Shown here: positions 1-64,000 of the stretch, piece after piece | Layout of the letters: each line of letters begins with the position of its first letter | How positions within the stretch are numbered: position 1 is the stretch's first letter | IMG/VR virus record: IMGVR_UViG_3300046557_000205 | Coordinates: 6,565-70,564 of that record | DNA length: 64,000 bases | Direction: 5' to 3' (one strand) | From: a virus | Program-made: the position numbers and the translations under genes | Notes under the pieces: model-generated | Databases searched by the model: none | Told to the model about the DNA's origin: nothing | The model's input: the letters and a program-made list of their open reading frames with translations, nothing else

Positions 1-1014
1 AAATCTCGTCTTCGTTCCACTGATCCGGAACTACAGAAGACACTATGTATGAGAGCAACTACTAACCCCGGTGGTCCTGGTCACCAATGGGTAAAGAAGA
101 TGTTCATTGACCCACAGATTCCTAATAAGTCTTTCTGGGCTACAGATTTAGACTCTGGTGAAATCATGAGATATCCTGATGATCACCACGATCCCAGTAA
201 AGCAGGGAAGCCTCTATTCAAACGTAGATTCATTCCTTCTTTGTTGAAAGATAATCCATACCTTTTCAATGATGGTAACTACGAGCGCTCACTGCTAGGT
301 TTGCCAGAAGCCCAAAGAAGGAAACTTCTTGAAGGTGACTGGTCTATAGTAGAGGGGGCAGCATTTGCAGAATTTAGTCCAAAGCATCACGTCTGTGAGC
401 CATTCGATATCCCACATGATTGGCGCCGTTTCCGAGGTGCTGACTACGGTTACGCTAGTCCATCTTGTGTACTATGGTTTGCGATTGATCCGGCTTTTGA
501 TACTCTATATGTCTATAGGGAACTCTACGGACCGGGAATGACAGGACTAGATCTTGCTCATAAAGTACTTACACTAGAAGATGGTGAACGTATCTCTTAT
601 GGTGTACTTGATAGTTCAGTCTGGCACGAACGTGGTCTCTATGGACCTACAGTGGCAGAAGAGATGATCGCAGCAGGCTGTAGGTGGCGTCCTTCCGATA
701 GAGGCAAGGGTAGTCGTACCGCAGGTAAGAACCGTCTCCACGAGCTTCTAAAGCTCAAGGAACAGCGATTGGATGAGCCGCCAAAGCCATCTATCATCTT
801 CTTTAATACTTGCCGTCAGCTCATTGCCGACCTTCCATCTATCCCAGTTGATCCAGATATGAAAGACGACATTGACGCACGATACACCAGCGATCATACT
901 TATGACGCTCTCCGTTATGGGATCATGTCTCGTCCTCGTTCAGCATCTCCTTTAGATTGGGGAAGAGAACCAATGGATCGATACACCCCTGCAGATTCAA
1001 CATTTGGTTATTAA
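1..1014 (+). CDS. terL: terminase large subunit (5' truncated by window edge)
   Basis: Frame open from base 1; ATTNPGG coupling motif, nuclease-domain DYG motif and DHTYDALRY. Confidence 0.95.
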   Translation, partial: KSRLRSTDPELQKTLCMRATTNPGGPGHQWVKKMFIDPQIPNKSFWATDLDSGEIMRYPDDHHDPSKAGKPLFKRRFIPSLLKDNPYLFNDGNYERSLLGLPEAQRRKLLEGDWSIVEGAAFAEFSPKHHVCEPFDIPHDWRRFRGADYGYASPSCVLWFAIDPAFDTLYVYRELYGPGMTGLDLAHKVLTLEDGERISYGVLDSSVWHERGLYGPTVAEEMIAAGCRWRPSDRGKGSRTAGKNRLHELLKLKEQRLDEPPKPSIIFFNTCRQLIADLPSIPVDPDMKDDIDARYTSDHTYDALRYGIMSRPRSASPLDWGREPMDRYTPADSTFGY

Positions 1015-1026
1015 GGATAATATATA

Positions 1027-1254
1027 ATGGCTAAAACATCTCGTCTAGGTTCAGATATCAATGCAAAGGTAGCTGACGCCCACAATAGTATGCTTGATAG
1101 TGGTATAGGTGGTCCTAAGACTTGGGACGATATGGTTGCTACTGGTAATCAGAATGATGCTATTAAATCCAGCATCTCTAACAAGTACAATCAGGGTAAG
1201 GATACTGGTCAGAACGACCATCCTTTTCTCTCTCATGTTTCAAAGGATTTCTAA
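1027..1254 (+). CDS. small hypothetical protein
   Basis: AAGGA RBS; TAATG coupling to next gene. Confidence 0.7.
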   Translation: MAKTSRLGSDINAKVADAHNSMLDSGIGGPKTWDDMVATGNQNDAIKSSISNKYNQGKDTGQNDHPFLSHVSKDF

Positions 1255-1457
1255 TGGCTAAGTCACCTTCTCTCGGTAATATCAAAAACCTAAAAGCAAT
1301 GCTTAATGTCAGTGCCTCTCCTAAAAGGATCGGTAATAACCAGGCTCATCTTAATAAGAATGATGCTATGAATGGTCCCGGTACTGATCACTCTTTCTTC
1401 CCTGTATCAGCCGGTGGGCCAGCAAAGATGTCTAATTCAAAGATGCCTAACTGTTAA
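1254..1457 (+). CDS. small hypothetical protein, possible paralog of upstream gene
   Basis: Coupled start; similar MAKxxxLGxx N-terminus and NDA...DHxF segment. Confidence 0.65.
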   Translation: MAKSPSLGNIKNLKAMLNVSASPKRIGNNQAHLNKNDAMNGPGTDHSFFPVSAGGPAKMSNSKMPNC

Positions 1458-1474
1458 TCAAGAAGGATCATACA

Positions 1475-1735
1475 ATGGATGATAATGTAGTTCTATTCCC
1501 CGGCCTCGAAATCAATGACGCACTCTATGAGGATGAGGGACTAGGGCCACAGATTCCTATGGATGAACTCATCGAAGGTTTGAAAGAACAAGACTTCAAA
1601 GAACTCGTCATCATCGGTAAGGTTGAAGAAGGTACATATTTTGCCTCTACTTCCGGTAATCCGGCTGAGGTTCTATTCGCCCTTGAAAAGGCAAAGTATA
1701 TTTTAATGAATAGTTACTTCTCAGAAGGAGATTAG
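1475..1735 (+). CDS. hypothetical protein
   Basis: AAGGA RBS, acidic 86-aa ORF. Confidence 0.75.
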   Translation: MDDNVVLFPGLEINDALYEDEGLGPQIPMDELIEGLKEQDFKELVIIGKVEEGTYFASTSGNPAEVLFALEKAKYILMNSYFSEGD

Positions 1736-1736
1736 T

Positions 1737-3098
1737 ATGACAATTGTATATGACGACGCACAGAACAAACTAGCAAATCTGATTTTTCCTGGTGCTAGCT
1801 CAGATAAACTTGCCATTATTCTTCGTGAAGCTTCACGTACTCAAGACTCAGGTCCTAATACACTTGATGTTGCTATTATAGGTGATAGTTATGCTGGCCA
1901 TAATACATCTAATGTAAATGGTACGTCAAACTGGGGTGTGAATACTGGTAATAGATATATGGCATACGGTTATCTCTCTATGCTAAGGATGATCTCCCGC
2001 CAGTCTTTTAACTTTGATGGTACTAATAATTATGGTGTAGTTGGTGAGACGACCCCACAGATTCTACTCCGAATTGCTGGTATGTTGCAGAATTCTACTG
2101 CACAGACGATTTTCTATCAGGGTGGAATTAATGACCGAGGTACAGCTAACCTCACACTCCAACAGACTAAGGATGCAGTTTCTACTTCATTCAATATGAT
2201 CCTTGATACTGGTCGTACTCTCTTTGTTCCTGTGCCTGGTCCTGTTGGTGATAGTTCATTCACTTCTCAAAGACTATCAGCTACTCAGGTAGCAAATCAC
2301 CTTATGTATCGTAGATGGTTGAATGAAACTTACTCTAATACTCCCGGTGTATCAGTTATCGATACCTATCCTGGTATTGCAGACGTAACGTCTACTACTG
2401 GTGATGCTGTTGTTGGTCAGCTTTACGAAGGTCTCCATCCTAGTACTGGTGGTGCCAACACATATGCCACTAATATTAAACCAGTTACTAGCCTTATCTA
2501 TCCTCCGCGTGAGACTGTACTATTCGGATCTAACTCGGATATCTATGGTGCGTCTAATCCTAACGGTTCCCTTACTGGCAATCCTTTTGTGACTGGTACA
2601 GGTGGTACTCCTGGTACAGGTGGATCTGGTTCTATCGCAGATAGCTGGACTGGTGGTAACGGTGGTGATACTGGACATACTCGTACTTACTCGAAAGTAA
2701 CTTCGAATGGTAAGGCTTGGCAACAGTGTGTATTCGCTGGTACTCCTACTAGTTCTGGTGATGCTGTTGTAGCTTTACAGAATTTCACTTCTAATATTGC
2801 TGTTGGAGATAATCTTCGAGCAGTCTGCGAAGTTGAATGGGATGCAAGTGTTACCGGTATCCAAACCTTTCGTCTTCGTATCGTAGACACTGGTAGTTTC
2901 GTTAACGTTGGTGTTGACATGGACTACTCGGGCTCTATTGGCTTCTGGCCGACAAGTGCTGGTAGTGGTATCCTAATGACTCCTCCTGGTATGATTACTT
3001 CTACCAATCAGCGAGTGGCTCTTGAAGCTCGTCTTATAAGCGGCACTGCTTGTGCTGGAACTATCCGGTTCCGTTCAATGGGTGTCATGAAACTTTAA
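1737..3098 (+). CDS. SGNH/GDSL hydrolase domain protein with beta-rich C-terminal domain (putative virion esterase/deacetylase)
   Basis: SGNH blocks: IIGDSY, GVVGET, GGINDR, EGLHPS. Confidence 0.75.
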   Translation: MTIVYDDAQNKLANLIFPGASSDKLAIILREASRTQDSGPNTLDVAIIGDSYAGHNTSNVNGTSNWGVNTGNRYMAYGYLSMLRMISRQSFNFDGTNNYGVVGETTPQILLRIAGMLQNSTAQTIFYQGGINDRGTANLTLQQTKDAVSTSFNMILDTGRTLFVPVPGPVGDSSFTSQRLSATQVANHLMYRRWLNETYSNTPGVSVIDTYPGIADVTSTTGDAVVGQLYEGLHPSTGGANTYATNIKPVTSLIYPPRETVLFGSNSDIYGASNPNGSLTGNPFVTGTGGTPGTGGSGSIADSWTGGNGGDTGHTRTYSKVTSNGKAWQQCVFAGTPTSSGDAVVALQNFTSNIAVGDNLRAVCEVEWDASVTGIQTFRLRIVDTGSFVNVGVDMDYSGSIGFWPTSAGSGILMTPPGMITSTNQRVALEARLISGTACAGTIRFRSMGVMKL

Positions 3099-3108
3099 AG
3101 GATAAATA

Positions 3109-5271
3109 ATGGGTATCATGGATCAGCCACCGGCTGGAATGACTGACAGTCTGTCGGTAGAAACTACAGCAGACCCTTCAGCTTCGGTGGCTATTCCTGA
3201 AGCTGCCGATACTTCACAGGATGCAAATAAATATTCTAAGTTAGTTGAAGCGATCAATGAGGACTTCAACAGGTCGAAACGTAAGAGACAGTCAGATGAA
3301 ATGCGCTGGCTTGAATGCTACAGGAATTATCGAGGTCTCTACGGGCCGACCACAATTTTCACTTCTACAGAGAAGTCGAAAGCTTTTATCAAGATCACTA
3401 AGACCAAGGTTCAAGCAGCCTTCGCTCAGATTACAGATGTTCTTTTCGCAGGTAATCGATTTCCTCTAGGTATCGAAAGTCCTAACAACCCTACTGGTGT
3501 TGCTAAAGATATTCATCTGTCAGGTCCTCCTCAACCAGGACAACCACCGGCCCCTGATACGTCGACCCCTGAACCTAATAGTCAGATGGATCCTCATATC
3601 GCTAAGCTCTTTGGTCCTAAGGCTGATCAGCTCAAGCCGTTGGAAGCAGACATTAAGTTGGGTCAAGGTGTACTACCTTCTGATATTAATTTTGAACCGG
3701 CTAAAGATACTGCCCGTGCAATGGAGAAACAAATCCTTGATCAACTTGAAGAAGCTGATGCGGCCAGACATCTACGTTCTACCATCTTCGAAGCCTGCCT
3801 TTTCGGAACTGGTGCATTTAAGGGTCCCTTTGCAATTGACAAAGAATATCCTAGGTGGGGTACAGATGGTACCTATAACCCAGATATCAAAACTATCCCC
3901 TCAGTTGAGTATGTATCTATTTGGGATTGTTATCCTGACGCGGATGCACGAAATATGGGAGAAGCTGAAAAGTTCATTCAGAGACATCGTATGTCAAGGA
4001 CTGACCTCCGCCAGCTTAAGAAAAGACCTTTCTTCCGTGCTAAGAACATCGAAGCTCGTATTTCAGAAGGCCCTAGCTACAGTCCTGAGTATTGGGAAAG
4101 CGCTTTGGTTGAAGATCAGAACGATGATACAATCAACGAACGTTGGGAAGTCCTAGAATACTGGGGCATGATGGATACGGAAATAGCAAAAGATGCCGGT
4201 ATCAAACTACCGAAGGAATATAAGGGACATGATCAAATCCAGGTTAACGCTTGGATCTCCGGTTCTCAGATTCTGCGTCTGGTCTTTAATCCGTTTACTC
4301 CTGCTCGCATCCCTTATAACGTTATACCTTATGAACTAAACCCTTATAGCATCTTTGGTATCGGTGTTGCTGAAAACATGCTCGATACTCAGTTGCTTAT
4401 GAATGGTTTTATGCGGCTTGCAGTAGATAATGCTGCACTCTCGTCAAATGTCATTCTTGAGATCAACGAAGACTATCTTACTCCCGGTCAGACTATGGAA
4501 CTCTTTCCCGGTAAGATCTTCAAACGATCTGGTGGCGCTCCCGGTAACGCTATCAATGACATTCATATTCAGGACGTCTCTCAGTCGGCTCTGGCTCTAT
4601 TTGATAAAGCCCGGCAACTGTCAGATGAGAGTACCGGTATGCCTTCCTTCGCACATGGTCAAACAGGTGTAACAGGTGTAGGCCGTACCGCTTCTGGTAT
4701 GTCTATGTTGATGGGTGCCGCAGCACAGTCTATTAAGGCTGTCGTTCGGAACATTGATGACTACCTCCTTGGTCCTCTAGGTAAAGCTCTGTTTGCATTC
4801 AATATGCAGTTCAACTTTAAAGAAGAGTATATTGGTGAACTCACTGTTGTAGCCAAGGGTACAGAAAGCTTGATGCGGAATGAAATCCGTAGTCAACGTC
4901 TCCTTCAGCTAGCACAGTTTGCTGCACCTAATCCTAGTATGGCTCCCTTTATTAAATGGGATTACATTCTTAGGGAGTATGCTGCTTCTCTTGACCTTGA
5001 TGAAGATAAGGTAGTTAACGATCCACGAGGTGCTCAGATTCAGGCACTCCTTATGGCACAAATGCAACAGACTATGGGTGGTCCTCAGGGACAACCTGGT
5101 GCTCCTGGTCAACCAGCTCCTCCGGGTGGTGGTGGCGCTCCGGCTCCTTCTGATCCAGGTGGTAACGGTAATGGTAACATCGCTCCTGGTAATGCTCCTG
5201 CTCCTGGTGCTCCGGGCTTCTCTAGTAACTCAGTAGGTCTCTGGAATTCCAGCCCTCAGAACACACAGTGA
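3109..5271 (+). CDS. portal protein
   Basis: 720 aa after terminase; FGIGVAE, GRTASGMSMLM motifs typical of podovirus portals; Pro/Gly-rich tail. Confidence 0.9.
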   Translation: MGIMDQPPAGMTDSLSVETTADPSASVAIPEAADTSQDANKYSKLVEAINEDFNRSKRKRQSDEMRWLECYRNYRGLYGPTTIFTSTEKSKAFIKITKTKVQAAFAQITDVLFAGNRFPLGIESPNNPTGVAKDIHLSGPPQPGQPPAPDTSTPEPNSQMDPHIAKLFGPKADQLKPLEADIKLGQGVLPSDINFEPAKDTARAMEKQILDQLEEADAARHLRSTIFEACLFGTGAFKGPFAIDKEYPRWGTDGTYNPDIKTIPSVEYVSIWDCYPDADARNMGEAEKFIQRHRMSRTDLRQLKKRPFFRAKNIEARISEGPSYSPEYWESALVEDQNDDTINERWEVLEYWGMMDTEIAKDAGIKLPKEYKGHDQIQVNAWISGSQILRLVFNPFTPARIPYNVIPYELNPYSIFGIGVAENMLDTQLLMNGFMRLAVDNAALSSNVILEINEDYLTPGQTMELFPGKIFKRSGGAPGNAINDIHIQDVSQSALALFDKARQLSDESTGMPSFAHGQTGVTGVGRTASGMSMLMGAAAQSIKAVVRNIDDYLLGPLGKALFAFNMQFNFKEEYIGELTVVAKGTESLMRNEIRSQRLLQLAQFAAPNPSMAPFIKWDYILREYAASLDLDEDKVVNDPRGAQIQALLMAQMQQTMGGPQGQPGAPGQPAPPGGGGAPAPSDPGGNGNGNIAPGNAPAPGAPGFSSNSVGLWNSSPQNTQ

Positions 5272-5276
5272 GATAA

Positions 5277-5492
5277 ATGAAGAAACAAGATGCAGAGAAA
5301 CTATACGCCTTAGCTAATGATAAGAAAGTAAATGATGCTCTGCTACATTATGTGGAACTCAGGATATCCTACCTAAAGGATGTCTTGAGTACTGCAGATA
5401 CGCTTGATAGTATTCGAAAGTACCAAGGTGCAATCGAAGAACTTAAATGGATCTACCATCTAAGAGATGATGTCAATAACCCGAGAGATTGA
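5277..5492 (+). CDS. small head-associated hypothetical protein
   Basis: Post-portal position; YQGAIEEL helical motif. Confidence 0.7.
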   Translation: MKKQDAEKLYALANDKKVNDALLHYVELRISYLKDVLSTADTLDSIRKYQGAIEELKWIYHLRDDVNNPRD

Positions 5493-5530
5493 GATCTCGG
5501 ATCTGCACTACGTGCGAGAGGGACTAATAC

Positions 5531-7285
5531 ATGGCTTTAGAAAATTCTACTCCATATGCCGTTCAGTATTTGAACCCTACTACGGGTAAGAATGACTACA
5601 TCGATCTCCGTACTGGACAGCCTATTCCTCCGGAATTGATTTCTCAGTATCAGCATACTACACAAGAAGATATTGATAGCGGGAAGACTAAGCTCGACCC
5701 TGGTGACAAACATGCTTATCAGGAAATCTTTCAGAGAACATCTGGTGGAGATCACGCCTCAGGAAACTTTAGTGGTTCTACTGCTGGTCCTCGTGAACCT
5801 GGTAACAATTACGGTTATGCTTCTAAGCCCGGTTTCCTAGGTGTTGCAAGTGCTATGCCCGGTCCAGTAGGGATTGTAGGTAAAGTTGCTAATGTGGCAA
5901 TGAATGTTAACAATGGTCTTGCTGTTAATAAGGCTCGTGAGTCCCTAGGATTTGCACCTAAGTCTATGCTCGGCGCAGCTATTTCAGATAATAAAGGTCT
6001 TGTTGGTGAAGTTACCAATGGTGTTGAGAGTACTCCAGTAAGTATTGGAGCTGCTCAGACTCCTGATGGTCGTACAGCTTACACCCCTAACGAAGCTCGT
6101 ATGCGATCCTTGGTTAATCCAGGGACTATGGCTGAAAGTGATCGTGCAACTGTTAACGCACAGAAACAAGAGTTTCAAGCTGCTAACCCAGATGCTCAAA
6201 AGAATATGCCAGCATCTAATATGTTTTCTAAAATGGCTGCAAACCTCTTTCATCCTGAACCTGCTGAAACACCCGCTGCTGTAGCTAATCCTGTTGGTGT
6301 ATCTACTACTCCTGATGATACTGCAGAACAAGGTGATATCGATACTCAAGGCTCTTCAACTATCAGTGCTCAAAATCGTTCTTTGGATGGTATGGGTTTA
6401 ACTGGTTCTTGGGGACAACAGGCTAATGTATCCAGTAATGGTACAGACGGTAGTATCAATAGTAATATGAACAATGATGCTCTTAGTGGTTCTGCTCAAC
6501 ATATGGTTGGAGTAATGGATCACATGGGCCTTGGTAACTTAGGTGTTAACTCAGATCGACGCTCTGTTACAAGTAATGCTGCTGCCGGTGGAGCTAAGGC
6601 TTCTCAACATCTGCAAGGTAACGCAGTGGATGTAGCTACTAAAGGTATGACCAATGAACAGAAAGAGGCTACCCTCGATGGTGCTCTTGCTGGTGGTGCA
6701 ACTGGTATTGGTATGTATGGTACAGGTTCTATGCACATAGATACTCGTAATCAGGCAACTAATCCTGGTGGTCTAACGATGTGGGGATCAAATCCTAACA
6801 ATCATTATGCTGGACAAACGGTAGACCAATCTCCCGCATGGGCACAATCAGACTTGCAAGCTAAGATAGACTCCAATGGTTATGGTTATTTGTCTAGCCA
6901 TATGGTTCCTACTCCTACTGCTCGTCCTACTGATACAGGTTTCATGGGTGCATCCGCAATCTCAAGTGGTTGGGGTGTTACAGGTGGTATAGCTCCTACA
7001 AACAGTATGTCACCTTCTGGTTCATTTGCCAGTGCTGGTCCTCAAACAAGTGGACCTACTCAAAGTTCAACAACTTCTTCTGCTCCGTCAAGCGGCCCCT
7101 CAACATCCTCTTCTTCATCTTCCACAGGTGGTATGGGGATGGGTGGACGTTCAGACAATTCAGCAGGTAATTCCGGTAGTGGTCTTGGTGGAGGTTTCTC
7201 CTCAGCCCCCGGTAATAAATCCGACTCTGATTCCAATGGTGGACAGGGCGGTTATGGTGGTTCACGGTCAGATGGCTGGAACTAA
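5531..7285 (+). CDS. putative virion protein with peptidase M15-like domain
   Basis: R...SQHLQGNAVD and GIGMY...HIDTR zinc-peptidase M15 motifs; Ser/Gly-rich tail. Confidence 0.75.
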   Translation: MALENSTPYAVQYLNPTTGKNDYIDLRTGQPIPPELISQYQHTTQEDIDSGKTKLDPGDKHAYQEIFQRTSGGDHASGNFSGSTAGPREPGNNYGYASKPGFLGVASAMPGPVGIVGKVANVAMNVNNGLAVNKARESLGFAPKSMLGAAISDNKGLVGEVTNGVESTPVSIGAAQTPDGRTAYTPNEARMRSLVNPGTMAESDRATVNAQKQEFQAANPDAQKNMPASNMFSKMAANLFHPEPAETPAAVANPVGVSTTPDDTAEQGDIDTQGSSTISAQNRSLDGMGLTGSWGQQANVSSNGTDGSINSNMNNDALSGSAQHMVGVMDHMGLGNLGVNSDRRSVTSNAAAGGAKASQHLQGNAVDVATKGMTNEQKEATLDGALAGGATGIGMYGTGSMHIDTRNQATNPGGLTMWGSNPNNHYAGQTVDQSPAWAQSDLQAKIDSNGYGYLSSHMVPTPTARPTDTGFMGASAISSGWGVTGGIAPTNSMSPSGSFASAGPQTSGPTQSSTTSSAPSSGPSTSSSSSSTGGMGMGGRSDNSAGNSGSGLGGGFSSAPGNKSDSDSNGGQGGYGGSRSDGWN

Positions 7286-7294
7286 CTAATGTGG

Positions 7295-7336
7295 AAGGCT
7301 ACCCGCAACCCTCATAAAGAGACTACTTGTGGCCCC
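7295..7336 (+). promoter_or_regulatory. structured leader upstream of scaffold gene
   Basis: Stems CCGCAA/UUGUGG and CUC/GAG with RCUAC/CC internal loops, abutting the AAGGAG RBS. Confidence 0.5.
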
Positions 7337-7349
7337 AAAGGAGAACTAA

Positions 7350-8156
7350 ATGGCTAAGTATCGTAATCCTCGTAATGATGAACTTCTCGCTGAACAGGAA
7401 GCCGCTGAGGCTGAACAGGCTCTTATGAATGAACCTGCTAAAACTGTAGAAGATGAAGGGTTCAAGAAACGTTACGGAGATTTGAGGCGCTTTCAGGCTC
7501 AGAAAGAACTCGAAGCAAAAACTCGAATTGATGAACTAGAGCGCAAGCTTGATCAGGCTCTCCGGGGCCAAATCAAACCACCCAAGTCCGCAGAAGATGT
7601 GGAAGCTTGGTCTAAGAACTATCCTGAATTTGCAGGCATTCTTGAAACGATTGTCTCAAGCAGGATTAAAGAGGCAACATCCTCTACCAACGAAAAGCTA
7701 GGAAAGCTCGAACAGGACCGTCAGGAATTTGAAGCCGAGAAGGCCGTTACTGAACTCCGTCGTAGACACCCTGACTTTGATAAGTTGGCCAAATCAGATA
7801 AGTTCCACGCATGGTTGGAAGATCAGGATCAGGTAGCACGAGATGCTATCTATAATGGTTTCAACGTGAAGGCAGCTGATCTGGTTATTAAAGCATACAA
7901 AGCCGACAGCAATATCCCTACCTCCAACGCCCCAGTTGAAGACGGATTTAGTGGACGACAGGCAGCTCAGGCTGTTCAAACTCGCACACGTGCTGAGGCA
8001 CCAGATTTCGACGGTGGTGACTATGAGTTCACCGAAAGTCAGATCGAACGGGAGAGCAAGAAGAATCGTAAATGGTTTGATGCCAATGAAGATAAAATTA
8101 TTTCTGCTCACCAACGGGGTAAGATACTCTACGATGTAACAGGCGGTGCACGCTAA
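7350..8156 (+). CDS. capsid scaffolding protein
   Basis: FKKRYGDLRR, HPDF motifs, coiled coil, immediately before MCP. Confidence 0.85.
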   Translation: MAKYRNPRNDELLAEQEAAEAEQALMNEPAKTVEDEGFKKRYGDLRRFQAQKELEAKTRIDELERKLDQALRGQIKPPKSAEDVEAWSKNYPEFAGILETIVSSRIKEATSSTNEKLGKLEQDRQEFEAEKAVTELRRRHPDFDKLAKSDKFHAWLEDQDQVARDAIYNGFNVKAADLVIKAYKADSNIPTSNAPVEDGFSGRQAAQAVQTRTRAEAPDFDGGDYEFTESQIERESKKNRKWFDANEDKIISAHQRGKILYDVTGGAR

Positions 8157-8197
8157 CATCCCGGTATAATACTTACCTTACATAGTAAATAAGATAG

Positions 8198-8257
8198 AAG
8201 ACAACCCAATACTTTTAGCCCTCTTAAGGAGACAACCTAAATACAGTACTGGCCTCT
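8198..8257 (+). promoter_or_regulatory. structured leader upstream of capsid gene
   Basis: Stems CCAAUAC/GUACUGG, UUUAG/CUAAA, CUC/GAG with two ACAAC/CC internal loops. Confidence 0.5.
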
Positions 8258-8315
8258 CTAGGACTTATTGATCTATCTCACAATTAATCAATAATTAATC
8301 TAGGAGACTAATAAT

Positions 8316-9362
8316 ATGGCTTTTCAGTCCGCAACAGGCTACGGCAGCCTACCTAATGGTAAATTTTCGCCGGTTATCTACTCGCAGAAGGTTCAGAAGC
8401 AGTTCCGTAAGACTTCGGTCGTCGAAGACATTACGAACAACGACTACTTCGGCGAGATCACTGCCTTCGGTGACAGCGTTCAGATCATCAAGGAACCTGA
8501 AATCGCGATCAGCAAGTATGCCCGTGGCACTCAGCTGACGTCTCAGGACCTCGAAGACCAGGACTTCACGCTCCTCGTTGACCGTGCTAACTCCTTCCAG
8601 TTTCAGGTCGATGACATTGAAAAGAAGCAGTCGCATGTCAACTGGCTTGATATGGCTACCGATCGTGCTGGCTATCGTCTTGCACAGGAATATGACTCGG
8701 ACGTTCTCGGCTACCTGTCGGGTTTTGAGTTTAACGCAACGACTGGCCTCTGGGCTGCTCGTACGGCTCCTGTCGGTACTAAGGCAGAAATCACTGCTGA
8801 CGTCGACGAACTCTTCGCTATCCATAAGCTTGCTCGTAACGCCTTTGTGACTGCCGGTGCTTCCACCGACTCCATCGCATTGGGTACGTCTGGCACGTTT
8901 GATGCAACTCCTCTTCAGGTCCTTAACCGTATGAACCGACTGCTCGATCAGCAGAACGTTGAGAAGGAAGGTCGCTGGATCGTAGTTGACCCAATCTTTA
9001 TGGAAATCCTGATGGACGAAAATTCGAAGTTCATCAACCGCGACTGGAACTCGGACGAGTCCCTTACCAATGGTAAGATCTCTGCTGACAAGATTCGTGG
9101 CTTCCGTGTATACGTTTCCAACAACCTTGCCTACGTTGGTACGGGTCCTGGTGTAACGTCTACGGTTGGTTCTTCGACTAACTATGGTGTTATTGTTGCT
9201 GGTCATGACTCCGCTGTCGCAACGGCTGAGCAGATCAACAAGACGGAGTCCTTCCGTTCGCCGTTTGGCTTCTCCGACATCGTTCGTGGTATGCATATGT
9301 ATGGTCGTAAGATCCTGCGTCCTACCGGCCTTCTTCGTGCAATCTACAACAAGGCTTCGTAA
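8316..9362 (+). CDS. major capsid protein
   Basis: FSPVIYSQKV, YFGEI..FGDSVQII, DIVRGMHMYGRKILRP; strongly biased codon usage; AGGAG RBS. Confidence 0.93.
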   Translation: MAFQSATGYGSLPNGKFSPVIYSQKVQKQFRKTSVVEDITNNDYFGEITAFGDSVQIIKEPEIAISKYARGTQLTSQDLEDQDFTLLVDRANSFQFQVDDIEKKQSHVNWLDMATDRAGYRLAQEYDSDVLGYLSGFEFNATTGLWAARTAPVGTKAEITADVDELFAIHKLARNAFVTAGASTDSIALGTSGTFDATPLQVLNRMNRLLDQQNVEKEGRWIVVDPIFMEILMDENSKFINRDWNSDESLTNGKISADKIRGFRVYVSNNLAYVGTGPGVTSTVGSSTNYGVIVAGHDSAVATAEQINKTESFRSPFGFSDIVRGMHMYGRKILRPTGLLRAIYNKAS

Positions 9363-9383
9363 TCTTAAAGGAGATTAATCTAA

Positions 9384-9884
9384 ATGGCTACTATCACTAC
9401 TCTTTCTAATCCTCTGTCGACTGTCCTTGGTACGACTCCTCGTCTCATGGACAACGATAAGTTTACGTATACCCTCTGGAAGGAGATCGACCTCGCTGCT
9501 GCTGTGACGGCCAAGGGTTCTGCCCTGGCTGCTGCTGACGTTATCGAAGTCCTTCGAATTCCTGCTTTCTCTATGATTATCGGCGCGTGGGGACGTAAGT
9601 CTGCTGCTCTCGCCGGTACGGTCTCTGTCTGCACGGTTAACGTCGGTGTGACGGGTGTCAATGCTACCGGTTACGGTAACGGTTGGGACCTCTTCGCAGC
9701 CGCTGTTGATACCTTCAGTACTCCTATCTCTGGTGCTCAGCCCATCCTTACGACTGACGATACGATTGACGTCGTTATTGCCACTCTGACGGGTACGCTT
9801 ACCGGTGGTAAGATCATCGTTGGTGCAGTAGTTGCCGACCTTCATAAGAAGGCTCGTGGTATCATCGCTACTCCTAAGTCTTAA
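9384..9884 (+). CDS. putative capsid decoration/minor capsid protein
   Basis: Follows MCP, similar codon bias, beta-rich, precedes terminator. Confidence 0.65.
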   Translation: MATITTLSNPLSTVLGTTPRLMDNDKFTYTLWKEIDLAAAVTAKGSALAAADVIEVLRIPAFSMIIGAWGRKSAALAGTVSVCTVNVGVTGVNATGYGNGWDLFAAAVDTFSTPISGAQPILTTDDTIDVVIATLTGTLTGGKIIVGAVVADLHKKARGIIATPKS

Positions 9885-9895
9885 TCTATACTACA

Positions 9896-9922
9896 GCCGG
9901 GGGTGTAAAAGCCCCCGGTTTT
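9896..9922 (+). terminator. intrinsic terminator
   Basis: CCGGGGG/CCCCCGG stem followed by TTTT. Confidence 0.85.
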
Positions 9923-9940
9923 ACTATAAGGAGTTAAGAT

Positions 9941-10195
9941 ATGGAGATGGAACATAATCTCGATGTAAGATTATCATCTTTGGAACGTTGGCGAACAACT
10001 ATTGAAGTATCTCTTGGTAAATTAGAAGTTGACAAAGGGTATATCAATAAGAGGTTTGACGCAATTGAAGGTGAACTAAAAGAAATTAAGAATGCTGGCA
10101 AGAAGTTGAACTACATGGTTTATGCTTCTGTTGTAGCATATATTGTCAAGTTTATCGTTGATGGTGGACTTGGTACTCACCTACCAATCATTTAA
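9941..10195 (+). CDS. small coiled-coil protein with C-terminal TM segment
   Basis: AAGGAG RBS; heptad pattern then hydrophobic helix. Confidence 0.65.
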   Translation: MEMEHNLDVRLSSLERWRTTIEVSLGKLEVDKGYINKRFDAIEGELKEIKNAGKKLNYMVYASVVAYIVKFIVDGGLGTHLPII

Positions 10196-10207
10196 AAGGA
10201 ACCCTGA

Positions 10208-10615
10208 ATGACACTTCAATACTCTGTAACTGTAAGGAACGCGAAGCTTGATGCTGTCGAGACGGCGACCGGTACTTCTGCAATCCTTCGTATTCGAACT
10301 GGTACTGTCCCTGCAACTTGTGCTACTGCTGATGCAGGTACTGTAGTTGCAACCTGTACTCTTCCCTCTGACTGGATGGCCGCTGCTTCTAGTGGTACAA
10401 AAGCACTGACTGGCTCTTGGGCCGATAGCTCTGCTGATGCTACTGGTACTGCTGGTCACTTCCGAATTTATGACTCTGCCGGTACGACCTGCCATATTCA
10501 GGGTACGGTTACTGCTACTGGTGGTGGTGGCGATATGACGGTTGATAATACCTCCTTCGCTTCTGGTCAGGCCTTTACGGTCACGACCTTTACGCTGACT
10601 GCTGGTAACGCCTAA
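10208..10615 (+). CDS. putative structural/fibre subunit
   Basis: Thr/Ala/Gly-rich beta protein, ATGTAGHFRI motif, capsid-like codon bias. Confidence 0.65.
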   Translation: MTLQYSVTVRNAKLDAVETATGTSAILRIRTGTVPATCATADAGTVVATCTLPSDWMAAASSGTKALTGSWADSSADATGTAGHFRIYDSAGTTCHIQGTVTATGGGGDMTVDNTSFASGQAFTVTTFTLTAGNA

Positions 10616-10634
10616 TCAATAAGGGAGAGTACAA

Positions 10635-13600
10635 TTGGCTGCAACTATTACACTTGTTGGCACTACTACTGCCACAACGTCTGCTACTCTCCCTGCCCAC
10701 CAAGCTGGCGACCTCATTGTTCTATTCGTTTCCCGTAACAACCTAGTAACTGCTCCAACTACTCCTACTGCTGGTGGTACTGTCCCTACTTGGACAAGTC
10801 TTATGACCCTAGCTGGTACTTCTTGTTGGGCTGGTGTATTTTATGCTACTGCTGTTAACGAACTAACAACTACCGGAACTTGGACTAATGCTACTCAGAT
10901 TGAAGTAGCTATCTATCGTAGTACCGGGAGCTTTGGTTTTGTTGGTACACCAACTTCCAATCAGGGACTAGGTACAACTATTACATACCCAGCAGCTACT
11001 AATGCTTCTGGCTCTCATACTGGCCAATGGTTGAACTTCGGTTTTACGAGGGCAATCAATAGTACTATCGAAACTCCTCCTACTGGATCTACTCTGGTTA
11101 GGAATGACGTTGCTAGTGCTTCAGAGTCCAGTATCTTTACTAAATCTTCTGTCAGTTCAAACTTCACTTCAGCTAACGTATCCATTGGTGGTACTAGTAC
11201 TGGCTGGATTGGGATGACTGCACAGCTTGCTTGTAGCAATTTTACTACAGGTAAAACATACAATCCACAAGAACCTGGCCCTTGGGTTGGTTACTATACT
11301 GGTCTAGAAAGCAGTGGGTTCAATGGTACTAAAAGCTACACTCTCGGCGGTGGTGCTCCTACTCTAGGATATCCTCCAGCCAAAGCCACAAGATGGTTAG
11401 GTTGTGTTGCAAAAGCATATAATGCTGGTTTTAGTACTGAATATGAAATTACAGCTGCTACTATTGGTGGTATATCCGCAACTATTAAACATTCTACAGG
11501 AACTTGGGCAAGTGGTGCATATACCGCTATTCTTGCTAACGTCCCTACTGGATTAACACCTACCCTGACTATCACTGTTGCAACCGGTACTCAGGTTATG
11601 GTTAACAGTGAATTTGCTTTCGATAATGTTGATCCTACAACTCTTTCTATAACCTTCAATAACTCTTCTCTTGTGACATTCAATACTGTTGCAGGAGACC
11701 AGGTATATGGTGTTACCAATGTTTCATTTACACCTATTGAAGATTCTCCTATGGGGAATACTACAAACCTAACTCAAGTATACGAGAATGTTTATTCCTC
11801 AGGGAATTTATCATCTCAAGGTGTTAAGTTATTTACAAATACGAATACTGGTATAAGTTTTGATGCTGGTACTAACTACGCTGGACGTACATCTGGTGGT
11901 AGTTATGTAGTCAAAGCTGCAACAAGCGCTACAACTACTACGACTGACTTTCTACTCTCTGGTTCTTCTTATACTATCCCAACTGGTGTTACCAACCTTC
12001 TCTCTGTAGAAGTACTTGGTGCAGGTGGTTCGGGTGCTAGTGTATCAGCCGGTACTGTAGGAGCAGGTGGAGGAGGTGGAGCTTACTCTGCTATCTTTAA
12101 CATGTCTGTCACTGCTGGTGCTAGTGTATCTTATCAAGTAGGTTCTACTGGTGATACATGGTTCTCTACTTCTGGTACTGTCCTAGCTAAAGCTGGTGTA
12201 ACCCCAACGGGTTCTACTGGTGGAGCAGGTGGTGCAGCAGGTAGTGGTGTTGGTACTGTAACCTTCTCTGGTGGTGCAGGCGGTAACGCTGGTTCATCTG
12301 GGGGTGGCGGAGGTGGCGGTGCTGCTGGTCCTAGGGGTAATGGTAAAGCTGGTGGTGTTGGTTCTTCAGGTCTCCGAGGAGGAGGCGGTGGTGGAGCTAA
12401 TGGTTACTGGTCTACAGCTGCTGGTGATGCTACTACAGGTGGTTCTGGTATTGGTGGAGCAGGTCCTACTAACTCGGTAGGTGGTCCTCGTGATACTGGT
12501 ACTGCTGGTACAGCCGGTTCCGGTGGTGGTGGTAATAATGGTGGTTCAGCTGCTGGTAACGGTTCTCACAATTCTGAATGGGGCATTACACATGGTGTAG
12601 GCTCTGGCGGTGGTGGGGGCGGTGGTAACACAGGTGAATTTGCAGGTTCTGGTGGTGGCTTCGGTGGGGGTGGGGGTGGATCCTCTTCTTCTACTATTGC
12701 TGGTGCTGGTACAGGTGCTGGTGGTCTTATTGCAATTACCTATTTTGGTACCGCTGGTGGTACAGGTACTGCATCAATCACTGAAGCTTCTGATACTGTC
12801 TCTAGTGCTTCTACTATTGCACTGTCAGCCAATGCATCTATCACTACTGCAAATGATACTTCATCTTCTACTTCAACACTAGTTATAACTTCAAACACCT
12901 CAGACACAGAGGGCAACGATACAAGTACTTCAGCTGGTACGATTAGTATTAAAGCTAATGCTTCTATTACAGAAGATGGCGATACGATACTATCAGATGC
13001 TAGAGGTCCTACTCGTTTTGCTGATGCTTCCATTACTGAGGCTGACGACACTATATCAAGCACTGGTCAATCTTCTTATTCTGGTATCCTAACGGTTACA
13101 GAAGCAGACGACACTATAGTAAGTGCTACGAGGGCTGCTATCTCTGCTACTGTAATTCCTACAGAAGATAGTGATACTTCATCTTCTACCTCAACAATAA
13201 GTATTAGAGCTAATGCCCCAATCTCTGAGGCAGGTGATACAATCTTTGCTGATGCTAACGGTCTACCTCCTCCAATAACTGGAACGGTGAATGTTACTGA
13301 AGCGAACGATACACTCTCTAGCTTAAACACTGTGCTTATTACAGGTACTTATACGAATACAGAAGCTAATGATACTCTTACTTCAGGAACTATCCTTAAG
13401 GTTACGGCTAATAGCTCTAACACTGAAGTAAATGATACTATTTCAGCTACTGCTAATTCCTCAAACTCTGGTGTCTTAAATATCACTGAGACTAACGATA
13501 CTGTCACTTCAGCTACTAAGTTGGCTCTTAGTGGTGTATTTAATATCAGTGAGAATTCAGACACTGCCTCTAGTGCAACAACTATCCTTATTTCAGCCAA

Positions 13601-14033
13601 TGTTGTACCTCTTGAAGAAAACGACTCTCTCTCTGCTTTTGGTTCGAAACCACCAATTGTAGCAAATAGTTCAATGGCTGAAGATAGTGATACAATAGTA
13701 TCTGCTAGTACCATCTCTCTTCCGACCATACACGCTGATGTAGGCGTTACAGAGGGTAATGATACACTATCTACCGCTGCAACTACAAAGATCACTGGTG
13801 GTGCCTCTATGGTCGAAGGAAACGATACTCTATCAACTAGAGGTGGTCCTAAGATTGTAGCAAATGGTAATACAATAGAACAAAATGATATAGTTGTCAG
13901 TACTGCTACTCGTCCTCCGTGGCGTCCTATCAGTGATGACAGCACACTCCCATACTCAACTAAGTCTGGATCAAATGATAGACCTTACCAAGGTAATTCA
14001 GATATTGGAAGACGTCCCTATAAAACTGGTTAA
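10635..14033 (+). CDS. large fibre/adhesin-like protein with Gly-rich domain and about 18 ExxDT repeats
   Basis: TTG start with GGGAG RBS; beta-rich N-terminal domains, GGGGG runs, ~21-aa periodic repeats. Confidence 0.7.
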   Translation: MAATITLVGTTTATTSATLPAHQAGDLIVLFVSRNNLVTAPTTPTAGGTVPTWTSLMTLAGTSCWAGVFYATAVNELTTTGTWTNATQIEVAIYRSTGSFGFVGTPTSNQGLGTTITYPAATNASGSHTGQWLNFGFTRAINSTIETPPTGSTLVRNDVASASESSIFTKSSVSSNFTSANVSIGGTSTGWIGMTAQLACSNFTTGKTYNPQEPGPWVGYYTGLESSGFNGTKSYTLGGGAPTLGYPPAKATRWLGCVAKAYNAGFSTEYEITAATIGGISATIKHSTGTWASGAYTAILANVPTGLTPTLTITVATGTQVMVNSEFAFDNVDPTTLSITFNNSSLVTFNTVAGDQVYGVTNVSFTPIEDSPMGNTTNLTQVYENVYSSGNLSSQGVKLFTNTNTGISFDAGTNYAGRTSGGSYVVKAATSATTTTTDFLLSGSSYTIPTGVTNLLSVEVLGAGGSGASVSAGTVGAGGGGGAYSAIFNMSVTAGASVSYQVGSTGDTWFSTSGTVLAKAGVTPTGSTGGAGGAAGSGVGTVTFSGGAGGNAGSSGGGGGGGAAGPRGNGKAGGVGSSGLRGGGGGGANGYWSTAAGDATTGGSGIGGAGPTNSVGGPRDTGTAGTAGSGGGGNNGGSAAGNGSHNSEWGITHGVGSGGGGGGGNTGEFAGSGGGFGGGGGGSSSSTIAGAGTGAGGLIAITYFGTAGGTGTASITEASDTVSSASTIALSANASITTANDTSSSTSTLVITSNTSDTEGNDTSTSAGTISIKANASITEDGDTILSDARGPTRFADASITEADDTISSTGQSSYSGILTVTEADDTIVSATRAAISATVIPTEDSDTSSSTSTISIRANAPISEAGDTIFADANGLPPPITGTVNVTEANDTLSSLNTVLITGTYTNTEANDTLTSGTILKVTANSSNTEVNDTISATANSSNSGVLNITETNDTVTSATKLALSGVFNISENSDTASSATTILISANVVPLEENDSLSAFGSKPPIVANSSMAEDSDTIVSASTISLPTIHADVGVTEGNDTLSTAATTKITGGASMVEGNDTLSTRGGPKIVANGNTIEQNDIVVSTATRPPWRPISDDSTLPYSTKSGSNDRPYQGNSDIGRRPYKTG
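12771..13905 (+). repeat. about 18 tandem ~21-aa repeats (xxxxTExxDTxxS)
   Basis: ITEASDT, TEGNDT, TEDGDT, TEADDT, TEANDT ... IEQND read in translation. Confidence 0.85.
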
Positions 14034-14079
14034 TCAGCGAAGCTGAGTATTCTTTGCTACGCAAATAAAGGAATTTTCA

Positions 14080-14823
14080 ATGGCAGGTAGTACTTATCTA
14101 GATCTTGTTAATCGTGTCATTAGACGTATTAATGAAGTCGAACTCACTGAAACTTCCTTTGCCTCAGCTCGCGGTATGCAGGCTGTAGTTAAGGATGCTG
14201 TTCGAGATGCAGTGTATGAGATTAATCAACAGAAGTGGGAATGGCCATATCATGCATATCAGAACGCTCAGGTTCTGCAGATAGGTGAGAATGAGTATTC
14301 TTGGCCTTTGGACTTTAAGTCTGTCGACTGGAATAGCTTCCAGATCCGAAAAGACACTGCTCTGAATATCAATAATACTCATCTCGCTGTTATCGACAGG
14401 AATGAGTGGTATACATATATGAAGGATGCAGATGAAGATAACTACCCTAATGGTACGAAACTTCCTCACTATGTTTTCAAAGCTCATGGTAATGGTTTTG
14501 GTGTAGCCCCTGCTCCCGATAAAGCTTACACAGTAGAGTTTAGATACTATAGGAATGAAAATCCTTTGGTAATCTTCAGCGATGTTACAGACATTCCTAG
14601 TGAATTTGATAACGTTATTACTATGGGCGCCCTATACCACATGAATCTCTTCCGGGAAAATCAACAGGGAGTTGCAATTGCTCAAGACTCTTTCACTAAA
14701 GGTATTAAAGCAATGTATTCAATTCTCGTGGGTGAAGTGTCTCCCTACGTGTCAACTACTGTACTTAACAATACAGGTATTCCCACTCTTAATGGTGGCG
14801 GAAGGGATAATTATAAGCTATGA
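14080..14823 (+). CDS. head-tail adaptor (tail tubular protein A-like)
   Basis: TYLDLVNRVIRRINE N-terminus, PAPDKAYTV; position. Confidence 0.75.
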   Translation: MAGSTYLDLVNRVIRRINEVELTETSFASARGMQAVVKDAVRDAVYEINQQKWEWPYHAYQNAQVLQIGENEYSWPLDFKSVDWNSFQIRKDTALNINNTHLAVIDRNEWYTYMKDADEDNYPNGTKLPHYVFKAHGNGFGVAPAPDKAYTVEFRYYRNENPLVIFSDVTDIPSEFDNVITMGALYHMNLFRENQQGVAIAQDSFTKGIKAMYSILVGEVSPYVSTTVLNNTGIPTLNGGGRDNYKL

Positions 14824-16433
14824 TGGAAGAACTCCAAAGTCAGAAGGTCGTCAGTCTCGGTGGTCTAAATTCTAATGTAAATCACATTCAGCTCTCGGAC
14901 AATGAACCAGGATCTGCTGTTGAACTTCAGAACTTTGAGAGTTCCCTTTATGGTGGTTATCGCAGACTATCTGGTTATGACTATCTAAGTCCTGACAGTC
15001 ATCAAGTTGATGCAACTAATGCTGAGGGTCGTATCCTGATGGTTACGATCTTCAATGATGGTTTCTATGCTGCACGTAAACAGAAGTCAGGTAATACTTA
15101 CAAGATTTACTCTTTCAATGGAGCTTCTTGGGATCCAATTACAACTGGTTTTACCCTTAGTTCTGTTAATGTAACTCGTATCAGATTTAAAGAGTTCAAT
15201 TTCAAGGGTGTTCAGACTATTTGTTTTGTCGATGGTGTGAATAACGCCTATCTCTTTAATGGTACAACTTGGTCACAGATTGATTCAGCTGATACTGGTG
15301 CCGACTATGCACATGCTGGTGGAAATCAGGCAGTAAATGCACCTAATCTAGTTAACGTATTCAGAAACTTTCTCTTCATTGCACAGAGTAACGTAGTTGT
15401 CTACAGTGCTCCACTCAGTGAATTCAATTGGACAGCTGCTGCTGGCTCAGGTCAGCTTCCTGTAGGGTTTGTAATTCAACAGATTATGCCTTTCCGTGAT
15501 GCTCTCTATGTCTTTGGTGTCAATAACATCAAGGCAGTTACTGTAGCTACAACCTCTGCTGGTGTCTCTAGCTTTGTTATCAATGACGTTACAACTAATA
15601 TCGGTTGCTTGGCTCCTGATAGTGTAGTTGAAATCGATGGTAACTTGGTCTTCTTATCTCAGGATGGGTTCAGACCTATTGAAGGTACAGATAGAATTGG
15701 TGACGTACAGTTGGAAATGATCTCTAAGAAGATCCAACAGCTTATCACTGATGAAATTGTCGGTAACGATATGTCTGAACTTTGTTCAGTTCTTGTCAGA
15801 AACAAATCACAGGTACGGTTCTTCTTCTCATCCCCTAGTAAACCAAGAGCTAGTACCTTTGGTGTCATTGGATGTCTCAGAAATGCTGCAACCAATACCG
15901 GAGCTACTTCTCAAACTTGGGAGTGGGGACGATTGAAGGGTATCAGTGCTGCTTGTGCATTCTCTAAGTATATTGGAAGCAATGAATATGTCCTCCATGG
16001 TACTTATGATGGTATGGTTATGAGACAAGAAGTAGGTAATACTTTCGCTGGTAATGCAGTTGAGGCTATCTATGCTACACCGTTCTTGGATTTTGGTGCT
16101 GCTGGTGTTCGAAAGACAATGAGGAAAATTAGGTTGTTTGTCCGCCCCGAAGGTGAAATGATTATCTCAGCCCGTCTTGTTTATGACTGGAATGATATAA
16201 GTAAACTCAATCCTACTACTTATGGTATCGAAACTGATACAAGTTCTTTGGCTCGATATGGTACAGCTGTATATGGAACAAGTGTTTATTCTGCCCCCGG
16301 AACTCCGGTTCTAATCTCTAATGTTGAGGGCTCTGGCTTCTCAGTACAAGTACGTTATTCAACTGTAGATACGAATGCTCCTTACACCATTCAAGGTGCA
16401 CTTTATGACTTTTCCGTAGAGGGGAGAAAATAA
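14820..16433 (+). CDS. tail nozzle/stabilisation protein (tubular B-like)
   Basis: GGLN N-terminus, NIGC..PDSV beta-propeller pattern; ATGA overlap. Confidence 0.75.
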   Translation: MMEELQSQKVVSLGGLNSNVNHIQLSDNEPGSAVELQNFESSLYGGYRRLSGYDYLSPDSHQVDATNAEGRILMVTIFNDGFYAARKQKSGNTYKIYSFNGASWDPITTGFTLSSVNVTRIRFKEFNFKGVQTICFVDGVNNAYLFNGTTWSQIDSADTGADYAHAGGNQAVNAPNLVNVFRNFLFIAQSNVVVYSAPLSEFNWTAAAGSGQLPVGFVIQQIMPFRDALYVFGVNNIKAVTVATTSAGVSSFVINDVTTNIGCLAPDSVVEIDGNLVFLSQDGFRPIEGTDRIGDVQLEMISKKIQQLITDEIVGNDMSELCSVLVRNKSQVRFFFSSPSKPRASTFGVIGCLRNAATNTGATSQTWEWGRLKGISAACAFSKYIGSNEYVLHGTYDGMVMRQEVGNTFAGNAVEAIYATPFLDFGAAGVRKTMRKIRLFVRPEGEMIISARLVYDWNDISKLNPTTYGIETDTSSLARYGTAVYGTSVYSAPGTPVLISNVEGSGFSVQVRYSTVDTNAPYTIQGALYDFSVEGRK

Positions 16434-17908
16434 TGGGTAATGGTTATACTAGACAGAGTGCAGCAGATATTCAGGATGGGGTCATTGTCGAAGCCACTCC
16501 TCTTAATGCTGAATTTAACCAGCTACAGAGTGCTTTCAACTCTAGTACTGGACATACCCATGATGGTACTCTAGGAGAAGGTCCTAAGATCTCTCTCACA
16601 GGATCAATCACTGGTGTCCTCCCTGTTGTCAATGGAGGTATCGGAGGTATTAATAACCCCGGTGTAGCCGCTGATCCCGGAGCCTCTGATGATTCCACTA
16701 CAGGTTATGTACCTGGATCTATCTGGGTAAATAGTACAACGAAAGTCATTTGGCTATGTACTGTTAATACTGCCGGTTCTGCTGTATGGGTTAACTATCA
16801 GCCAATCAAAGCAGGTCTAACATCTATTGGTAATTTGACTACCGGTGCTGATCTTATGATCTACACTACTGCAAATAACCTCTACACTACGACTGCTCTA
16901 ACTCCTTATGCACGTACAATTATTGATGATGCAGATGCTACTTCAGTAAAGAATACTCTTGGTATTTCTACTTTCGTTCAAACGATCCTTGATGATACTG
17001 ATGCTGCTACCGTCCGGAATACGATTGGTCTAGGCTCTATAGCTACACAGAACACTAATGCCTTGAATGTTACCGGTGGTACACTTACAGGCGTAAACGT
17101 TACTGGTACTCTAAGCTCTTCGTCTGTCACAATCAGTGGTGGTACTATTACAGGTATTACTGACTTGGCTGTTGCCGATGGTGGTACTGGTTCTTCCAGT
17201 GTTGCTGCAATGAAGACTAGCTTCGGTCTTGATCAGTTGGATAATACTACTGATATGAACAAGCCACTTTCTACTGCACAGAAGACTTATATTGATAATG
17301 CTTTTGCTGTTCAAGCTCCTGTAGGTATGGTTGCAATGTTCCCTGCAGCTACTGCTCCTTCTGGATGGGTAGAATGTAATGGTGCACTTCTTAACCGTAC
17401 AAGTTACTCTGCTCTTTGGGTTGCTGCTCAGGCAATGGGTACTGTAACTGACGCTAACTGGACTTCGTCTCAGATTGGTTGCTTCTCAGTAGGTAACGGT
17501 TCAACAACTTTCCGTATTCCAGATCTCAGGGGTGAATTCATCCGTGGTTGGGATAATGGTAAGGGCCTTGATCCTAGTCGTGTACGTGGTTCTTACCAGA
17601 GTCCACAGAACCTTAGTCATGCTCATACAGCTTCTGCTGATGCTCAGGGCAACCATGCACACGGTGTTAGTGACCCAGGACATGCTCATACGCTTACTAT
17701 GTGGGCTGGTGATGGTGGTCGATCTGATGGCTTTGGTGGTAACGGAACTGCTTCAGTTATTGGTAACTTTGCCACTGCAGCAGCAGGAACTGGTATCGGT
17801 ATTCAGGCAGCAGGTCTTCATGGACATAATATCACAGTTAATGCCGATGGTGGTTCAGAAGCTCGCCCAGGTAACGTTAGCTTGATGTATTGCATCAAAT
17901 ATCAATAA
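16433..17908 (+). CDS. tail fibre protein with tail-collar domain
   Basis: GYTRQS N-terminus; PVGMVAMF..APSGWVECNG, FRIPDLRGEFIRGWD, HxH repeats. Confidence 0.9.
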   Translation: MGNGYTRQSAADIQDGVIVEATPLNAEFNQLQSAFNSSTGHTHDGTLGEGPKISLTGSITGVLPVVNGGIGGINNPGVAADPGASDDSTTGYVPGSIWVNSTTKVIWLCTVNTAGSAVWVNYQPIKAGLTSIGNLTTGADLMIYTTANNLYTTTALTPYARTIIDDADATSVKNTLGISTFVQTILDDTDAATVRNTIGLGSIATQNTNALNVTGGTLTGVNVTGTLSSSSVTISGGTITGITDLAVADGGTGSSSVAAMKTSFGLDQLDNTTDMNKPLSTAQKTYIDNAFAVQAPVGMVAMFPAATAPSGWVECNGALLNRTSYSALWVAAQAMGTVTDANWTSSQIGCFSVGNGSTTFRIPDLRGEFIRGWDNGKGLDPSRVRGSYQSPQNLSHAHTASADAQGNHAHGVSDPGHAHTLTMWAGDGGRSDGFGGNGTASVIGNFATAAAGTGIGIQAAGLHGHNITVNADGGSEARPGNVSLMYCIKYQ

Positions 17909-17911
17909 GAG

Positions 17912-18481
17912 GTGATCATGCAAGTATATAATTACGATAAAGATACTGGTGCGTATGTCAGTACAGTCAACTGTCCTGTAGACCCTATGGAACCAGATAG
18001 GTTTCTTCAGCCTGCATTCTCTACAGAAGTGGCTCTTATTCCAGATGTGGGTGGTAACATCCGTATCTTTAAGGATGGTGCTTGGTTGTATCAGGCTGTA
18101 GGTACTACAGATGAACCTACCCTAAACCCTCAGCCACCTTCTAATGACCTCATTGATGAAGAACGAAATAGACGTATTCAGGCTGGTCATACTTTCCAAG
18201 TCGATAGTATGTATATCCCACTACAGGGTGCTCCTAATGATCAGATCAATCTGATTGCTCTCAAAGAGAGTGCTAAGGAATATGCTGCTGCTGGTATTAC
18301 TGCTCCGATTATTCCCTTCCGTGATGCGATGAACACTATCCATCAGCTTACCCCTGATCAGATGGTTCGTCTTGTCAATGCAGGACTTGGTTGGGTATCT
18401 GGTATTTATCAGAAATCATGGGCAATGAAGGATAACTTCCCTCGCCCTATGGATTACACTAACGATATGTATTGGAGTTAA
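17912..18481 (+). CDS. tail fibre assembly/chaperone-like protein (DUF4376-like)
   Basis: Follows fibre; YNYDKDTG, ERNRRI...FRDAMN. Confidence 0.7.
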   Translation: MIMQVYNYDKDTGAYVSTVNCPVDPMEPDRFLQPAFSTEVALIPDVGGNIRIFKDGAWLYQAVGTTDEPTLNPQPPSNDLIDEERNRRIQAGHTFQVDSMYIPLQGAPNDQINLIALKESAKEYAAAGITAPIIPFRDAMNTIHQLTPDQMVRLVNAGLGWVSGIYQKSWAMKDNFPRPMDYTNDMYWS

Positions 18482-18483
18482 TC

Positions 18484-18909
18484 ATGAAGACATCTCAAAG
18501 TGGTGTATCGACTATTGTTGTAAGAGAAGGTTCAAGGACTAATGCTTATCAAGATACTAAAGGAATTTGGACTATTGGTGTTGGTCACACTGCTGCTGCT
18601 GGACTACCTCATCCGGTAGCTGGTATGGTAATTACACCTGCTCAGATCCTACAGATACTAGCGCAAGACTTGACTCCTGTGGAGAATGAAGTTAACTCCT
18701 TAGTGAAGGTTCCTCTCACACAGAACCAGTTCGATGCTCTAGTATCTTTCGTATTCAATGTGGGTGGGGGTGCTTTTTCGGGTTCCACCCTCTTGCGTAA
18801 GTTGAACGCTAAAGACTACAAAGGTGCTGCCGATCAGTTTCTAGTTTGGATAAAGCAGCCTGAACTACTTGGACGTAGGCAGAAAGAAAGGGCACAGTTT
18901 CTAGCATGA
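18484..18909 (+). CDS. endolysin, GH24 lysozyme
   Basis: REG..AYQDTKGIWTIGVGHT; QFDALVSFVFNVG; RRQKE. Confidence 0.95.
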   Translation: MKTSQSGVSTIVVREGSRTNAYQDTKGIWTIGVGHTAAAGLPHPVAGMVITPAQILQILAQDLTPVENEVNSLVKVPLTQNQFDALVSFVFNVGGGAFSGSTLLRKLNAKDYKGAADQFLVWIKQPELLGRRQKERAQFLA

Positions 18910-19196
18910 TTAAGATGGCCAGCAGAACTTATTCGAAATGGTTGGTAGCTCTAAACACTGGGCTGTCTTGGGGCTTGATGTACTATGGTGTATATCAGCA
19001 TGAGGCAGTCTATACTGTACCGGGTGGATTTACATTCATTCTTGGTATTGGAGCATACTATATGCACATAGGTCATAGTGACTTGAAAGCAACCGTTGAA
19101 GCAGTAAGTTCTGCTGGTAAATCAGATCTATCAGAACAGCCACAGCAATTCACAGAACCTTCAGGAGGTGCAGATGTTGGAACTCCTACTCAATAA
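18906..19196 (+). CDS. putative holin
   Basis: Two hydrophobic segments, charged tail, between lysin and spanins. Confidence 0.6.
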   Translation: MIKMASRTYSKWLVALNTGLSWGLMYYGVYQHEAVYTVPGGFTFILGIGAYYMHIGHSDLKATVEAVSSAGKSDLSEQPQQFTEPSGGADVGTPTQ

Positions 19197-19524
19197 GAAC
19201 GTATGGATTGCTCTCGCCATTACTATAGGTCTTAGTATCTTCGGGTACAAGGCTTATAGTTTTGGTTACGACCATGCCTCATCTAAATACAATCAACTAA
19301 TTGCAGAAATCAATCGAGCGTCAGCCAAAGAGGCAGATAGACAGATTGAAATACACGACAAAATTACAGAGTTACAACAGGCTCAGATCGTCAGTCTTCA
19401 ACAGACTAAGGATGACTTGAACAAGAAACTTGAGGAGAATAAGGTTGCTGCACACAAAGACCCTAATGCTAATAACCCTGCTATCAATAGGGCTGGCATC
19501 TTGCGGCTCAATGCCATCCGTTAA
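19168..19524 (+). CDS. i-spanin (Rz-like)
   Basis: N-terminal TM plus coiled coil. Confidence 0.75.
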   Translation: MQMLELLLNKNVWIALAITIGLSIFGYKAYSFGYDHASSKYNQLIAEINRASAKEADRQIEIHDKITELQQAQIVSLQQTKDDLNKKLEENKVAAHKDPNANNPAINRAGILRLNAIR

Positions 19525-19741
19525 TGTCTCCACTCATGTAGTGAACACACAACTAGATAGTGAAATGATAGCTGCTTGTGCCCGCCCTGTCGATCTCAGT
19601 ATGTACAAAATATTGACACAAGATGATGTGGAAGCCCTTTGGGAAATAGATCGGATGAACCTAGTTTATTGTGGTCAACAGAAACAAGCCCTAGTGGATA
19701 GAATTAATAAAGAGAATAATCTAAGGAAGGGTAGTCATTAA
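19466..19741 (+). CDS. o-spanin lipoprotein (Rz1-like), overlapping i-spanin
   Basis: MLITLLSIGLASC lipobox in alternative frame; implies Gram-negative host. Confidence 0.8.
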   Translation: MLITLLSIGLASCGSMPSVNVSTHVVNTQLDSEMIAACARPVDLSMYKILTQDDVEALWEIDRMNLVYCGQQKQALVDRINKENNLRKGSH

Positions 19742-21411
19742 TGGCATATTCACAAGATCAGTTTGACTGGCAGGGTTATCTTGCCGCCCATCCTAGTTCT
19801 AATCTACAGCAGGGTACCAATTCTACTAAAGATGCAGAAGGAGCTAGAGCATATCAGGATTATGTAGCCGGTGGTTCTACTTGGTTGAACTCTACTGACC
19901 AGTCTGCATTGAATGCACAGACAACCAATACTCCTGCTAGTGGTGTGGATAAAGTCACTCCTACGACTCCTACAGCAGTAGGACAACAGAATATTCAAGA
20001 TTATAGTGGTTCACTTGCAGCTAATCCAGGACAGGCTTCTAACCCAGGTGATGGTACTTCTCTTGTAGATGCTACAAAGAACCAGACTGGTACTGCCGCT
20101 CAGATTAACCCCACTGACCCTAATCTTTCTGTTCAAGGTAGTGTAGGTTCTACTGCTAGTACTGCTGCTGCTCCTGTAAAGACTGATGCTCATACAGCTG
20201 ATACAACTGCCACCACTGGTGCTGTACAATCTGGAGCAATGACTGGGGCACAGGGTTCTGTCTCTCAAAATTCTCAAGTTACAGCTGCTCAGGAAAATGT
20301 AGGTGCTATTGCTAATGGGACGGATGCCAACGGTGTCGGTAAGGCACTACAGACGTACGCTTCCCAGAATATGTCTAACATCATCGACACTTCGACTAGT
20401 TCTGGTAAACTTCTTGCTGCTCAGCTTGGAGATGGGAACTACGTTGACAGTAAAGCCACTACAGAGGGTCAGCTAGCGCTTCTTCAGCAACAGTTTGTAG
20501 ATCCTACCACTGGACAACCAAAGATCCCTGCATGGGCTGCTAGCACGGCTAGAAACGTATCTCAGATTATGGCCTTCTCTGGTATGACTGGAACGGCTGC
20601 TACTGCTGCTATGTCCCAGGCTCTTATGGAAGCTTCGCTACCAATTGCTACCTCTGATGCTCAGTTCTTTCAGACACTAACTACTAAAAACCTAGATAAC
20701 AAACAACAGTCGGTTATCAATACTGCTAATACTCTTGCTAAGTTCGAACAGAGCAATCTAGACAATCGTCAACAGGCTGCTGTTCAGAATGCTCAGAGCT
20801 TCATGGCAATGGATCTGAAGAACCTTGATAACAACCAGCAGGCTGCTGTCATTAATAACCAAGCATATATTCAGTCTATCATGTCTGATGCTAATGCTAA
20901 GAATGTTGCATCTCAGTTTAATGCTACTGCTCAAAATACTACTGATCAGTTTTATGCTACTCTTGGTGAACAGGTTGCTACTTTTAATGCTGCCCAGTTG
21001 CAGAGTACCTCACAGTACAACGCTACTATGGAAGATAGTCGACAAAAGTATAATGCCACCAATGCTTATAACATTGCAGTATCGAATGCTAACTGGAGAC
21101 AGGCTACACAGCTTCAAGATGATCAGCAGGCATTTCAGGCTGCTACGACTGATGTGAAGACTGCTACTGATATGCAAACACAGGCTCTTAATGAGATTTG
21201 GGATCGCTCTAATAGTCTTCTGGATTATGCATTCCAGAGTTCACAGAATGACAAGAACCGTGCTGCTACTCTAGCCGCTGCTCAACTTGCTGCAAGTCAG
21301 TCCAAGTCTAATGCAAACATGACTGCTCTCGGTTCATTGGCTGGTACGTTCATAGGTTCTAAAGCAGGATCTGAAACTATTTCAGCTGCTATGACACATA
21401 TTTTCGGTTAA
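19741..21411 (+). CDS. putative internal virion/ejection protein
   Basis: Gln/Ala/Asn-rich, NLDNxQQ repeats. Confidence 0.65.
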   Translation: MAYSQDQFDWQGYLAAHPSSNLQQGTNSTKDAEGARAYQDYVAGGSTWLNSTDQSALNAQTTNTPASGVDKVTPTTPTAVGQQNIQDYSGSLAANPGQASNPGDGTSLVDATKNQTGTAAQINPTDPNLSVQGSVGSTASTAAAPVKTDAHTADTTATTGAVQSGAMTGAQGSVSQNSQVTAAQENVGAIANGTDANGVGKALQTYASQNMSNIIDTSTSSGKLLAAQLGDGNYVDSKATTEGQLALLQQQFVDPTTGQPKIPAWAASTARNVSQIMAFSGMTGTAATAAMSQALMEASLPIATSDAQFFQTLTTKNLDNKQQSVINTANTLAKFEQSNLDNRQQAAVQNAQSFMAMDLKNLDNNQQAAVINNQAYIQSIMSDANAKNVASQFNATAQNTTDQFYATLGEQVATFNAAQLQSTSQYNATMEDSRQKYNATNAYNIAVSNANWRQATQLQDDQQAFQAATTDVKTATDMQTQALNEIWDRSNSLLDYAFQSSQNDKNRAATLAAAQLAASQSKSNANMTALGSLAGTFIGSKAGSETISAAMTHIFG

Positions 21412-21424
21412 GGAGTAATAACAA

Positions 21425-21625
21425 ATGGCAATGGATATTGGAGACGCTTTCTGTAAAGCAGCCGAACACTTCTACGCTGGAAATGGATTTCCTGAAACTG
21501 CTAAAGTTAGAGGTAAACCTTCTGAGTACAACCATACAATGTTTGATAATACTGAAAAGATTGTACGTAAGAAACTAACTGCTTCTAAAAAGAAAACAAC
21601 AGTAGGAGATGATAATGCCGGGTAA
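21425..21625 (+). CDS. hypothetical protein
   Basis: AAGGAG RBS. Confidence 0.65.
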   Translation: MAMDIGDAFCKAAEHFYAGNGFPETAKVRGKPSEYNHTMFDNTEKIVRKKLTASKKKTTVGDDNAG

Positions 21626-22229
21626 TGTGAATTCAGGTCCTATTCCTGGCGCTGCTATGACTTCTGATACTAAGAGTCAGCCTTGGCGTCAACCTCCTAC
21701 CTATACTGATATGGACAAGGCTCTAGACTATCTGACGAAGAAAATAACTAAGTTTAAAGCTGCTAATGAAATTATGAACATGATTGAAATGGGTATTCCT
21801 GTGGTACAAGCATCACAGGTTATCCTTATGCAAGGTGTTTCTCAAGGCTTTTGGTCTATTGATTTGGCTCTTATGATGTCTGGTCCATTGACACGAATGA
21901 TTGAAATCTTGGCTATCAGTTATGATGTCCAGTATGAACTCGGTCTTAATGATGAACCTGATTTCCATACTGGTGTATTCCTTAAGGGTGACATAGCTCT
22001 TAAAGCACCACACGGATTTCAGATGGTCAAAGATCAGATTGAACAAGTTGCTAAGACAGCTTCTAGTACACCGCAAGATGGTACTGGTGCAGGTTCTGCT
22101 CAGGGTGGAGAAGTTGATCCTAATGCAGGTGCTGCTGGACAAAATGAACAACCTCTACAACAGGGTGGTTTTATGGCTATGACTGCTGGACCAACTGCCG
22201 GAGCCGATAAGGGAGCACCTAAACAATGA
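21609..22229 (+). CDS. conserved virion-module protein
   Basis: PIPG..T...PWRQPP motif; AGGAG RBS. Confidence 0.65.
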   Translation: MIMPGNVNSGPIPGAAMTSDTKSQPWRQPPTYTDMDKALDYLTKKITKFKAANEIMNMIEMGIPVVQASQVILMQGVSQGFWSIDLALMMSGPLTRMIEILAISYDVQYELGLNDEPDFHTGVFLKGDIALKAPHGFQMVKDQIEQVAKTASSTPQDGTGAGSAQGGEVDPNAGAAGQNEQPLQQGGFMAMTAGPTAGADKGAPKQ

Positions 22230-24223
22230 CATTTCTAGAGGGTTTTGCCTCTGCTTACCAGCATGAATCAGATAAGACTTTTGCTGCTGCTCAGAAAGAC
22301 AAAGAATTCAAGATGCAGCAGGATGCTGAGACTGCCCGTCAGGCACACTCAGATGCTATGCAACTACAATCTGAGAAGTTTCAAACAATCATGTCTAACA
22401 ATAACTTTAATCGTGAAGTTAGACAGAAGAAAGCAGATCTTGAAGAGAATTATAATCGTATTGCTCAGGGTGTAATTCAGACTGTTGGTGCTAAAACTCC
22501 CGGACAGATTGCTCAGATTAACCATATGGCTCATTCAGGATTGGGTGCAGACTATATGGTTACTGCATTCCAGAGTGGTAGGATGGTACCTAACCCTGAC
22601 GCTGCTCCAGAAGCTCCTATTACTATCCAAGCTAATGATGTACCTTCTCCTTCTCCCACAACTGCAGCCCCTATGCCAAATGCAGTTACAGCCCCACAAG
22701 CTTCTCCTGGATACAAAGATCCTATGGTATCTGCCCCTAATTATACCCCTAAAGAACAGGGTGATGATGCATCTACTCCGGTGGCTGCGGGTACAGATAT
22801 GAAGGCTGCTACTCCTTCTAGTCTTGGTATTGGTACTGCTAATCCAGTTGCTGCTCCTGACCCTATTCAGGCTCATCAGGATAAATATGTAGCTCAAAAT
22901 GGTGGTGCTGAACCAGCTTATATCTTCAAAAATCCGAAACAGGAAATCCAGAGTCTCCCGACACTTTACAATAACAAAAGGTTGGCGGATGCTTCAGGTA
23001 ATGCCGCTGACATGCGTAATGCTGATGGAGAACTAGAAGCTGCTCAGAATGCAGCCACTTTCTCTGCTAGCCAGAACCCACAGAACCAAGGACAGGCTTA
23101 TGCTCTGACTGATGGTAATGGTAACATGATCCCTCGTGGTGGTCTAGTTTCTGGTATCCTTCGGAATGACCCAGCTAATCCTGGTAAACAGCTTCTTGTT
23201 AATGCTGGTGACTCTAAGGGACAACCTATTGGTGGTGTACCAGTTCACTTGTCATCGGAACAGGTTAAAAATCTGGGTGATATGACTAGAGACTTTGGTG
23301 ATCAATCTGCTAAGTATGCGGCAGGTATTCCTCATGCAGTTAATGCTGTACGTTCAGCTGCTATTATGTCTGATATCCTACATAATGATCCACAGGCAAC
23401 TACCAATGCAGCTCAGTATTTGAATACTTTATCTAGTTTTGGACAGGATATCTCTGCTGCTTATAACACTATCACAAATGTTAGAAAGCAAGCTTTGAAT
23501 AGAAGTCAGAATAAACAGGATCAAGGTACTATTGAGAGAGATGCTAATGACATAGCCAAGGCTACTGCGACGCTCTATAATGCGTCTCTTGGGGCTACTG
23601 GTGTTAAAAAGATTGCTCTTGATGCTGCTCTTTATGATGCATCTAAGACGCAGTTGGCAATCTCAATCTCTGCTGCAAATGGTCTAACTGCCTCTAAGTC
23701 TTCGGACAAGGACTTTGATAATAACATGAAACTCCTTGGTGGTATTAACTCTAATACTGATAACCGAGATGAAGTTATTAATCAAGCTATTGCAGGTATG
23801 TCTCAGAACTATAAGACACAGGCTTACTTGATTGAAAATAATCCACGTCGTCAAGAGTGGGAAGCTGAAACTGGTGTCAAGACTAATCTCCATGCACCTA
23901 ACCTGGATGATGTATTCAACCACTCAGTTGATGATCATCGAACTAGGTTGTATTGGAATTCTGTTAATGCTCCACTAGATGCAGGTCATCAGCAGGCTGT
24001 AGAAGCTGCTAAGGCTCAAGGTGCTGTAACTGCAACTCCACCACCTCCTGGGAATGATCCAAACTCTCAGACTGGTGCTCAAGAAGTTCCAATCACTAAG
24101 AAATTAGACTCGAATGCTTATAAAATTACGGGTGATGAGAAAGCTGATAAAGCTGCTATCGCTAAGCTTAAACCTGGTGAACAGTTTATAGCTCCTGATG
24201 GTCACTATTACTTTAAAAATTGA
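22226..24223 (+). CDS. putative internal virion/ejection protein
   Basis: 665 aa, helical Ala/Gln-rich, position. Confidence 0.6.
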   Translation: MTFLEGFASAYQHESDKTFAAAQKDKEFKMQQDAETARQAHSDAMQLQSEKFQTIMSNNNFNREVRQKKADLEENYNRIAQGVIQTVGAKTPGQIAQINHMAHSGLGADYMVTAFQSGRMVPNPDAAPEAPITIQANDVPSPSPTTAAPMPNAVTAPQASPGYKDPMVSAPNYTPKEQGDDASTPVAAGTDMKAATPSSLGIGTANPVAAPDPIQAHQDKYVAQNGGAEPAYIFKNPKQEIQSLPTLYNNKRLADASGNAADMRNADGELEAAQNAATFSASQNPQNQGQAYALTDGNGNMIPRGGLVSGILRNDPANPGKQLLVNAGDSKGQPIGGVPVHLSSEQVKNLGDMTRDFGDQSAKYAAGIPHAVNAVRSAAIMSDILHNDPQATTNAAQYLNTLSSFGQDISAAYNTITNVRKQALNRSQNKQDQGTIERDANDIAKATATLYNASLGATGVKKIALDAALYDASKTQLAISISAANGLTASKSSDKDFDNNMKLLGGINSNTDNRDEVINQAIAGMSQNYKTQAYLIENNPRRQEWEAETGVKTNLHAPNLDDVFNHSVDDHRTRLYWNSVNAPLDAGHQQAVEAAKAQGAVTATPPPPGNDPNSQTGAQEVPITKKLDSNAYKITGDEKADKAAIAKLKPGEQFIAPDGHYYFKN

Positions 24224-24235
24224 AGGGATTAAATA

Positions 24236-27200
24236 ATGGCAAATTGGTGGGAAGCAGAAGGTACTCCTGTACAGACTGCACCTGTATCTCCTGTAGCTGC
24301 TGCTCCACAGCCAACAGCCACTCCTAATGAATGGTGGAAGACAGAGGGGACTCCGGTTCAAGCTGCTCCCACCACTCCTGGGCCAGCAGGTAATCCTAAT
24401 GGATTTAATCCAAATCCGGACGATAACCTACAAAATGATCTGAACTCTATGAGGGATGATCAGGTTAATGCTCCTGATGCTCCTACTCCAGCAGTAACAC
24501 CCCATGATCCTAACAAACCATACACTGCCAACGAGATGTACACGGCTCCGGGTAAACCGGGTGATCCTAACAATCCTAAGTACCAAGAACTGACTGATTA
24601 TGAGAATAATCTTTCACATCATCTTCCTGTACTTAGGACTTCAAAACAGGATGGTACTCTTGGTGCTGAGTATAGTTTTGGTGGGCAAATGCCACAGAAC
24701 CTTGTTGATCTCACTAATCAGAGGTCAAAGGAAGCTCAGGATATCTACAATAGTACAGGTGATGAACATACCGTTCCGGACTATGTACCTATTGTAGGTG
24801 GACAGACATACCGTACACAGGATGTTCGAGTACCTAATCCTCGTTATAACCCTAATCATCCGGGTGGTCATCCAGACGCTAATGGAGAAGCCCCCACTGT
24901 TGATAGTAGGTATCTAGTCCCACCTCCTGAGAGTGATACAATCCATCGTCTAGGTTATAATATTCTACGTAATATTGCCACTGGTACTGTAGATTTTGCC
25001 ACTCAAGGTAAGCTTCTTACTGAAGGTAAGGCTGGTCAGACATTCCCTAGTATGCCCACAGATGGCACTGGAGAGGATCTTGGTACGACTGTCATGACAC
25101 TAGCCCTTGGCCCTAAAGCCCTCGGTAGTGCCTATACACAGGTCGCTAAGAATCTGCCTATGTTGGGTAGAACAGGTCAAGCTGTAGCCACTATGGCTAA
25201 CTCTTTTACACCTACTGAAATCTCTCGTTTGTCAGAAGGTTATGATTATCTTAAAAAGACAGCAGCTACAGCTCCTACAGCTCTTCAGTCTACATCCCTT
25301 CTGGCTAAGAAGTTGATTGGTGGCCTAGCTCTGATTACTGCTCAGGCAGCTACGGCTCCAGACAATATGCAGGGTCTAATCTCTCCTGAAACTGTACAAA
25401 AGTACACTCCTGTAAAAATCTCTCATGAGACTGCTCAGGATCTGTCTTTTGCTTTGGACTCCCCAATTATTTCTATGGGTCTTGCCACTGTAGGTGGAGC
25501 TATTGCTGGTGCTGGTAAGGCTATCTCTGGTACTTTTGGTGCTCTTGGAGAAATGGTTCCAGTTGCTCAGAAGGCAATGAATGTTGTTACTATTAATGGC
25601 TATCAACGTGGTCTTAAGATTATGACTTCTATTGATCCTGATCTTTTGACACAGGGTCCTAAAGAAGCAGCTGTAAACATTAAGCTTATGTCTGATCTTC
25701 TTGCCAAGAATAACATCTCCTATCATACTCTTGGTACTACATCTGGAGAAAATGTTCTTGATACTGCTACTGCTTTTGGTAAGATTGCACAAGAATACTT
25801 CAGTAAGTCTTACGGGTACAAACAAGCATACATGAGACCAGATGAATTCCAAGGTTGGGTTACTCAAAAAGCTACTGCTGCTACTAATGAACTTATGCAG
25901 ATTAGAACTTCACTCAAGGGTGAGGCTAATCAGGTAGCTGCTACTGGTGCCAATCAACTCGATCAACTTGGAGCTAAAGCTGCTGATGAATTCGGTGGTG
26001 GTAATCTTGAAGCTACTCGTGGTCAGGCTGCTCAGAATGCATTTGAAACTCAAGATGCTCGTGTACAGCAGCATAATAATGATCTTTCTGCTGGTGCTCA
26101 GGAACATGACTCCAATATAAACCGTATTCAGACTAACTTCGATACTGCTATGAAACAGAATGCAGAAGCTAAGGCTGGTATAGGTCGAGAGAGAGATACT
26201 GCACAACTTGAAGCAGATAGAAAAGATCGTGTCTTCCAACTAAATCATGCTGCTGCTACAGAAGAAGCTGCCAAACAAAAGGCTGCATTCGACGATCAGC
26301 ATCAAGTCTTTAAGGATAACACTGAAGCACAACAGGCTGCTAATAATCAAGCTGTAACTCGTGCTGAAGAAGAAGCAGCTAATGCTAAAGAACGTGCATC
26401 TAGGGCTATCTCTAATGATCCTGAAATTCGTAAACAGGCTGATGAAATCCTTTCGGATAATCCTTGGCATTCTGCGACTGAAGGTGAACGTATTCAACGT
26501 ATGGCCGACCCTATGTACAGTGCCTTTTCTACTATGAAGAAGGGTGTCAACGAAGCGTACAACAGACTTGGAGACTCTAGTGCTCAAGCAGCACAGGGTG
26601 ATGGTAATAAAATTCTGCAAACCATTCATGATAGTGGTCTTCAAGACCCAATTCTGGATAAGATTGCAGAGAGTGTAAATAAGAATGACTCTTTTGGTAA
26701 TATCTTTAATAACGTTAAGGGTATGATCAATGCCAAACTTAATACACTGAACTACCAAGCTAACCCTGAGTTGTATGGTGTTCTAAAACAACTTAAGACA
26801 AACGCTACTGAAGATCAGATTACTCATCTCCTATCTAATGGGGATGGTGATGTGGCTAACATGGCTAAGGATGCAAATAGTAAATTCCAGGACTTCTATT
26901 CACACTGGAAAGACTATAATCCTATGAAGGAAATCTCGAAGAGTGCATCTGAACGTCTAGCTAAAGAACATCTTCCTTTTGATCAGGGTGGACGTAACTT
27001 CAATGATACTTTTTCCAAGGTCGTCAAGAGTAATCTAAACAATGATGATCAAGGTACATTCATTAAATCAATGAGTGATGCAGCTAAGGCTGGTGGACAA
27101 AACATTGATCAAGATATGATTCATAGTCTATCTGCCAAGGCCCTTGATAACCTTCTTCAAACTCTGGATAGAGGTTCTGTAGAAAATGTTCAAACTCTAC

Positions 27201-28522
27201 GTACTGCTCTTAACACCAGTATCAATGGTTTGAAGACTATGGCTCCTGATCATCCATTGCTTAAACAATGGGAACAGCTTCGTAATCAGGTTGAAACACT
27301 CGGTGCTCTATCTGATGAGTCTGCTTCTACAGCTACTAAGTTAAAGGCTAACACTGCTGTATCTAATACTCAACTGAGTAACGATATTACTAGCTCAAAG
27401 AGAAATATTGAAGCAAGTAAATCGACAGTGAATTCAAACCTTAAGGACACTACTGATCAGATTGAACAAGATCGTTTTAATAACAAAGAAGGTCTTAAGA
27501 CTACTGTAGCTGATCTGAAAAATAAAAGTGGTCAGATTGATGCCAAGGCTGAAACTGATAAAGCTATTCATGAAGATCAGACTACATGGGCTAACAAAAA
27601 GTTTGATGAGATCAAGCAAAAGGCAGCCGAACTTAAGCAGATGACAGATCATAGTATGCTTGAAAAATTTGTTCACGACAGTAATGTTGGTAAAAGAGCA
27701 ATCAAATCTGGAGAAACTCAGGACACTATCCACGGTATCTTCAGAGGTAAAGAAAGCACATCTAATCTAGAAGATCTGATTAGGGAAGCTGATGATATGA
27801 ATAAGAAGAGTCCTGGAACTGGGGATACAATTAAGCAAGCACTTCAGGGTGAATATATTAATTACGTCTTCAATAAATCCAAGGGTGCTTCTAGTATGGG
27901 TGTTGTCTCTATGTCACCTAATGCTGAGATGTCTACAGTCAATCGTACCAATCGTAATAAAGCTATGAAGCTTTTGGAAGGGAAGGATGAGGAAAACCTC
28001 GATGTCTTGTTCCCTAATAACCCAGAGGTAAAACAACAGCTACACGATATTATCCATGAACGTGCTAATCTTACTATGACTACACCTCAGTCTGGTAATG
28101 TTGATGCACTACTCAGGGTAACTAAGGCTGAAGACCCTCGTCAGGCTATCGGCTCTACGATTACTCTTACATACGGTAACTTGAGTAGAGAAGCTACACG
28201 ACTACGTAGACTTTCGGAACCAACTGCTGCCAAGGCATTGAAAGATGTTCAGGAACGTAAGGCTGGGGAACTTGAGGGTGCTATGGCATATCCTAATCAG
28301 ATGGCTGAGATAGGCCGTAAAACTGCTAAGGGTATTGAGCATAAAGAGAAGCAGAAAGAAGCTATCAAAGATGCTGCTCGTGGTGTTTCTCGTTATAACT
28401 CAAATGCCACTTCTGATTGGTATAATCAACTTAACACCGGTACTGGTAACATCGCTAATGAGATGAAATCAGCACTTGGAATAGGTAATTCAAACGATCA
28501 GAATAATCAGGACGATAAATAA
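24236..28522 (+). CDS. large putative internal virion/ejection protein
   Basis: 1428 aa, last gene of late arm, coiled coils, duplicated WWxxEGTPVQ at N-terminus. Confidence 0.65.
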   Translation: MANWWEAEGTPVQTAPVSPVAAAPQPTATPNEWWKTEGTPVQAAPTTPGPAGNPNGFNPNPDDNLQNDLNSMRDDQVNAPDAPTPAVTPHDPNKPYTANEMYTAPGKPGDPNNPKYQELTDYENNLSHHLPVLRTSKQDGTLGAEYSFGGQMPQNLVDLTNQRSKEAQDIYNSTGDEHTVPDYVPIVGGQTYRTQDVRVPNPRYNPNHPGGHPDANGEAPTVDSRYLVPPPESDTIHRLGYNILRNIATGTVDFATQGKLLTEGKAGQTFPSMPTDGTGEDLGTTVMTLALGPKALGSAYTQVAKNLPMLGRTGQAVATMANSFTPTEISRLSEGYDYLKKTAATAPTALQSTSLLAKKLIGGLALITAQAATAPDNMQGLISPETVQKYTPVKISHETAQDLSFALDSPIISMGLATVGGAIAGAGKAISGTFGALGEMVPVAQKAMNVVTINGYQRGLKIMTSIDPDLLTQGPKEAAVNIKLMSDLLAKNNISYHTLGTTSGENVLDTATAFGKIAQEYFSKSYGYKQAYMRPDEFQGWVTQKATAATNELMQIRTSLKGEANQVAATGANQLDQLGAKAADEFGGGNLEATRGQAAQNAFETQDARVQQHNNDLSAGAQEHDSNINRIQTNFDTAMKQNAEAKAGIGRERDTAQLEADRKDRVFQLNHAAATEEAAKQKAAFDDQHQVFKDNTEAQQAANNQAVTRAEEEAANAKERASRAISNDPEIRKQADEILSDNPWHSATEGERIQRMADPMYSAFSTMKKGVNEAYNRLGDSSAQAAQGDGNKILQTIHDSGLQDPILDKIAESVNKNDSFGNIFNNVKGMINAKLNTLNYQANPELYGVLKQLKTNATEDQITHLLSNGDGDVANMAKDANSKFQDFYSHWKDYNPMKEISKSASERLAKEHLPFDQGGRNFNDTFSKVVKSNLNNDDQGTFIKSMSDAAKAGGQNIDQDMIHSLSAKALDNLLQTLDRGSVENVQTLRTALNTSINGLKTMAPDHPLLKQWEQLRNQVETLGALSDESASTATKLKANTAVSNTQLSNDITSSKRNIEASKSTVNSNLKDTTDQIEQDRFNNKEGLKTTVADLKNKSGQIDAKAETDKAIHEDQTTWANKKFDEIKQKAAELKQMTDHSMLEKFVHDSNVGKRAIKSGETQDTIHGIFRGKESTSNLEDLIREADDMNKKSPGTGDTIKQALQGEYINYVFNKSKGASSMGVVSMSPNAEMSTVNRTNRNKAMKLLEGKDEENLDVLFPNNPEVKQQLHDIIHERANLTMTTPQSGNVDALLRVTKAEDPRQAIGSTITLTYGNLSREATRLRRLSEPTAAKALKDVQERKAGELEGAMAYPNQMAEIGRKTAKGIEHKEKQKEAIKDAARGVSRYNSNATSDWYNQLNTGTGNIANEMKSALGIGNSNDQNNQDDK

Positions 28523-28576
28523 AAAAAAAAAGGCCCCATCGGGATTTCCTTTCGGATTTCTCAATGGGGCCTTTTT
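28521..28576. terminator. bidirectional intrinsic terminator between the two arms
   Basis: A-run, GGCCCCAT/ATGGGGCC stem, T-run at point of convergence. Confidence 0.92.
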
Positions 28577-28709
28577 GCGTTTTAGAATTTCTTTATGCAA
28601 GCATCTAGATATTCATTTGAGATTATATATGGTCCCCTCAGTGTGGGAGGACGCTTACGAGTGTTGATCACTGCGTCTTTCATAATCTGTATTAGTTGTT
28701 CATGTCTCG

Positions 28710-29021
28710 TCATCCACGAGTCTTTCTCCATTCTTCTACTTGTTCATCTGTAAGAGGACCATTTTCGAAGATACCTTTTGGCTTATCATCAATCCAGATA
28801 TCAGGGACCCATCGATCACCTCGATGTTCACAATACCATTTCTTTGCCACACCATCAGTATAGATGACTAGTGTATTGGTATCAATCTTATCTAGTTCTT
28901 CATGACGATGAGATACAATTCTGATATCAACATCTTTGTAGAACCTTGTCATATCAATGAAGTCATCCCAGAACTGTTTGTTTAGTGTGTAGGTTCCATC
29001 ATAATCAAGTGCTATTTTCAC
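28710..29021 (-). CDS. HAD-superfamily hydrolase-like protein
   Basis: IALDYDGT motif I, WIDD motif IV; GTG start after GAGGAG. Confidence 0.75.
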   Translation of the reverse strand: MKIALDYDGTYTLNKQFWDDFIDMTRFYKDVDIRIVSHRHEELDKIDTNTLVIYTDGVAKKWYCEHRGDRWVPDIWIDDKPKGIFENGPLTDEQVEEWRKTRG

Positions 29022-29223
29022 CGTAGTACTCCTCAATGGCCAACTGGATGTAATGAATGGCCTTCTCTAAATCTTGTCTCTGTCCTTTAGCTTTATGTCT
29101 AGTAAGATACTTGATAGCATTTCCTTCATACCACCCAATACCATTCTTCACTACATACTCACCCGGTTGAATGGGCATATCCTTATAGTGTGATCCACCA
29201 ATCTGAATGTCTTTTACGCTCAT
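29005..29223 (-). CDS. DUF3310 / T7 gp1.7-like nucleotide kinase domain protein
   Basis: QIGGSHYK, GNAIKY, DLEKAIHY. Confidence 0.85.
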   Translation of the reverse strand: MSVKDIQIGGSHYKDMPIQPGEYVVKNGIGWYEGNAIKYLTRHKAKGQRQDLEKAIHYIQLAIEEYYGENST

Positions 29224-29528
29224 TCAAGCTCCATCGTAATCTGTGCATTCTCTGCCATGATACGGACAACCCAATGCATGTTAATAAATCGGATACTGTC
29301 TTCAATAATAACTAGGTAACCAGCATCAAGATCATCCTGAAAGCCAGCATAGAACTCTTCCCTATAGCGATCAGCTTCAAGGTTAGAGAGGAAAGAGCCC
29401 ATATAGGCTATACGCACTTGTGCTGGAAGTTCATCCTCCCCACTGATCTGCGAAGGCGTCTGCAATTCCTTGGAAGGTTTTGTTTCTAGCGTTACGTCTG
29501 GCATCACCTTTGAGGTTGCCTGTTTCAT
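29220..29528 (-). CDS. hypothetical protein (true start probably further downstream)
   Basis: Fills gap; the N-terminal part overlaps the methyltransferase-like gene. Confidence 0.5.
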   Translation of the reverse strand: MKQATSKVMPDVTLETKPSKELQTPSQISGEDELPAQVRIAYMGSFLSNLEADRYREEFYAGFQDDLDAGYLVIIEDSIRFINMHWVVRIMAENAQITMELE

Positions 29529-30015
29529 AATACCACTTACTCCATTTCTTTCCTGATTTGAATGTTACATATTCGACCTCTACAATGTTAGTAGGAACAA
29601 GAAGAGGAAGTCCTTTTAACCAGAGACAAGTAGCTTTACCTGCATCATGACCAAACATCCAAGGTTGGATAATCTGATCTGGTTTTCTCCAGAGTGTTGA
29701 TAGTCTTCCAATAGGATTTTCAATTGCTATCTTAGGACAAGGGTGATCTGCAAATAGTTTAACAAATGCTAGTGCTTCTTTTTGAAGATCTTCTCTATCA
29801 CTGTACCACCTATTACCAGCAACAGTAAGATAGGTACAAGGAGGATGAGCGATAATGAGATCCCAAGATGTATCCAGACAATCACGAATGTCTCCTTGGT
29901 AGTGTGGGCCTTCTGTAAGGGATGGTAAGAGATCACAAGACATAGCCTCATGACCCCTAGCAATAAATGCATCCCGTACTGTACCTGAGAATTCACAGGC
30001 TACTAGTACTTTCAT
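29431..30015 (-). CDS. DNA cytosine methyltransferase-like protein
   Basis: VLVACEFSG SAM-binding start, HPPC catalytic motif, IENP. Confidence 0.75.
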   Translation of the reverse strand: MKVLVACEFSGTVRDAFIARGHEAMSCDLLPSLTEGPHYQGDIRDCLDTSWDLIIAHPPCTYLTVAGNRWYSDREDLQKEALAFVKLFADHPCPKIAIENPIGRLSTLWRKPDQIIQPWMFGHDAGKATCLWLKGLPLLVPTNIVEVEYVTFKSGKKWSKWYYETGNLKGDARRNARNKTFQGIADAFADQWGG

Positions 30016-30160
30016 TTTTTCTTTTCCGATATAGTATATGATGCAAAAATAGATGCATTTGATAGTAGTCGTTTAAGTTCTTTCTCTGCTTCTTTTCGAG
30101 TAGTCCACTTAGAAATACAAGCACACCCTCCAAAATCAAAACCTTCCCAAACTTCATATA

Positions 30161-32086
30161 TCATGTCAAATCTACTACCTCACATCCGTCAGCTGAACAT
30201 GCGAGAGTTTGCATTCCAGATGTATTGTCTTCTGCCTCATACAACGACAATTGATTCCAGTCGATGGAATTGGGCATCTTCGCCAAAAGCTCTTCATATT
30301 TCTTTTGATTACACTCTTCATAAGGTGCCTGACGATAAGTATGGTCACTGTGAGGTAGAAAGCTAACTCCAGAAATATAATCAAAGTTATCATAGACCCA
30401 TGCTCCAACAGCTGGCCATTCACTTTCCCTAACTGAGATTGTTACTGATGGTTTATGTTCACACCAGTTAAGTTGATAGATCTTCCAGATTTCTAGTTGT
30501 TCAATAGCTGTCATCTCATTCCTAGTGATTGCTCCGTCAGGAGACTTCATAGGGAAATAGAATACAGTCGTTGCATCTGGTTTGGTGACGTCGGGCTCAT
30601 TTGGAATTCCTGAGTCTTTGAGGAATTGGGTGAGTGGGTCTTTGTTGTCACCCCTAACAGACCGTACATAATAAGGGCTATGCCGAGCATGTATCCCAGA
30701 ACTACTATCCACAAGTTGTGATACTGTACCTGAAGGCTTAACACAAGTGATACTAGCACTAGGATTGATCCCAATATTGTGAGCAAAAGCATTGTTTACC
30801 TCGACTGAGTGTTCCTTGAGTTGAGTGAGAACATCAGCAAGACGAGTAGCTCCAGTTCCACCGGAAGTGATAACGTTATCCATAATGCCAGTGATACTAA
30901 CACCCAGTAGTCTTTCATCTTCTGTATTCCTCTGCCAAATCTTACGAAGATAAGGGAAGTATGTTAGTGTTGATTGGAATGTACCAAGGATAGTTGCAAC
31001 TTCGACTTTGTCCTTGAGTGTCTCAAAGGTGTCATCTGCTCGGGCAATAACTTCCGATAGATTACAGAATTGATAGGGCCTAAGGATAATTTCAGAACAC
31101 GGGTTTGTTCCGAACTCATAGCCAGCATCACGACGTCCAACGGACTTAACTTGCTTAAGGGCTGCAACACGATTGAAGATACCTCTTTCACCAGACTTAG
31201 AGTTGTACAGAGAGAGCCACTCAGTCATGAATGCACCTACATCAGGTGTCTCTGTATAGGACACAGAGTTGTTTGCTAGTGCCCTCTGTGGTTCAGTCTC
31301 CCACCAATTACCAGATTTAGCTTTACGCATCCGGTCATCAGTGAGATTACTGAGGGAGATCATAGCTGATCGACGAACCCCTCCGACAACGACCACTTCG
31401 CCAATCTTACACATGATATCATGGCATTCGAGAGAATTGAGTCTTCTACCAGCAGCAGCTCTAAATTTCCCAATGACGAACCTGAAGAGGTCCTCCAGAG
31501 GGCCCGGACCAGATGCTCGTCCTCCAAATGTCTTAAGTCTAGCCCCGGCAGGTCGTACAAGTGAGACGTCCCATTTTGGAACTTCACCCGAATAGAGTAG
31601 TGCAATGACCTGTCTGAGTGCTTTTGCCCACCCTTCTTTACTGTCCTTAACAATAACGGTAGTATCAGACGCAAATAGTTTGTCCGGAATTTCGGGTAGT
31701 TTCGTAACATACTGTCTTTCGACTGAGAAGCCGACTCCTGTGCCACACAATAGGATGTACATAGCTTCATCGAATGACTTGATGTCATCTACAGGAAGAT
31801 ACGCACAGTTGTAACCAGAGGTATTGTCTCGTGCCAGTGCTGGACCACTAGTCATTACTGACCTCATGCTCGGCATTACTTTGAGTTGATATATATTGTC
31901 AAATAGTCTAGTATAGAGTTCATCATCGAGCTTATAGTTAAACTTGCTACTAAGATGCTCACGCATAAAATCGAGATACCTATGAACCGTCTCATCCCAA
32001 TTTTCCCTTCGCTTCTCTGTCTCTAGCCACCGACTGTATCTAGACTTATAGATAAATTCTTCATAGTAACTATTAAATGGTGTCAT
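30161..32086 (-). CDS. nrdJ: class II (B12-dependent) ribonucleotide reductase
   Basis: YNCAY, VVGGVRRSA, GTNPCSEI, CVKPSGTVS, C-terminal CxxxxC; no nrdB seen. Confidence 0.92.
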   Translation of the reverse strand: MTPFNSYYEEFIYKSRYSRWLETEKRRENWDETVHRYLDFMREHLSSKFNYKLDDELYTRLFDNIYQLKVMPSMRSVMTSGPALARDNTSGYNCAYLPVDDIKSFDEAMYILLCGTGVGFSVERQYVTKLPEIPDKLFASDTTVIVKDSKEGWAKALRQVIALLYSGEVPKWDVSLVRPAGARLKTFGGRASGPGPLEDLFRFVIGKFRAAAGRRLNSLECHDIMCKIGEVVVVGGVRRSAMISLSNLTDDRMRKAKSGNWWETEPQRALANNSVSYTETPDVGAFMTEWLSLYNSKSGERGIFNRVAALKQVKSVGRRDAGYEFGTNPCSEIILRPYQFCNLSEVIARADDTFETLKDKVEVATILGTFQSTLTYFPYLRKIWQRNTEDERLLGVSITGIMDNVITSGGTGATRLADVLTQLKEHSVEVNNAFAHNIGINPSASITCVKPSGTVSQLVDSSSGIHARHSPYYVRSVRGDNKDPLTQFLKDSGIPNEPDVTKPDATTVFYFPMKSPDGAITRNEMTAIEQLEIWKIYQLNWCEHKPSVTISVRESEWPAVGAWVYDNFDYISGVSFLPHSDHTYRQAPYEECNQKKYEELLAKMPNSIDWNQLSLYEAEDNTSGMQTLACSADGCEVVDLT

Positions 32087-32440
32087 TCATTCTCCTACAA
32101 CGATAGTTTCAATATCTCTTTGTCGTGCAATCTTTACCATATGCCATGTACCAATACTTCCCTCTAGGGGGAATGCAATGACTAAGTGAGGTTTACCCTC
32201 ATCTAACATTTGAAGATTTCTTAGAGTTCCGGCTTTCTTACCATACTTAGGCCAATTAGCAGGAAACTCTAAGTAACGTAAATAATTCATATGAGCATAT
32301 TCTTCAGCTAAGTAATCTGCGCCATCAGCACCTCCTGCAATAATGATTGGGTTATCATATGGTGCAAGGAGTTTATCTAGTGTCTCATTAAACTGAAACA
32401 TATCTTCATAGTCTCTTGAACCACTGATAAGTACTCTCAC
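32087..32440 (-). CDS. YspA/SLOG (DUF2493-like) protein
   Basis: ISGSRD, GGADGAD, AG..RN.QM, GTWHM. Confidence 0.85.
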   Translation of the reverse strand: MRVLISGSRDYEDMFQFNETLDKLLAPYDNPIIIAGGADGADYLAEEYAHMNYLRYLEFPANWPKYGKKAGTLRNLQMLDEGKPHLVIAFPLEGSIGTWHMVKIARQRDIETIVVGE

Positions 32441-32577
32441 TCATCTTCCTCTTCATTATCAATCGGGCTATAGTCGAATTCATCATCTGGGATGTCTTCT
32501 TCATTCATGATCTCAGCGAACTCCTTGAGACGTTCAAACAGATCTTCCATCTCTTCGTCCAACGTTTCTTTATCCAT
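32437..32577 (-). CDS. 46-aa highly acidic protein (not in ORF track)
   Basis: MDKETLDEEMEDLFER...NEEEDE; overlaps both neighbours, GTGA coupling downstream. Confidence 0.6.
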   Translation of the reverse strand: MDKETLDEEMEDLFERLKEFAEIMNEEDIPDDEFDYSPIDNEEEDE

Positions 32578-32860
32578 TGGCATTATCAAATTCTCCCCTT
32601 AGGAGTTCGTATTGTCTACGACGGTATTCCTTCTGAGTTGCTTGAGCTTTTGCCCACCCTTCAGCCTCTTGTTCAGTCTGTGGACGAGACCACATAACGT
32701 AAAGAGAAGTGTAATCTTCATTACTCTCTGAACTGATATTTGCTTCGTCAAAAGGTACTTCACAAACTTGCATCAGTTCATTAATAAGTTGAGCTACAGT
32801 TTGTTGTTCTATGATAATTTCTTTAGATACAGTACGCCATTCAGGAAACATTTTAAGCAA
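32570..32860 (-). CDS. hypothetical protein
   Basis: Fills gap in operon. Confidence 0.6.
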   Translation of the reverse strand: MLKMFPEWRTVSKEIIIEQQTVAQLINELMQVCEVPFDEANISSESNEDYTSLYVMWSRPQTEQEAEGWAKAQATQKEYRRRQYELLRGEFDNANG

Positions 32861-33131
32861 GGTTGTGCCTCTTTGTTAGCTTTTTCTGGTTCGCCAGAGC
32901 GATACCGTTAAGTTTAAGTCCATAGGATGTGGCAACCTTATTTAAGTACCAGAGGACATCCCCTAGCTCCTTCTCAAGGTCTTCCAAATTCATAGGCTTG
33001 TGTCGATCACCTGTACGTCGATCCTTCTTGATCAATTCAAGTACTTCACCCACTTCTCCAGGGAGTCCTAGAGCAGGGTCATCGAATAGTGGGCACTCTT
33101 CAGTCCAATTCTGATATTCTTCAAATGTCAT
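32853..33131 (-). CDS. MazG-like nucleotide pyrophosphohydrolase
   Basis: GEVGEVLE...ELGDVLWY. Confidence 0.88.
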   Translation of the reverse strand: MTFEEYQNWTEECPLFDDPALGLPGEVGEVLELIKKDRRTGDRHKPMNLEDLEKELGDVLWYLNKVATSYGLKLNGIALANQKKLTKRHNLA

Positions 33132-33152
33132 GTTAAATCCTTTATTGCCTGA

Positions 33153-33434
33153 TTAAATTCTGATGAGCCTCTCACGTAGCTTCTCGTTCTTGGCGCCTGC
33201 GGTGCTACCTCTGAGATAAGATTGGAGTGCATCGTGTCCCCCAATGAGGGTATCATCGAGGTAGACCTGCGGGACTGTCTTATGGCCCGCTTCAATGAAT
33301 TCCTTTTTGTACTCGGCATTAGTGTGAATATCCTTTTCGAAGAAATCATAACCGTATATGTTCAATAGTTCCTTAGCCTTAATGCACCAAGGGCATTCAA
33401 ACTGACTCGTCGTGTAGATCACCATCCACTTCAT
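33153..33434 (-). CDS. glutaredoxin
   Basis: CPWC, TVPQV, IGG. Confidence 0.92.
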   Translation of the reverse strand: MKWMVIYTTSQFECPWCIKAKELLNIYGYDFFEKDIHTNAEYKKEFIEAGHKTVPQVYLDDTLIGGHDALQSYLRGSTAGAKNEKLRERLIRI

Positions 33435-33600
33435 CCTTATAGTCTCCTAGCAACATGCCTGACAATGCACCTAGTAGTACACCCAAAGCATAACTGTTGT
33501 ACTCTTCTTCCTTGCAAGATGCTCCGTACATACGTTCATCATTACCTGCAAGTACTGTCACCTTACCGTCTGCAATCTCTTGTTTAACTGTTGTTGTCAT
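33397..33600 (-). CDS. hypothetical protein
   Basis: Fills gap in operon. Confidence 0.5.
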   Translation of the reverse strand: MTTTVKQEIADGKVTVLAGNDERMYGASCKEEEYNSYALGVLLGALSGMLLGDYKDEVDGDLHDESV

Positions 33601-34279
33601 CTACTAACGCACTCCATGATACGGGGAACAAAGGACGAATGATTTCATCCCACTTAACTGCGACATCTCTAATTTCTTTCTGAGCATGTGGATCAATCCT
33701 TAGTTTATAAGCCCTAGCCCATGCGCTAAGAGACCCAGTAACGTAATACTCAGTGTACATAGACTGAGGTAACACCATTCTCGCTTGCTCAGGGGCAATT
33801 CCATCCTCAATCATTTTGTTGTAAAGTGTTTCTGCATACTCTAGGAAGAACTTATAATCTTCATTAACCTGAATCAAAATATTACATTGAGCATCCTCAT
33901 CATAACCATAATCGAGACACTTAATTTCTACATCAGAGGAACCTTGCTTAGCCCCTACAGGTGCACCTCGCCAAGCTGATGGAATATAGAACTCTGGTTT
34001 GTCGTCCACATATCTACGGCTAACTTCATTGTAAGAAAAACCCACTGTATGCTTAAAGCGCTGACGAGCCACGAAGATAGGTACTTTTTCTCTGACCACA
34101 ATCTGAGGGTGAGTGAAAGGAGTGAAATGACCGTGGCGAGCAAGATAATGAATGAGCTTATCATTCTGTTCCTTTGTATAGTTTGCTGCTTCTTTAGAAA
34201 AACTGACACGAGCTGCATCTACAACCAATGCATCAGTCCCCATCTTATCAATGAGGGATACTTCCATGTGATAATCCAT
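33584..34279 (-). CDS. thyX: flavin-dependent thymidylate synthase
   Basis: AARVSF, HFTPF, FVARQ..KH...NEVSRRY, EQARMVLPQ. Confidence 0.95.
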   Translation of the reverse strand: MDYHMEVSLIDKMGTDALVVDAARVSFSKEAANYTKEQNDKLIHYLARHGHFTPFTHPQIVVREKVPIFVARQRFKHTVGFSYNEVSRRYVDDKPEFYIPSAWRGAPVGAKQGSSDVEIKCLDYGYDEDAQCNILIQVNEDYKFFLEYAETLYNKMIEDGIAPEQARMVLPQSMYTEYYVTGSLSAWARAYKLRIDPHAQKEIRDVAVKWDEIIRPLFPVSWSALVDDNNS

Positions 34280-34310
34280 TCGAAAAATGTATTGCTAATA
34301 CGACTAAGAC

Positions 34311-34340
34311 AAAAAGAAAGGCCCCAACGAGGAGGCCCTT
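34311..34340 (-). terminator. intrinsic terminator after protease gene
   Basis: AAGGGCCTC/GGGGCCTTT stem then CTTTTT on minus strand. Confidence 0.7.
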
Positions 34341-34369
34341 CCATAGGTATTCATTTTCACCCTTAAACA

Positions 34370-35230
34370 TTAGTCGTGCTTCTTGCTATCTTCCTTTACA
34401 GCTGCAACCTTTTCATCATCTGTAAGTTTGTCAGCCTTCAGGGCACGATTTACAACATCATTCATTGATTTCTGTGTATTGTAAAAACCGAGATTTGCGA
34501 AACGGCCTGATACCATGTCTGCAATCCCAACCAGGAGATAATCGTCTCCGTCTTTGAGAAACATACCACCGCCAGAGTTACCTCCTGTGATTGCGGGGGA
34601 AGCTGTATACTTAGGTACGCCATTGGATACTGCAGTGTCAGGACGACCACCCTGATCAGTTACTTCCATACTAATGAAACCACCGAAACGACCATCAGTA
34701 ATAGTACGATTTGGAAGACCAGCAGAATAGCCAACAGTCCAAACGTTTTCTGCCAGTGCAGGATCTCGCTTAGCTAGGATAGCCTTAGGGAAAGTCAGAC
34801 CTTCTTTACGAAGCTTGAGAACTGCCAGATCGTTCTTTACATCCCGAAGAAGTACATCATAAACATACTGCTGTGTGTCAATAATCTGATCATTATCCTT
34901 TTCATCGATAGTCAGACGACCTGACTTATCCTTCGCGTTAAATTCATCTTCCGGCTTCGCGTCTTCAACCGTACAATGATTAGCTGTCAAAATATAAGTC
35001 TTGTCCTTAAATTCAGGATACTCCTTACTAACATCAATACCTACACCAGAACAATTACGTTCGAGTTGATATACAGGAGATACTGCTTGTTTAGTAAAGT
35101 TGTCTTCTGCATGTGCTGGTTTGATAAGATAACTCATTCCTATCATAGCTACTCCAAATAGAATAACCCCAATACCTAGTCTGTTATAAAACCGTTCGCT
35201 GTTCATATATCTGTTCCTTGTTCTAGCCAT
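34370..35230 (-). CDS. trypsin-like serine protease with N-terminal TM/signal peptide
   Basis: CSG, LTANHC, DLAVL, GGNSGG catalytic triad motifs; hydrophobic segment ending PAHA. Confidence 0.88.
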   Translation of the reverse strand: MARTRNRYMNSERFYNRLGIGVILFGVAMIGMSYLIKPAHAEDNFTKQAVSPVYQLERNCSGVGIDVSKEYPEFKDKTYILTANHCTVEDAKPEDEFNAKDKSGRLTIDEKDNDQIIDTQQYVYDVLLRDVKNDLAVLKLRKEGLTFPKAILAKRDPALAENVWTVGYSAGLPNRTITDGRFGGFISMEVTDQGGRPDTAVSNGVPKYTASPAITGGNSGGGMFLKDGDDYLLVGIADMVSGRFANLGFYNTQKSMNDVVNRALKADKLTDDEKVAAVKEDSKKHD

Positions 35231-35862
35231 GTTGTTGGGTCCATATATCACCATCTACAATGACGTAGCCATTACCATTGTCATAATTGACATCGAGTAC
35301 ACTGATAGTCTGAAACTGATGTATGATACCAGCCTCTACTGCACGTTCCTCCATCCAGTTGATAAATTCCTCCACAGGATATTTCACCGTAAAGCCCGCA
35401 CTTGTTAGCATTCTTTGATACTTTCAATTACTTCATCGTCGAGTTGTCCTTGGTTGTAGAGTATCCACATTACCTCGAAAGGAGACAAATCAAACTGCTC
35501 CAGCAACTCTTCGAGAGACTGCTCTTCCAAAGACAAAGCGATAAAGTCCTCAAACTCAATCTTCTTCATCTAATACCTCATTAATCTTAAGCTTCTTACG
35601 CTTATATTCTTCTTTTCTTGCATCATGTACCTTCATGGCATAAGCCCCTTTGAACTCGCCAGGATCAAAGAGGGTCTTAGCCATTGGGTTACGACGTTTG
35701 GATTTCTTAGACCCAAAATCGTTGTCACTCATTTTTCTACCTTAGTCTTTCCTGTTCCCATACATTGTTGACAAATAACATCACCAACAGGTTTAGGGAT
35801 TGCTCTCCAACTGTAGAGAATCAGTCGTCCTTTGCCACTACAAGCCTCACAGATACGTGTCA

Positions 35863-36639
35863 TTAACTTCCATACTCTTTCTTAAGTGCATCAAGGGAAA
35901 CCCACTGTGGGTCATACGTGCCATTGTCTACGTTACGCTTGATGACGACTCCCCTCCACCAGAGCTTGTTGATTTCACCTGCCCATGAAGCATCGTAATC
36001 TGATGCAACACCTGCAACGAGTCCTTGAATGCGTCTACCACCAACCGTCGTTCGGATAGCATAGTCTGTTGTATGGATGTGACCGCATGTACAGCTTTCA
36101 AACTCTTTAGTAAGTAGCGAGTAAGCTGGATGTTCGCCAGAGATGCTACGACCCATAACACCTGAGATAAAATAATGAGCGTAGTTGATACCGTCAATTT
36201 GTGTTACTCCCGGTGTGCCTCCAGTATATTCGACAACTTCATCGTAGTTTCGGTCCAAGTCAAACTGTTTAAATCCGATAGTGCCTTCAAGCTCTGGCTG
36301 TAGTTCAATTGCCCTCTTGAGACGGAATTCATGATTCCCTTCCGTAAACACCGCATAAGGACGCTTCTTCTTTGCTCGTCTGATAGGTGCCCATAGTCGA
36401 TCATCGAATTCAAGTCCAGCATCGATATCCTTCTTGTAGGTACGACCCCAAAAGGACTTCCTACCCTTATCATATCCTGCCATGCTACTCATATCCCACA
36501 TGTCACCGAGATTGATAACAACATCTGGCTTGAGGTCTACAATTAGCTGACCAATATGATCTGCTCTGTCATTGTTATGTCCCGGTGCTGCATGAGGATC
36601 GGGGATGATTAGATGAATTTTACCTGTCAAATAAACCAA
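35863..36639 (-). CDS. calcineurin-like metallophosphoesterase
   Basis: DPH, GD, GNHE, GHIH motifs. Confidence 0.9.
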   Translation of the reverse strand: MVYLTGKIHLIIPDPHAAPGHNNDRADHIGQLIVDLKPDVVINLGDMWDMSSMAGYDKGRKSFWGRTYKKDIDAGLEFDDRLWAPIRRAKKKRPYAVFTEGNHEFRLKRAIELQPELEGTIGFKQFDLDRNYDEVVEYTGGTPGVTQIDGINYAHYFISGVMGRSISGEHPAYSLLTKEFESCTCGHIHTTDYAIRTTVGGRRIQGLVAGVASDYDASWAGEINKLWWRGVVIKRNVDNGTYDPQWVSLDALKKEYGS

Positions 36640-37070
36640 CTTTCTGGGATGTTTTCTTTCCCGATACAGAACTCAAATCCATACTTAGTAGCCCAATCAG
36701 ACTGTTTCATAAAGGTACCATTCTTTCGTTTGGAACCAATCTTCCCATCTGTGTGGAATACAATATAGAACTTGTGTTCTGGATATTTAGTTTTAACTGC
36801 AATCATTTTCTGTCTTACAGGTACGTCAAATGCACGACCATTACCTTTGTATTCAATGAAGCAATGAGTACCATCCGACTTAGTATATGATACTGTGTAG
36901 TCTGGACGATACGTATGTGTCGTGGTGTACTCCAAGGTGTCTGTCTCATATGTCACCATAAGATCACTAGGCAACATGCTTTCGATCTTCTTATAGCAAT
37001 CATACTCTGATGGGTTCTTGACAGTACGTTTCCCAATCTTGGGGAGTTCAGCTTTCTTTTTTCTTACTAT
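36627..37070 (-). CDS. T7 endonuclease I-like resolvase (proposed AUA start)
   Basis: YE...YRPDY...IEYKG; frame extends to ATA at 37070 with AAGGAG 7 nt upstream. Confidence 0.8.
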   Translation of the reverse strand: MVRKKKAELPKIGKRTVKNPSEYDCYKKIESMLPSDLMVTYETDTLEYTTTHTYRPDYTVSYTKSDGTHCFIEYKGNGRAFDVPVRQKMIAVKTKYPEHKFYIVFHTDGKIGSKRKNGTFMKQSDWATKYGFEFCIGKENIPESWFI

Positions 37071-37202
37071 TAAATATCTCCTTTATATCTTCATCTGATT
37101 GAAGATCAAGTAGGGCTTCTGTGATACTTACGTTAGATAAATCTCTTTTTGAGAGAATTCTACAGATGAATATCAAAGAATCTATAAGACCTACAGTAAT
37201 TC

Positions 37203-37946
37203 CTACTTCACTTCTACAATCGGTGTCCATAAGATGGGTTCCTTCGTTTCTTGGTTATAGTCTGATGCTCTGAGTATCCTGGCACATCTTGCTTGGACTA
37301 ATGCATCCTCTTCTTCGAGATCCGCTTTGATATAAGCTTTGACAACATTTTTCCAAGTAACTCCTTTATCGAGGATTTTCTTTGCTGCTACTGGTCCTAC
37401 TCCATATAGTCCGGAGTATCCATCGATAGTGTCACCTACGAGGGTCTGGTAGAAATGCCAGTAGTTAGCTTCATCTTCTGTGATATCTAGCACAATATCT
37501 GTGTTCGGATTGTAGTACTTTCCGGGGATAGTCTTCATATCCTTGTCAATACTAACAATGATCCGTTCGTCTTCGTGTGGTTCAGTGGAGAGGATACCCA
37601 TAATATCATCCCCTTCAAGACTGGGGTAGATCAACGCATTGTGTTCCTTAATGAGAAACTCGCGAGTGGGCTTTAGAACGAGGGGTTTTTTAATATTACC
37701 TCGTCTACTTTTATAGGTGCTTAAAACTTCTTTTCTAAAATTACTTTCATAATCAGTTAAACAAAGAATAAACTTATCAGCTTCTAGCCTCTTGAGGTAG
37801 GCAGAAATCTGCCAGTCAATACTCTCGATGACTTTGTTGAAATCACAAAACCATGTCCAATATCCCGGTTCGACCTCTGTTGCTACCTCATGAAACTGAG
37901 ACACTTGGTATGCAAGCACATCAGCGTCGAGTAAAAGTGTTCTCAA
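37203..37946 (-). CDS. 5'-3' exonuclease (T7 gp6-like)
   Basis: LLDAD, NFRK, EGDD, DKD, GDTIDGYSG..GVG. Confidence 0.92.
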   Translation of the reverse strand: MRTLLLDADVLAYQVSQFHEVATEVEPGYWTWFCDFNKVIESIDWQISAYLKRLEADKFILCLTDYESNFRKEVLSTYKSRRGNIKKPLVLKPTREFLIKEHNALIYPSLEGDDIMGILSTEPHEDERIIVSIDKDMKTIPGKYYNPNTDIVLDITEDEANYWHFYQTLVGDTIDGYSGLYGVGPVAAKKILDKGVTWKNVVKAYIKADLEEEDALVQARCARILRASDYNQETKEPILWTPIVEVK

Positions 37947-38161
37947 ATAGTAACCCGATCTACAGTGGAGAAGAGACCCTTATGCTTGAGGGCTTCGTGA
38001 AAACCCCAGGCAAACGATTCAGGCTCTGCTACATCTGTTTGAACATCGAACTCCTCCCAGAACTCTCCATCGAGAAGTCCTGAGACATATACTACATTAT
38101 TCTCTATATCATACTCAATGAAATACTCTGAGTACTTATTCTCACCACGGCAAATCGTCAT
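37943..38161 (-). CDS. hypothetical acidic protein
   Basis: Coupled ORF. Confidence 0.55.
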   Translation of the reverse strand: MTICRGENKYSEYFIEYDIENNVVYVSGLLDGEFWEEFDVQTDVAEPESFAWGFHEALKHKGLFSTVDRVTI

Positions 38162-38717
38162 TAAGTTCTTCCTTAAGGCTCTTTGTTTCGGTTTTAATTT
38201 CTTCTTTTACAGGAGTATCATCCTTATCTTGAATACGGCCATCACCATCCTGAACAACTTCAACATGTTCAAGAATGTTCAGACCTTCGAGACGATGACC
38301 TGCCCCTTTGGCTGTATTGTAGTAAGAGAAATTGACAAGGACTAGAGAACCATTACCGATTAGTTCAGGTTCACCTTCACGAACGATCTTAACCTTGTCA
38401 CCCTTGTTGTACTGACGGACCTTATTACCTTCAGCATCAACATAACGAACACTGACCTTACCAGTGATTTCTGGAGGACTAAAGACAACCAGATTATCAC
38501 CAATCAACTTCTGAGTAGGACGACGGAAGACGATGTACTTACCGTCAATATCCTCCTTCTTCACAAGCTGGAGTTGAGCAGTTTCGTACTTACCCCACTC
38601 CTTTTCATCTGCTGGATAGAAGTTAACCTTCCAGTTAGAAGCCCCTGCATATACATCGGGGTCGTAGACCTTAGCCCACTTTACATTTCCTTTTAGTGTC
38701 AAATATTTTGTAGCTAT
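38142..38717 (-). CDS. single-stranded DNA-binding protein (proposed AUA start)
   Basis: WAKV..PD, IGNGS, RLEG, acidic tail NDDLPW; ATA-GCT-ACA-AAA with AAGGA 8 nt upstream. Confidence 0.8.
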   Translation of the reverse strand: MATKYLTLKGNVKWAKVYDPDVYAGASNWKVNFYPADEKEWGKYETAQLQLVKKEDIDGKYIVFRRPTQKLIGDNLVVFSPPEITGKVSVRYVDAEGNKVRQYNKGDKVKIVREGEPELIGNGSLVLVNFSYYNTAKGAGHRLEGLNILEHVEVVQDGDGRIQDKDDTPVKEEIKTETKSLKEELNDDLPW

Positions 38718-38734
38718 AGCTTTGTTCCTTTTAA

Positions 38735-39547
38735 TTAAAAGTTATTGTCTAGTTCTGGTAGTACTTCTACAACCGCAGCATCAACAGCATCGACCCAATT
38801 GAGTGGTTGTGTCTGAGCGAGACCAAGATTGAATGGTTGTGGAGGAAGTTCATTAGGGAATGGGGCAGGAGCAGCTTGTGCAACTTCTGCAAACGGATTG
38901 TTAGCCCACATACCACTGTATTTCTTCTTTAGTGACTTAATCTTCACATAGTCATCTTCTTTTTGTTCAGCTGTAAGTCTTAGGCATGGAGCACGAAATG
39001 ACCATTCACCTTTATTAGCAGCTTTCGACTTCTCATTGAATTTATTGAAGCGTTCAATTGCATTGGGTAGGTTTTGAACACTCTTCAAATTAATCAAAGA
39101 GAAATATCCATGATCAGAGTCATACTTGAAGTTCTCATTGTCTTCTGAAACATATGAACCAGTGTCGTATACCATGTTCAATCCATAGTCGAACTGGTTA
39201 ACTGCCTGAGAAGGAAAGTCTTCATCATCAGGTTCAAACACCCCAATGATATCAAATTTCAAATCCTCATGCACAAACTCAGTCACTCCACGGACATGAT
39301 TCTGTGTCATCTCTTCGTATTCTTTACCCTTACTCCTAATAGTATCTATCTTGATACCGAACTCATTTGCAATTTCTGTAATGAGCTTTGGTACCTCCAC
39401 CTTAGAAGTTACAGGTACAAGTATGTCGTAGTCCTTTGGGACAAGACCAAGTATCTCATCCCTCACTGCTCCACCCGCTAGGATGGAGTTCTTATGCTTT
39501 TCTTTTGTTTGAATATAATGCAAAATTGATCTTACGATAATGTTCAT
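38735..39547 (-). CDS. nucleotidyltransferase (CCA-adding/poly(A) polymerase head-like)
   Basis: AGGAVRD...PKDYDI and FD motifs. Confidence 0.78.
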   Translation of the reverse strand: MNIIVRSILHYIQTKEKHKNSILAGGAVRDEILGLVPKDYDILVPVTSKVEVPKLITEIANEFGIKIDTIRSKGKEYEEMTQNHVRGVTEFVHEDLKFDIIGVFEPDDEDFPSQAVNQFDYGLNMVYDTGSYVSEDNENFKYDSDHGYFSLINLKSVQNLPNAIERFNKFNEKSKAANKGEWSFRAPCLRLTAEQKEDDYVKIKSLKKKYSGMWANNPFAEVAQAAPAPFPNELPPQPFNLGLAQTQPLNWVDAVDAAVVEVLPELDNNF

Positions 39548-39548
39548 T

Positions 39549-41402
39549 TTAATGAATTTCCGAATAACGTGAACCGAATTGTACTGAAATACCTAGTTCT
39601 CGGTTCAACCTGAGTTGATTATTAGTTTCTGCAATAGTCTTATTCAAATATTCTGTGATCTGTTCGGAATATCCTTTCTTGACACACAAAACAATTTCAT
39701 CATGGAACTGAGCAGTAAGTTGTTCTCTCTCTGAAAGTACCTTACGTACCCACAGATCGAAGACATAAGCTGCTGTACCTTGAACCAAAGTACTAAAGAT
39801 GTCTTTCTCAAATCGAAGTGAATACCACAGCTCTGACACGGGGTTCCACAACCACATCTGACCATTGACTGTCTTAGTAGTTTGTTCATCAACAACAACC
39901 TTAATTGCCCAATTCAAATCCCAATAGGCCTTATGAAGAAGTGCAGCTTGCTCACGACCAATACCGCAAGTAATCATCAGACGGGCAATTCCAGCACCAT
40001 ACTGACAGGCATAATTACCATTCTTCGCAATATCCCTAACGGGTTTCTTCTTTGTATCACCTGCCTTATAAGCAGCAATATCTTCTTCGGTGAGCATTCC
40101 AGCCATCCCAGCAATAATCAAATGTGGATCGAAGTCTGGTTTGTTCATCGCATGTACGTATTCAGGATCATGTGGAAAGATAAAATGTTGTTTAATTCTA
40201 TCTTCCAGCGAAGCCATATCTGACCCGCATAGCTCATATCCATCTGGTGCCACCAGTGAGGCTCTAATTGCTTCTGCATATCGATTGGTAACTTTTGGAA
40301 GGTTAACAATAGTGGTATGTTTGAAACGTAGAGTGTTGGTCAACCCGTTAACTTGGGCAAGTATCCAACCGTCTTCTTGATCTCTCAGGAAACCCTTAAG
40401 AATACCAATCCTGTGTTGCAAGACAGACAGTCCATCCAACAACTCTAGGTTTGGCTCTTTATCATAAAGCTTCTTGATCGACGTACAAATCCCCTTACCA
40501 TGCTCCAGGTTAATCTGAGGAACTTCCTTAGTATCACCTGTCAGGGGGTTCTTTGTAGTCTTAAACGTCGTAGGGACCCAGCCAAGGGAGTATAACCAAT
40601 CTTTTACTTGTATGTTGCTCGAAGGATTTCCATCTTCGTATCCAGTGACAAGCCTAATCTCGCCTTCATAGTCGGCTGGTAAGTTATTTTCTGTACATAG
40701 TGCTACCCAAGCCATACCTAATTTAGTGTAATCCCCCGCATTATTGAGGAATCTCTTAGGTTTAGTCTTGACTTGTTCCGATGGTATCTTTGGCATAGCC
40801 GCTACCAAGGCTAGTTTCTTGACTGATTGGATTTCTGTCAATTCTTCCAGTGCAGAAGTCGCATATTCAATATCAAGTTTCCATCTACTTACTTCTTGTA
40901 GATGTGCACAATGCATTTTAAACTGCAAGTAGTCTAATAGTTTCCATACACCTTTGTCTGATCCGTAAATGTCAAGCAAATATCTGTACATCTTCTTCCA
41001 AAGTGCCACATTTATCTTAACATCTTCTTTGCATCGGTGTTCATACTCTTCTTGTGTTTGATCTTCCCAATTAAGAATGAATGGTTTCTTGATACCAAGG
41101 TCATCACCGTGGCTCTCAAGTCCATGTTTGTTACGTTCAGGGTACAGATACCAAGACAGGGATAGCGTATCAACCAACTTGGCTTTAATTTTAATACCAA
41201 GAATACGTTCTAATTGAGGAATGTCCCAACGGATGATGTTGTGACCAATTAGTACATCAGCTTCAAGAAGTATTTTCCTCATTCTGTTGTAATCTGGTGT
41301 GACGTGGACAGTAGAGGATGTTGGGTTACTCGCAGCTAGGCAGTGAAATCTTGTAGGTGTCAGACTGTCGCCTTCACAGTCGAATACCCATATCTTACTC
41401 AT
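39549..41402 (-). CDS. polA: DNA polymerase, family A, with 3'-5' exonuclease
   Basis: FDCE, GHNII.WD, DMASLE (motif A), RDIAKNGNYACQYG (B), HDE (C). Confidence 0.95.
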   Translation of the reverse strand: MSKIWVFDCEGDSLTPTRFHCLAASNPTSSTVHVTPDYNRMRKILLEADVLIGHNIIRWDIPQLERILGIKIKAKLVDTLSLSWYLYPERNKHGLESHGDDLGIKKPFILNWEDQTQEEYEHRCKEDVKINVALWKKMYRYLLDIYGSDKGVWKLLDYLQFKMHCAHLQEVSRWKLDIEYATSALEELTEIQSVKKLALVAAMPKIPSEQVKTKPKRFLNNAGDYTKLGMAWVALCTENNLPADYEGEIRLVTGYEDGNPSSNIQVKDWLYSLGWVPTTFKTTKNPLTGDTKEVPQINLEHGKGICTSIKKLYDKEPNLELLDGLSVLQHRIGILKGFLRDQEDGWILAQVNGLTNTLRFKHTTIVNLPKVTNRYAEAIRASLVAPDGYELCGSDMASLEDRIKQHFIFPHDPEYVHAMNKPDFDPHLIIAGMAGMLTEEDIAAYKAGDTKKKPVRDIAKNGNYACQYGAGIARLMITCGIGREQAALLHKAYWDLNWAIKVVVDEQTTKTVNGQMWLWNPVSELWYSLRFEKDIFSTLVQGTAAYVFDLWVRKVLSEREQLTAQFHDEIVLCVKKGYSEQITEYLNKTIAETNNQLRLNRELGISVQFGSRYSEIH

Positions 41403-41518
41403 GTATCCTTATTATAATAGTTTTTGATCTTGACGAAACTAAAAGCCTTGAACAAGAGCCAGATACCGAGGAAGTGCCATCCGTCCTGAAATGTAAAATT
41501 CAAAAAATCCATCATCAT
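41399..41518 (-). CDS. ~39-aa small membrane peptide (not in ORF track)
   Basis: MDFLNFTFQDGWHFLGIWLLF...; ATGA overlap with polA. Confidence 0.45.
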   Translation of the reverse strand: MMMDFLNFTFQDGWHFLGIWLLFKAFSFVKIKNYYNKDT

Positions 41519-41664
41519 AGTACTCGTACTACCTCATCATATCTATATTCTGTGATCAAACCATCGAAGAGGTTCTTTTCCCTCTGTTTACTAGGAGCAA
41601 AAAACTCCTTAGTTTCTACATGTTTTGATCTTGCTGTTGCAAAAAATTTACTAATCTTATCCAT
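41515..41664 (-). CDS. 49-aa hypothetical protein (not in ORF track)
   Basis: MDKISKFF..., follows promoter, AGGGA RBS. Confidence 0.45.
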   Translation of the reverse strand: MDKISKFFATARSKHVETKEFFAPSKQREKNLFDGLITEYRYDEVVRVL

Positions 41665-41674
41665 TCAATATTCC

Positions 41675-41713
41675 CTAGAGTATTATTATACCATATTAAT
41701 GATGCTGTGTCCA
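41675..41713 (-). promoter_or_regulatory. sigma70-type promoter
   Basis: TGGACA-17-TATAAT with extended -10 TG, then AATACTCTAG. Confidence 0.8.
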
Positions 41714-41759
41714 TAGAATAAGTAAAGCAAATCCTATTCCTACACACAAAATAAATTTA

Positions 41760-43319
41760 TCAATCTTCATTTGGTACTTCAAGTCCCTTTTCATATGGGT
41801 CTATCAGCATGAGAGTGTCTGTATCATAGAAAGCATAACCTGCTGGACCTTCTGTGGCCCCTGCTGTACGTGCCTTTTCGATCATCATATGCAACTTGAC
41901 CCGTTCACTTTCGTCATCGGTTGTCTTATTACGTGTCAGATCGATGACAGTATTTGCTACCTTACTAATGTTTCTTGATCCTCGGGTCTTACCGTCATCA
42001 TTGACGTGTGACACCATTACCAAACCAAACTTAAGTTCTTTAGCTAGGAACTTCAGTCTTTGTGATATCCGATCAAGTTTCTTACGTTCATCTCCGTCCT
42101 TATCGTCACCACCGCCGGTAGCTAGCCATGAGATATGGTCAAAGAAGATAATCTTACATTCATTGGCAACAACCATAAATCGAATGTCGTCAATGAACTT
42201 ATCATCATCCTCAACATCAAATGATGAATGCAAAACAAATCGATCTTCCTTTTCTCCAAGGATTAGTTCGAGTGTCTTTGCGATCTCATCATCATCTGCA
42301 TTAAATTCAGGATGCAGGATAGGCTGCTTAGTGTAGTAACCTACCATAGATCTCAGTGTCGTACTATTGGACTCTTCCAAATGGATGATACCAATGTTAT
42401 GACTGGTTGTTTTGAACGTTTGGTTCTCAACAGCCCTGAGGAACTCTGTCTTACCAAGTCCTTCCATCCCCTTAACAACGATCACTTCGGCTTCATGGAT
42501 ACCGAACAGCTTCTTTTGTAGGATTTCGAAGGGGTACTTAACCAGTAGTTGTTCCTTGTCCTCGTGGAGGGCTCTACGGAACTCTGACATAGTACTTAGG
42601 ATATTATCGGGGGTATACCTTTTAGTAGCTCTCCACGCTGCATAATAATCAGCACCGAGGTCCTTCTCAAGATACGAATTAGCATCTTTGCCCTTGTCCA
42701 GGCAGAGGTTGAAGACCTTCTTGAAGTCAAATAGTGAGGCTACTTTTTTGGCTGCCGCTTGTCCCGGCTCGTCGTTATCAAAATTAATAATGATCTTATC
42801 GAATGAGTTTATATAATCGTATTCGGCTGCACAGTCTGATTTAGCAGAAACAGAACTTCGGACTGAGACGACAGCTCCCTGCTCACCAATCATTTGAGAT
42901 GCTGCTAGGGCATCATACTCTCCTTCGGTGATTGTAATTGACTGCTTCGAACCTTTGTCATAAACATTGGACCCGAAGAGCATACCTTTCTTGAAGTCTC
43001 CTTTCGTCTTGAAAGTCTTTGTTGCCATCCCTCTGATCTTAATTGCACCAGTTGGATAGAAGAAAGCAGTTTCAATAGGAGTCCCTTCGAAGAACTTAGT
43101 CTTGACTGCATACTTTTCGAGGATTCTTTTACTGAGTCCCCTGTGTTCATACGTTTCTAACGTGTACTTGTTATTATCCATATCCTCTTCTTTGTTATTT
43201 CGGAAAGGTTTACCACCACACTGACCGAAACAATATCCATTACCTGATGTGTCCAATGCATAAGCATCACTTGAGTTACCACATGGACATGCTAATCCAG
43301 TCTGTGCCCAGTTCCCTAT
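41760..43319 (-). CDS. primase-helicase (T7 gp4-like; proposed AUA start)
   Basis: Zn ribbon CPCG..SDA...YCFGQC, TOPRIM EGEYDA/FDND, Walker A GLGKT, DH, SH. Confidence 0.93.
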   Translation of the reverse strand: MGNWAQTGLACPCGNSSDAYALDTSGNGYCFGQCGGKPFRNNKEEDMDNNKYTLETYEHRGLSKRILEKYAVKTKFFEGTPIETAFFYPTGAIKIRGMATKTFKTKGDFKKGMLFGSNVYDKGSKQSITITEGEYDALAASQMIGEQGAVVSVRSSVSAKSDCAAEYDYINSFDKIIINFDNDEPGQAAAKKVASLFDFKKVFNLCLDKGKDANSYLEKDLGADYYAAWRATKRYTPDNILSTMSEFRRALHEDKEQLLVKYPFEILQKKLFGIHEAEVIVVKGMEGLGKTEFLRAVENQTFKTTSHNIGIIHLEESNSTTLRSMVGYYTKQPILHPEFNADDDEIAKTLELILGEKEDRFVLHSSFDVEDDDKFIDDIRFMVVANECKIIFFDHISWLATGGGDDKDGDERKKLDRISQRLKFLAKELKFGLVMVSHVNDDGKTRGSRNISKVANTVIDLTRNKTTDDESERVKLHMMIEKARTAGATEGPAGYAFYDTDTLMLIDPYEKGLEVPNED

Positions 43320-43320
43320 A

Positions 43321-43590
43321 TTATTCTCCTTCTTCTATTTCATCGAAGACTTCATAATCCCAAAGTTGATCTGAAACGCTCTCATCACATTCAACACAAA
43401 TAAAGTGTAGGGGATCTTTAGGATCATTAACGAATGGCATGTTAGGTTTGTAATCACCAATGTTTGTGGCTATACTTTCCATTGACACACAGTCACAGAT
43501 GCTACATCGAAAGTAGCCACCTCTGTTAACTGACTTCACAAGCTCATCTAATTTCTTCAGTTCATCACTCATCAAATTACTTTCAATCAA
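43321..43590 (-). CDS. small CxxC...CxxC zinc-binding protein
   Basis: CSIC and CVEC pairs. Confidence 0.65.
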   Translation of the reverse strand: MIESNLMSDELKKLDELVKSVNRGGYFRCSICDCVSMESIATNIGDYKPNMPFVNDPKDPLHFICVECDESVSDQLWDYEVFDEIEEGE

Positions 43591-43594
43591 ATCT

Positions 43595-43633
43595 CTAGAG
43601 TATTATTATACCATTTGTAAAAATGTCTGTCAA
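43595..43633 (-). promoter_or_regulatory. consensus sigma70 promoter
   Basis: TTGACA-17-TATAAT, extended -10 TG, then AATACTCTAG. Confidence 0.9.
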
Positions 43634-43634
43634 G

Positions 43635-43922
43635 TCAAATATCGTCTTCTTGATCCCCTTGTTGAGTAGGATCATAAGGTATTTCAAAAATAATATGATC
43701 TACTATGTATATTGGATGGGTATAACGTGGATTATCATTATCTTCTTCATCCCATATAACCCAAATGACATCATCTGTCTCTTCTCTAACCTCTTCAATA
43801 ACTAAATTACCCCAAACAGATTCAGCAAAATTTTCTGTGGTTACGGTACCCCATTGCACATATGCATGATCCTCTTCCTCCCAATGATTGGTTGATATCC
43901 TATCACCCTCACTAAATGTCAT
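43635..43922 (-). CDS. tagged KOW/SH3-like protein 1
   Basis: MTFSEGDRI...YDPTQQGDQEDDI. Confidence 0.85.
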   Translation of the reverse strand: MTFSEGDRISTNHWEEEDHAYVQWGTVTTENFAESVWGNLVIEEVREETDDVIWVIWDEEDNDNPRYTHPIYIVDHIIFEIPYDPTQQGDQEDDI

Positions 43923-44160
43923 CTTCACGATCCCCCATTTGAGTTGGATCATATTGGAGTTCAACATACTTCAAGTTCCAAGGGCTAGCCCCGAGAGCTC
44001 TTTGACGTTTATTAAACCTGACAATACAAACTTCACCTGGTACATCAATTTGTTCAATAATACCTTGCCAACCGATCCAACTTCTAGCACACGCACCACG
44101 ATGACCATTTATATACTCTACATGATCACCAACTTTGAAGGTAATTTCAGATATCATCAT
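43912..44160 (-). CDS. tagged KOW/SH3-like protein 2
   Basis: FKVGDHV...YDPTQMGDREDDI. Confidence 0.85.
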   Translation of the reverse strand: MMISEITFKVGDHVEYINGHRGACARSWIGWQGIIEQIDVPGEVCIVRFNKRQRALGASPWNLKYVELQYDPTQMGDREDDI

Positions 44161-44413
44161 CTCGATCCCCCATTTGCTTAGGGTCATATGGTCTTTCACC
44201 AGGTTGTAGATGCCTAGTGTATACAGGATACCATCCTTCTATGGAATATCCTTTTGCTATTTCTACCATTTTCCCAGAAGTAAATATGATATTAGAGACT
44301 TCATTGTCATTCCATTGATGATGATAAGAATGAAATATACCTTGTGAGTCTTGGAAATCACTATTAGGGTGACCTGAATATACTAAAAGATCACCCTTCT
44401 TAAATGTCATCAT
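44147..44413 (-). CDS. tagged KOW/SH3-like protein 3
   Basis: FKKGDLL...YDPKQMGDRDDDI. Confidence 0.85.
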   Translation of the reverse strand: MMTFKKGDLLVYSGHPNSDFQDSQGIFHSYHHQWNDNEVSNIIFTSGKMVEIAKGYSIEGWYPVYTRHLQPGERPYDPKQMGDRDDDI

Positions 44414-44666
44414 CTCTGTCTCCCATCTGTGTTGGATCGTATTTCTTCTCTGACCATACAAGTTTAAGACTACTGGAATATATCGCATAGCCTGCGACTT
44501 TCTTGTCTTTTATTCCATCAGTTATACGACCAGCTGTAAAATCAACTATAGATACACCTCTGAGTGAATAACTTTCATGATACTTTTTGAAAATACCAGT
44601 TGATTCATGATAAGGATGACCTATTTGATCATACATTACTTCATCACCTGGATTAAATATCGTCAT
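44400..44666 (-). CDS. tagged KOW/SH3-like protein 4
   Basis: FNPGDEV...YDPTQMGDRDDDI. Confidence 0.85.
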   Translation of the reverse strand: MTIFNPGDEVMYDQIGHPYHESTGIFKKYHESYSLRGVSIVDFTAGRITDGIKDKKVAGYAIYSSSLKLVWSEKKYDPTQMGDRDDDI

Positions 44667-45006
44667 CACGGTCTCCCATTTGGGTAGGATCATACTTCAT
44701 TTCAGCAAGTTTCAGGGTTCTGGAATTACTAGAAACTCTACTATTGTTTTTTCCAAGGGTACGGACGTAATTACTACCAAGTGATTTCTGTGCAAATTCA
44801 TAAATCAAATATGTAGAGGTTGGAAAATGAATATCCTTAGATCCAACCCACCATTTAACATCACTCTTGGACTTATCTTCATCCCATTTAATGATGTATT
44901 CGGAGTTATTCGGACAGCAAGAAATGATTGTACCAAACCACTCCCCATTCATACCCATAGATTTATTGCTGTATTTAACAAAATCCCCCAGTTTAAACTT
45001 AGCCAT
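44653..45006 (-). CDS. tagged KOW/SH3-like protein 5
   Basis: FKLGDFV...YDPTQMGDRDDDI. Confidence 0.85.
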   Translation of the reverse strand: MAKFKLGDFVKYSNKSMGMNGEWFGTIISCCPNNSEYIIKWDEDKSKSDVKWWVGSKDIHFPTSTYLIYEFAQKSLGSNYVRTLGKNNSRVSSNSRTLKLAEMKYDPTQMGDRDDDI

Positions 45007-45051
45007 TATAGCACCTTTTAACTATTTGTGTAACAAATTTCACGCTGATCT

Positions 45052-45678
45052 TCAGCTAGTAAAATAATATGTTCTGTCATGTTGATAAATGGTAGCACAT
45101 GAGATTAAATGACCCTGTGCAAACATAGCATACTCTGAGAAAAATTCAAAGTCTACTAGATACATGAAAGCTTTGATTGCTCTCGTGTTGTCTTGCTTTT
45201 TGTCAGTGAGTTTTATCCATTCGAGTTCACGATTGTTACCCTCTGAATTACCCATGTACTTATCAATAGCACATAGAGTACGAAGATCCACCCCATACAC
45301 ATCACCTTCGATACGACCACAATACTGCATATTGAATACATCACTGTAGTTATCACGAAGGATTGTATCTGTCGTTGGAAACTTGAATGCCATTGGTTCT
45401 GGTGACTCAGAGTTTACATCGTAGTGATCATAGTTAGTACGTTTGAGTAGATACTCATCCTTACTATAAGTAATCCCCTCACCATAGTACTTACAATGAG
45501 CAAGATACGTTAGATTCAGTGGTCTATTACGACGAAGATTACCTGTAACCATAACAAGAAATTCATTATGGATAAGATTATAATCCTTGAGGTTGTTCCA
45601 GTCTGGTGTGTTCTCTGAGGCCTTTTCGATCCGAGCCCAAGGATCGTAATCAAGCGGCTTCCGCTGTCTGACTGACAT
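45052..45678 (-). CDS. divergent gamma-glutamylcyclotransferase (AIG2)-like protein
   Basis: VMVTGNLRR (cf. VYGTL), IEGDVYGV, IDKYMG (cf. LDxxEG), AFMY. Confidence 0.55.
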   Translation of the reverse strand: MSVRQRKPLDYDPWARIEKASENTPDWNNLKDYNLIHNEFLVMVTGNLRRNRPLNLTYLAHCKYYGEGITYSKDEYLLKRTNYDHYDVNSESPEPMAFKFPTTDTILRDNYSDVFNMQYCGRIEGDVYGVDLRTLCAIDKYMGNSEGNNRELEWIKLTDKKQDNTRAIKAFMYLVDFEFFSEYAMFAQGHLISCATIYQHDRTYYFTS

Positions 45679-46726
45679 CAGTAGTTCCCTTCTTCAGTTC
45701 AATAATCTTCTGTTCACCACGCTTCTTTGCTGCTTGAAGGAGACGGACGAGTTTAGTCTGCTTCCTTACCTGATCAGCCATATGACCCATCAGTGCTGCA
45801 ATAGAATATGGACCTTCATTATCAATCAGATCGACCCACTCATCATACGTGATAAGCGATAGCTTAGCGAGAAGCTCCGGATCATCAAGATCCCAACGAT
45901 CAATGATGTCAGTAACGGCTTTAACGATGACTGACGAACGAGCATTACTGAAGTCCCAAACCTGAACGTCTTGACTGGTTCCTGCAATAGTCCTGGAATG
46001 ATCTGAGGGCCGAAAAGGGCCTGCAATTGCTAGTTGCGCCTCCCTTTCTTTGCGTGCCTCCTCCCTTGCTGCTTCCTCGCTTGCCTTTCTAACATCTTCA
46101 AGTCTTTGAAAGTATGGTCCACGCGAAAGTTTATCAAAGTAATCGTTGTTGGAGATCCAAACTTCACCGCTTGTTTCACCACCATCTTTGTGCTTGTACT
46201 CGGACCAACCATAACCAATCTTGAGGAATGGCATATCATTCGAGATGAATAGACCCTTTGACTGAGATACCCACTGTTTTTCAACAATAAGCTTCCAGAA
46301 GTCGGGGTCAATATAATCACCCTTCCACTTGCTCAACCCCGGAGTGAGGATTTTTTCACAGAAATCGAGGGTGTCAGATTTGCCAGTGTTGTGTTCTCCA
46401 AACATACCCAAAGTGCCGTTGTGCATGAACCACACTTGACGCTTGTTACTATGATAGACCGAGAACGGTTGCGTATTGCTCTCGTCTGTTGCTCCCTTGG
46501 TCGACCAACGGACATGAAGAATGCGTTCAATATCTTTGTTGTCTTCGAGAAGATCATAGATTTCTTCTGGATCATTTCCCTCTGCCCTAAACTTCTTGAT
46601 CAATTGTGCATGTCCATTGCCATCCTTAAGGATTAGGCCATACCCATGTGGATTGTTATGCACTGCATTCGTCAAGTGCTCCTTGGTGATCATTGCACCA
46701 GAAGCCAGATGGATTATAACGCACAT
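45650..46726 (-). CDS. class II (Ntn) glutamine amidotransferase-like protein
   Basis: N-terminal Cys, NPHGYG, HVRWSTKG, NTQPF, HNG, SDT. Confidence 0.88.
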   Translation of the reverse strand: MCVIIHLASGAMITKEHLTNAVHNNPHGYGLILKDGNGHAQLIKKFRAEGNDPEEIYDLLEDNKDIERILHVRWSTKGATDESNTQPFSVYHSNKRQVWFMHNGTLGMFGEHNTGKSDTLDFCEKILTPGLSKWKGDYIDPDFWKLIVEKQWVSQSKGLFISNDMPFLKIGYGWSEYKHKDGGETSGEVWISNNDYFDKLSRGPYFQRLEDVRKASEEAAREEARKEREAQLAIAGPFRPSDHSRTIAGTSQDVQVWDFSNARSSVIVKAVTDIIDRWDLDDPELLAKLSLITYDEWVDLIDNEGPYSIAALMGHMADQVRKQTKLVRLLQAAKKRGEQKIIELKKGTTDVSQTAEAA

Positions 46727-46744
46727 CGTGAAAGTTCTTCCTAT

Positions 46745-47008
46745 TTAAATATCATCATCCCGGTCACCCATTTGTTTGGGATCATAGGGTATTTCTTTTG
46801 CATCTCGTTCCCATTTCCAAGCAGTAAAACCACTGTAACCGATTGAAGTGGGATAATCACCACCCCAACCGTGAATGAATGAGATCATCTTAGTCTTTTT
46901 GTTATTCTCTTTTATGAGGTGGGGACGAGGTTGGTGTTTTGCCTCATCAACTATCCATATCTCATCCCCAACTTCAAAGTCTTGGGCTTCAACTCTTTCT
47001 CTTTGCAT
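46745..47008 (-). CDS. tagged KOW/SH3-like protein 6
   Basis: FEVGDEI...YDPKQMGDRDDDI. Confidence 0.85.
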   Translation of the reverse strand: MQRERVEAQDFEVGDEIWIVDEAKHQPRPHLIKENNKKTKMISFIHGWGGDYPTSIGYSGFTAWKWERDAKEIPYDPKQMGDRDDDI

Positions 47009-47787
47009 TAGAATCCTGCCATTGCTGTCCGATAGTTGGTTACAGTTGCACCAGTGAGACCAGGAGCTGTGTTCACTTCAAGGGCATATGCACGATTGGA
47101 TGCCTGATTGAAGATCACATCAGAAGCACCGAAATCCAACCCAAGAGCTTGAACAGAACGGATACCAGCATCAAGTACACACGGTGGGACCACATGACCA
47201 TCATTGCGGGTATAGATGAACCCATTGGCCAGATTACGAATCTTCCAGTTGACACCTTCAGTTCCCTGATGCTCCGGACGAAGGCCCTTACGTTGTGTAT
47301 CAATTACTGCTCCACGACAAACATGAATACGATACTCATGCTTTTTGCTGATATACTTCACATACAAAGGAGCGGTCTGTTCCCAAGTATCCGGATGTTC
47401 TGGATCCATGATGACAATACCACGTCCTGAATGGGCTCTCAGCTGTGTCCGGGCAAATACCATAGTACCGGCCTCCAACCATGCCAAAGCCTCTGTACGG
47501 TTCGTTGTGAACTCAGGAGAGGGTACTCCTGCCTCACGGAACTTCTGGAATGTCAAAGTCTTGTTCACTGCGATATCAACGTTCTCTGGTTTGTTGATTA
47601 CAGTGCACTTTGCCAGTTCAGGGTTGGTGAACCGTTCAGTTGTCGCTCCCCAATTGAGAAGAATCTTATCCTTCGAACCCTTGAACTTGGAACCGTTATG
47701 CTTGACCCTCGGAATACCAAGAATCTCAGAAAGTTCCTTTGCGCCTTCAGATGCATTATTGTACGAAAACATTGCCTTGATAGTCAT
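47008..47787 (-). CDS. ATP-grasp ligase (RimK-like)
   Basis: NK, HSGRGI, EYRIHV, GLDFGASD, LEVNTAPG. Confidence 0.9.
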   Translation of the reverse strand: MTIKAMFSYNNASEGAKELSEILGIPRVKHNGSKFKGSKDKILLNWGATTERFTNPELAKCTVINKPENVDIAVNKTLTFQKFREAGVPSPEFTTNRTEALAWLEAGTMVFARTQLRAHSGRGIVIMDPEHPDTWEQTAPLYVKYISKKHEYRIHVCRGAVIDTQRKGLRPEHQGTEGVNWKIRNLANGFIYTRNDGHVVPPCVLDAGIRSVQALGLDFGASDVIFNQASNRAYALEVNTAPGLTGATVTNYRTAMAGF

Positions 47788-47788
47788 T

Positions 47789-48055
47789 TTAGATATCGTC
47801 CTCTCTGTCACCCATCTGGGTGGGATCATATGGAATTTCTGCTAGTCTAATAGTAGTACCATCGTTAGGGTGAGTGTATCGTCTACTAATTGGTCCTACT
47901 ACTTGAAAGTATTTTACATCAATGAGAGTGTTTTTATCCCATTGAATACCTACTGCTTCAGCACCTATATCAAAAACAATACCAGTACTACCAGCATAGG
48001 TTTTGGAACCACAATATTCAACTCGGTCCCCAATATGAAATATCTCTCCTGCCAT
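47789..48055 (-). CDS. tagged KOW/SH3-like protein 7
   Basis: FHIGDRV...YDPTQMGDREDDI. Confidence 0.85.
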   Translation of the reverse strand: MAGEIFHIGDRVEYCGSKTYAGSTGIVFDIGAEAVGIQWDKNTLIDVKYFQVVGPISRRYTHPNDGTTIRLAEIPYDPTQMGDREDDI

Positions 48056-49086
48056 TATAGATCACCCTGAGCATCCACAATCTTGTTGGTCGGATTGACA
48101 CGATGATAAATTTCGTAAACAATCAAACGTTCATGATAAGGGATCTGATCGAAACCAGAGTTAAACTGTTTCTGAGAGATTGCTTCCAATTGTTCCTTGA
48201 TCTTCTCCTTGTATACCGGCTTGACCTTCAAGATACCAAACTTAGACCAATCCTTCGATACACCTGCCAGATTTGCTGCATACCATACATCACGGTCCAT
48301 CTCTCTTTTGATGTCCTTGACGGTAGCCTTCAGCTTCTTAGCATGTTCCTTGAGGATGATATCAACCAGAGCTGGACCATTCTCACTGTACATCTTACAG
48401 ATTGTTGCAGGAGTTAGCTTAGGGTCAGCAGCGAACTGCTTGATCCGATCAATGATGTCGATCCATTCCTGGATGACCTTGATATCAGTCTCACCACGGA
48501 AGGAACGTACTTCCAGTGTCCCAAGAGTGGACAGAGTAGCAGCATTGAGTGCAGAGTACTTTACGTGCTCGGAGTTCAATACTGCCTTGCTGAACGAGTT
48601 TCGATTGATCTGTGATAGAAGGTTAATCCACTTGTTCAAAAGCCCCTCAGCGTCTCGTACGGGCAGACAGAACAGGTTTGACAGACGATCTGGGCCTGAA
48701 TATCGGATCAACATCGTTTCCAACAATACCCATGCTGTCATGAAGTTCGCTACTGTCAGGTAGGTCTCATTCAACATGTTGACATGTACATGAACAGATG
48801 TAGACACTGATGACGTCTTGAACTTCCATTTTTTGTCACAGGCTTGGAATTCAGTCAGTGCTCGTTCCAACTCAGGCCCACCCATAGGACCCTTCAAGAC
48901 ATACTCTACACCCCAATCTCGGAGAGAGTTGTCCTTTTTGGCTTCCCAATACTTGAGAGCAGGGTAATCATACTTCTTGTCGGTCTCAGTTTCGATCTCA
49001 ACACCAAAGTCTCCTGTGTAACGAGTACCAATCCCTCGTCCAGAAGACTTCATGATGTCATATACTTTATTCAAATTCGTAGACAT
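48055..49086 (-). CDS. putative amidoligase (Amidoligase_2, GS-like fold)
   Basis: FGVEIE, GVEYV, SVHVHVN, KYSALN, GTLEVRSF. Confidence 0.88.
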   Translation of the reverse strand: MSTNLNKVYDIMKSSGRGIGTRYTGDFGVEIETETDKKYDYPALKYWEAKKDNSLRDWGVEYVLKGPMGGPELERALTEFQACDKKWKFKTSSVSTSVHVHVNMLNETYLTVANFMTAWVLLETMLIRYSGPDRLSNLFCLPVRDAEGLLNKWINLLSQINRNSFSKAVLNSEHVKYSALNAATLSTLGTLEVRSFRGETDIKVIQEWIDIIDRIKQFAADPKLTPATICKMYSENGPALVDIILKEHAKKLKATVKDIKREMDRDVWYAANLAGVSKDWSKFGILKVKPVYKEKIKEQLEAISQKQFNSGFDQIPYHERLIVYEIYHRVNPTNKIVDAQGDL

Positions 49087-49712
49087 TATTTATTACCTTC
49101 TTGAATATCCCAGTCTTTAATATCAGACAAGAAAAAGATAGCATAGCAAGACGTATCAGTCGTAGGAACGATGACCTTCTTTGTCCCCATCCGGACATAT
49201 CCTACTTCAATTTCCTTGACAAACACCTTGAGCTTATCATATTCCCTCTGAACTGCCACATCTCGCGATAGAGCAACAGAGAAAAACCCTTTCTCAACCA
49301 AGAGTTTCATCGCTTGAGAAAATGATGGGTAATTGTTTGCCACACAATCAACCAAGCACTTACCTTCAAGGATCTTCGGATGGACTCCAGCACCATTACT
49401 ACGGAGAACTGTCTGTGTCAGGCGTTGTACATCGATACCTTGACGGTACTGACGAGCAGGTTCACGCTTCAAATACACTGCCAGCTTGTAATCTGGGTGA
49501 TCAATGTTGAGATACCCCAAAGTCAAGCTACTAATATCGATATTGACATCTTCCGGGTCAACATTTGAGGCAATCAAACCATGACCTTCGAGGGAAAAGA
49601 GGGCCAACTGACCCAAATCCTGTACCTCTACCTTCACTGGTATGCCTTTGTACCGAATAATGGTACCACCAAGACGAGCCTTGATGTCTTCACCCTTGTA
49701 TTTATTACGCAT
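49086..49712 (-). CDS. hypothetical protein of the ligase cluster
   Basis: MRNKYKGEDIKARLGGTII..LGYLN..R.P.RQYRQG; start right after ligase stop. Confidence 0.7.
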   Translation of the reverse strand: MRNKYKGEDIKARLGGTIIRYKGIPVKVEVQDLGQLALFSLEGHGLIASNVDPEDVNIDISSLTLGYLNIDHPDYKLAVYLKREPARQYRQGIDVQRLTQTVLRSNGAGVHPKILEGKCLVDCVANNYPSFSQAMKLLVEKGFFSVALSRDVAVQREYDKLKVFVKEIEVGYVRMGTKKVIVPTTDTSCYAIFFLSDIKDWDIQEGNK

Positions 49713-49713
49713 T

Positions 49714-50430
49714 TTAGAGTCCGATAAGTTCGCGGAACGTATTCCGGGTCTGGTTAAAAATAAGACGACGTGTTTCTTCACGTCCCACCCAAAGATTTGA
49801 AGGGGCACGGAGTTCAACACCGTACTTCTTAGGGCGGAAAGAGCCGCTATGGCCATAATAAATCAACCGTTCTTGTTCTTCCTCAGTGTGTGGGGTATAC
49901 AAAGACAGACCCTTCTTGTGGAATTCCCTTGCAAAATACAAGCAATCCTCAAAATGATCTGCTTCCATAGGATTATCAATCAACTCATCCCGGAAACCGA
50001 TATGAATATGACCGGCAGCCGTACGAAGGGTATCTCCCTCAAGTGCCTCCGTTGGGTTGATGTTAACCTGCCCTTCGATATTGAAGTCAGGGTCACAACC
50101 AAGGACCTTGTTGTCCTCAGGTATCATAGTCCAGATGTCTTTACGGAACCGTGCCACTGGTGTCCACGAGACAGTGTAGTCTTTGTCCACCTTCTTGATC
50201 ATAGTGTCGATTTGTTGAGTAACAGCGACTACATTCCGGTTGAACTCTTCTTCGTTCTCTGCCGGATCAATGTTGAACTCTACTGCTACACCGTCTACCT
50301 GTACTGCACCATGCTCAATCTTGTATGGGTTATGCTTGTCTCCGGGAATAATTCCGGTCGCAGGAATAAACGTACCTGCCTTGTCAACAATAAACCCTTC
50401 CGGGTCTGCACCAATACGTATCGTAGTCAT
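49714..50430 (-). CDS. phiEco32-like COOH-NH2 ligase type 2
   Basis: IGADPE, QVDGVAVEFN, GCDPDFN, RTAAGHIHIG, RPKKYGVELR. Confidence 0.9.
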   Translation of the reverse strand: MTTIRIGADPEGFIVDKAGTFIPATGIIPGDKHNPYKIEHGAVQVDGVAVEFNIDPAENEEEFNRNVVAVTQQIDTMIKKVDKDYTVSWTPVARFRKDIWTMIPEDNKVLGCDPDFNIEGQVNINPTEALEGDTLRTAAGHIHIGFRDELIDNPMEADHFEDCLYFAREFHKKGLSLYTPHTEEEQERLIYYGHSGSFRPKKYGVELRAPSNLWVGREETRRLIFNQTRNTFRELIGL

Positions 50431-50474
50431 TATATTACCTTTGAAAATATACTTTGAGCGTAATTGCTCTTTGC

Positions 50475-50756
50475 TTAAATATCGTCTTCTAAATCACCCA
50501 TCTGACTTGGGTCGTATGCACGTTCTTCGTCGATATGTTCAAGATTACTGGGGAAAACCCCCAGAGAATGGTCATAACTAGAACCGAATTTCCAAAACTT
50601 CTCGTCTACTTCAAAATAGACATTCTCTTTAGTACCTTCGAGTGTAACAGTACCGGTAATCCCAATCCTATTCAAGTCGATTGAACTAATGACACCATGT
50701 TCTTTCCAGTAATTACCGGTATACCTTACTCTGTCACCTTTCTTAAATGTCGTCAT
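50475..50756 (-). CDS. tagged KOW/SH3-like protein 8
   Basis: FKKGDRV...YDPSQMGDLEDDI. Confidence 0.85.
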   Translation of the reverse strand: MTTFKKGDRVRYTGNYWKEHGVISSIDLNRIGITGTVTLEGTKENVYFEVDEKFWKFGSSYDHSLGVFPSNLEHIDEERAYDPSQMGDLEDDI

Positions 50757-51024
50757 CACGGTCCCCCATTTGAGTAGGGTCGTAAGGTATTTCTCGGAGA
50801 GAGAGTTTTTCTGGTGGAAAAAACCAACCCTCTTTCTCTTTGAGACCACCATGAAGATTATGCTTCAGAGTTTTAGTGGTTCTCTTATCCTCTCTAGTGA
50901 TTTTGATACCATAACAAGCATAGCTGTGTTTATCACCGGGCTTAGTGATGACCTCACCCTCTCCTGCCCCGGAGCCCATGTAGTCTTGGAAATTTATGAG
51001 ATCTCCATAATTAAATTTACTCAT
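50743..51024 (-). CDS. tagged KOW/SH3-like protein 9
   Basis: FNYGDLI...YDPTQMGDRDDDI. Confidence 0.85.
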   Translation of the reverse strand: MSKFNYGDLINFQDYMGSGAGEGEVITKPGDKHSYACYGIKITREDKRTTKTLKHNLHGGLKEKEGWFFPPEKLSLREIPYDPTQMGDRDDDI

Positions 51025-52280
51025 CCCACTTTGGCCTCTGGTTTGCAGTTGTCACAGTAATATTCCCCATGCTTTTCATCATAGGAGAAACCCTTGAGAA
51101 GACCACGACGGCATCGATCACTTTCAAACAAATTGAACCGCTTCTTCTCGCAACGGCACTTGTTCCAGAATGTCTTGATCGATTGGTGTTTGAACACCGG
51201 TTGTTTAACTATCTTCACTTCTGGTTGCACAACAGGAACTGAACGATTGCCCGTACCAGTAGCCGCAGCTTGCTTGTTGAAGGGAATAACGACACTCTCA
51301 CCCATTGGTGTCTTCCACCGTTCGGGTTCACCATTGACGTCCTGGGACAAAAAATCAGGAGACCATACACCTCCTTTATTCGTCGTTCCCCCAGATTGCG
51401 GAGTAAAATTTAGGCGTTCCTCTCTGTCCAACCTCTCTCTGTTGGTCTCTTCTTGGACTACGACAGGAACCTGCTTCTTCATCTCAGGATGTTCGTTGGT
51501 ATAACCAAAATGTTTCCAGACATATGCTGTCGGATCCTTTTTGATATTGGCCATCGTTACATCTGACGACGATACAGTGATAACCTGATGAGAAGCAAAG
51601 CCCATAACATTTGCATCACCTTCACCATTACGACCAAGGATATACCGGAGCATACCGATATCAGATGCCCAATACATGACACCACGATCCTTCAGGAACG
51701 CAAAGGCGAGGTCTCGTGCACCATTACGAGCAAAGTACATCTTGTGGTCTGCACGGTTGTACATAGTGATTGCATAGGCACTACGAACATCGAGATCATT
51801 CAGGACATCGAGGATGTTACCCTTCTTCTCCTGCATACGATGATTGATATCAAGGAACAACAATTCGCTGTCGGTCTTCTTGTTATCTTCATACTTCTTG
51901 TCTACGAGTGTACCATTGTGTGCACCTACGATATTGTAAGTGTTGAATGGATGAGCATTGGCCTCATTGATATGACCCTTGGTTGCCCAACGAACATGGC
52001 ACATCAATACGTCAGCCATCGTTGACTTGAGAAGATCAGCATAGTCTTTGTCTTTACGACCATGATGTTCATCAATCTCAGTCATCATCGACGACCAGTT
52101 TTCTGGTGACTTGTATATCTGCTCATACTTGAAGGCGTTCTTACCGAATGCCTGTGAACGAACTTGATATATGCCAGCACCATCGATACCCCTGATCTGA
52201 GATACAAATCCCAATTCTCGGAGAATCTTATAGTCCTTGACCTGAATTCCAGGCCCCATCATTCCCAAAAGTCCACACAT
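51021..52280 (-). CDS. class II (Ntn) glutamine amidotransferase with Cys-rich C-terminus
   Basis: MCGLLG, RG.DGAG, HVRWAT, NAHPF, HNGTL, TDSE. Confidence 0.9.
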   Translation of the reverse strand: MCGLLGMMGPGIQVKDYKILRELGFVSQIRGIDGAGIYQVRSQAFGKNAFKYEQIYKSPENWSSMMTEIDEHHGRKDKDYADLLKSTMADVLMCHVRWATKGHINEANAHPFNTYNIVGAHNGTLVDKKYEDNKKTDSELLFLDINHRMQEKKGNILDVLNDLDVRSAYAITMYNRADHKMYFARNGARDLAFAFLKDRGVMYWASDIGMLRYILGRNGEGDANVMGFASHQVITVSSSDVTMANIKKDPTAYVWKHFGYTNEHPEMKKQVPVVVQEETNRERLDREERLNFTPQSGGTTNKGGVWSPDFLSQDVNGEPERWKTPMGESVVIPFNKQAAATGTGNRSVPVVQPEVKIVKQPVFKHQSIKTFWNKCRCEKKRFNLFESDRCRRGLLKGFSYDEKHGEYYCDNCKPEAKVG

Positions 52281-52552
52281 TAAATATCGTCCTCTCGATC
52301 ACCCATCTGAGTGGGATCGTATTGAATTTCTGCTGGTATAAAACGTCTGGCACTATATGGACCCATCCCTTCCACCCAACTCTTTTGATGTTCTGGTGGA
52401 GGAACAAGTGTCACTAGTGGGTTCACATTCCCATCTAGAGTATCACTATTGTTGAAAGCCTTTTGGACGACATATTCAACATCACCCTTAAGACGAGACA
52501 ACTTCCAGTCTATGCACTGTACTCTATCACCCGGCGAAAACTGGTGTGCCAT
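52280..52552 (-). CDS. tagged KOW/SH3-like protein 10
   Basis: FSPGDRV...YDPTQMGDREDDI. Confidence 0.85.
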   Translation of the reverse strand: MAHQFSPGDRVQCIDWKLSRLKGDVEYVVQKAFNNSDTLDGNVNPLVTLVPPPEHQKSWVEGMGPYSARRFIPAEIQYDPTQMGDREDDI

Positions 52553-53366
52553 AGTTCTTCCCGATATGTTCAAGATACTTTCGTATGCCTGTTCGTGATG
52601 ATGATTTACCGCCCTGCACGGATTTGACAAAGCCAGCACACAGATCGTCACTATAGATACGAGTCCCAGTGTCAAAAAGAAGGTTAGTAACATGGACTGT
52701 CATCTCAAAGACAAACTCTTGTGTTGACTTATCCCTAAGATAGGCATTGGAGAGAGGTCGATACTCCACACCATAGGGTTTGGGCCTGAATGACCCCATC
52801 TTACCATACAATGTACGACGTTTCGTGTCGTCGTCCCAGAGAAGGCTACTCGGGTAGAGTGTAACATCTAACTGTTGGACCAGTTCACGACAATTCGAGA
52901 TGTGTCTTTCGTCCGTAATAGAATGACCATCTCCCCACCCAATATGGATATGCCCCGCTCCAGTACGAAATGTCTCATTCGTGAACGGAGGTTCATTTTC
53001 TTTTCCTGTGTAAGCATTGAAGTCGGGAGTACATCCCAGAACTTTAATCTCCTCGGGAAGCGCATCGAAGTACACCTTATCAAAATGAGCTGTAGGGATA
53101 ATGTCAAGGTCATATGCAGGTTTCTTCTCCTGAATAATCTCCGTCATGGAGTTCATGACACTACGAATACTCTTTGTGAACTCATCCTTCGTTTCAGCAG
53201 GATCAATATTGAATTCACAAGCAACACCATCCACCTGAATAGCTCCACGTGGTACATGATGTGGCATATCCTTTGTCCCTGGGATGAGATCATGACCAGA
53301 TACATATCGGCCATATTCATCAATCACAAAGAGTTCGGGATCTGTTCCTATTAGAATTCGGTTCAT
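52527..53366 (-). CDS. second phiEco32-like COOH-NH2 ligase type 2
   Basis: IGTDPE, QVDGVACEFN, GCTPDFN, RTGAGHIHIG, RPKPYGVEYR. Confidence 0.9.
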   Translation of the reverse strand: MNRILIGTDPELFVIDEYGRYVSGHDLIPGTKDMPHHVPRGAIQVDGVACEFNIDPAETKDEFTKSIRSVMNSMTEIIQEKKPAYDLDIIPTAHFDKVYFDALPEEIKVLGCTPDFNAYTGKENEPPFTNETFRTGAGHIHIGWGDGHSITDERHISNCRELVQQLDVTLYPSSLLWDDDTKRRTLYGKMGSFRPKPYGVEYRPLSNAYLRDKSTQEFVFEMTVHVTNLLFDTGTRIYSDDLCAGFVKSVQGGKSSSRTGIRKYLEHIGKNYGTPVFAG

Positions 53367-54343
53367 GCTACCTTTAATACCTTCTGTTTCGCTGCTAATG
53401 TCTTGCTGGCACCCTTCCAGACAAACAACTTACGCTTAGTCTGTCCACCCTTGAGGATATCTTCAAAGGCTTCCTTGAACCTATCGCAGACAGGTTTGAT
53501 ACTCATTGGTTGGGGAGTTAAACTACCACCCTTATGGATACCTAGTTTGGCACAAAGAACATCCCATTTGATCTCTTTTTCTTCTCCAGGATCATAGCAG
53601 AAGAGCTCATCAATGGATGTGCGGTTATAGTCCACACGGTCACGTAGAGAGCCACCAGAGAGATCTCGTGGTGTTCCTTGTAGAAGACGCCTGATGTTAT
53701 ACTGAAAGCCACTGTACCCCCCTGTACAGCCATTCCAGATGGGGTTACCACTATTAAGGTAGTGGATAGTGAAAGCTTCACGCCATGTCAGCCCTGAATC
53801 CACATATGTCTTGATAGCATTGGCAGACTCTCCGAAGTACAGATAACTCTTACGGAGATAGTGGACCAATACCGTAGGGTCGATCTCAAGATTGGACATA
53901 TAGAATCCAATAATGTTCTTCTTGGCATTGTACTGGAACTGGACATCACCAATCATCTGCGGATAGATGGAGTGCTTTTTGTCAAAGAGCTTCTCCAAGA
54001 CACGATTGGTTGTCTGATTGCCGTCTTCCAATCCACTATTCAATGTGTTGACACTGAAGTCTACAGCCAGACCAAGAGGACGACCTTCAGGAAACTTATG
54101 CCAAAGATCAGTTGGCTTGTTGTTCTCAGGCTGAGTGCATTCCTCAGGATAGTTCTTTGTGTACTTCCTGAGTTCACCCCAACATGGCTGACTCTCCCGT
54201 GGATGAAAACTCACATCAGGGTTGTTCCGATATGCATCATAGGGAACTTGTGAATTCCAACCTTGATCATGTTCCATCACTAGGACGAACGAACGACCAC
54301 GAAGACCTGATGCCATTGCCATAGCGATGGATGCATAATTCAT
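53363..54343 (-). CDS. hypothetical protein
   Basis: 326-aa ORF, ATGA coupling to ligase. Confidence 0.75.
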   Translation of the reverse strand: MNYASIAMAMASGLRGRSFVLVMEHDQGWNSQVPYDAYRNNPDVSFHPRESQPCWGELRKYTKNYPEECTQPENNKPTDLWHKFPEGRPLGLAVDFSVNTLNSGLEDGNQTTNRVLEKLFDKKHSIYPQMIGDVQFQYNAKKNIIGFYMSNLEIDPTVLVHYLRKSYLYFGESANAIKTYVDSGLTWREAFTIHYLNSGNPIWNGCTGGYSGFQYNIRRLLQGTPRDLSGGSLRDRVDYNRTSIDELFCYDPGEEKEIKWDVLCAKLGIHKGGSLTPQPMSIKPVCDRFKEAFEDILKGGQTKRKLFVWKGASKTLAAKQKVLKVA

Positions 54344-54349
54344 TGAAAC

Positions 54350-55003
54350 CTACCTAAGCATATCAAAGATGTTAAAGAAATAATCTCGGCATTCACTCTT
54401 GGACTTACCGACTGCACGAACTTCCCATTCAGGATGTGGCTGGAAGCAAAGGGAACGAGTATTGTCATACCACAAAACCTCAGGCTCTACCGCTGGCTTG
54501 GTGATAGGACCATTCTGACCATAGCACTCAGTGATACGATTCTCTGAGTATGCAATGATCTCTGCACTCTCAGCAGGAACCATCATCTGATGATGACTGC
54601 TTGTGACTGTGACCGGTTCAGGTGAGCCGAGAAGAGTATCAAACATCTCATGCTCAATGGTGTGGTTATCCACATGTTGGATCATCTTGCCACCATTCAT
54701 GACATTCAAGAACTGACCGCCACGGCAGATACCCACCTTGATCTGATCAGCCCGTGTCTTCTTCCATGCAGCAATGTCACGATCATCCGTGTGTGCATCG
54801 ACAGAGAACTTGTGCATCTTGGGGCCAAGCTTCTCCTGATACAAAGCAGGACTGATGTCATGACCACCAATGAAGCAAACAATGTCTGCCTGCTCAATAC
54901 GAGCTTCGAGTGGATACCGTGCTTCATACCACATGGCACTGATATCACGAGATGCACCAACGATATATACCGATGGCTTACGTGGGGTTGCATCGTTAGT
55001 CAA
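54350..55003 (-). CDS. class I glutamine amidotransferase / peptidase C26-like
   Basis: GGHDI, GICRGGQ, SSHHQ, QPHPE; TTG start after GGGGA. Confidence 0.9.
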   Translation of the reverse strand: MTNDATPRKPSVYIVGASRDISAMWYEARYPLEARIEQADIVCFIGGHDISPALYQEKLGPKMHKFSVDAHTDDRDIAAWKKTRADQIKVGICRGGQFLNVMNGGKMIQHVDNHTIEHEMFDTLLGSPEPVTVTSSHHQMMVPAESAEIIAYSENRITECYGQNGPITKPAVEPEVLWYDNTRSLCFQPHPEWEVRAVGKSKSECRDYFFNIFDMLR

Positions 55004-55004
55004 C

Positions 55005-55871
55005 TTATCGTCCCCATTTTTCGAGTTTGGTCTTGAGGTGCTCACTGAGTGTGCTAAGCCTTTGCTGATCAAGGGTGTAGACAGTAGCCGTAGGAGCGCC
55101 ATACCGGGCACCTGTTGCTGCTGTTGTTGCGATCCCGAAGGATTGTTTGAATTCACCGGACAGTACCTTTCCTGTTCCAGACCATAGTTCCCTCGTGTAG
55201 GCATCTCTCTCCTTACCACGATGGGTTTCATTACGATAGAACATACCCCAATCGGTACTTCCATCAATTGTCACCTGATGAGAACCAGTCCAACCACCAG
55301 TGAATGTCCCACCAATGGCAATTTGTTCATCAGGTAGTATCGATAGATAGTACATCATGATGTGAGCTAGCTTCTTGTTTACTCCTAGTTCAACAAGACG
55401 GCCCCATACATTGACGTTAGCTACCTTATCCTTTGGTGCTCTACTCTCAATAAGGAAAGCATAAAAGAGTAGTGACATACCATCTTTCATCAAAGCATCG
55501 GGAACCCTAAAGCCAAGCATCTGATCTGAGTTATCAGTGAGAACCTCCCATCCGGGTACTTTGAAGAAATCCTGATAGAAACACTCAGGACCAGTAATGT
55601 AATCCCACCACTCTTTTGCATACTTATGTCCCCCACCATAATTGGACACAAGATCACTGATGAAGGTAGACCGACGAATGCCAGCATGACATGTCTGACC
55701 AGAGTGTCTCACTGGTTCAGGCTTTGATAGTGCAGCACCATATGCACCAGTACCAGTTAGGCATGAATACACACAGATACCAGTCTTACCATGAATGGCG
55801 ACATGTTGTTCACTCGGATCTTTGGGATCATAAACCCTTCTAGACAAGCTCAAGCTTCCAGGCTTTTGCAT
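55005..55871 (-). CDS. hypothetical protein (start uncertain)
   Basis: Long ORF in operon. Confidence 0.7.
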   Translation of the reverse strand: MQKPGSLSLSRRVYDPKDPSEQHVAIHGKTGICVYSCLTGTGAYGAALSKPEPVRHSGQTCHAGIRRSTFISDLVSNYGGGHKYAKEWWDYITGPECFYQDFFKVPGWEVLTDNSDQMLGFRVPDALMKDGMSLLFYAFLIESRAPKDKVANVNVWGRLVELGVNKKLAHIMMYYLSILPDEQIAIGGTFTGGWTGSHQVTIDGSTDWGMFYRNETHRGKERDAYTRELWSGTGKVLSGEFKQSFGIATTAATGARYGAPTATVYTLDQQRLSTLSEHLKTKLEKWGR

Positions 55872-56493
55872 CTTCTTTGAGCCTCCGAGTAGAGATCTTA
55901 ATCCAATTGTCACCGTAGTTGTTCCACTTCTTGATATCGATACCGAACTTCAGCTTGATATGTTTTGCTGCTGCGTCCGGAGGGACGAGGAGAACGTGCT
56001 CAATGCGATTATCAACCCCAGTGTTGTCTTGGACGATGCGGGCCTTCCTAAGTTTCGACAACAGAATGTCCTCAAACGCTTGGCGCTTTGGATCTGGTTT
56101 CTTTGGAGGATCAATCTTGTCTTTGAGTTCTTTGAGTTCTTCATGGAAAGATGTGAGAGCCTTTTCGTACTCGCTCGGCTGCGCAGTGAAGAGGTATATA
56201 TCACCTGTGTCCTTGTGGCGTTGTTCGTTGTGTTTGTTTTTCTCCCCGTGGAACACCTGGACGAAGCCACATTTGGGGAGGAACTCGTCCAGTCCATGAT
56301 ACTCGATCTGTTTCCCGGTGACCGTAACCATAATTCCTGCAAAGTCACGCTTAAAGCCCAACTTTATCATTTCAGCTACAGTGTTCAATCGGGAATTGAC
56401 CTGCAACTTAGGGTCCTTTGACACCAAATTAGCAATATCCCATCCCACAAGGTGGGACATAGTGCATGTAGTAGACACAGCTACATGTTGCAT
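55840..56493 (-). CDS. hypothetical protein
   Basis: MQHVAVS start after purine-rich RBS. Confidence 0.7.
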   Translation of the reverse strand: MQHVAVSTTCTMSHLVGWDIANLVSKDPKLQVNSRLNTVAEMIKLGFKRDFAGIMVTVTGKQIEYHGLDEFLPKCGFVQVFHGEKNKHNEQRHKDTGDIYLFTAQPSEYEKALTSFHEELKELKDKIDPPKKPDPKRQAFEDILLSKLRKARIVQDNTGVDNRIEHVLLVPPDAAAKHIKLKFGIDIKKWNNYGDNWIKISTRRLKEDAKAWKLELV

Positions 56494-56528
56494 GTTAAAT
56501 CTTTCTTTCTGTGGTTGTACGATTTCTC

Positions 56529-56567
56529 TTGACAAAGAAAAATACAAATGATATAATAATACTATAG
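56529..56567 (+). promoter_or_regulatory. consensus sigma70 promoter, antisense to local genes
   Basis: TTGACA(56529)-17-TATAAT(56552), extended -10 TG, then AATACTATAG. Confidence 0.85.
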
Positions 56568-56663
56568 GAACAGAACAATAAGCTTTTAAACTTATTAACT
56601 CAATGTTAGTTCTTACAGTACAACTTATGGAACTGTGTACCTGATGTTATCCTCAGGTATACC

Positions 56664-57011
56664 TCAGGGTGCGGGAGGATGTCGCCTATCGAAGTCTGCT
56701 TGCCATGCTGCATCAGCTTCTGCAATCTTACGAGCTTGTCGTAAATCACTCCAGTCATCGATCTTGAGGATCAACCAATGACAAGGTATCGATAAGAGAA
56801 ACAATGTGATCATACACACAATGATGAACACGATGGCTTGCACACCAATGATCAGGCCAGCAACCACAGCTGCTGTATCCCAATTGGCAATGATCACTGA
56901 TATCAATAGGAATAGAAAAAATCCTACTGTAAGAGTGAATAGTGTAACTGCCACAGATGCACTAAATCCCGGACCCTTCCTCAAGAACCTCTTGAAGTTA
57001 TTCAACATCAC
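56664..57011 (-). CDS. membrane protein
   Basis: Two long hydrophobic segments. Confidence 0.7.
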   Translation of the reverse strand: MMLNNFKRFLRKGPGFSASVAVTLFTLTVGFFLFLLISVIIANWDTAAVVAGLIIGVQAIVFIIVCMITLFLLSIPCHWLILKIDDWSDLRQARKIAEADAAWQADFDRRHPPAP

Positions 57012-57391
57012 TTTGTTTCCTTCTTTGTGTAGTCATCAATCTGCTGTTGAATGACCTTGTTGATACCATCAAGCAATTCTTTAGCCTGAGGTGTTTCGAC
57101 GATCTGTTGTCCGAACTGTGATCCTGCCATCAAGAGGATGGTCTGACGTCCTGGTATCAGGATAGAACAAAAGATCATGACGAATATCAGAGGTGCAGCC
57201 CATCGCCACCATGTGTAGACATGCGGGACCCAATTTGGTCGACGTCTCAAGTCATAGTCACTGTTCCTTGCCAAGAAACAGATCGTAATAATACCGGCGG
57301 CACAAAGTCCACATACTGACAATATTGCTAGCATGATGGAGAGTGATGGAAGGATGTCTGCAAGATAGATAACAAGTGTAAGCTGGTTCAT
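57008..57391 (-). CDS. membrane protein
   Basis: Two TM segments; ATGA coupling. Confidence 0.75.
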   Translation of the reverse strand: MNQLTLVIYLADILPSLSIMLAILSVCGLCAAGIITICFLARNSDYDLRRRPNWVPHVYTWWRWAAPLIFVMIFCSILIPGRQTILLMAGSQFGQQIVETPQAKELLDGINKVIQQQIDDYTKKETK

Positions 57392-57439
57392 AGGTAGTGA
57401 TCCTCTTCGTTGATATAGTCTTCTTCATTGCTGAAGTAG

Positions 57440-57670
57440 TCACGCAGTTGCTTCGACAGTCTTTTCCACCAAGAACTTCTCTTTGATGAGTGGGCCATTG
57501 AATCCAAACTCCAATGTTGCGGGGACAGATTCTTGAAACACTAGGTGCTCTACATCTGTCATGATCTTGTCAGTAGCAGCCTTCTCAGTTCCGTACATCC
57601 CAGATGCTACAAGGTCTTGCCTCTGGGTATTCCAGTACAGATTAGTCCACGTCTTTTTCTCGAACCGCAC
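57440..57670 (-). CDS. hypothetical protein
   Basis: GTG start after GGAGG. Confidence 0.6.
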   Translation of the reverse strand: MRFEKKTWTNLYWNTQRQDLVASGMYGTEKAATDKIMTDVEHLVFQESVPATLEFGFNGPLIKEKFLVEKTVEATA

Positions 57671-57776
57671 GTTTCACCCTCCGTGGTTTTTCAGGAATAG
57701 AGAAAGCTCTAGCCAATCTCTCTTTGTATACGTATTTCATATGATCTTCATAGATCTCATCATCAAGCAAAATCAT
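57642..57776 (-). CDS. 44-aa hypothetical protein (not in ORF track)
   Basis: MILLDDEIYEDHMK..., ATGA overlap with the stop of tag 11, GAGG RBS inside tag. Confidence 0.55.
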   Translation of the reverse strand: MILLDDEIYEDHMKYVYKERLARAFSIPEKPRRVKRAVREKDVD

Positions 57777-58042
57777 ATATCATCCTCACGGTCCCCCATT
57801 TGAGTAGGATCATACTTCATTTCAGCAAACACAAAGCGAGATGCTTTCCACTTGGCTGTAGGATTAAAAGCATATTCATATGGAACACGAACCATATGTA
57901 GCTCTTTGTCATCACTCATTACAGCCTCAGTGACTACATACTCTTGGCCAACATTAAGTCTACCAATCGCCAGGCCCGAGCAATCGATACAACGAACCCT
58001 ATCGCCTTTTGAGAATCGTGTGTAGGACGTCTCTGTCGACAT
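57773..58042 (-). CDS. tagged KOW/SH3-like protein 11
   Basis: FSKGDRV...YDPTQMGDREDDI. Confidence 0.85.
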   Translation of the reverse strand: MSTETSYTRFSKGDRVRCIDCSGLAIGRLNVGQEYVVTEAVMSDDKELHMVRVPYEYAFNPTAKWKASRFVFAEMKYDPTQMGDREDDI

Positions 58043-58175
58043 GCCACTGGTCCTTCCTGACTCCTTCCGCCCTACTTCTCTTGATAATTCGTCGAATTGC
58101 GCTGATCGTCGCCGACCGTCCTTCGATATGGCTCTGGGAATGCGCATCCTCATCATCTTTTTTCTCATATATCAT
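57999..58175 (-). CDS. 58-aa hypothetical protein
   Basis: MIYEKKDDEDAH..., start inside tag 12. Confidence 0.5.
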   Translation of the reverse strand: MIYEKKDDEDAHSQSHIEGRSATISAIRRIIKRSRAEGVRKDQWHVDRDVLHTILKRR

Positions 58176-58458
58176 CTTCCCGATCTCCCATCTGTGTTGG
58201 ATCATAAGGGCGTTCAGTCACAATCTTCACCATACCGTTGAATTGTGCATGACGATACTTACTCGTGTGGTTGTTATGTTGAGTACTATTATGCCAATGA
58301 CGACAAAGAAGAGGATAATGCTCGTCAGGATTAACAGCCTCAACTACCCATTTGTGTTCAGGACCAAAGCCATAGTGACCAGCAAGCTTAGGAGGATAAC
58401 AAATCTCATCCCCTACGGAATAATCATCTTCCCCAAGTATAGGTTCGGTCTGTCGCAT
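58165..58458 (-). CDS. tagged KOW/SH3-like protein 12
   Basis: YSVGDEI...YDPTQMGDREDDI. Confidence 0.85.
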   Translation of the reverse strand: MRQTEPILGEDDYSVGDEICYPPKLAGHYGFGPEHKWVVEAVNPDEHYPLLCRHWHNSTQHNNHTSKYRHAQFNGMVKIVTERPYDPTQMGDREDDI

Positions 58459-58825
58459 CGCACACCCTCATCCCTTGGAACCCTCTCCATGTCTTGGGGT
58501 TCCCTACATAGATATCAGCTTCATACGTCTCACCATCATCACCATGAATAGTCTTGGTGTGACGGAAGTACATACTACCACTGTCCTCTTCATTGCCTCT
58601 GTGACCCTCCAGGCCGTCAAGCCTCGTGAGGGTTTTTTTGTCTTCATCGGGGATTTTCCAGATTTCAACTGTGGCACTATCGCCCTCCGATGGAGCAGCG
58701 ACGGGGAAGCCTGAATTATAGAGCTTCAACCCACGAACAATACCCGTAGTGACAAATTCACAGTTAGCAAGGATGTAATTGTTACCATGTCCTCGCTTGA
58801 GTGTCCCATAGACTGAAACGTACAT
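58424..58825 (-). CDS. gamma-glutamylcyclotransferase (AIG2/GGACT-like)
   Basis: VYGTLKRG..N, VEIW, LDGLEG, YFR. Confidence 0.92.
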   Translation of the reverse strand: MYVSVYGTLKRGHGNNYILANCEFVTTGIVRGLKLYNSGFPVAAPSEGDSATVEIWKIPDEDKKTLTRLDGLEGHRGNEEDSGSMYFRHTKTIHGDDGETYEADIYVGNPKTWRGFQGMRVCDATDRTYTWGR

Positions 58826-59175
58826 TAACCAATACCTTCTATTAATTTAATCTTAACACCACTATGAATGTCATAATTAACAAATATTGTGGTGAGATAT
58901 ATATCTTCTTTGTTCATAGCCCGAGAGGTTCGGAATACTATATTACCAGTATTAGTAAGATAGACATACCTCATCTCTTCGTATTTAACAGGAACTTCCT
59001 TGTAGTCAGAGAACTCATTTTGTTTGAGTGCCATCTGAGATCCACCGGGAAATTCAACAACAGCAATGCGAGAGAAACCACCACGCCCTGATACTTCAGG
59101 AGATACATACTTACAGGTTACAGGAGTATTGTTTGGGTGGCCATACTTCAAATAGGTTTTTCCAATTTCCATCAT
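58825..59175 (-). CDS. hypothetical protein
   Basis: Coupled ORF. Confidence 0.65.
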   Translation of the reverse strand: MMEIGKTYLKYGHPNNTPVTCKYVSPEVSGRGGFSRIAVVEFPGGSQMALKQNEFSDYKEVPVKYEEMRYVYLTNTGNIVFRTSRAMNKEDIYLTTIFVNYDIHSGVKIKLIEGIG

Positions 59176-59387
59176 ACTCGCTTATCCCTATTGTATCCCC
59201 AAAGGAGAACGAAAAAACAAAATGCAATCCAGAGCACTACGATAAACCATAGTGTCATATCCAAAAGAAAACCATACCAAGTGACCTTGTCACCATTAGC
59301 ATAGCAGATACCAGTAGTGACCACAGCGATCACAAAACCGATACAAAAATACCACTCAGTTATTGTCATTTCACAACCTATAAGCAT
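59172..59387 (-). CDS. small membrane protein
   Basis: Two hydrophobic segments. Confidence 0.6.
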   Translation of the reverse strand: MLIGCEMTITEWYFCIGFVIAVVTTGICYANGDKVTWYGFLLDMTLWFIVVLWIAFCFFVLLWGYNRDKRV

Positions 59388-59795
59388 TCTTTAACTCATA
59401 GTCATCACGCGACTTGAGTGGGTTTTCGTTAAGTACAGTCTTACGCATATCTGGTGCGCTCTGGATACGATCAACTCTTGTCCACAGTGACCCACTTCTT
59501 GATCCGTGTTTCATTATGCATCCCCTCTGGATACGATTGAATTAAATGATGGGCTTATCCACCTCCGGAGCGCATGGAGCCTATCCTTAAGCGTTAACCT
59601 AAGAACCCCCTGCCATCTCTACCCATCTCCGGCTGCTGCCTGTTGTGGCTGGAATTTACTCTCCATTTAACACCCCTCAGGCCGCTGGAGGGCACCACAT
59701 TAACTAAAGGTGAATTAGTCCAAACACATGTGCACCAAGGAACGCAAGTCCTATAACAGCAAGTAATATCGCTACATCATTTGGACAATGCCAGT

Positions 59796-59984
59796 TCATG
59801 ATACACCTTTATCATGGTCATCAAGGATAACCACAAGAGCCGCATGAAACTCGTGTCTATCTAAGGCCTTGAACACCTTATTCCTGACTTGAATAGTCAC
59901 AAGCAAATCCTTCAGTCTAACTTCATTACCAATTTTGAAATCAAACTCATTCCGGACAGCTTCAATGAACTGTTCAGGTGTCAT
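59796..59984 (-). CDS. hypothetical protein
   Basis: GGAGG RBS, ATGA coupling. Confidence 0.65.
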   Translation of the reverse strand: MTPEQFIEAVRNEFDFKIGNEVRLKDLLVTIQVRNKVFKALDRHEFHAALVVILDDHDKGVS

Positions 59985-60388
59985 GGATAGTCCTCCGGTG
60001 GATTGTCATGAATGAATCGCTCTTCCTTACTGATACGCTCTCGTTCTTCCCTTGACCTCACAAGAAATGCATCGATCAACTCTTTGCACTCTTCTTTGGT
60101 CTGAAAATTATCAGTGAGGTAGTCACAACATTGGAGGTAATTGAAACGTTCACTCCAATCGCCACCAGTAAGATGTTTCCGACTCCCCATTGACCTATAG
60201 TCAACTTGAGCGTATGTCGTAACCCACTTACCACCAGCGACAATAGGATACTTATGCTTGAAGAACCAACCAGTTGTGCCATAGGTGACAACACTAGGCA
60301 TCAAAGCAAGGATTTTAAACTTACCGATACCCTCACAGATGATACGAAAGTGTTCAACATGCTTGTGTTCGTCTATCACTCTCGACAT
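59981..60388 (-). CDS. hypothetical protein ending DNPPEDYP
   Basis: Coupled ORF. Confidence 0.7.
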   Translation of the reverse strand: MSRVIDEHKHVEHFRIICEGIGKFKILALMPSVVTYGTTGWFFKHKYPIVAGGKWVTTYAQVDYRSMGSRKHLTGGDWSERFNYLQCCDYLTDNFQTKEECKELIDAFLVRSREERERISKEERFIHDNPPEDYP

Positions 60389-60618
60389 CAGAAATACTCC
60401 GGAGGGTTGTCAGCGAGAAGTTTGTCCTTGGTTCGATAACCATTTGCATACCTCTCAGCTACTTCAATAGCTGTTTGTTTCCACGCATAGTTACTGTAAT
60501 TAAACCAAGGGTCATTGATTTTGTCCCGATAATGTAAAGTCCAAGATACAATCCTACCACCAATGACATTAGGGGTCAGTTTCACATGAGCTGTGAACTC
60601 ATCAGGAGTATCCATCAC
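60388..60618 (-). CDS. hypothetical protein ending DNPPEYF
   Basis: Coupled ORF. Confidence 0.7.
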   Translation of the reverse strand: MMDTPDEFTAHVKLTPNVIGGRIVSWTLHYRDKINDPWFNYSNYAWKQTAIEVAERYANGYRTKDKLLADNPPEYF

Positions 60619-60995
60619 TTCAACTCCACACTTGGGATGAGGACAGAAGGCTTGATGATAACCTTGTAGTGATAGACAGAGACGTCTATAGGGTCCAACT
60701 GTTCAATGATATAGGATGTATTATCACCCATACCAATGAAGTCCTTCTTGAACTGTCCATGCTCATCCTTACAGGTAAGCGAAGGCAGACGAATAGGATC
60801 ATTGTTCCCCAAAGAGCAAAGACCCTCGACAGTCAACAACACATTGTCTGTAATGTCATTGATAACAGTGATCTTGCGCATGATCTTGAAGTTATCAGCC
60901 GCCGTTGACAGATTTGTGGATGCAACATCAGCATCATTACATGCTGAGAGAATGGCAAGCGATGCAAGTGCAGTGGTAATAATGAATTTCTTCAT
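60615..60995 (-). CDS. phage lipoprotein
   Basis: Lipobox LSAC; ADVASTNLSTAADNF..RKI.VIN.ITD pattern of a widespread phage family. Confidence 0.8.
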   Translation of the reverse strand: MKKFIITTALASLAILSACNDADVASTNLSTAADNFKIMRKITVINDITDNVLLTVEGLCSLGNNDPIRLPSLTCKDEHGQFKKDFIGMGDNTSYIIEQLDPIDVSVYHYKVIIKPSVLIPSVELK

Positions 60996-61684
60996 AGTGT
61001 TGGGCTCCAGCCTGGTACGTTCAATCGAACGAGTTGACGAATACTGTCCTGTTGGACAGGTAGACTTTCATGAAGGCAACACACATTGCCAGCATAGACT
61101 TGATTGGCCATCATCGGAAGATGAGCCAGAAGGGCAACGTCAATATGACTACAATCGCCACCTTCCTGCACAGGTCCGTGAAACTCTCCGGTATATCCGT
61201 GAGCTGCCGATAGAGATGATGCCAGAATGATGGCTTCGGGGTCTTCGAAAACAGCTTCACCCCACAATCCACCGGCATGGTGCCTTGGGAGAGATGTTCC
61301 TCCATGACGGCTTGGCGTAGATATCGGATGAGCCCTGTGTCCACCTGAGGGACCACGACTGCCGTTATGTCGACCACCTCCAGTGTGTCCAGATCCACCG
61401 TAATCAGTGCCGTGAGCCTGAATTGCCGGGTTCCAGTATCCATCAACATGAAGTCCCTTCCTTCTGTGTGTTCGTCCTGCCTTGATGGGACTTTCATCAA
61501 CCATCAGATAGATAGGTCCATCAACCTCAATACCTTCAAGCATAGCATCAACTACAGGCTGCCAGCGTTCATACCCACGGCTAAGACCAAACCGCTGATA
61601 GAAGGGCTGCATATAGATACGTTCCCCATTGTAATCAGGAAACTTGACAGTGCCATGCTCTTTGATAATCGACTGCAATTGCAT
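60992..61684 (-). CDS. putative 2OG-Fe(II) dioxygenase-like protein
   Basis: GLHVDG (HxD), LHES (distal His), RQLVR (Arg). Confidence 0.65.
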   Translation of the reverse strand: MQLQSIIKEHGTVKFPDYNGERIYMQPFYQRFGLSRGYERWQPVVDAMLEGIEVDGPIYLMVDESPIKAGRTHRRKGLHVDGYWNPAIQAHGTDYGGSGHTGGGRHNGSRGPSGGHRAHPISTPSRHGGTSLPRHHAGGLWGEAVFEDPEAIILASSLSAAHGYTGEFHGPVQEGGDCSHIDVALLAHLPMMANQVYAGNVCCLHESLPVQQDSIRQLVRLNVPGWSPTL

Positions 61685-61688
61685 TGGA

Positions 61689-61973
61689 TCAACCTTTATC
61701 CAATAGAGTGACTGTTTTCGTTACTACTTGCTCTATCTTGTACACAGGAACAAGCTTGTAGACAGTGTATTCAGGTGCAACACCACCAAACGCTCTCTCT
61801 TCACTCTTGAGATGAGATTTAGCGACTACTGAACTATCATTGACAGTCCAATTCTTATTGCCACTATCAGGTGGATTGAACTCCACTAGTGCAAATAACT
61901 CAAGATCATTGGCCTTAGCCATTCTCTTCCCCTTCTGCCGGTACTGCAACACACTCATGGCTATGGTTGCCAC
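61689..61973 (-). CDS. hypothetical protein
   Basis: Probable start MAKANDL after GGAG. Confidence 0.55.
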   Translation of the reverse strand: MATIAMSVLQYRQKGKRMAKANDLELFALVEFNPPDSGNKNWTVNDSSVVAKSHLKSEERAFGGVAPEYTVYKLVPVYKIEQVVTKTVTLLDKG

Positions 61974-62097
61974 CAGATTTATCCCAATGCTTACCTGCTA
62001 CTTCACAAGCTTGAATGGTGACGTACCGGCTTGGCATTACAACCATAGATGCACCAGTACCAGAAACGTACATAGTCAGTACAAGATACCAAAGCAT
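61915..62097 (-). CDS. small hypothetical protein
   Basis: Hydrophobic N-terminus, Cys pair; GGAG RBS. Confidence 0.55.
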   Translation of the reverse strand: MLWYLVLTMYVSGTGASMVVMPSRYVTIQACEVAGKHWDKSGGNHSHECVAVPAEGEENG

Positions 62098-62101
62098 TAC
62101 T

Positions 62102-62272
62102 TCAACTCCCTTTGCGTTTATAGATGGTTTTACCCTTGATCACTACGAGTGTAATTTCCTCATTAGGAAACTTCTTGCACCAATCACGATAGATATCGTA
62201 AGCCTCTACAAGTTTATCCCGTTCCTTAGTCTCACCATTTTGACGTTGAACAGAGTAATAGAGGACTGCCAT
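62102..62272 (-). CDS. 56-aa hypothetical protein (not in ORF track)
   Basis: MAVLYYSVQRQNG..., GGGAG RBS. Confidence 0.55.
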   Translation of the reverse strand: MAVLYYSVQRQNGETKERDKLVEAYDIYRDWCKKFPNEEITLVVIKGKTIYKRKGS

Positions 62273-62287
62273 AGATATCTCCCTTTC

Positions 62288-62750
62288 ACAGTTAACAAGA
62301 GACTACAGGTTTACTATTGTGCGATGTCGTTAAGGTATTCAGCCCTCACAACTAACCACAACAAGGCCTCACATAGATCCTGAACGACCATAGAGAGTAT
62401 CTAGCCTGTAGTCACTTGAATACTGCAATAGGAAAAGCCTCCACCCGTGGTCACCAATCCTACTTGATTGACAAAGAGTGAAGGCTTTCTGTAATGACAC
62501 TCGTTCGGATACGAGTTATTAGCCCTTGCGGGAACGGATATTAGAGCTTCATGTGGGCAAATCTCCCCTGTTGCCTGCTTCTCAAACCCGTAGGTTGCCA
62601 GTGTACAAGGCCCCTCTGGCAGGCACTAGTATGTTTCCGGGTGGACTTACATATCCCCTAGAGGATAACGCCTGTTCTAAGGTATCTATCTTTTACTTTA
62701 TCGCCGATTTCTTGTGAGCTTCTCTTATGTCAGCGGTAGCTCAACCGCCT
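62288..62750 (-). ncRNA. candidate structured non-coding RNA(s) or leader
   Basis: No credible ORF; multiple stems with minus-strand G-U pairs, cUACGg and cGCAAg tetraloops. Confidence 0.5.
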
Positions 62751-62806
62751 ATTGGGTTCGTCAGCACTATAACGCATTATGCATCTCCCTGAGGTTCGTG
62801 CGGTCC

Positions 62807-63052
62807 CTAGCGGCGGGACCTAGTTTGACGAGCAGCCCTATCAAAAAGCTTGCTCAACTCGTCAACATCAACAAGTTTGCCTTGCTCAATAGCATTGGCC
62901 ATTGTGTTGATATCGTTCTTGATTGCCAGCAACTCTTGTTCCGCCATAGCGACGTACTCCAAGGCGCTTGCAAGATTCATCAGGTCCGAATTGTTCTTAG
63001 CAATTTGAGCCTGTTTCTTCACATCTGCAAAAGACAATTTCTTATCTTGCAT
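62807..63052 (-). CDS. hypothetical coiled-coil protein
   Basis: GGGAG RBS. Confidence 0.7.
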   Translation of the reverse strand: MQDKKLSFADVKKQAQIAKNNSDLMNLASALEYVAMAEQELLAIKNDINTMANAIEQGKLVDVDELSKLFDRAARQTRSRR

Positions 63053-63276
63053 TTAGTCACTCCCTTTGTTTGTGTTGAAAGTTTATGGTGGATTAAGGCG
63101 GTCTGTTCCATATCCCTCTTTTAAGCAGGTGATTAGCCCACTCCACCATAGGTAGGATGATACGGTTTATCTATCCGTCCCTTACCAACTTCATAAACAC
63201 ATAGCACCTTGAAGGGGTTGCCAAACGGGATGCGTCCTAACTCAGTTAAGGTTAGATGACCGCTATGTGTATTAGG

Positions 63277-63531
63277 TCAAGCAACTTCAGCAACTAGTGT
63301 GGCCTCAACAAGCATGGCCTTAGCTGCTTCCGCTGCTTCCTTAATCAAGCGTTCGTTGTATTCGAATACAGACCGACGAAAGTCAGCGGCCTGCAACACC
63401 ATTGCACTGGTTTCTGTACGAACCTCTTTGATCGCTTCCGACACACTGTCAGCGTGCTTGAAGAGAGTGCAAAGAGGTGTGCCCGGCTTGCCCTTTACGG
63501 GCTTTATGATAACCAATTCAAAACGTGCCAT
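63277..63531 (-). CDS. hypothetical protein
   Basis: GGGGA RBS. Confidence 0.65.
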   Translation of the reverse strand: MARFELVIIKPVKGKPGTPLCTLFKHADSVSEAIKEVRTETSAMVLQAADFRRSVFEYNERLIKEAAEAAKAMLVEATLVAEVA

Positions 63532-63668
63532 TAGTCCGTATTCCCCAGTTGTTCAGTCTAAGATTGAAAGAAAAAGGCATGAACACTTAAGCCCACGCCT
63601 ACCCAGATTGCTGCACTAACTACCACGACACCCAATCGTGCTATTCGTCGACTCATAACAATCCTTTC

Positions 63669-63950
63669 TCATACGTTAATAGTACCAAACATCCTCGCAA
63701 CGTTTGACAATCCCCCATGACGCTCTATTACAGCGTTCACGATTTCAGTAGGCGTATAGGGGCAAATGCTGCCATCGCTATACTCTTCTAGCAGGCTTTC
63801 AAACCCATAGGGCTTAACTTCCCACATTGAATAGTTTCCATCATGTAAACACAAGCGCGGCCAACAATAAGCGGCCATGCTAGCCTGTACTGACATAGTA
63901 AACCCATCGCGACACACAACATGGTCGCACGAGTGCCAAAAGCCCTTCAT
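63669..63950 (-). CDS. hypothetical early protein
   Basis: C.DGFTMSVQAS...YC.PR...VIERHGG pattern. Confidence 0.65.
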   Translation of the reverse strand: MKGFWHSCDHVVCRDGFTMSVQASMAAYCWPRLCLHDGNYSMWEVKPYGFESLLEEYSDGSICPYTPTEIVNAVIERHGGLSNVARMFGTINV

Positions 63951-64000
63951 AACAACCTGATGATGAGTTGCATAAAAGTGCTTGATATGGTTGTAAGGGA

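What the first reader, a model, noticed from the sequence alone, without database searches (positions are those of the whole stretch)
43635..58458. Twelve divergent SH3/KOW-like proteins share a conserved C-terminal 13-aa tag and are interleaved with a peptide-ligase cluster: candidate phage protein-tagging/conjugation system
Seen in sequence: 12 ORFs of about 80-120 aa end in YDP[TKS]Q[MQ]GD[RLQ][DE]DDI-stop, with 9 of 13 positions invariant. The tags lie at 43635, 43912, 44147, 44400, 44653, 46745, 47789, 50475, 50743, 52280, 57773 and 58165. All 12 begin with [FY]xxGDx[VIL] and have unalignable middles. Conservation appears to be at the peptide level: the copies use TAT/TAC, CCT/CCA/CCC, CAA/CAG, GGG/GGA/GGT, CGT/CGA/CGG/AGA, all three Ile codons and all three stops, yet always end at the Ile. 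In this window the tagged genes occur only in the ~15 kb holding 2 COOH-NH2 ligases, an amidoligase, an ATP-grasp ligase, 3 amidotransferases and 2 GGCTs, often directly after an enzyme gene. Established: GS-fold PafA/Dop act on the C-terminal tail of Pup, the ATP-grasp LysX acts on the EDWGE tail of LysW, and RimK acts on the acidic tail of S6. Inference: the tail is a shared recognition or acceptor signal (invariant Gln, Asp carboxylates or the free C-terminus), and the variable barrels act as target-specific adaptors or modifiers. Other readings are a docking peptide for a common hub or a localisation signal. I know of no description of such a tagged family.
Basis: partly seen in the sequence, partly recalled or inferred. 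Interest (0 to 1): 0.96.

Follow-up and report, generated by a model that had tools for sequence, protein, structure and literature searches.

The report
Shared C-terminal tail on phage proteins
A dozen small early proteins of this phage end in the same 13-residue acidic peptide, which recurs in related phages and on one host enzyme and looks like a portable docking tag with an unknown partner.

Summary
Twelve minus-strand genes end in YDP[TKS]Q[MQ]GD[RQL][DE]DDI-stop. Synonymous sites are saturated and amino-acid changes rare (pN/pS 0.07). The family is undescribed and confined to one lineage of 66-70 kb podophages. That lineage includes the cultured Rhizobium phage RHph_N3_19 and Sinorhizobium phage phiM6, with 11-16 copies per genome. 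phiM6 carries a different tail, Y[KR]xDQEPxExEExL.

Tails resemble each other more within a genome than between genomes. This points to one shared, co-evolving partner.

The link to the ligases is not independently supported. The ligase module occurs without tails in 3 of 3 outside phages checked. In phiM6 the tailed genes form a separate block.

The same tail is appended to histidyl-tRNA synthetase in a few Rhizobium/Agrobacterium species, with phage-like codon usage. The tail is therefore a portable module.

A lineage-restricted GNAT-like protein (55840-56493) is the best partner candidate, from a correlated motif change. This rests on a single contrast.

Best reading is a docking peptide on variable KOW/SH3-like adaptors (about 0.4). 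The main rival is a covalent ligase or amidotransferase substrate (about 0.25).

The parts
43635..43922 (-). tailed protein 1 (95 aa, MTFSEGD...YDPTQQGDQEDDI). Its ATG lies inside the Asp codons of the upstream tail.
   Evidence: P0003, 95 aa
43912..44160 (-). tailed protein 2 (81-82 aa, ...YDPTQMGDREDDI)
   Evidence: P0007
44147..44413 (-). tailed protein 3 (87-88 aa, ...YDPKQMGDRDDDI)
   Evidence: P0009
44400..44666 (-). tailed protein 4 (88 aa, ...YDPTQMGDRDDDI)
44653..45006 (-). tailed protein 5 (117 aa). It has weak sub-threshold Agenet/Tudor-like Pfam hits. Similar proteins occupy the same position in relatives.
46745..47008 (-). tailed protein 6 (87 aa), between the ATP-grasp gene and GATase II-a
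47789..48055 (-). tailed protein 7 (88 aa). The AF2 model is a five-strand barrel with a low-confidence tail.
50475..50759 (-). tailed protein 8 (93-94 aa, ...YDPSQMGDLEDDI)
50743..51024 (-). tailed protein 9 (93 aa)
52280..52552 (-). tailed protein 10 (90 aa from MAHQFSPGD; the open frame reaches 52693)
57773..58168 (-). tailed protein 11. It is 131 aa from an ATG overlapping the stop of protein 12, giving a basic N-terminal extension, or 89 aa from the ATG at 58042.
58165..58458 (-). tailed protein 12 (97 aa), overlapping the end of the GGCT gene
55840..56493 (-). lineage-restricted 217-aa protein: GNAT-like N-domain, invariant linker KIDPPKKPDPKR, helical C-domain. It is the candidate partner of the tail.
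45052..45678 (-). lineage-restricted 208-aa protein with a sub-threshold GGACT/GGCT-like hit. In 6 of 7 genomes it directly precedes a run of two to five tailed genes.
45650..46726 (-). class-II glutamine amidotransferase-like protein (GATase_4/6), N-terminal Met-Cys
47008..47829 (-). RimK-like ATP-grasp ligase
48055..49086 (-). Amidoligase_2
49714..50430 (-). COOH.NH2 ligase (phrog_3815)
51021..52280 (-). class-II glutamine amidotransferase-like protein
52527..53366 (-). second COOH-NH2 ligase
54350..55267 (-). Peptidase_C26 / class-I GATase-like gamma-glutamyl hydrolase. The true start is probably downstream of the listed TTG.
58424..58825 (-). gamma-glutamyl cyclotransferase. A tailed gene follows and overlaps it here and in four relatives checked (G001, G003, G006, RHph_N3_19).

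Best explanation
The 12 genes are a lineage-specific paralogous expansion of small early proteins, found in phages of the phiM6 type. Each has a variable KOW/SH3-like beta-barrel followed by a flexible, acidic C-terminal short linear motif: aromatic-x-x-x-Gln-x-Gly-Asp-x-acidic-acidic-Asp-Ile-COOH. Shown: the motif is under strong purifying selection as a peptide. It is portable between unrelated proteins. It is homogeneous within each phage genome and differs between genomes. It is not needed by the ligase module as such. Inferred: the tail is a non-covalent docking peptide that brings all the paralogues to one shared partner, which co-evolves with it. The variable barrels supply different binding specificities, so the proteins act as adaptors. 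The partner is more likely phage-encoded than a conserved host hub. The best candidate is the lineage-restricted GNAT-like protein at 55840-56493, through its invariant basic, proline-rich linker. A second role is shown directly by the sequence. The tail's codons carry the Shine-Dalgarno sequence and start codon of the next gene, and the tails sit at the breakpoints of gene-order rearrangements between relatives. The tail DNA therefore also serves translational coupling and cassette shuffling.
For: Selection on the peptide: pN/pS 0.068 with saturated synonymous sites, and codon variation at every degenerate site.

Lineage restriction and copy number: 231 word-sharing candidates and 51 hits at E<=0.1 among 5.8 billion proteins, none carrying a functional name (where a source gives one, it is 'hypothetical protein'). 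IMG/VR scans find multi-copy tails only in 66-70 kb genomes and their fragments. There are 11-16 copies per genome in seven genomes.

Within-genome homogeneity: QMGDR here, Q[AVM]GDT in G001, QQGD in G006 and G007, YSP[DE]Q[NS]GD in G008, and DQEPxExEExL in phiM6. Mean tail identity is 0.77 within a genome (606 pairs). It is 0.68 for barrel-similar pairs from different genomes (22 pairs) and 0.56 for other cross-genome pairs (3837 pairs). Saturated synonymous sites argue against recent gene conversion as the cause.

Phage-encoded partner: phiM6 and RHph_N3_19 infect hosts of one family (recalled taxonomy), yet their tails differ sharply.

Portability: HisRS of Rhizobium sp. L43, R. binxianense BJ04, Agrobacterium sp. 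NPDC090283 and cluster P0068 ends in the same tail, as a clean ~54-nt 3' insertion. GC3 is 0.33-0.44 in the tail against 0.82-0.86 in the gene body.

Candidate partner: the 217-aa protein is found only in tail-bearing phages. All 4 tblastn hits in 50,697 phage records are phiM6 and three RHph phages. It has 16 homologues among 5.8 billion proteins and is present in 7 of 7 tail genomes. Its linker KIDPPKKPDP[KAE]R is conserved, with IDPPKKPDP and the final R invariant, in 17 of 17 aligned sequences, and the motif is also present in RHph_N3_19; it is replaced by RLD-RRRICPER in phiM6, the one phage with the other tail type. Among 12 shared early proteins it has the highest fraction of six-genome-invariant columns changed in phiM6 (13 of 48, against 0-0.19 for the others). 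It is also the only one with a run of six such columns (the others have 2 or fewer).

Fold: the barrel model has pLDDT 68, and its best Foldseek rows are KOW domains and eL21-type ribosomal proteins at E about 1e-2.

Tail DNA as SD plus start codon and as junction.
Against: No binding has been shown for any partner.

The correlated change in the GNAT-like protein is a single phylogenetic contrast (phiM6 against the rest). It could simply reflect faster drift of that protein.

The tail-identity comparison rests on only 22 barrel-similar cross-genome pairs, and those may come mostly from closely related genomes.

The invariant Gln and the run of carboxylates are what a covalent substrate of amidotransferases or ligases would look like, and such enzymes are encoded all around the tailed genes.

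The GNAT assignment is fold-level only: Z up to 7.7, Foldseek E 5e-3 or weaker, and no Pfam hit.

The barrels are variable, but their targets are unknown, so 'adaptor' is pure inference.

The host HisRS tail fits a host-encoded reader just as well.
Confidence: 0.4

Rival explanations
1. Covalent substrate. The tail is recognised and chemically modified by the surrounding enzymes. Options include deamidation or transamidation of the invariant Gln by a class-II GATase-like enzyme, or glutamylation or ligation at Asp/Glu carboxylates or the C-terminal carboxylate by the ATP-grasp or GS-like ligases. The C26 and GGCT enzymes would act as erasers. The barrels would then be carriers or conjugated modifiers, working like pupylation or tubulin-tail glutamylation.
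For: Gln is present in every tail listed across the seven phage genomes and in host HisRS, and an acidic run precedes the C-terminus throughout. Four ligases and five gamma-glutamyl or amide-cleaving enzymes are encoded among the tailed genes. Every complete tail-bearing genome has the module. The lineage also has an extra GATase II plus GGCT-like gene pair, which in 6 of 7 genomes directly precedes a run of tailed genes. The GGCT gene is followed and overlapped by a tailed gene here and in the four relatives checked.
Against: The module occurs without tails in 3 of 3 outside phages checked, and its ATP-grasp is in 313 phage records. Its core job therefore does not need the tail. Co-occurrence within one lineage is one observation. 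In phiM6 the tailed genes are not interleaved with the enzymes. Interleaving elsewhere is explained by cassette shuffling at tail junctions. The tail lacks the terminal Glu or Gln that the known carrier and modifier systems use (recalled). Twelve to sixteen different folded carriers have no parallel in those systems.
Confidence: 0.25
2. Host-factor ligand or degron. The tail is read by a host protein, such as a protease or unfoldase, or another hub. It would either time the removal of early proteins or deliver barrel-bound host targets to that factor. HisRS in some rhizobia would have gained the same ligand.
For: The motif occurs on a host housekeeping enzyme in three species representatives and is kept intact with conservative changes. 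A free C-terminal aliphatic residue after an acidic run is typical of peptide-binding grooves that clamp the carboxylate (recalled: SSB tails, EEVD-TPR, class III PDZ ligands).
Against: The HisRS tail is foreign by codon usage and rare. It is in 1 of 30 HisRS loci read and in 1 of 401 family genomes by pattern. It is therefore not an ancestral host signal. phiM6 and RHph infect related hosts but have very different tails, which is unexpected for a conserved host reader. The phiM6-type tail was found in 0 of 401 family genomes searched.
Confidence: 0.15
3. Nucleic-acid-level element. The conserved 3' end is kept mainly because it supplies the ribosome-binding site and start of the next gene, and homology for cassette duplication and shuffling. 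On this view the peptide is a by-product.
For: The M-G-D codons read GGGGA or GGAGA, and the Asp codons contain the next gene's ATG in the tandem copies. Enzyme order differs between relatives, with tails at the junctions.
Against: Synonymous sites are saturated while the peptide is kept. The Y-D-P-x-Q half has no RBS role. Tails are equally conserved where the next gene does not overlap, for example at 46745 and 50475. The motif is also kept on host HisRS, where the next gene starts 9 nt (L057) or about 190 nt (L049, L059) beyond the stop.
Confidence: 0.05

Closest known systems
Pup with PafA/Dop (pupylation)
   Same: A small protein whose C-terminal tail is read by glutamine-synthetase-like carboxylate-amine ligases, with a Gln that must be deamidated (recalled). 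GS-like ligases (COOH-NH2_lig, Amidoligase_2) and amidohydrolase-type enzymes are encoded next to the tailed genes.
   Different: Pup is disordered and ends in GGQ or GGE. Here the proteins have folded barrels, the Gln is nine residues from the end, and the terminus is Ile or Leu. No PafA or Dop homology was tested. No conjugation is shown. The ligase module exists without tails in other phages.
RimK with ribosomal protein S6, LysX with LysW, and tubulin-tail ligases (ATP-grasp enzymes acting on acidic C-terminal tails)
   Same: An ATP-grasp enzyme that PHROGs labels RimK-like, encoded beside proteins with acidic C-terminal tails.
   Different: Known substrates end in Glu (recalled). These tails end in Ile or Leu. 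The ATP-grasp has no Pfam RimK hit and no PDB sequence match at E<=0.01. It occurs in 313 phage records, and the three outside the lineage that were checked have no tails.
Shared C-terminal docking peptides on diverse proteins: SSB acidic tip (DDDIPF), encapsulin cargo-loading peptides, poxvirus ankyrin proteins with a C-terminal PRANC/F-box (all recalled)
   Same: One short conserved C-terminal peptide on many otherwise different proteins, read by one common partner. Like the SSB tip, the tail has an acidic run followed by a hydrophobic end. Like the poxvirus family, it combines a variable binding domain, a constant C-terminal box and many paralogues per viral genome.
   Different: There is no sequence relationship. 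The partner is unknown. The phage's own gp2.5-like SSB (38142-38702) ends differently, in ...EELNDDLPW.
Phage 'peptide-bond' module of PA11, phiRIO-1 and phiEco32 type (Iyer et al. 2009, cited second-hand)
   Same: The same set of COOH-NH2 ligase, amidoligase, ATP-grasp and GATase genes upstream of the primase-helicase. The module is mentioned for phiM6 in PMC6256558 (main text read) and in PMC10580990 (passages).
   Different: Those accounts propose peptidoglycan modification or metabolite synthesis. As far as I could read, they say nothing of a tailed protein family. Iyer 2009 itself is not held, and supplements were closed.

Membership tests
Pup-like prokaryotic modifier | Intrinsically disordered small protein ending in Gly-Gly-Gln/Glu (recalled definition) | tested here: not met
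   All 12 end in DDI, with Gln at position -9. The model shows a five-strand barrel.
Pup-like prokaryotic modifier | Isopeptide conjugates to target lysines made by a PafA-type ligase | not testable with these tools
   Needs mass spectrometry or western blots of infected cells.
LysW-type amino-group carrier protein | C-terminal EDWGE with a terminal Glu as the attachment site, and a zinc-ribbon body (recalled) | tested here: not met
   Tail sequence. No Cys-rich zinc ribbon appears in the 12 proteins.
RimK-family ATP-grasp (for 47008-47829) | Sequence membership in the RimK/ATP-grasp family | tested here: inconclusive
   phrog_2599 'ribosomal protein S6 glutaminyl transferase', E 1.3e-78. Against that, there is no Pfam family at E<=0.01, only Dala_Dala_lig_C at E 0.18, and no PDB chain at E<=0.01.
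KOW / SH3-like barrel (for the tailed proteins) | Five-stranded small beta-barrel; Pfam KOW motif | tested here: inconclusive
   The AF2 model (pLDDT 68) has five strands. The best Foldseek rows are Spt5/NusG KOW domains and eL21-type proteins, at E 8e-3 to 8e-2 and TM about 0.45-0.55. The Atlas structure search lists KOW clusters at TM 0.46-0.50. None of the 10 proteins scanned has a Pfam KOW or SH3 hit.
GNAT acyltransferase fold (for 55840-56493) | GNAT core fold with an acyl-CoA-binding beta4-alpha3-beta5-alpha4 region | tested here: inconclusive
   AF2 pLDDT 87.9. All listed Foldseek rows are GNATs, at E 5.5e-3 or weaker. With VIA-align, most of the 50 listed rows are GNATs, Z up to 7.7, covering residues 1-126 of the model against the C-terminal half of the targets. 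The tool warns that Z under 8 is common. No Pfam hit. The cofactor motif was not verified.
SSB-tip-like acidic C-terminal docking motif | Asp-rich run ending in Ile-Pro-Phe-COOH (recalled) | tested here: not met
   The tails end in DDDI or DEDI, without Pro-Phe.
The tail family itself (operational definition) | [YF]-x-x-x-Q-x-[GP]-x-x-acidic run-[ILV]-stop at the end of a 70-170 aa protein, in at least 10 copies per genome | tested here: met
   Per genome: 12 in the window's genome, 15 in G001, 14 in G006, 14 in G007, 13 in G008, 16 in RHph_N3_19, and 11-14 in phiM6 depending on the filter.

The most novel reading that the evidence does not exclude
The tail is the handle of a phage-encoded protein-targeting system. 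A dozen or more adaptor barrels each seize a different host protein and, through the common tail, deliver it to a phage enzyme hub. That hub would be the GNAT-like protein and/or the ligase and amidotransferase set, which covalently modifies the target or the adaptor. This would be a bacterial-virus counterpart of substrate-receptor families in ubiquitin-type systems. On this reading, rhizobia that fused the tail to HisRS did so as a decoy or as protection against the system.
Probability: 0.15. Interest if true: 0.95.

Novelty: new variant of a known kind. Interest (0 to 1): 0.8.

Why it matters
Families of viral proteins that pair a variable binding domain with one constant short tail usually mark a central hub of host takeover. 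Nothing of this sort is described for this group of phages, whose relatives are reported as abundant in the sea. The 'peptide-bond' enzyme module has no tested function in the papers read here. The family occurs in cultured, non-pathogen systems: phiM6 on Sinorhizobium meliloti and RHph phages on Rhizobium phaseoli. The partner and any chemistry can therefore be found with standard pull-downs and mass spectrometry. Capture of the tail by a host aminoacyl-tRNA synthetase is an unusual case of a short viral motif moving onto an essential host enzyme. It offers a natural experiment on what the tail does. A 13-residue portable tag with a dedicated reader could also be useful as a tool.

Tried and rejected
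Searches that found nothing useful
- Megablast of 43000-53000 against the phage collection: no match.
- tblastn of tailed protein 7 at E<=10: only four chance-level rows, and none from the known relatives, so this tool is blind to the tail.
- Pfam on 10 of the 12 tailed proteins: no family above threshold.
- PHROGs on two of them: only a weak N-terminal hit for protein 5.
- Pfam at E<=1 on the unknown neighbours: nothing usable, apart from the GGACT hint for 45052-45678.
- ESM Atlas for the 217-aa protein: no usable hit.

Complex prediction
- The 217-aa protein (alignment A3) with tailed protein 7 (alignment A2): 'no answer', score 0.00 in both runs, controls not run. This is neither for nor against binding.

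Ideas considered and dropped
- The tail mimics the phage's own or the host's SSB tip. Dropped because the endings differ (and recall).
- The 230-aa protein at 60992-61684 is the partner. Dropped because it occurs in 36 phage records from groups other than the four tail-bearing isolates identified here, whose tail status was not checked.
- The tail copies an ancestral host signal. Dropped because of the foreign codon usage and rarity of the HisRS tail.
- Sinorhizobium-family genomes carry a phiM6-type tail on a host gene. Not found in the 401 genomes searched.
- Four single IMG/VR matches (L023, L033, L036, L037) and one Akkermansiaceae match (L050) lack the upstream Y-D-P or are not at a gene end. 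I treated them as chance. My own rough estimate of chance matches for these patterns is a few per scan; no tool computed it.

Literature
- No paper in the library holds YDPTQ-type strings in a relevant context. The four listed hits are unrelated by title.
- Iyer et al. 2009 is not held. It is known to me only through citing passages.
- Supplements were closed and not consulted.

Not attempted
- Expression was not checked: no sequencing-run search was made.
- The reading of 34370-35254 as an exported trypsin-like protease rests on a weak PHROG hit and on motifs judged by eye.

Full report
WHAT IS THERE

The window is bases 6565-70564 of a complete 70,564-bp virus record with direct terminal repeats. 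Twelve minus-strand genes of about 81-131 codons end in YDP[TKS]Q[MQ]GD[RQL][DE]DDI followed directly by a stop, at exactly the coordinates given.

A DNA pattern for the Met-containing version matches 11 times, against none in 100 shuffles. A looser pattern finds 12 of 12 in the whole genome and nothing outside the 43.6-58.5 kb stretch.

Nine of the 13 positions are invariant. Every degenerate codon position varies, and all three stops are used. Over the 66 pairs of copies, synonymous differences are saturated (pS 0.96) while non-synonymous ones are rare (pN 0.065; ratio 0.068). The tail DNA is 78% identical on average, against 37% for the 39 nt before it. This is selection on a translated peptide in old paralogues, not recent duplication or gene conversion.

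All 12 share [FY]xxGDx[VIL] at the N-terminus.

The second 'GGCT' rests only on a sub-threshold hit.

THE PROTEINS

None of the 10 proteins scanned has a Pfam family. With the last 16 residues removed, 39 of 78 family members from this and related contigs still link by BLASTP. Much of the family is therefore one diverged paralogous group.

An AlphaFold2 model of protein 7, built with a 33-row alignment, has moderate confidence (pLDDT 68). It shows five strands, and the tail region has low confidence. Its best structural neighbours are KOW domains of Spt5/NusG and eL21-type ribosomal proteins, at weak scores. 'KOW/SH3-like barrel plus flexible tail' is reasonable but not proven.

DOUBLE USE OF THE TAIL DNA

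In the tandem copies the Met-Gly-Asp codons read GGGGA or GGAGA, and the Asp codons contain the next gene's ATG.

Relatives carry the same enzymes in different orders, with tailed genes at the junctions. The tails therefore also act as coupling and shuffling points. That explains the interleaving with enzyme genes without any functional link.

It cannot explain the conservation of the peptide itself. The tail is just as conserved where the next gene does not overlap, and the Y-D-P-x-Q half has no ribosome-binding role.

WHERE ELSE THE TAIL OCCURS

- Among 5.8 billion proteins, only 231 share words with the family and 51 score E<=0.1. None carries a functional name; where a source gives one, it is 'hypothetical protein'.
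- Scans of IMG/VR find multi-copy tails only in 66-70 kb genomes and fragments of them.
- The closest cultured relatives, found through the ATP-grasp protein (about 62% identity), are Rhizobium phages RHph_N3_19, N3_13 and I3_11, and Sinorhizobium phage phiM6.
- RHph_N3_19 has 16 tailed genes interleaved with the enzymes. Its tails read Y[DN]PxQxGD[TR][DE][DE]DI or YxYDQ[ST]GDTE[ED]DI.
- phiM6 has 11-14 tailed genes, depending on the filter. They sit in one block upstream of a contiguous enzyme cluster and have a clearly different tail, [DE]Y[KR]xDQEPx[ED][DE]E[ED]x[LI].
- The common core across lineages is an aromatic residue, Gln four residues later, an acidic run and an aliphatic C-terminus.
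- The phiM6 genome announcement mentions the seven-gene peptide-bond module but not this family (main text read). No paper in the library contains the motif in a relevant context.

CONCERTED EVOLUTION

The 'free' positions of the tail are genome-specific: QMGDR here, Q[AVM]GDT in G001, QQGD in G006 and G007, and YSP[DE]Q[NS]GD in G008.

Mean tail identity is 0.77 for pairs within a genome (606 pairs). It is 0.68 for pairs from different genomes whose barrels are similar (22 pairs), and 0.56 for other cross-genome pairs (3837 pairs). With saturated synonymous sites, the simplest cause is that all tails of a phage must fit one reader that drifts with the lineage.

phiM6 and the RHph phages infect hosts of one bacterial family (recalled), yet their tails differ sharply. 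This favours a phage-encoded reader over a conserved host hub.

THE LIGASE LINK

Every tail-bearing genome that could be judged has the module. All belong to one lineage with shared synteny, so this is one observation.

The converse fails. PA11, the Zobellviridae record T5S1-k141_444551 and the early half of PaP3 carry the module and no shared-tail family (3 of 3). The ATP-grasp is in 313 phage records. Whatever the module does, it does not need the tails.

The covalent reading is still not excluded. The invariant Gln and the carboxylates are plausible substrates. The lineage has also added a second class-II GATase-like gene with an overlapping GGCT-like gene. In 6 of 7 genomes this pair directly precedes a run of tailed genes.

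A CANDIDATE READER

Two early proteins are restricted to the tail-bearing lineage: the 208-aa GGCT-like protein (4 of 4 tblastn hits) and a 217-aa protein at 55840-56493 (4 of 4 hits). The 217-aa protein has 16 homologues in 5.8 billion proteins and is present in 7 of 7 tail genomes.

The 217-aa protein models well (pLDDT 87.9).
- Its first 110-125 residues resemble the acyl-CoA-binding half of GNAT acyltransferases. All listed Foldseek rows are GNATs at E 5e-3 or weaker, and VIA-align gives Z up to 7.7, a level the tool calls common.
- A helical C-domain follows a linker, KIDPPKKPDP[KAE]R. IDPPKKPDP and the final R are invariant in 17 of 17 aligned sequences, and RHph_N3_19 has the motif too.
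- In phiM6, the one phage with the other tail type, this linker reads RLD-RRRICPER.

Among 12 shared early proteins, this one has the largest share of six-genome-invariant columns changed in phiM6: 13 of 48, against 0 to 0.19 for the others. It is also the only one with a run of six such columns. This is a single evolutionary contrast, so it is a lead and not a result.

THE HOST COPY

A search for longer proteins with the tail returned one hit. It is the histidine-tRNA ligase of the Rhizobium/Agrobacterium group, ending in ...ERPYDPTQSGDRDDNI.

A scan of one genome per 185,579 species found the tail pattern in two settings. One was phage contigs binned into MAGs. The other was the 3' end of hisS in Rhizobium sp. 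L43, R. binxianense BJ04 and Agrobacterium sp. NPDC090283, once per genome.

- Of 30 closely related HisRS loci read, 29 end about 18 residues earlier. One of these 29 comes from the unpublished genome G091.
- By pattern, 1 of 401 family genomes has the tail.
- The tail is a clean insertion of about 54 nt before the stop, and the downstream gene is unchanged.
- Its third-position GC is 0.33-0.44, against 0.82-0.86 in the gene body.

It therefore came from AT-rich, phage-like DNA. It has been kept intact with conservative changes in two sequence types. This shows that the tail is an autonomous, transferable module. Why HisRS carries it is unexplained. A decoy for the phage system or protection from it is speculation.

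VERDICT

The most likely mechanism is a docking peptide that ties a family of variable barrel adaptors to one co-evolving, probably phage-encoded partner (about 0.4). A covalent substrate role for the neighbouring enzymes is the main rival (about 0.25). A host reader or degron follows (about 0.15), and a purely nucleic-acid role is unlikely (about 0.05). The family is undescribed, sits in cultured non-pathogen systems, and can be tested directly.

Noticed in passing
L049, L053/L059, L057 (host genomes); protein P0068: Histidyl-tRNA synthetase of a few Rhizobium/Agrobacterium species carries the phage tail as a ~54-nt 3' insertion with AT-rich codons. 29 of 30 related HisRS loci lack it.
   Followed up: yes
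window 55840-56493 (-): Lineage-restricted 217-aa protein with a GNAT-like N-domain and a conserved proline-rich basic linker, KIDPPKKPDP[KAE]R. The linker is replaced in phiM6.
   Followed up: yes
L042-L045, L019, L015 against window 45000-56500: The order of the ligase-module genes differs between related phages. In G006, for example, the ATP-grasp comes before the amidoligase and COOH-NH2 ligase. Tailed genes sit at the junctions, which suggests recombination at tail sequences.
   Followed up: partly
window 34370-35254 (-): 294-aa protein with an N-terminal hydrophobic segment and what look like His/Asp/Ser trypsin-like motifs (judged by eye), plus a weak PHROG 'protease' hit (E 1.4e-5). 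It may be an exported phage protease.
   Followed up: no
window 38142-38702 (-): 186-aa protein with no PHROG hit that looks like a T7 gp2.5-type single-strand-binding protein (recalled resemblance). It has an acidic C-terminus ending in ...EELNDDLPW.
   Followed up: no
window 57773-58168 (-): Tailed gene 11 has an alternative start that overlaps the stop of gene 12 (ATGA). It would add a 42-residue, strongly basic N-terminal extension that the other copies lack.
   Followed up: no
L051, L052, L056 (QFPW01000021.1); L048; L054, L055: Contigs with many tails and 40-43% GC are filed in MAGs named Rhodovulum, Pseudobdellovibrionaceae and Cellvibrionaceae. They look like phage contigs of this lineage binned with bacteria, so the MAG names are not reliable host assignments.
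   Followed up: partly
L017 (phiM6) 571-5176: About half of the phiM6 tails have Cys at the second-to-last position (EECL or EECI). The phiM6 version of the 217-aa protein's linker also gains a Cys (RRRICPE).
   Followed up: no
window 60992-61684 (-): 230-aa protein (phrog_8970, function unknown) shared with Erwinia, Serratia, Xanthomonas and Gordonia phages (36 records). It lies at the start of the early arm.
   Followed up: partly

Follow-up and report, generated by a model that had tools for sequence, protein, structure and literature searches.

A conserved acidic protein tail in a soil phage is encoded by a 42-bp repeat that also supplies the putative ribosome-binding site and start codon of the gene behind it

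Tagged genes and the enzyme module around them

The window analyzed here is a 64,000-nucleotide stretch (positions 6,565 to 70,564) of the complete 70,564-bp phage genome IMGVR_UViG_3300046557_000205, which comes from a soil habitat; coordinates are those of the window. Twelve minus-strand genes of this genome end in YDP[TKS]Q[MQ]GD[RQL][DE]DDI, and in all 12 the tail is in frame and followed immediately by the stop codon. These are the only copies in the 70,564 bp and all lie at 43.6–58.5 kb; the back-translated tail matches 12 times where 0.01 matches are expected (100 shuffles, none of which reached 12). The repeated unit, hereafter the tag, spans 42 bp, comprising the last 13 codons and the stop of each gene, and encodes a conserved acidic C-terminal tail with the consensus Y-D-P-x-Q-x-G-D-x-[DE]-[DE]-D-I-COOH. 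The proteins that carry it are small and fast-evolving, and share this 13-residue acidic tail.

A previous sequence-only reading had reported five tagged genes in tandem at 43635–45006. This observation is confirmed, with all five genes on the minus strand and tag spacings of 277, 235, 253, and 253 bp, and the interpretation built upon it is partly supported. The array opens with T1 (44653..45006; 117 aa, MAKFKLGD...YDPTQMGDRDDDI), an ORF with its own AAGGTG upstream, and continues through T2 (44400..44666, 88 aa), T3 (44147..44413, 88 aa), and T4 (43912..44160, 82 aa) to its last gene, T5 (43635..43922; 95 aa, MTFSEGD...YDPTQQGDQEDDI). Directly after the T5 stop, and ahead of a Zn-ribbon-like gene and the primase/helicase, lies a predicted minus-strand promoter of consensus sigma-70 type (43605..43633; TTGACA-17-TATAAT with TG, 12/12 matches). 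The related locus L013 has a comparable TTGACT...TATAAT behind its last tag, and a promoter scan inside the tagged array returned sites at chance level only.

The remaining tagged genes, also on the minus strand, are interleaved with an ATP-grasp/amidoligase/GATase/gamma-glutamyl module over the same 43.6–58.5 kb. T6 (46745..47008, 87 aa) and T7 (47789..48055, 88 aa) flank the gene for a RimK-like ATP-grasp ligase (47008..47787; 259 aa; PHROG 2599, E 5.8e-77), an arrangement also seen in RHph_I3_11. On its other side T6 adjoins the first class-II glutamine amidotransferase-like gene (45650..46726, N-terminal Met-Cys), and T7 adjoins an Amidoligase_2 gene (48055..49086; 343 aa; Pfam PF12224, E 9.9e-8). 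The T6 slot holds a tagged gene in five of six mapped relatives. T8 (50743..51024) and T9 (50475..50756), of 93 aa each, lie between a COOH.NH2 ligase-like gene (49714..50430; 238 aa; PHROG 3815, E 5.8e-56) and the second class-II glutamine amidotransferase-like gene (51021..52280; 419 aa; Pfam GATase_6/GATase_4). The longest ORF of T10 (52280..52693) has 137 aa, with a likely start at MAHQFSPGD near 52552, and its stop overlaps the ATG of that second amidotransferase. T11 (58165..58458) encodes 97 aa, and T12 (57773..58168) has an uncertain start, either an ATGA overlap at 58168 or MSTETSY at 58042. The module further includes a phiEco32-type COOH.NH2 ligase (52527..53366; 279 aa; Pfam PF14395), a peptidase C26 of gamma-glutamyl hydrolase type (54350..55267; Pfam PF07722, E 2.2e-12), and an AIG2-like gamma-glutamyl(amine) cyclotransferase (58424..58825; Pfam PF06094, E 3.7e-16). 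A 208-aa protein (45052..45678) has no Pfam match here and carries a gamma-glutamyl cyclotransferase domain in the phiM6 annotation; among the loci compared, this protein and the first amidotransferase occur in this clade only. The ESM Atlas gave no usable match for the clade-specific proteins at 49086–49856 and 55840–56547. All of these enzyme genes lie on the minus strand.

Tail codons as putative ribosome-binding site and start

The sequence-only reading proposed that the tail codons supply both a ribosome-binding site (GGGGA/GGAGA) and the following gene's ATG. Our analysis bears this out, with GGRGA or GAGGA as the Shine-Dalgarno-like sequence. At five junctions (44666, 44413, 44160, 43922, and 50756) the next ATG falls inside the tail's Asp codons, at a distance of 8 or 11 nt from the stop that follows and with GGGGA or GGAGA 5–8 nt ahead of it. 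These ATGs open T2 within the T1 tail (MTIFNPGD, from the GAT-GAC codons, with a 14-nt overlap), T3 within the T2 tail (MMTFKKGD), T4 within the T3 tail (MMISEITFKVGD), T5 within the T4 tail (MTFSEGD), and T9 within the T8 tail (MTTFKKGD), respectively. At four of the five, ATT plus the stop is read as TTT (Phe) in the next frame, again as proposed. Among further starts said to lie in or on tags, 44160 and 52280 held up, the latter through a TAATG overlap that opens the second class-II glutamine amidotransferase (MCGLLG...), while 57776 opens a 44-aa ORF only, and 58175, which opens a 58-aa ORF, is ambiguous because it competes with the in-frame ATGA start of T12 at 58168. The ATP-grasp gene starts at 47787, 2 nt past the stop of the T7 tag (47789), and across several genomes the genes for the ATP-grasp ligase, both GATases, C26, and the COOH.NH2 ligase begin in or just after tails.

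Synonymous codon choice within the tails follows this second use. GGR Gly codons (GGG or GGA, yielding GGRGA) occur in 19 of the 22 tags that have an internal start versus 11 of 31 other Gly-codon tags (2 of 12 where the start is at or past the stop and 9 of 19 with no start; Fisher p = 2.6e-4), in a test where some tags are orthologues and non-independent because related genomes are pooled, and where the script put at least one junction (58165) in the wrong class. Among 64 pooled tags, 29 have an ATG, placed in the Asp codons, from which an ORF of at least 55 aa begins, and 20 have no adjacent start. The claim that any gene placed behind a tag is translationally coupled is therefore too broad: it fails at those 20 tags and at three of the 12 here (43635, 46745, and 50475), where no start lies in or against the tag. 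At the remaining tags, translational coupling is a candidate mechanism.

Since the genes of the family follow one another head to tail, the nucleotides of one tail probably double as the ribosome-binding site for its successor, with GGRGA drawn from Gly-Asp codons and GAGGA from Glu-Asp codons. Likewise, GAT-GAC-ATT-TAA would be re-read as ATG-ACA-TTT-AA to yield an M-T-F-K/N N-terminus, so that the conserved N- and C-termini of the family would in part be one piece of DNA. The synonymous sites of the tail are tuned to this second function, and a tail that carries both the ribosome-binding site and the start of its successor would allow the genes to act like stackable cassettes. Translational coupling in phage operons is comparable in that the downstream start and Shine-Dalgarno sequence lie inside the upstream gene, but here the 11- or 14-nt overlap is a recurring conserved unit that fixes both a C-terminus and the next N-terminus, M-[TI]-F-[KN]. 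The tags probably offer a clean natural example of the same nucleotides forming a protein end, a ribosome-binding site, and the next protein's start, with tuning of synonymous sites. For annotation, the true starts of the tagged genes are probably the internal ATGs as opposed to the longest ORFs chosen by gene callers.

The tagged family, selection on its tail, and cassette turnover

The tagged genes constitute a lineage-specific multigene family of predicted SH3-fold proteins of about 80–100 aa, present at 8–15 copies per genome in phiM6/RHph-like podophages of roughly 66–70 kb. Unbiased clustering of C-terminal 12-mers recovered 12 copies in the window, 14 in phiM6, 15 in RHph_I3_11, and 12, 8, and 9 in the related contigs L003, L005, and L008, and the loci of phiM6, RHph_I3_11, and two further genomes (G001 and G002) hold 9–15 family genes each. 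The phiM6 tail is of a different type (..DQEP[LM]E[DE]EE.L). The family is large: a profile search of 1.84 billion representatives returned 510 matches at E ≤ 1e-3, that is, 510 representative clusters, a number of which are multi-SH3 repeat proteins whose match covers the barrel only, and among the best 150 of the 510 all 76 new matches of ≤130 aa terminate in the tail, 72 of them by the strict pattern and 4 in a form that differs at one residue. The tail thus occurs on hundreds of metagenomic proteins of about 80–100 aa with very divergent SH3-fold bodies. A metagenome scan found more than 596 stretches that match by pattern, two loci of which passed tblastn against the first query sequence, and no fused longer protein bearing the tail appeared among 7999 candidates, which is weak evidence. 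No Pfam or PHROG family covers the tagged proteins, and PADLOC assigned none of 11 module or tagged proteins to a family. Literature searches on the tail string, its sub-strings, and the phage module turned up no account of the tail, although Iyer et al. 2009 or the RIO-1 paper might mention such tails.

The bodies of the tagged proteins are only about 30% identical. An AF2 model of T7 places five strands in an SH3-like barrel (pLDDT 75), with best Foldseek matches to eL21, Spt5 KOW, and Pif1 SH3 (E ~1e-2, TM 0.45–0.53). The family profile also matches SH3_15/Tudor multi-repeat proteins, and the PDB sequence profile gave weak KOW/eL21/PsaE-type matches only. These weak but consistent results suggest that the barrel has an SH3 fold of KOW/Tudor-like type.

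Selection acts on the tail peptide. Among pooled tags, third codon positions account for 472 of 573 nucleotide differences (82%), and at the codon level 396 differences are synonymous and 96 non-synonymous. The tail is also retained where no gene follows. This pattern runs against the earlier notion that the repeat is chiefly a DNA device and points instead to a peptide under strong purifying selection. In its fullest form, that notion would make the tag a portable ribosome-binding site, start, and recombination site for any gene, with the peptide as a by-product. Dual coding and codon tuning speak for it, as do the enzyme genes that often begin in or at tails, the variable slot occupancy, in-tag crossover, long identical runs shared by certain tags, and re-ordered L013 locus described below, and a genome without an integrase or resolvase family. 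Such a device, however, does not account for a peptide that is nearly invariant over hundreds of divergent proteins while third positions vary, for tails kept at the three window tags and 20 pooled tags without an adjacent start, or for the fact that Y-D-P-x-Q, the upstream half of the tail, is its most invariant part yet has no role in the ribosome-binding site or start. Low DNA identity between tags counts against it as well, and we consider a primarily DNA-level role unlikely.

The sequence-only reading had also suggested that crossover between tags could expand, delete, or shuffle cassettes without an integrase. The number of cassettes per slot does vary, from 0 to 5 across seven loci, and in one case, the only clean indel with an in-tag breakpoint, two contigs of 95–99% identity (L004 and L005) are set apart by a single 253-bp cassette whose crossover maps to TATGAYCCYAC within the tag; these findings fall short of a demonstrated shuffling system. 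The further point, that this would proceed without an integrase, is supported: the complete genome contains no match to Phage_integrase (PF00589) or Resolvase (PF00239). Two adjacent tags of L003 share a 33-nt identical run versus a mean of 9.1, and in L013 the enzyme genes are re-ordered (the ATP-grasp gene before p256 and the amidoligase, CNlig1 after), with tagged genes between them. DNA identity between tags nevertheless averages 78%, with exact runs of 8–14 nt between array neighbors, making them poor homology substrates, and exchange is therefore better viewed as an occasional evolutionary event. In two DNA sequencing runs with this DNA, available as assembled contigs only, apparent joints reflect tag-to-tag similarity within one contig; no RNA run is listed. 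A crossover between two tails leaves both genes intact, so that the family probably grows, shrinks, and moves between slots by occasional tail recombination, with a conserved coding tail as the crossover point for gene-family turnover.

The closest parallel lies in the PeSL cassettes of T4-type phages. Arbiol et al. 2010 (PMC2839356) describe short repeats flanking small, non-essential genes of fast turnover, with indels between close relatives arising from inter-repeat recombination without a site-specific recombinase, and with mini-circles shown. The tags are similar in that repeats flank variable genes and a breakpoint between close relatives lies within a repeat (one case here). PeSLs, as described there, are intergenic and combine a promoter and terminator, whereas the repeat here codes for a protein tail and carries a ribosome-binding site and start, with no promoter. 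Integron-type gene cassettes come with a site-specific recombinase encoded beside the array; the present complete genome has no PF00589 or PF00239 match.

Candidate readers of the tail

An amidoligase/ATP-grasp/GATase-II/GGCT module was reportedly described in phages by Iyer et al. in 2009, and the window holds the same enzyme set, next to replication genes. The suggested role of the phage module is the modification of peptidoglycan or cell wall (PMC6256558), as is also proposed in passages of PMC10580990; neither the phiM6 announcement (PMC6256558) nor those passages mention the tail-bearing family. The ATP-grasp ligase has homologues in 313 phage records and is present in all five tag-bearing genomes tested (the window, G001, G002, G004, and phiM6), with no match in G003, a 17%-complete fragment. 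Outside the clade, none of four ligase-bearing loci (PA11, RIO-1, phiEco32, and PaP3) has a repeated C-terminal tail, and thus the enzymes do not need tails. In RIO-1, an untagged barrel homologue adjoins the ATP-grasp gene. The tagged genes of phiM6 form one block upstream of the module, without interleaving. The phiM6 ATP-grasp ligase, paired with a different tail, is 61% identical to that of the window versus 61–62% for the enzymes of RHph phages, which have YDP-type tails, a comparison in which no co-divergence of tail and ligase is visible. By hhalign, the barrels showed no relation to the C-terminal domain that is tethered to the phiEco32 ATP-grasp enzyme (probability 0.1%).

ATP-grasp ligases are known to act on acidic C-terminal tails in RimK-S6, LysX-LysW, and TTL/TTLL-tubulin. 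The present locus resembles these systems in that small proteins with a conserved acidic tail are encoded beside a RimK-like ligase and gamma-glutamyl hydrolase/cyclotransferase genes. The E. coli S6 tail, a RimK substrate, ends AEAGDSEE, comparable to tag variants such as QAGDTEEDI. The tails differ in ending with Ile (Val or Leu in variants) after D/E-D/E-D rather than with the terminal Glu of RimK and LysX substrates, 8–15 paralogues with divergent bodies are present here, and the module occurs elsewhere without tails. Mimicry of host S6 was considered and set aside, as the Rhizobium S6 end is basic and Arg/Pro-rich with no acidic tail, and only E. coli S6 resembles the tag core.

Our best guess, a tentative one that may well prove wrong, is that the ATP-grasp/amidoligase/gamma-glutamyl module uses the tail as a docking or substrate peptide. 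Docking or recognition would be the task of the constant tail, while the variable barrels would give each paralogue its specificity, with the phage's own module as the most likely reader. The tail could act in either of two ways: as the substrate onto which amino acids are ligated, as in RimK-S6, LysX-LysW, and TTL-tubulin, or as a handle that brings ligases to barrel-bound targets. It thereby offers a testable candidate target for a widespread and unexplained phage module. We assign a probability of roughly 0.7 to the explanation as a whole, regard its components of a selected tail peptide, dual reading, and tail recombination as slightly more probable, and consider the ligase link less likely than not. 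A more ambitious version, in which 8–15 interchangeable SH3-fold adaptors or substrates use the tail as the protein-level handle of a phage protein-modification system, is doubtful. Under it, the enzymes would extend or ligate the tail peptide, or the peptide would recruit them to barrel-bound host proteins, and bacterial viruses would thus possess their own equivalent of tail-directed tagging systems of the TTL/tubulin or Pup kind.

Two other readings place the tail in different hands. In one, the tail would dock the barrels on a host hub, such as a protease or unfoldase adaptor site, a replisome/SSB-partner pocket, or another acidic-tail receptor, making the tagged proteins adaptors for host takeover or anti-defense. 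Such a role would fit the numerous paralogues, their fast-evolving bodies with an unchanging tail, and their early/replication-side location, as well as the ligase core that lacks tails in other phages, the distinct tail of phiM6 (which infects Sinorhizobium, a different host genus) without co-divergence of its ATP-grasp ligase, and a host chromosome that tolerates the tail on an essential enzyme. Poxvirus ankyrin/F-box-like proteins likewise form families of many paralogues in which the binding domain varies and a short docking element at the C-terminus stays constant, an analogy only, since fold, motif, and kingdom all differ. No candidate host partner emerged, however, and SSB-type tips require a terminal aromatic residue that the tail does not have. 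Nearly the same tail occurs in Rhizobium RHph phages and in many metagenomic phages, so that host-specific tuning is not evident, and host docking leaves the tight interleaving with the enzyme module in five of six mapped relatives unexplained. We regard docking on a host hub as rather improbable. The other reading treats the tagged proteins as graspetide-like precursors in which the ATP-grasp enzyme cross-links a tail Thr or Lys with Asp/Glu side chains. An ATP-grasp gene is indeed adjacent, and the tail offers Thr (Lys in phiM6 and some RHph tails) and several Asp/Glu residues, but the Thr position is unconserved (it can be T, K, S, N, M, A, P, E, or H), the enzyme falls among RimK-type ligases (PHROG 2599; Pfam RimK matches on homologues) and not with graspetide cyclases, and the "leader" would be a folded 70-aa barrel. 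This makes a graspetide-like system very improbable.

The same tail is also found on histidyl-tRNA synthetase in two Rhizobium chromosomes. If the tails are indeed handles of the amidoligase/ATP-grasp module, this capture could represent a host-side decoy or sensor of that machinery.

The tail and the proteins that carry it

The virus record is complete at 70,564 bp with direct terminal repeats, and the window covers most of it. A repeat scan of the window returned one family of 12 copies of the 42-bp tag, and a search with the back-translated tail gave 12 matches, all on the minus strand, with 0.01 expected from 100 shuffles; the whole 70,564-bp record holds no further tag. Six-frame translation shows that all 12 copies are the final 13 codons and stop of an ORF (consensus Y-D-P-[TKS]-Q-[MQ]-G-D-[RQL]-[DE]-D-D-I-stop), every tagged gene lying on the minus strand. 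DNA identity among the tags averages 78% (range 64–88%), third codon positions hold 472 of the 573 nucleotide differences, and codon differences are synonymous in 396 cases versus non-synonymous in 96, with Arg written as CGT, CGA, CGG or AGA and Gly as GGG, GGA or GGT. By its codon pattern, the tag repeat reads as a peptide first.

Outside the tail and an FxxGD motif at the N-terminus, the 12 proteins share nothing; column identity averages 31%, and searches of Pfam and PHROG gave no family. A word-indexed search recovered 42 proteins; all 34 whose sequence was examined end in the same tail, with bodies about 30% identical. Searching 1.84 billion representatives with a profile produced 510 matches at E ≤ 1e-3. 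Among the best 150 of these, all 76 new proteins of at most 130 aa are tail-terminated (72 fit a strict pattern and 4 differ by a single residue), while the longer matches are multi-repeat SH3/Tudor proteins aligned over their N-terminal half only. For the gene at 47789–48055, AF2 gave a five-stranded barrel (pLDDT 75) with weak matches to eL21, Spt5 KOW and Pif1 SH3 domains. From the barrel, these SH3-type matches and the SH3/Tudor profile matches, the tagged protein is predicted to consist of a small body of SH3 fold followed by an acidic tail that stays constant.

Among cultured phages, the closest are RHph_I3_11, N3_13 and N3_19 of Rhizobium and phiM6 of Sinorhizobium; the genome announcement of phiM6 is silent on the tail family. 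We grouped all ORFs by their C-terminal 12-mers, with no input from the tail motif. One large cluster of 12 members emerged in the window, 15 members in RHph_I3_11, 12, 8 and 9 in three uncultured relatives, and 14 in phiM6, which carries another tail (..[DE]Y[KR][IV]DQEP[LM]E[DE]EE.L). PA11, RIO-1, phiEco32 and PaP3 gave no tail cluster, although they share the ATP-grasp/amidoligase core. With a profile of the body alone, gp15 of RIO-1, which lacks the tag, and three phiM6 proteins are still matched. Clustering and body-only profile together place the tail family, at the level of sequence, as specific to the phiM6/RHph clade, with genomes of about 66–70 kb; it is an undescribed and widespread family. 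RIO-1 gp15 (9888–10307 (+) of its locus, L010; E 8.8e-6) is an SH3-like body homologue directly 3' of the ATP-grasp gene. DNA of the window phage is present in contigs of two rhizosphere-metagenome runs, one of which may be where the sequence came from. One 67,886-bp scaffold in a Rhodovulum MAG (L017–L022, L026, L027) bears many tags, is similar in size to genomes of this clade and probably represents a phage wrongly assigned to a bacterial bin; two other MAGs have short contigs that resemble it.

Start sites within the tag

Five tagged genes lie head to tail at 43635–45006 (-), at spacings of 277, 235, 253 and 253 bp. At the four internal junctions of this array and at 50756, the next gene begins at an ATG within the tail's GAT-GAY codons, either 8 or 11 nt ahead of the stop, and at four of these five junctions the tail's ATT plus stop supplies the TTT for Phe of the next protein's FxxGD motif. 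Repeat scan, translations and junction reading thus agree with the tandem array of overlapping tags and starts described in the sequence-only reading, whose observation is confirmed and whose interpretation is supported in part. Two further starts that it proposed are less secure: the ATG at 57776 exists but opens an ORF of only 44 aa, and that at 58175 exists but is rivalled by an in-frame ATGA start at 58168. At three tags (43635, 46745 and 50475) no start lies inside the tag or abuts it. Directly 3' of the last tag lies a perfect TTGACA-17-TATAAT promoter (43605–43633 (-)); the 20–22 nt around its -10 (43595–43616) match two further places in the genome, and it may be a repeated phage promoter.

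Of 64 tags taken together from seven loci and the window, 29 have within the Asp codons an ATG leading into an ORF of ≥55 aa, 15 have a start placed at the stop or immediately behind it, and 20 show neither, the classing script having misfiled at least junction 58165. GGG or GGA at the Gly codon places GGRGA 5–8 nt before the internal ATG, and was found in 19 of 22, 2 of 12 and 9 of 19 Gly-codon tags of the three classes, respectively (first class versus the rest, Fisher p = 2.6e-4, among loci that are related and tags of which some are orthologues); in the window alone the counts are 5/5 versus 3/7 (p = 0.08). In second-class tags, GAG-GAY often yields GAGGA. The same junction recurs in RHph and three uncultured relatives, and the different tail of phiM6 has one as well, EECI-stop being read as ...VF.VGD. 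Since GAT-GAC-ATT-TAA becomes ATG-ACA-TTT-AA in the other frame, the N-terminus typical of the family, M-[TI]-F-[KN], reads as the tail's own DNA. The proposal that tag DNA doubles as ribosome-binding site and next start therefore appears real from the GGR enrichment in internal-start tags and the recurrence of the junction.

Cassette turnover along the enzyme backbone

Gene-order maps reveal a conserved backbone: GGACT, p235, C26, p326, GATase 2, COOH.NH2 ligase, p256, amidoligase, ATP-grasp, GATase 1, GGCT-like, Zn-ribbon and primase. Its gaps, or slots, are filled by tagged genes in numbers that vary between loci: 5, 2, 4, 4, 3 or 0 before the Zn-ribbon gene and 1, 1, 2, 1, 3 or 0 between ATP-grasp and GATase 1. 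One cassette type occupies different slots in L005 and RHph, and none of the 12 window cassette bodies has a partner at ≥35% identity in other loci. In L013 (10250–15283), a 129,572-bp metagenome contig of about twice phage length that may be a concatemer or mis-assembly, ATP-grasp precedes p256 and amidoligase, COOH.NH2 ligase follows, and tagged genes lie between the enzyme genes. The Zn-ribbon-like protein (43321–43590 (-); 89 aa, Cys-rich, acidic end ..FDEIEEGE) has no family match and is kept between tag array and primase/helicase in phiM6, RHph, L003, L004, L005 and L013.

Comparing relatives for cassette differences with breakpoints in the unit yielded one case. Loci L004 and L005 are 95–99% identical and differ by exactly one 253-bp cassette; the single L004 tag aligns to both flanking L005 tags, and its switch from upstream-like to downstream-like falls within the TATGAYCCYAC part, placing the crossover inside the tag. 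In L003, two adjacent tags are identical over 33 nt ending at the stop codon (mean run 9.1 nt), and identical runs of 26–33 nt also join distant tags in L002, L003, L005 and L008. No integrase or resolvase family occurs in the genome, in keeping with the suggestion that none is needed. The switch, the long shared runs and the slot variation favor tails as crossover points, but neighbours in the window array share only 8–14 nt of exact identity, and because of this we read turnover as sporadic recombination, unequal or through short homology, within a tandem family rather than as the work of a dedicated shuffling system. The feature would then combine known things, overlapping genes with predicted coupling and repeat-mediated cassette turnover. 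The closest case described is the PeSL cassettes of T4-type phages; unlike the tag, PeSL is an intergenic promoter/terminator unit. Several tags are followed 3' by a ~30-nt element, TCATTGGGATTTAGCGGAGCTAAAAGA, with a 6-bp stem TTTAGC/GCTAAA (L004 4249–4300; L005 3502–3530 and 6796–6847), after which comes a duplicated tag end, GATGACGATATTTGA; the element is absent at the corresponding place in L007.

Possible function of the tail

All 12 tagged genes fall within 43.6–58.5 kb, the span of an enzyme module encoding Amidoligase_2, a RimK-like ATP-grasp ligase, peptidase C26, two COOH.NH2 ligase-like, two class-II glutamine amidotransferase-like and two gamma-glutamyl cyclotransferase-like proteins. 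In several genomes enzyme genes begin inside or directly 3' of a tail. The ATP-grasp gene is present in 5/5 tag-bearing genomes tested (the window and four of five further records) and was unmatched in the fifth further record, a 17%-complete fragment. ATP-grasp ligases of the RimK, LysX and TTL type have acidic C-terminal tails as their targets, and the E. coli S6 tail ends AEAGDSEE, resembling tag variants such as QAGDTEEDI. The tail may thus be tied to the ATP-grasp/amidoligase module, a link that we hold at a probability of about 0.35 because of four counter-points: the enzyme core lacks tails in 4/4 phages outside the clade, the ATP-grasp of phiM6, with its other tail, is no more divergent from that of the window than RHph ATP-grasp is (61% vs 61–62% identity), the tail's terminal residue is aliphatic, and Rhizobium S6 has no such acidic tail. 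Docking of the tail onto a host hub is a doubtful alternative, and a tag that is purely a DNA-level device is unlikely. The function of the family is directly testable.

An exact-pattern scan for the tail codons, with one genome per species and ~0.002 chance matches expected by our own arithmetic, found 16 stretches, the majority of them in phage contigs that had been placed in MAGs. Among the 16, two Rhizobium chromosomes contribute one match each, located where the histidyl-tRNA synthetase gene adjoining hisZ/hisG ends (L023 2330–4042 (+); L016 4001–5836 (-)). Both synthetases end ...AEDRKRA[GS]SGFET[SP]YDPAQAGDTDDDI, having an extra C-terminus of 18 residues that finishes in the phage tail YDPAQAGDTDDDI; 15 other Rhizobiaceae HisRS compared lack the extension and stop ~18 residues earlier. 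In a genome rich in GC the added codons end in A or T, pointing to a phage as the likely origin of the extension.

Elsewhere in the window, the large structural genes at 2400–28500 (+) contain many imperfect Gly/Ala/Thr-rich direct repeats (families D3–D15 of the repeat scan). A 186-aa protein kept in the clade (38142–38702 (-)) ends ...ELNDDLPW, like an SSB-type acidic tip, and may be a phage single-strand DNA-binding protein. The 126-aa protein at 60615–60995 (-) matches Pfam Phage_VG64 (Mycobacterium phage VG64 family; E 3e-44).
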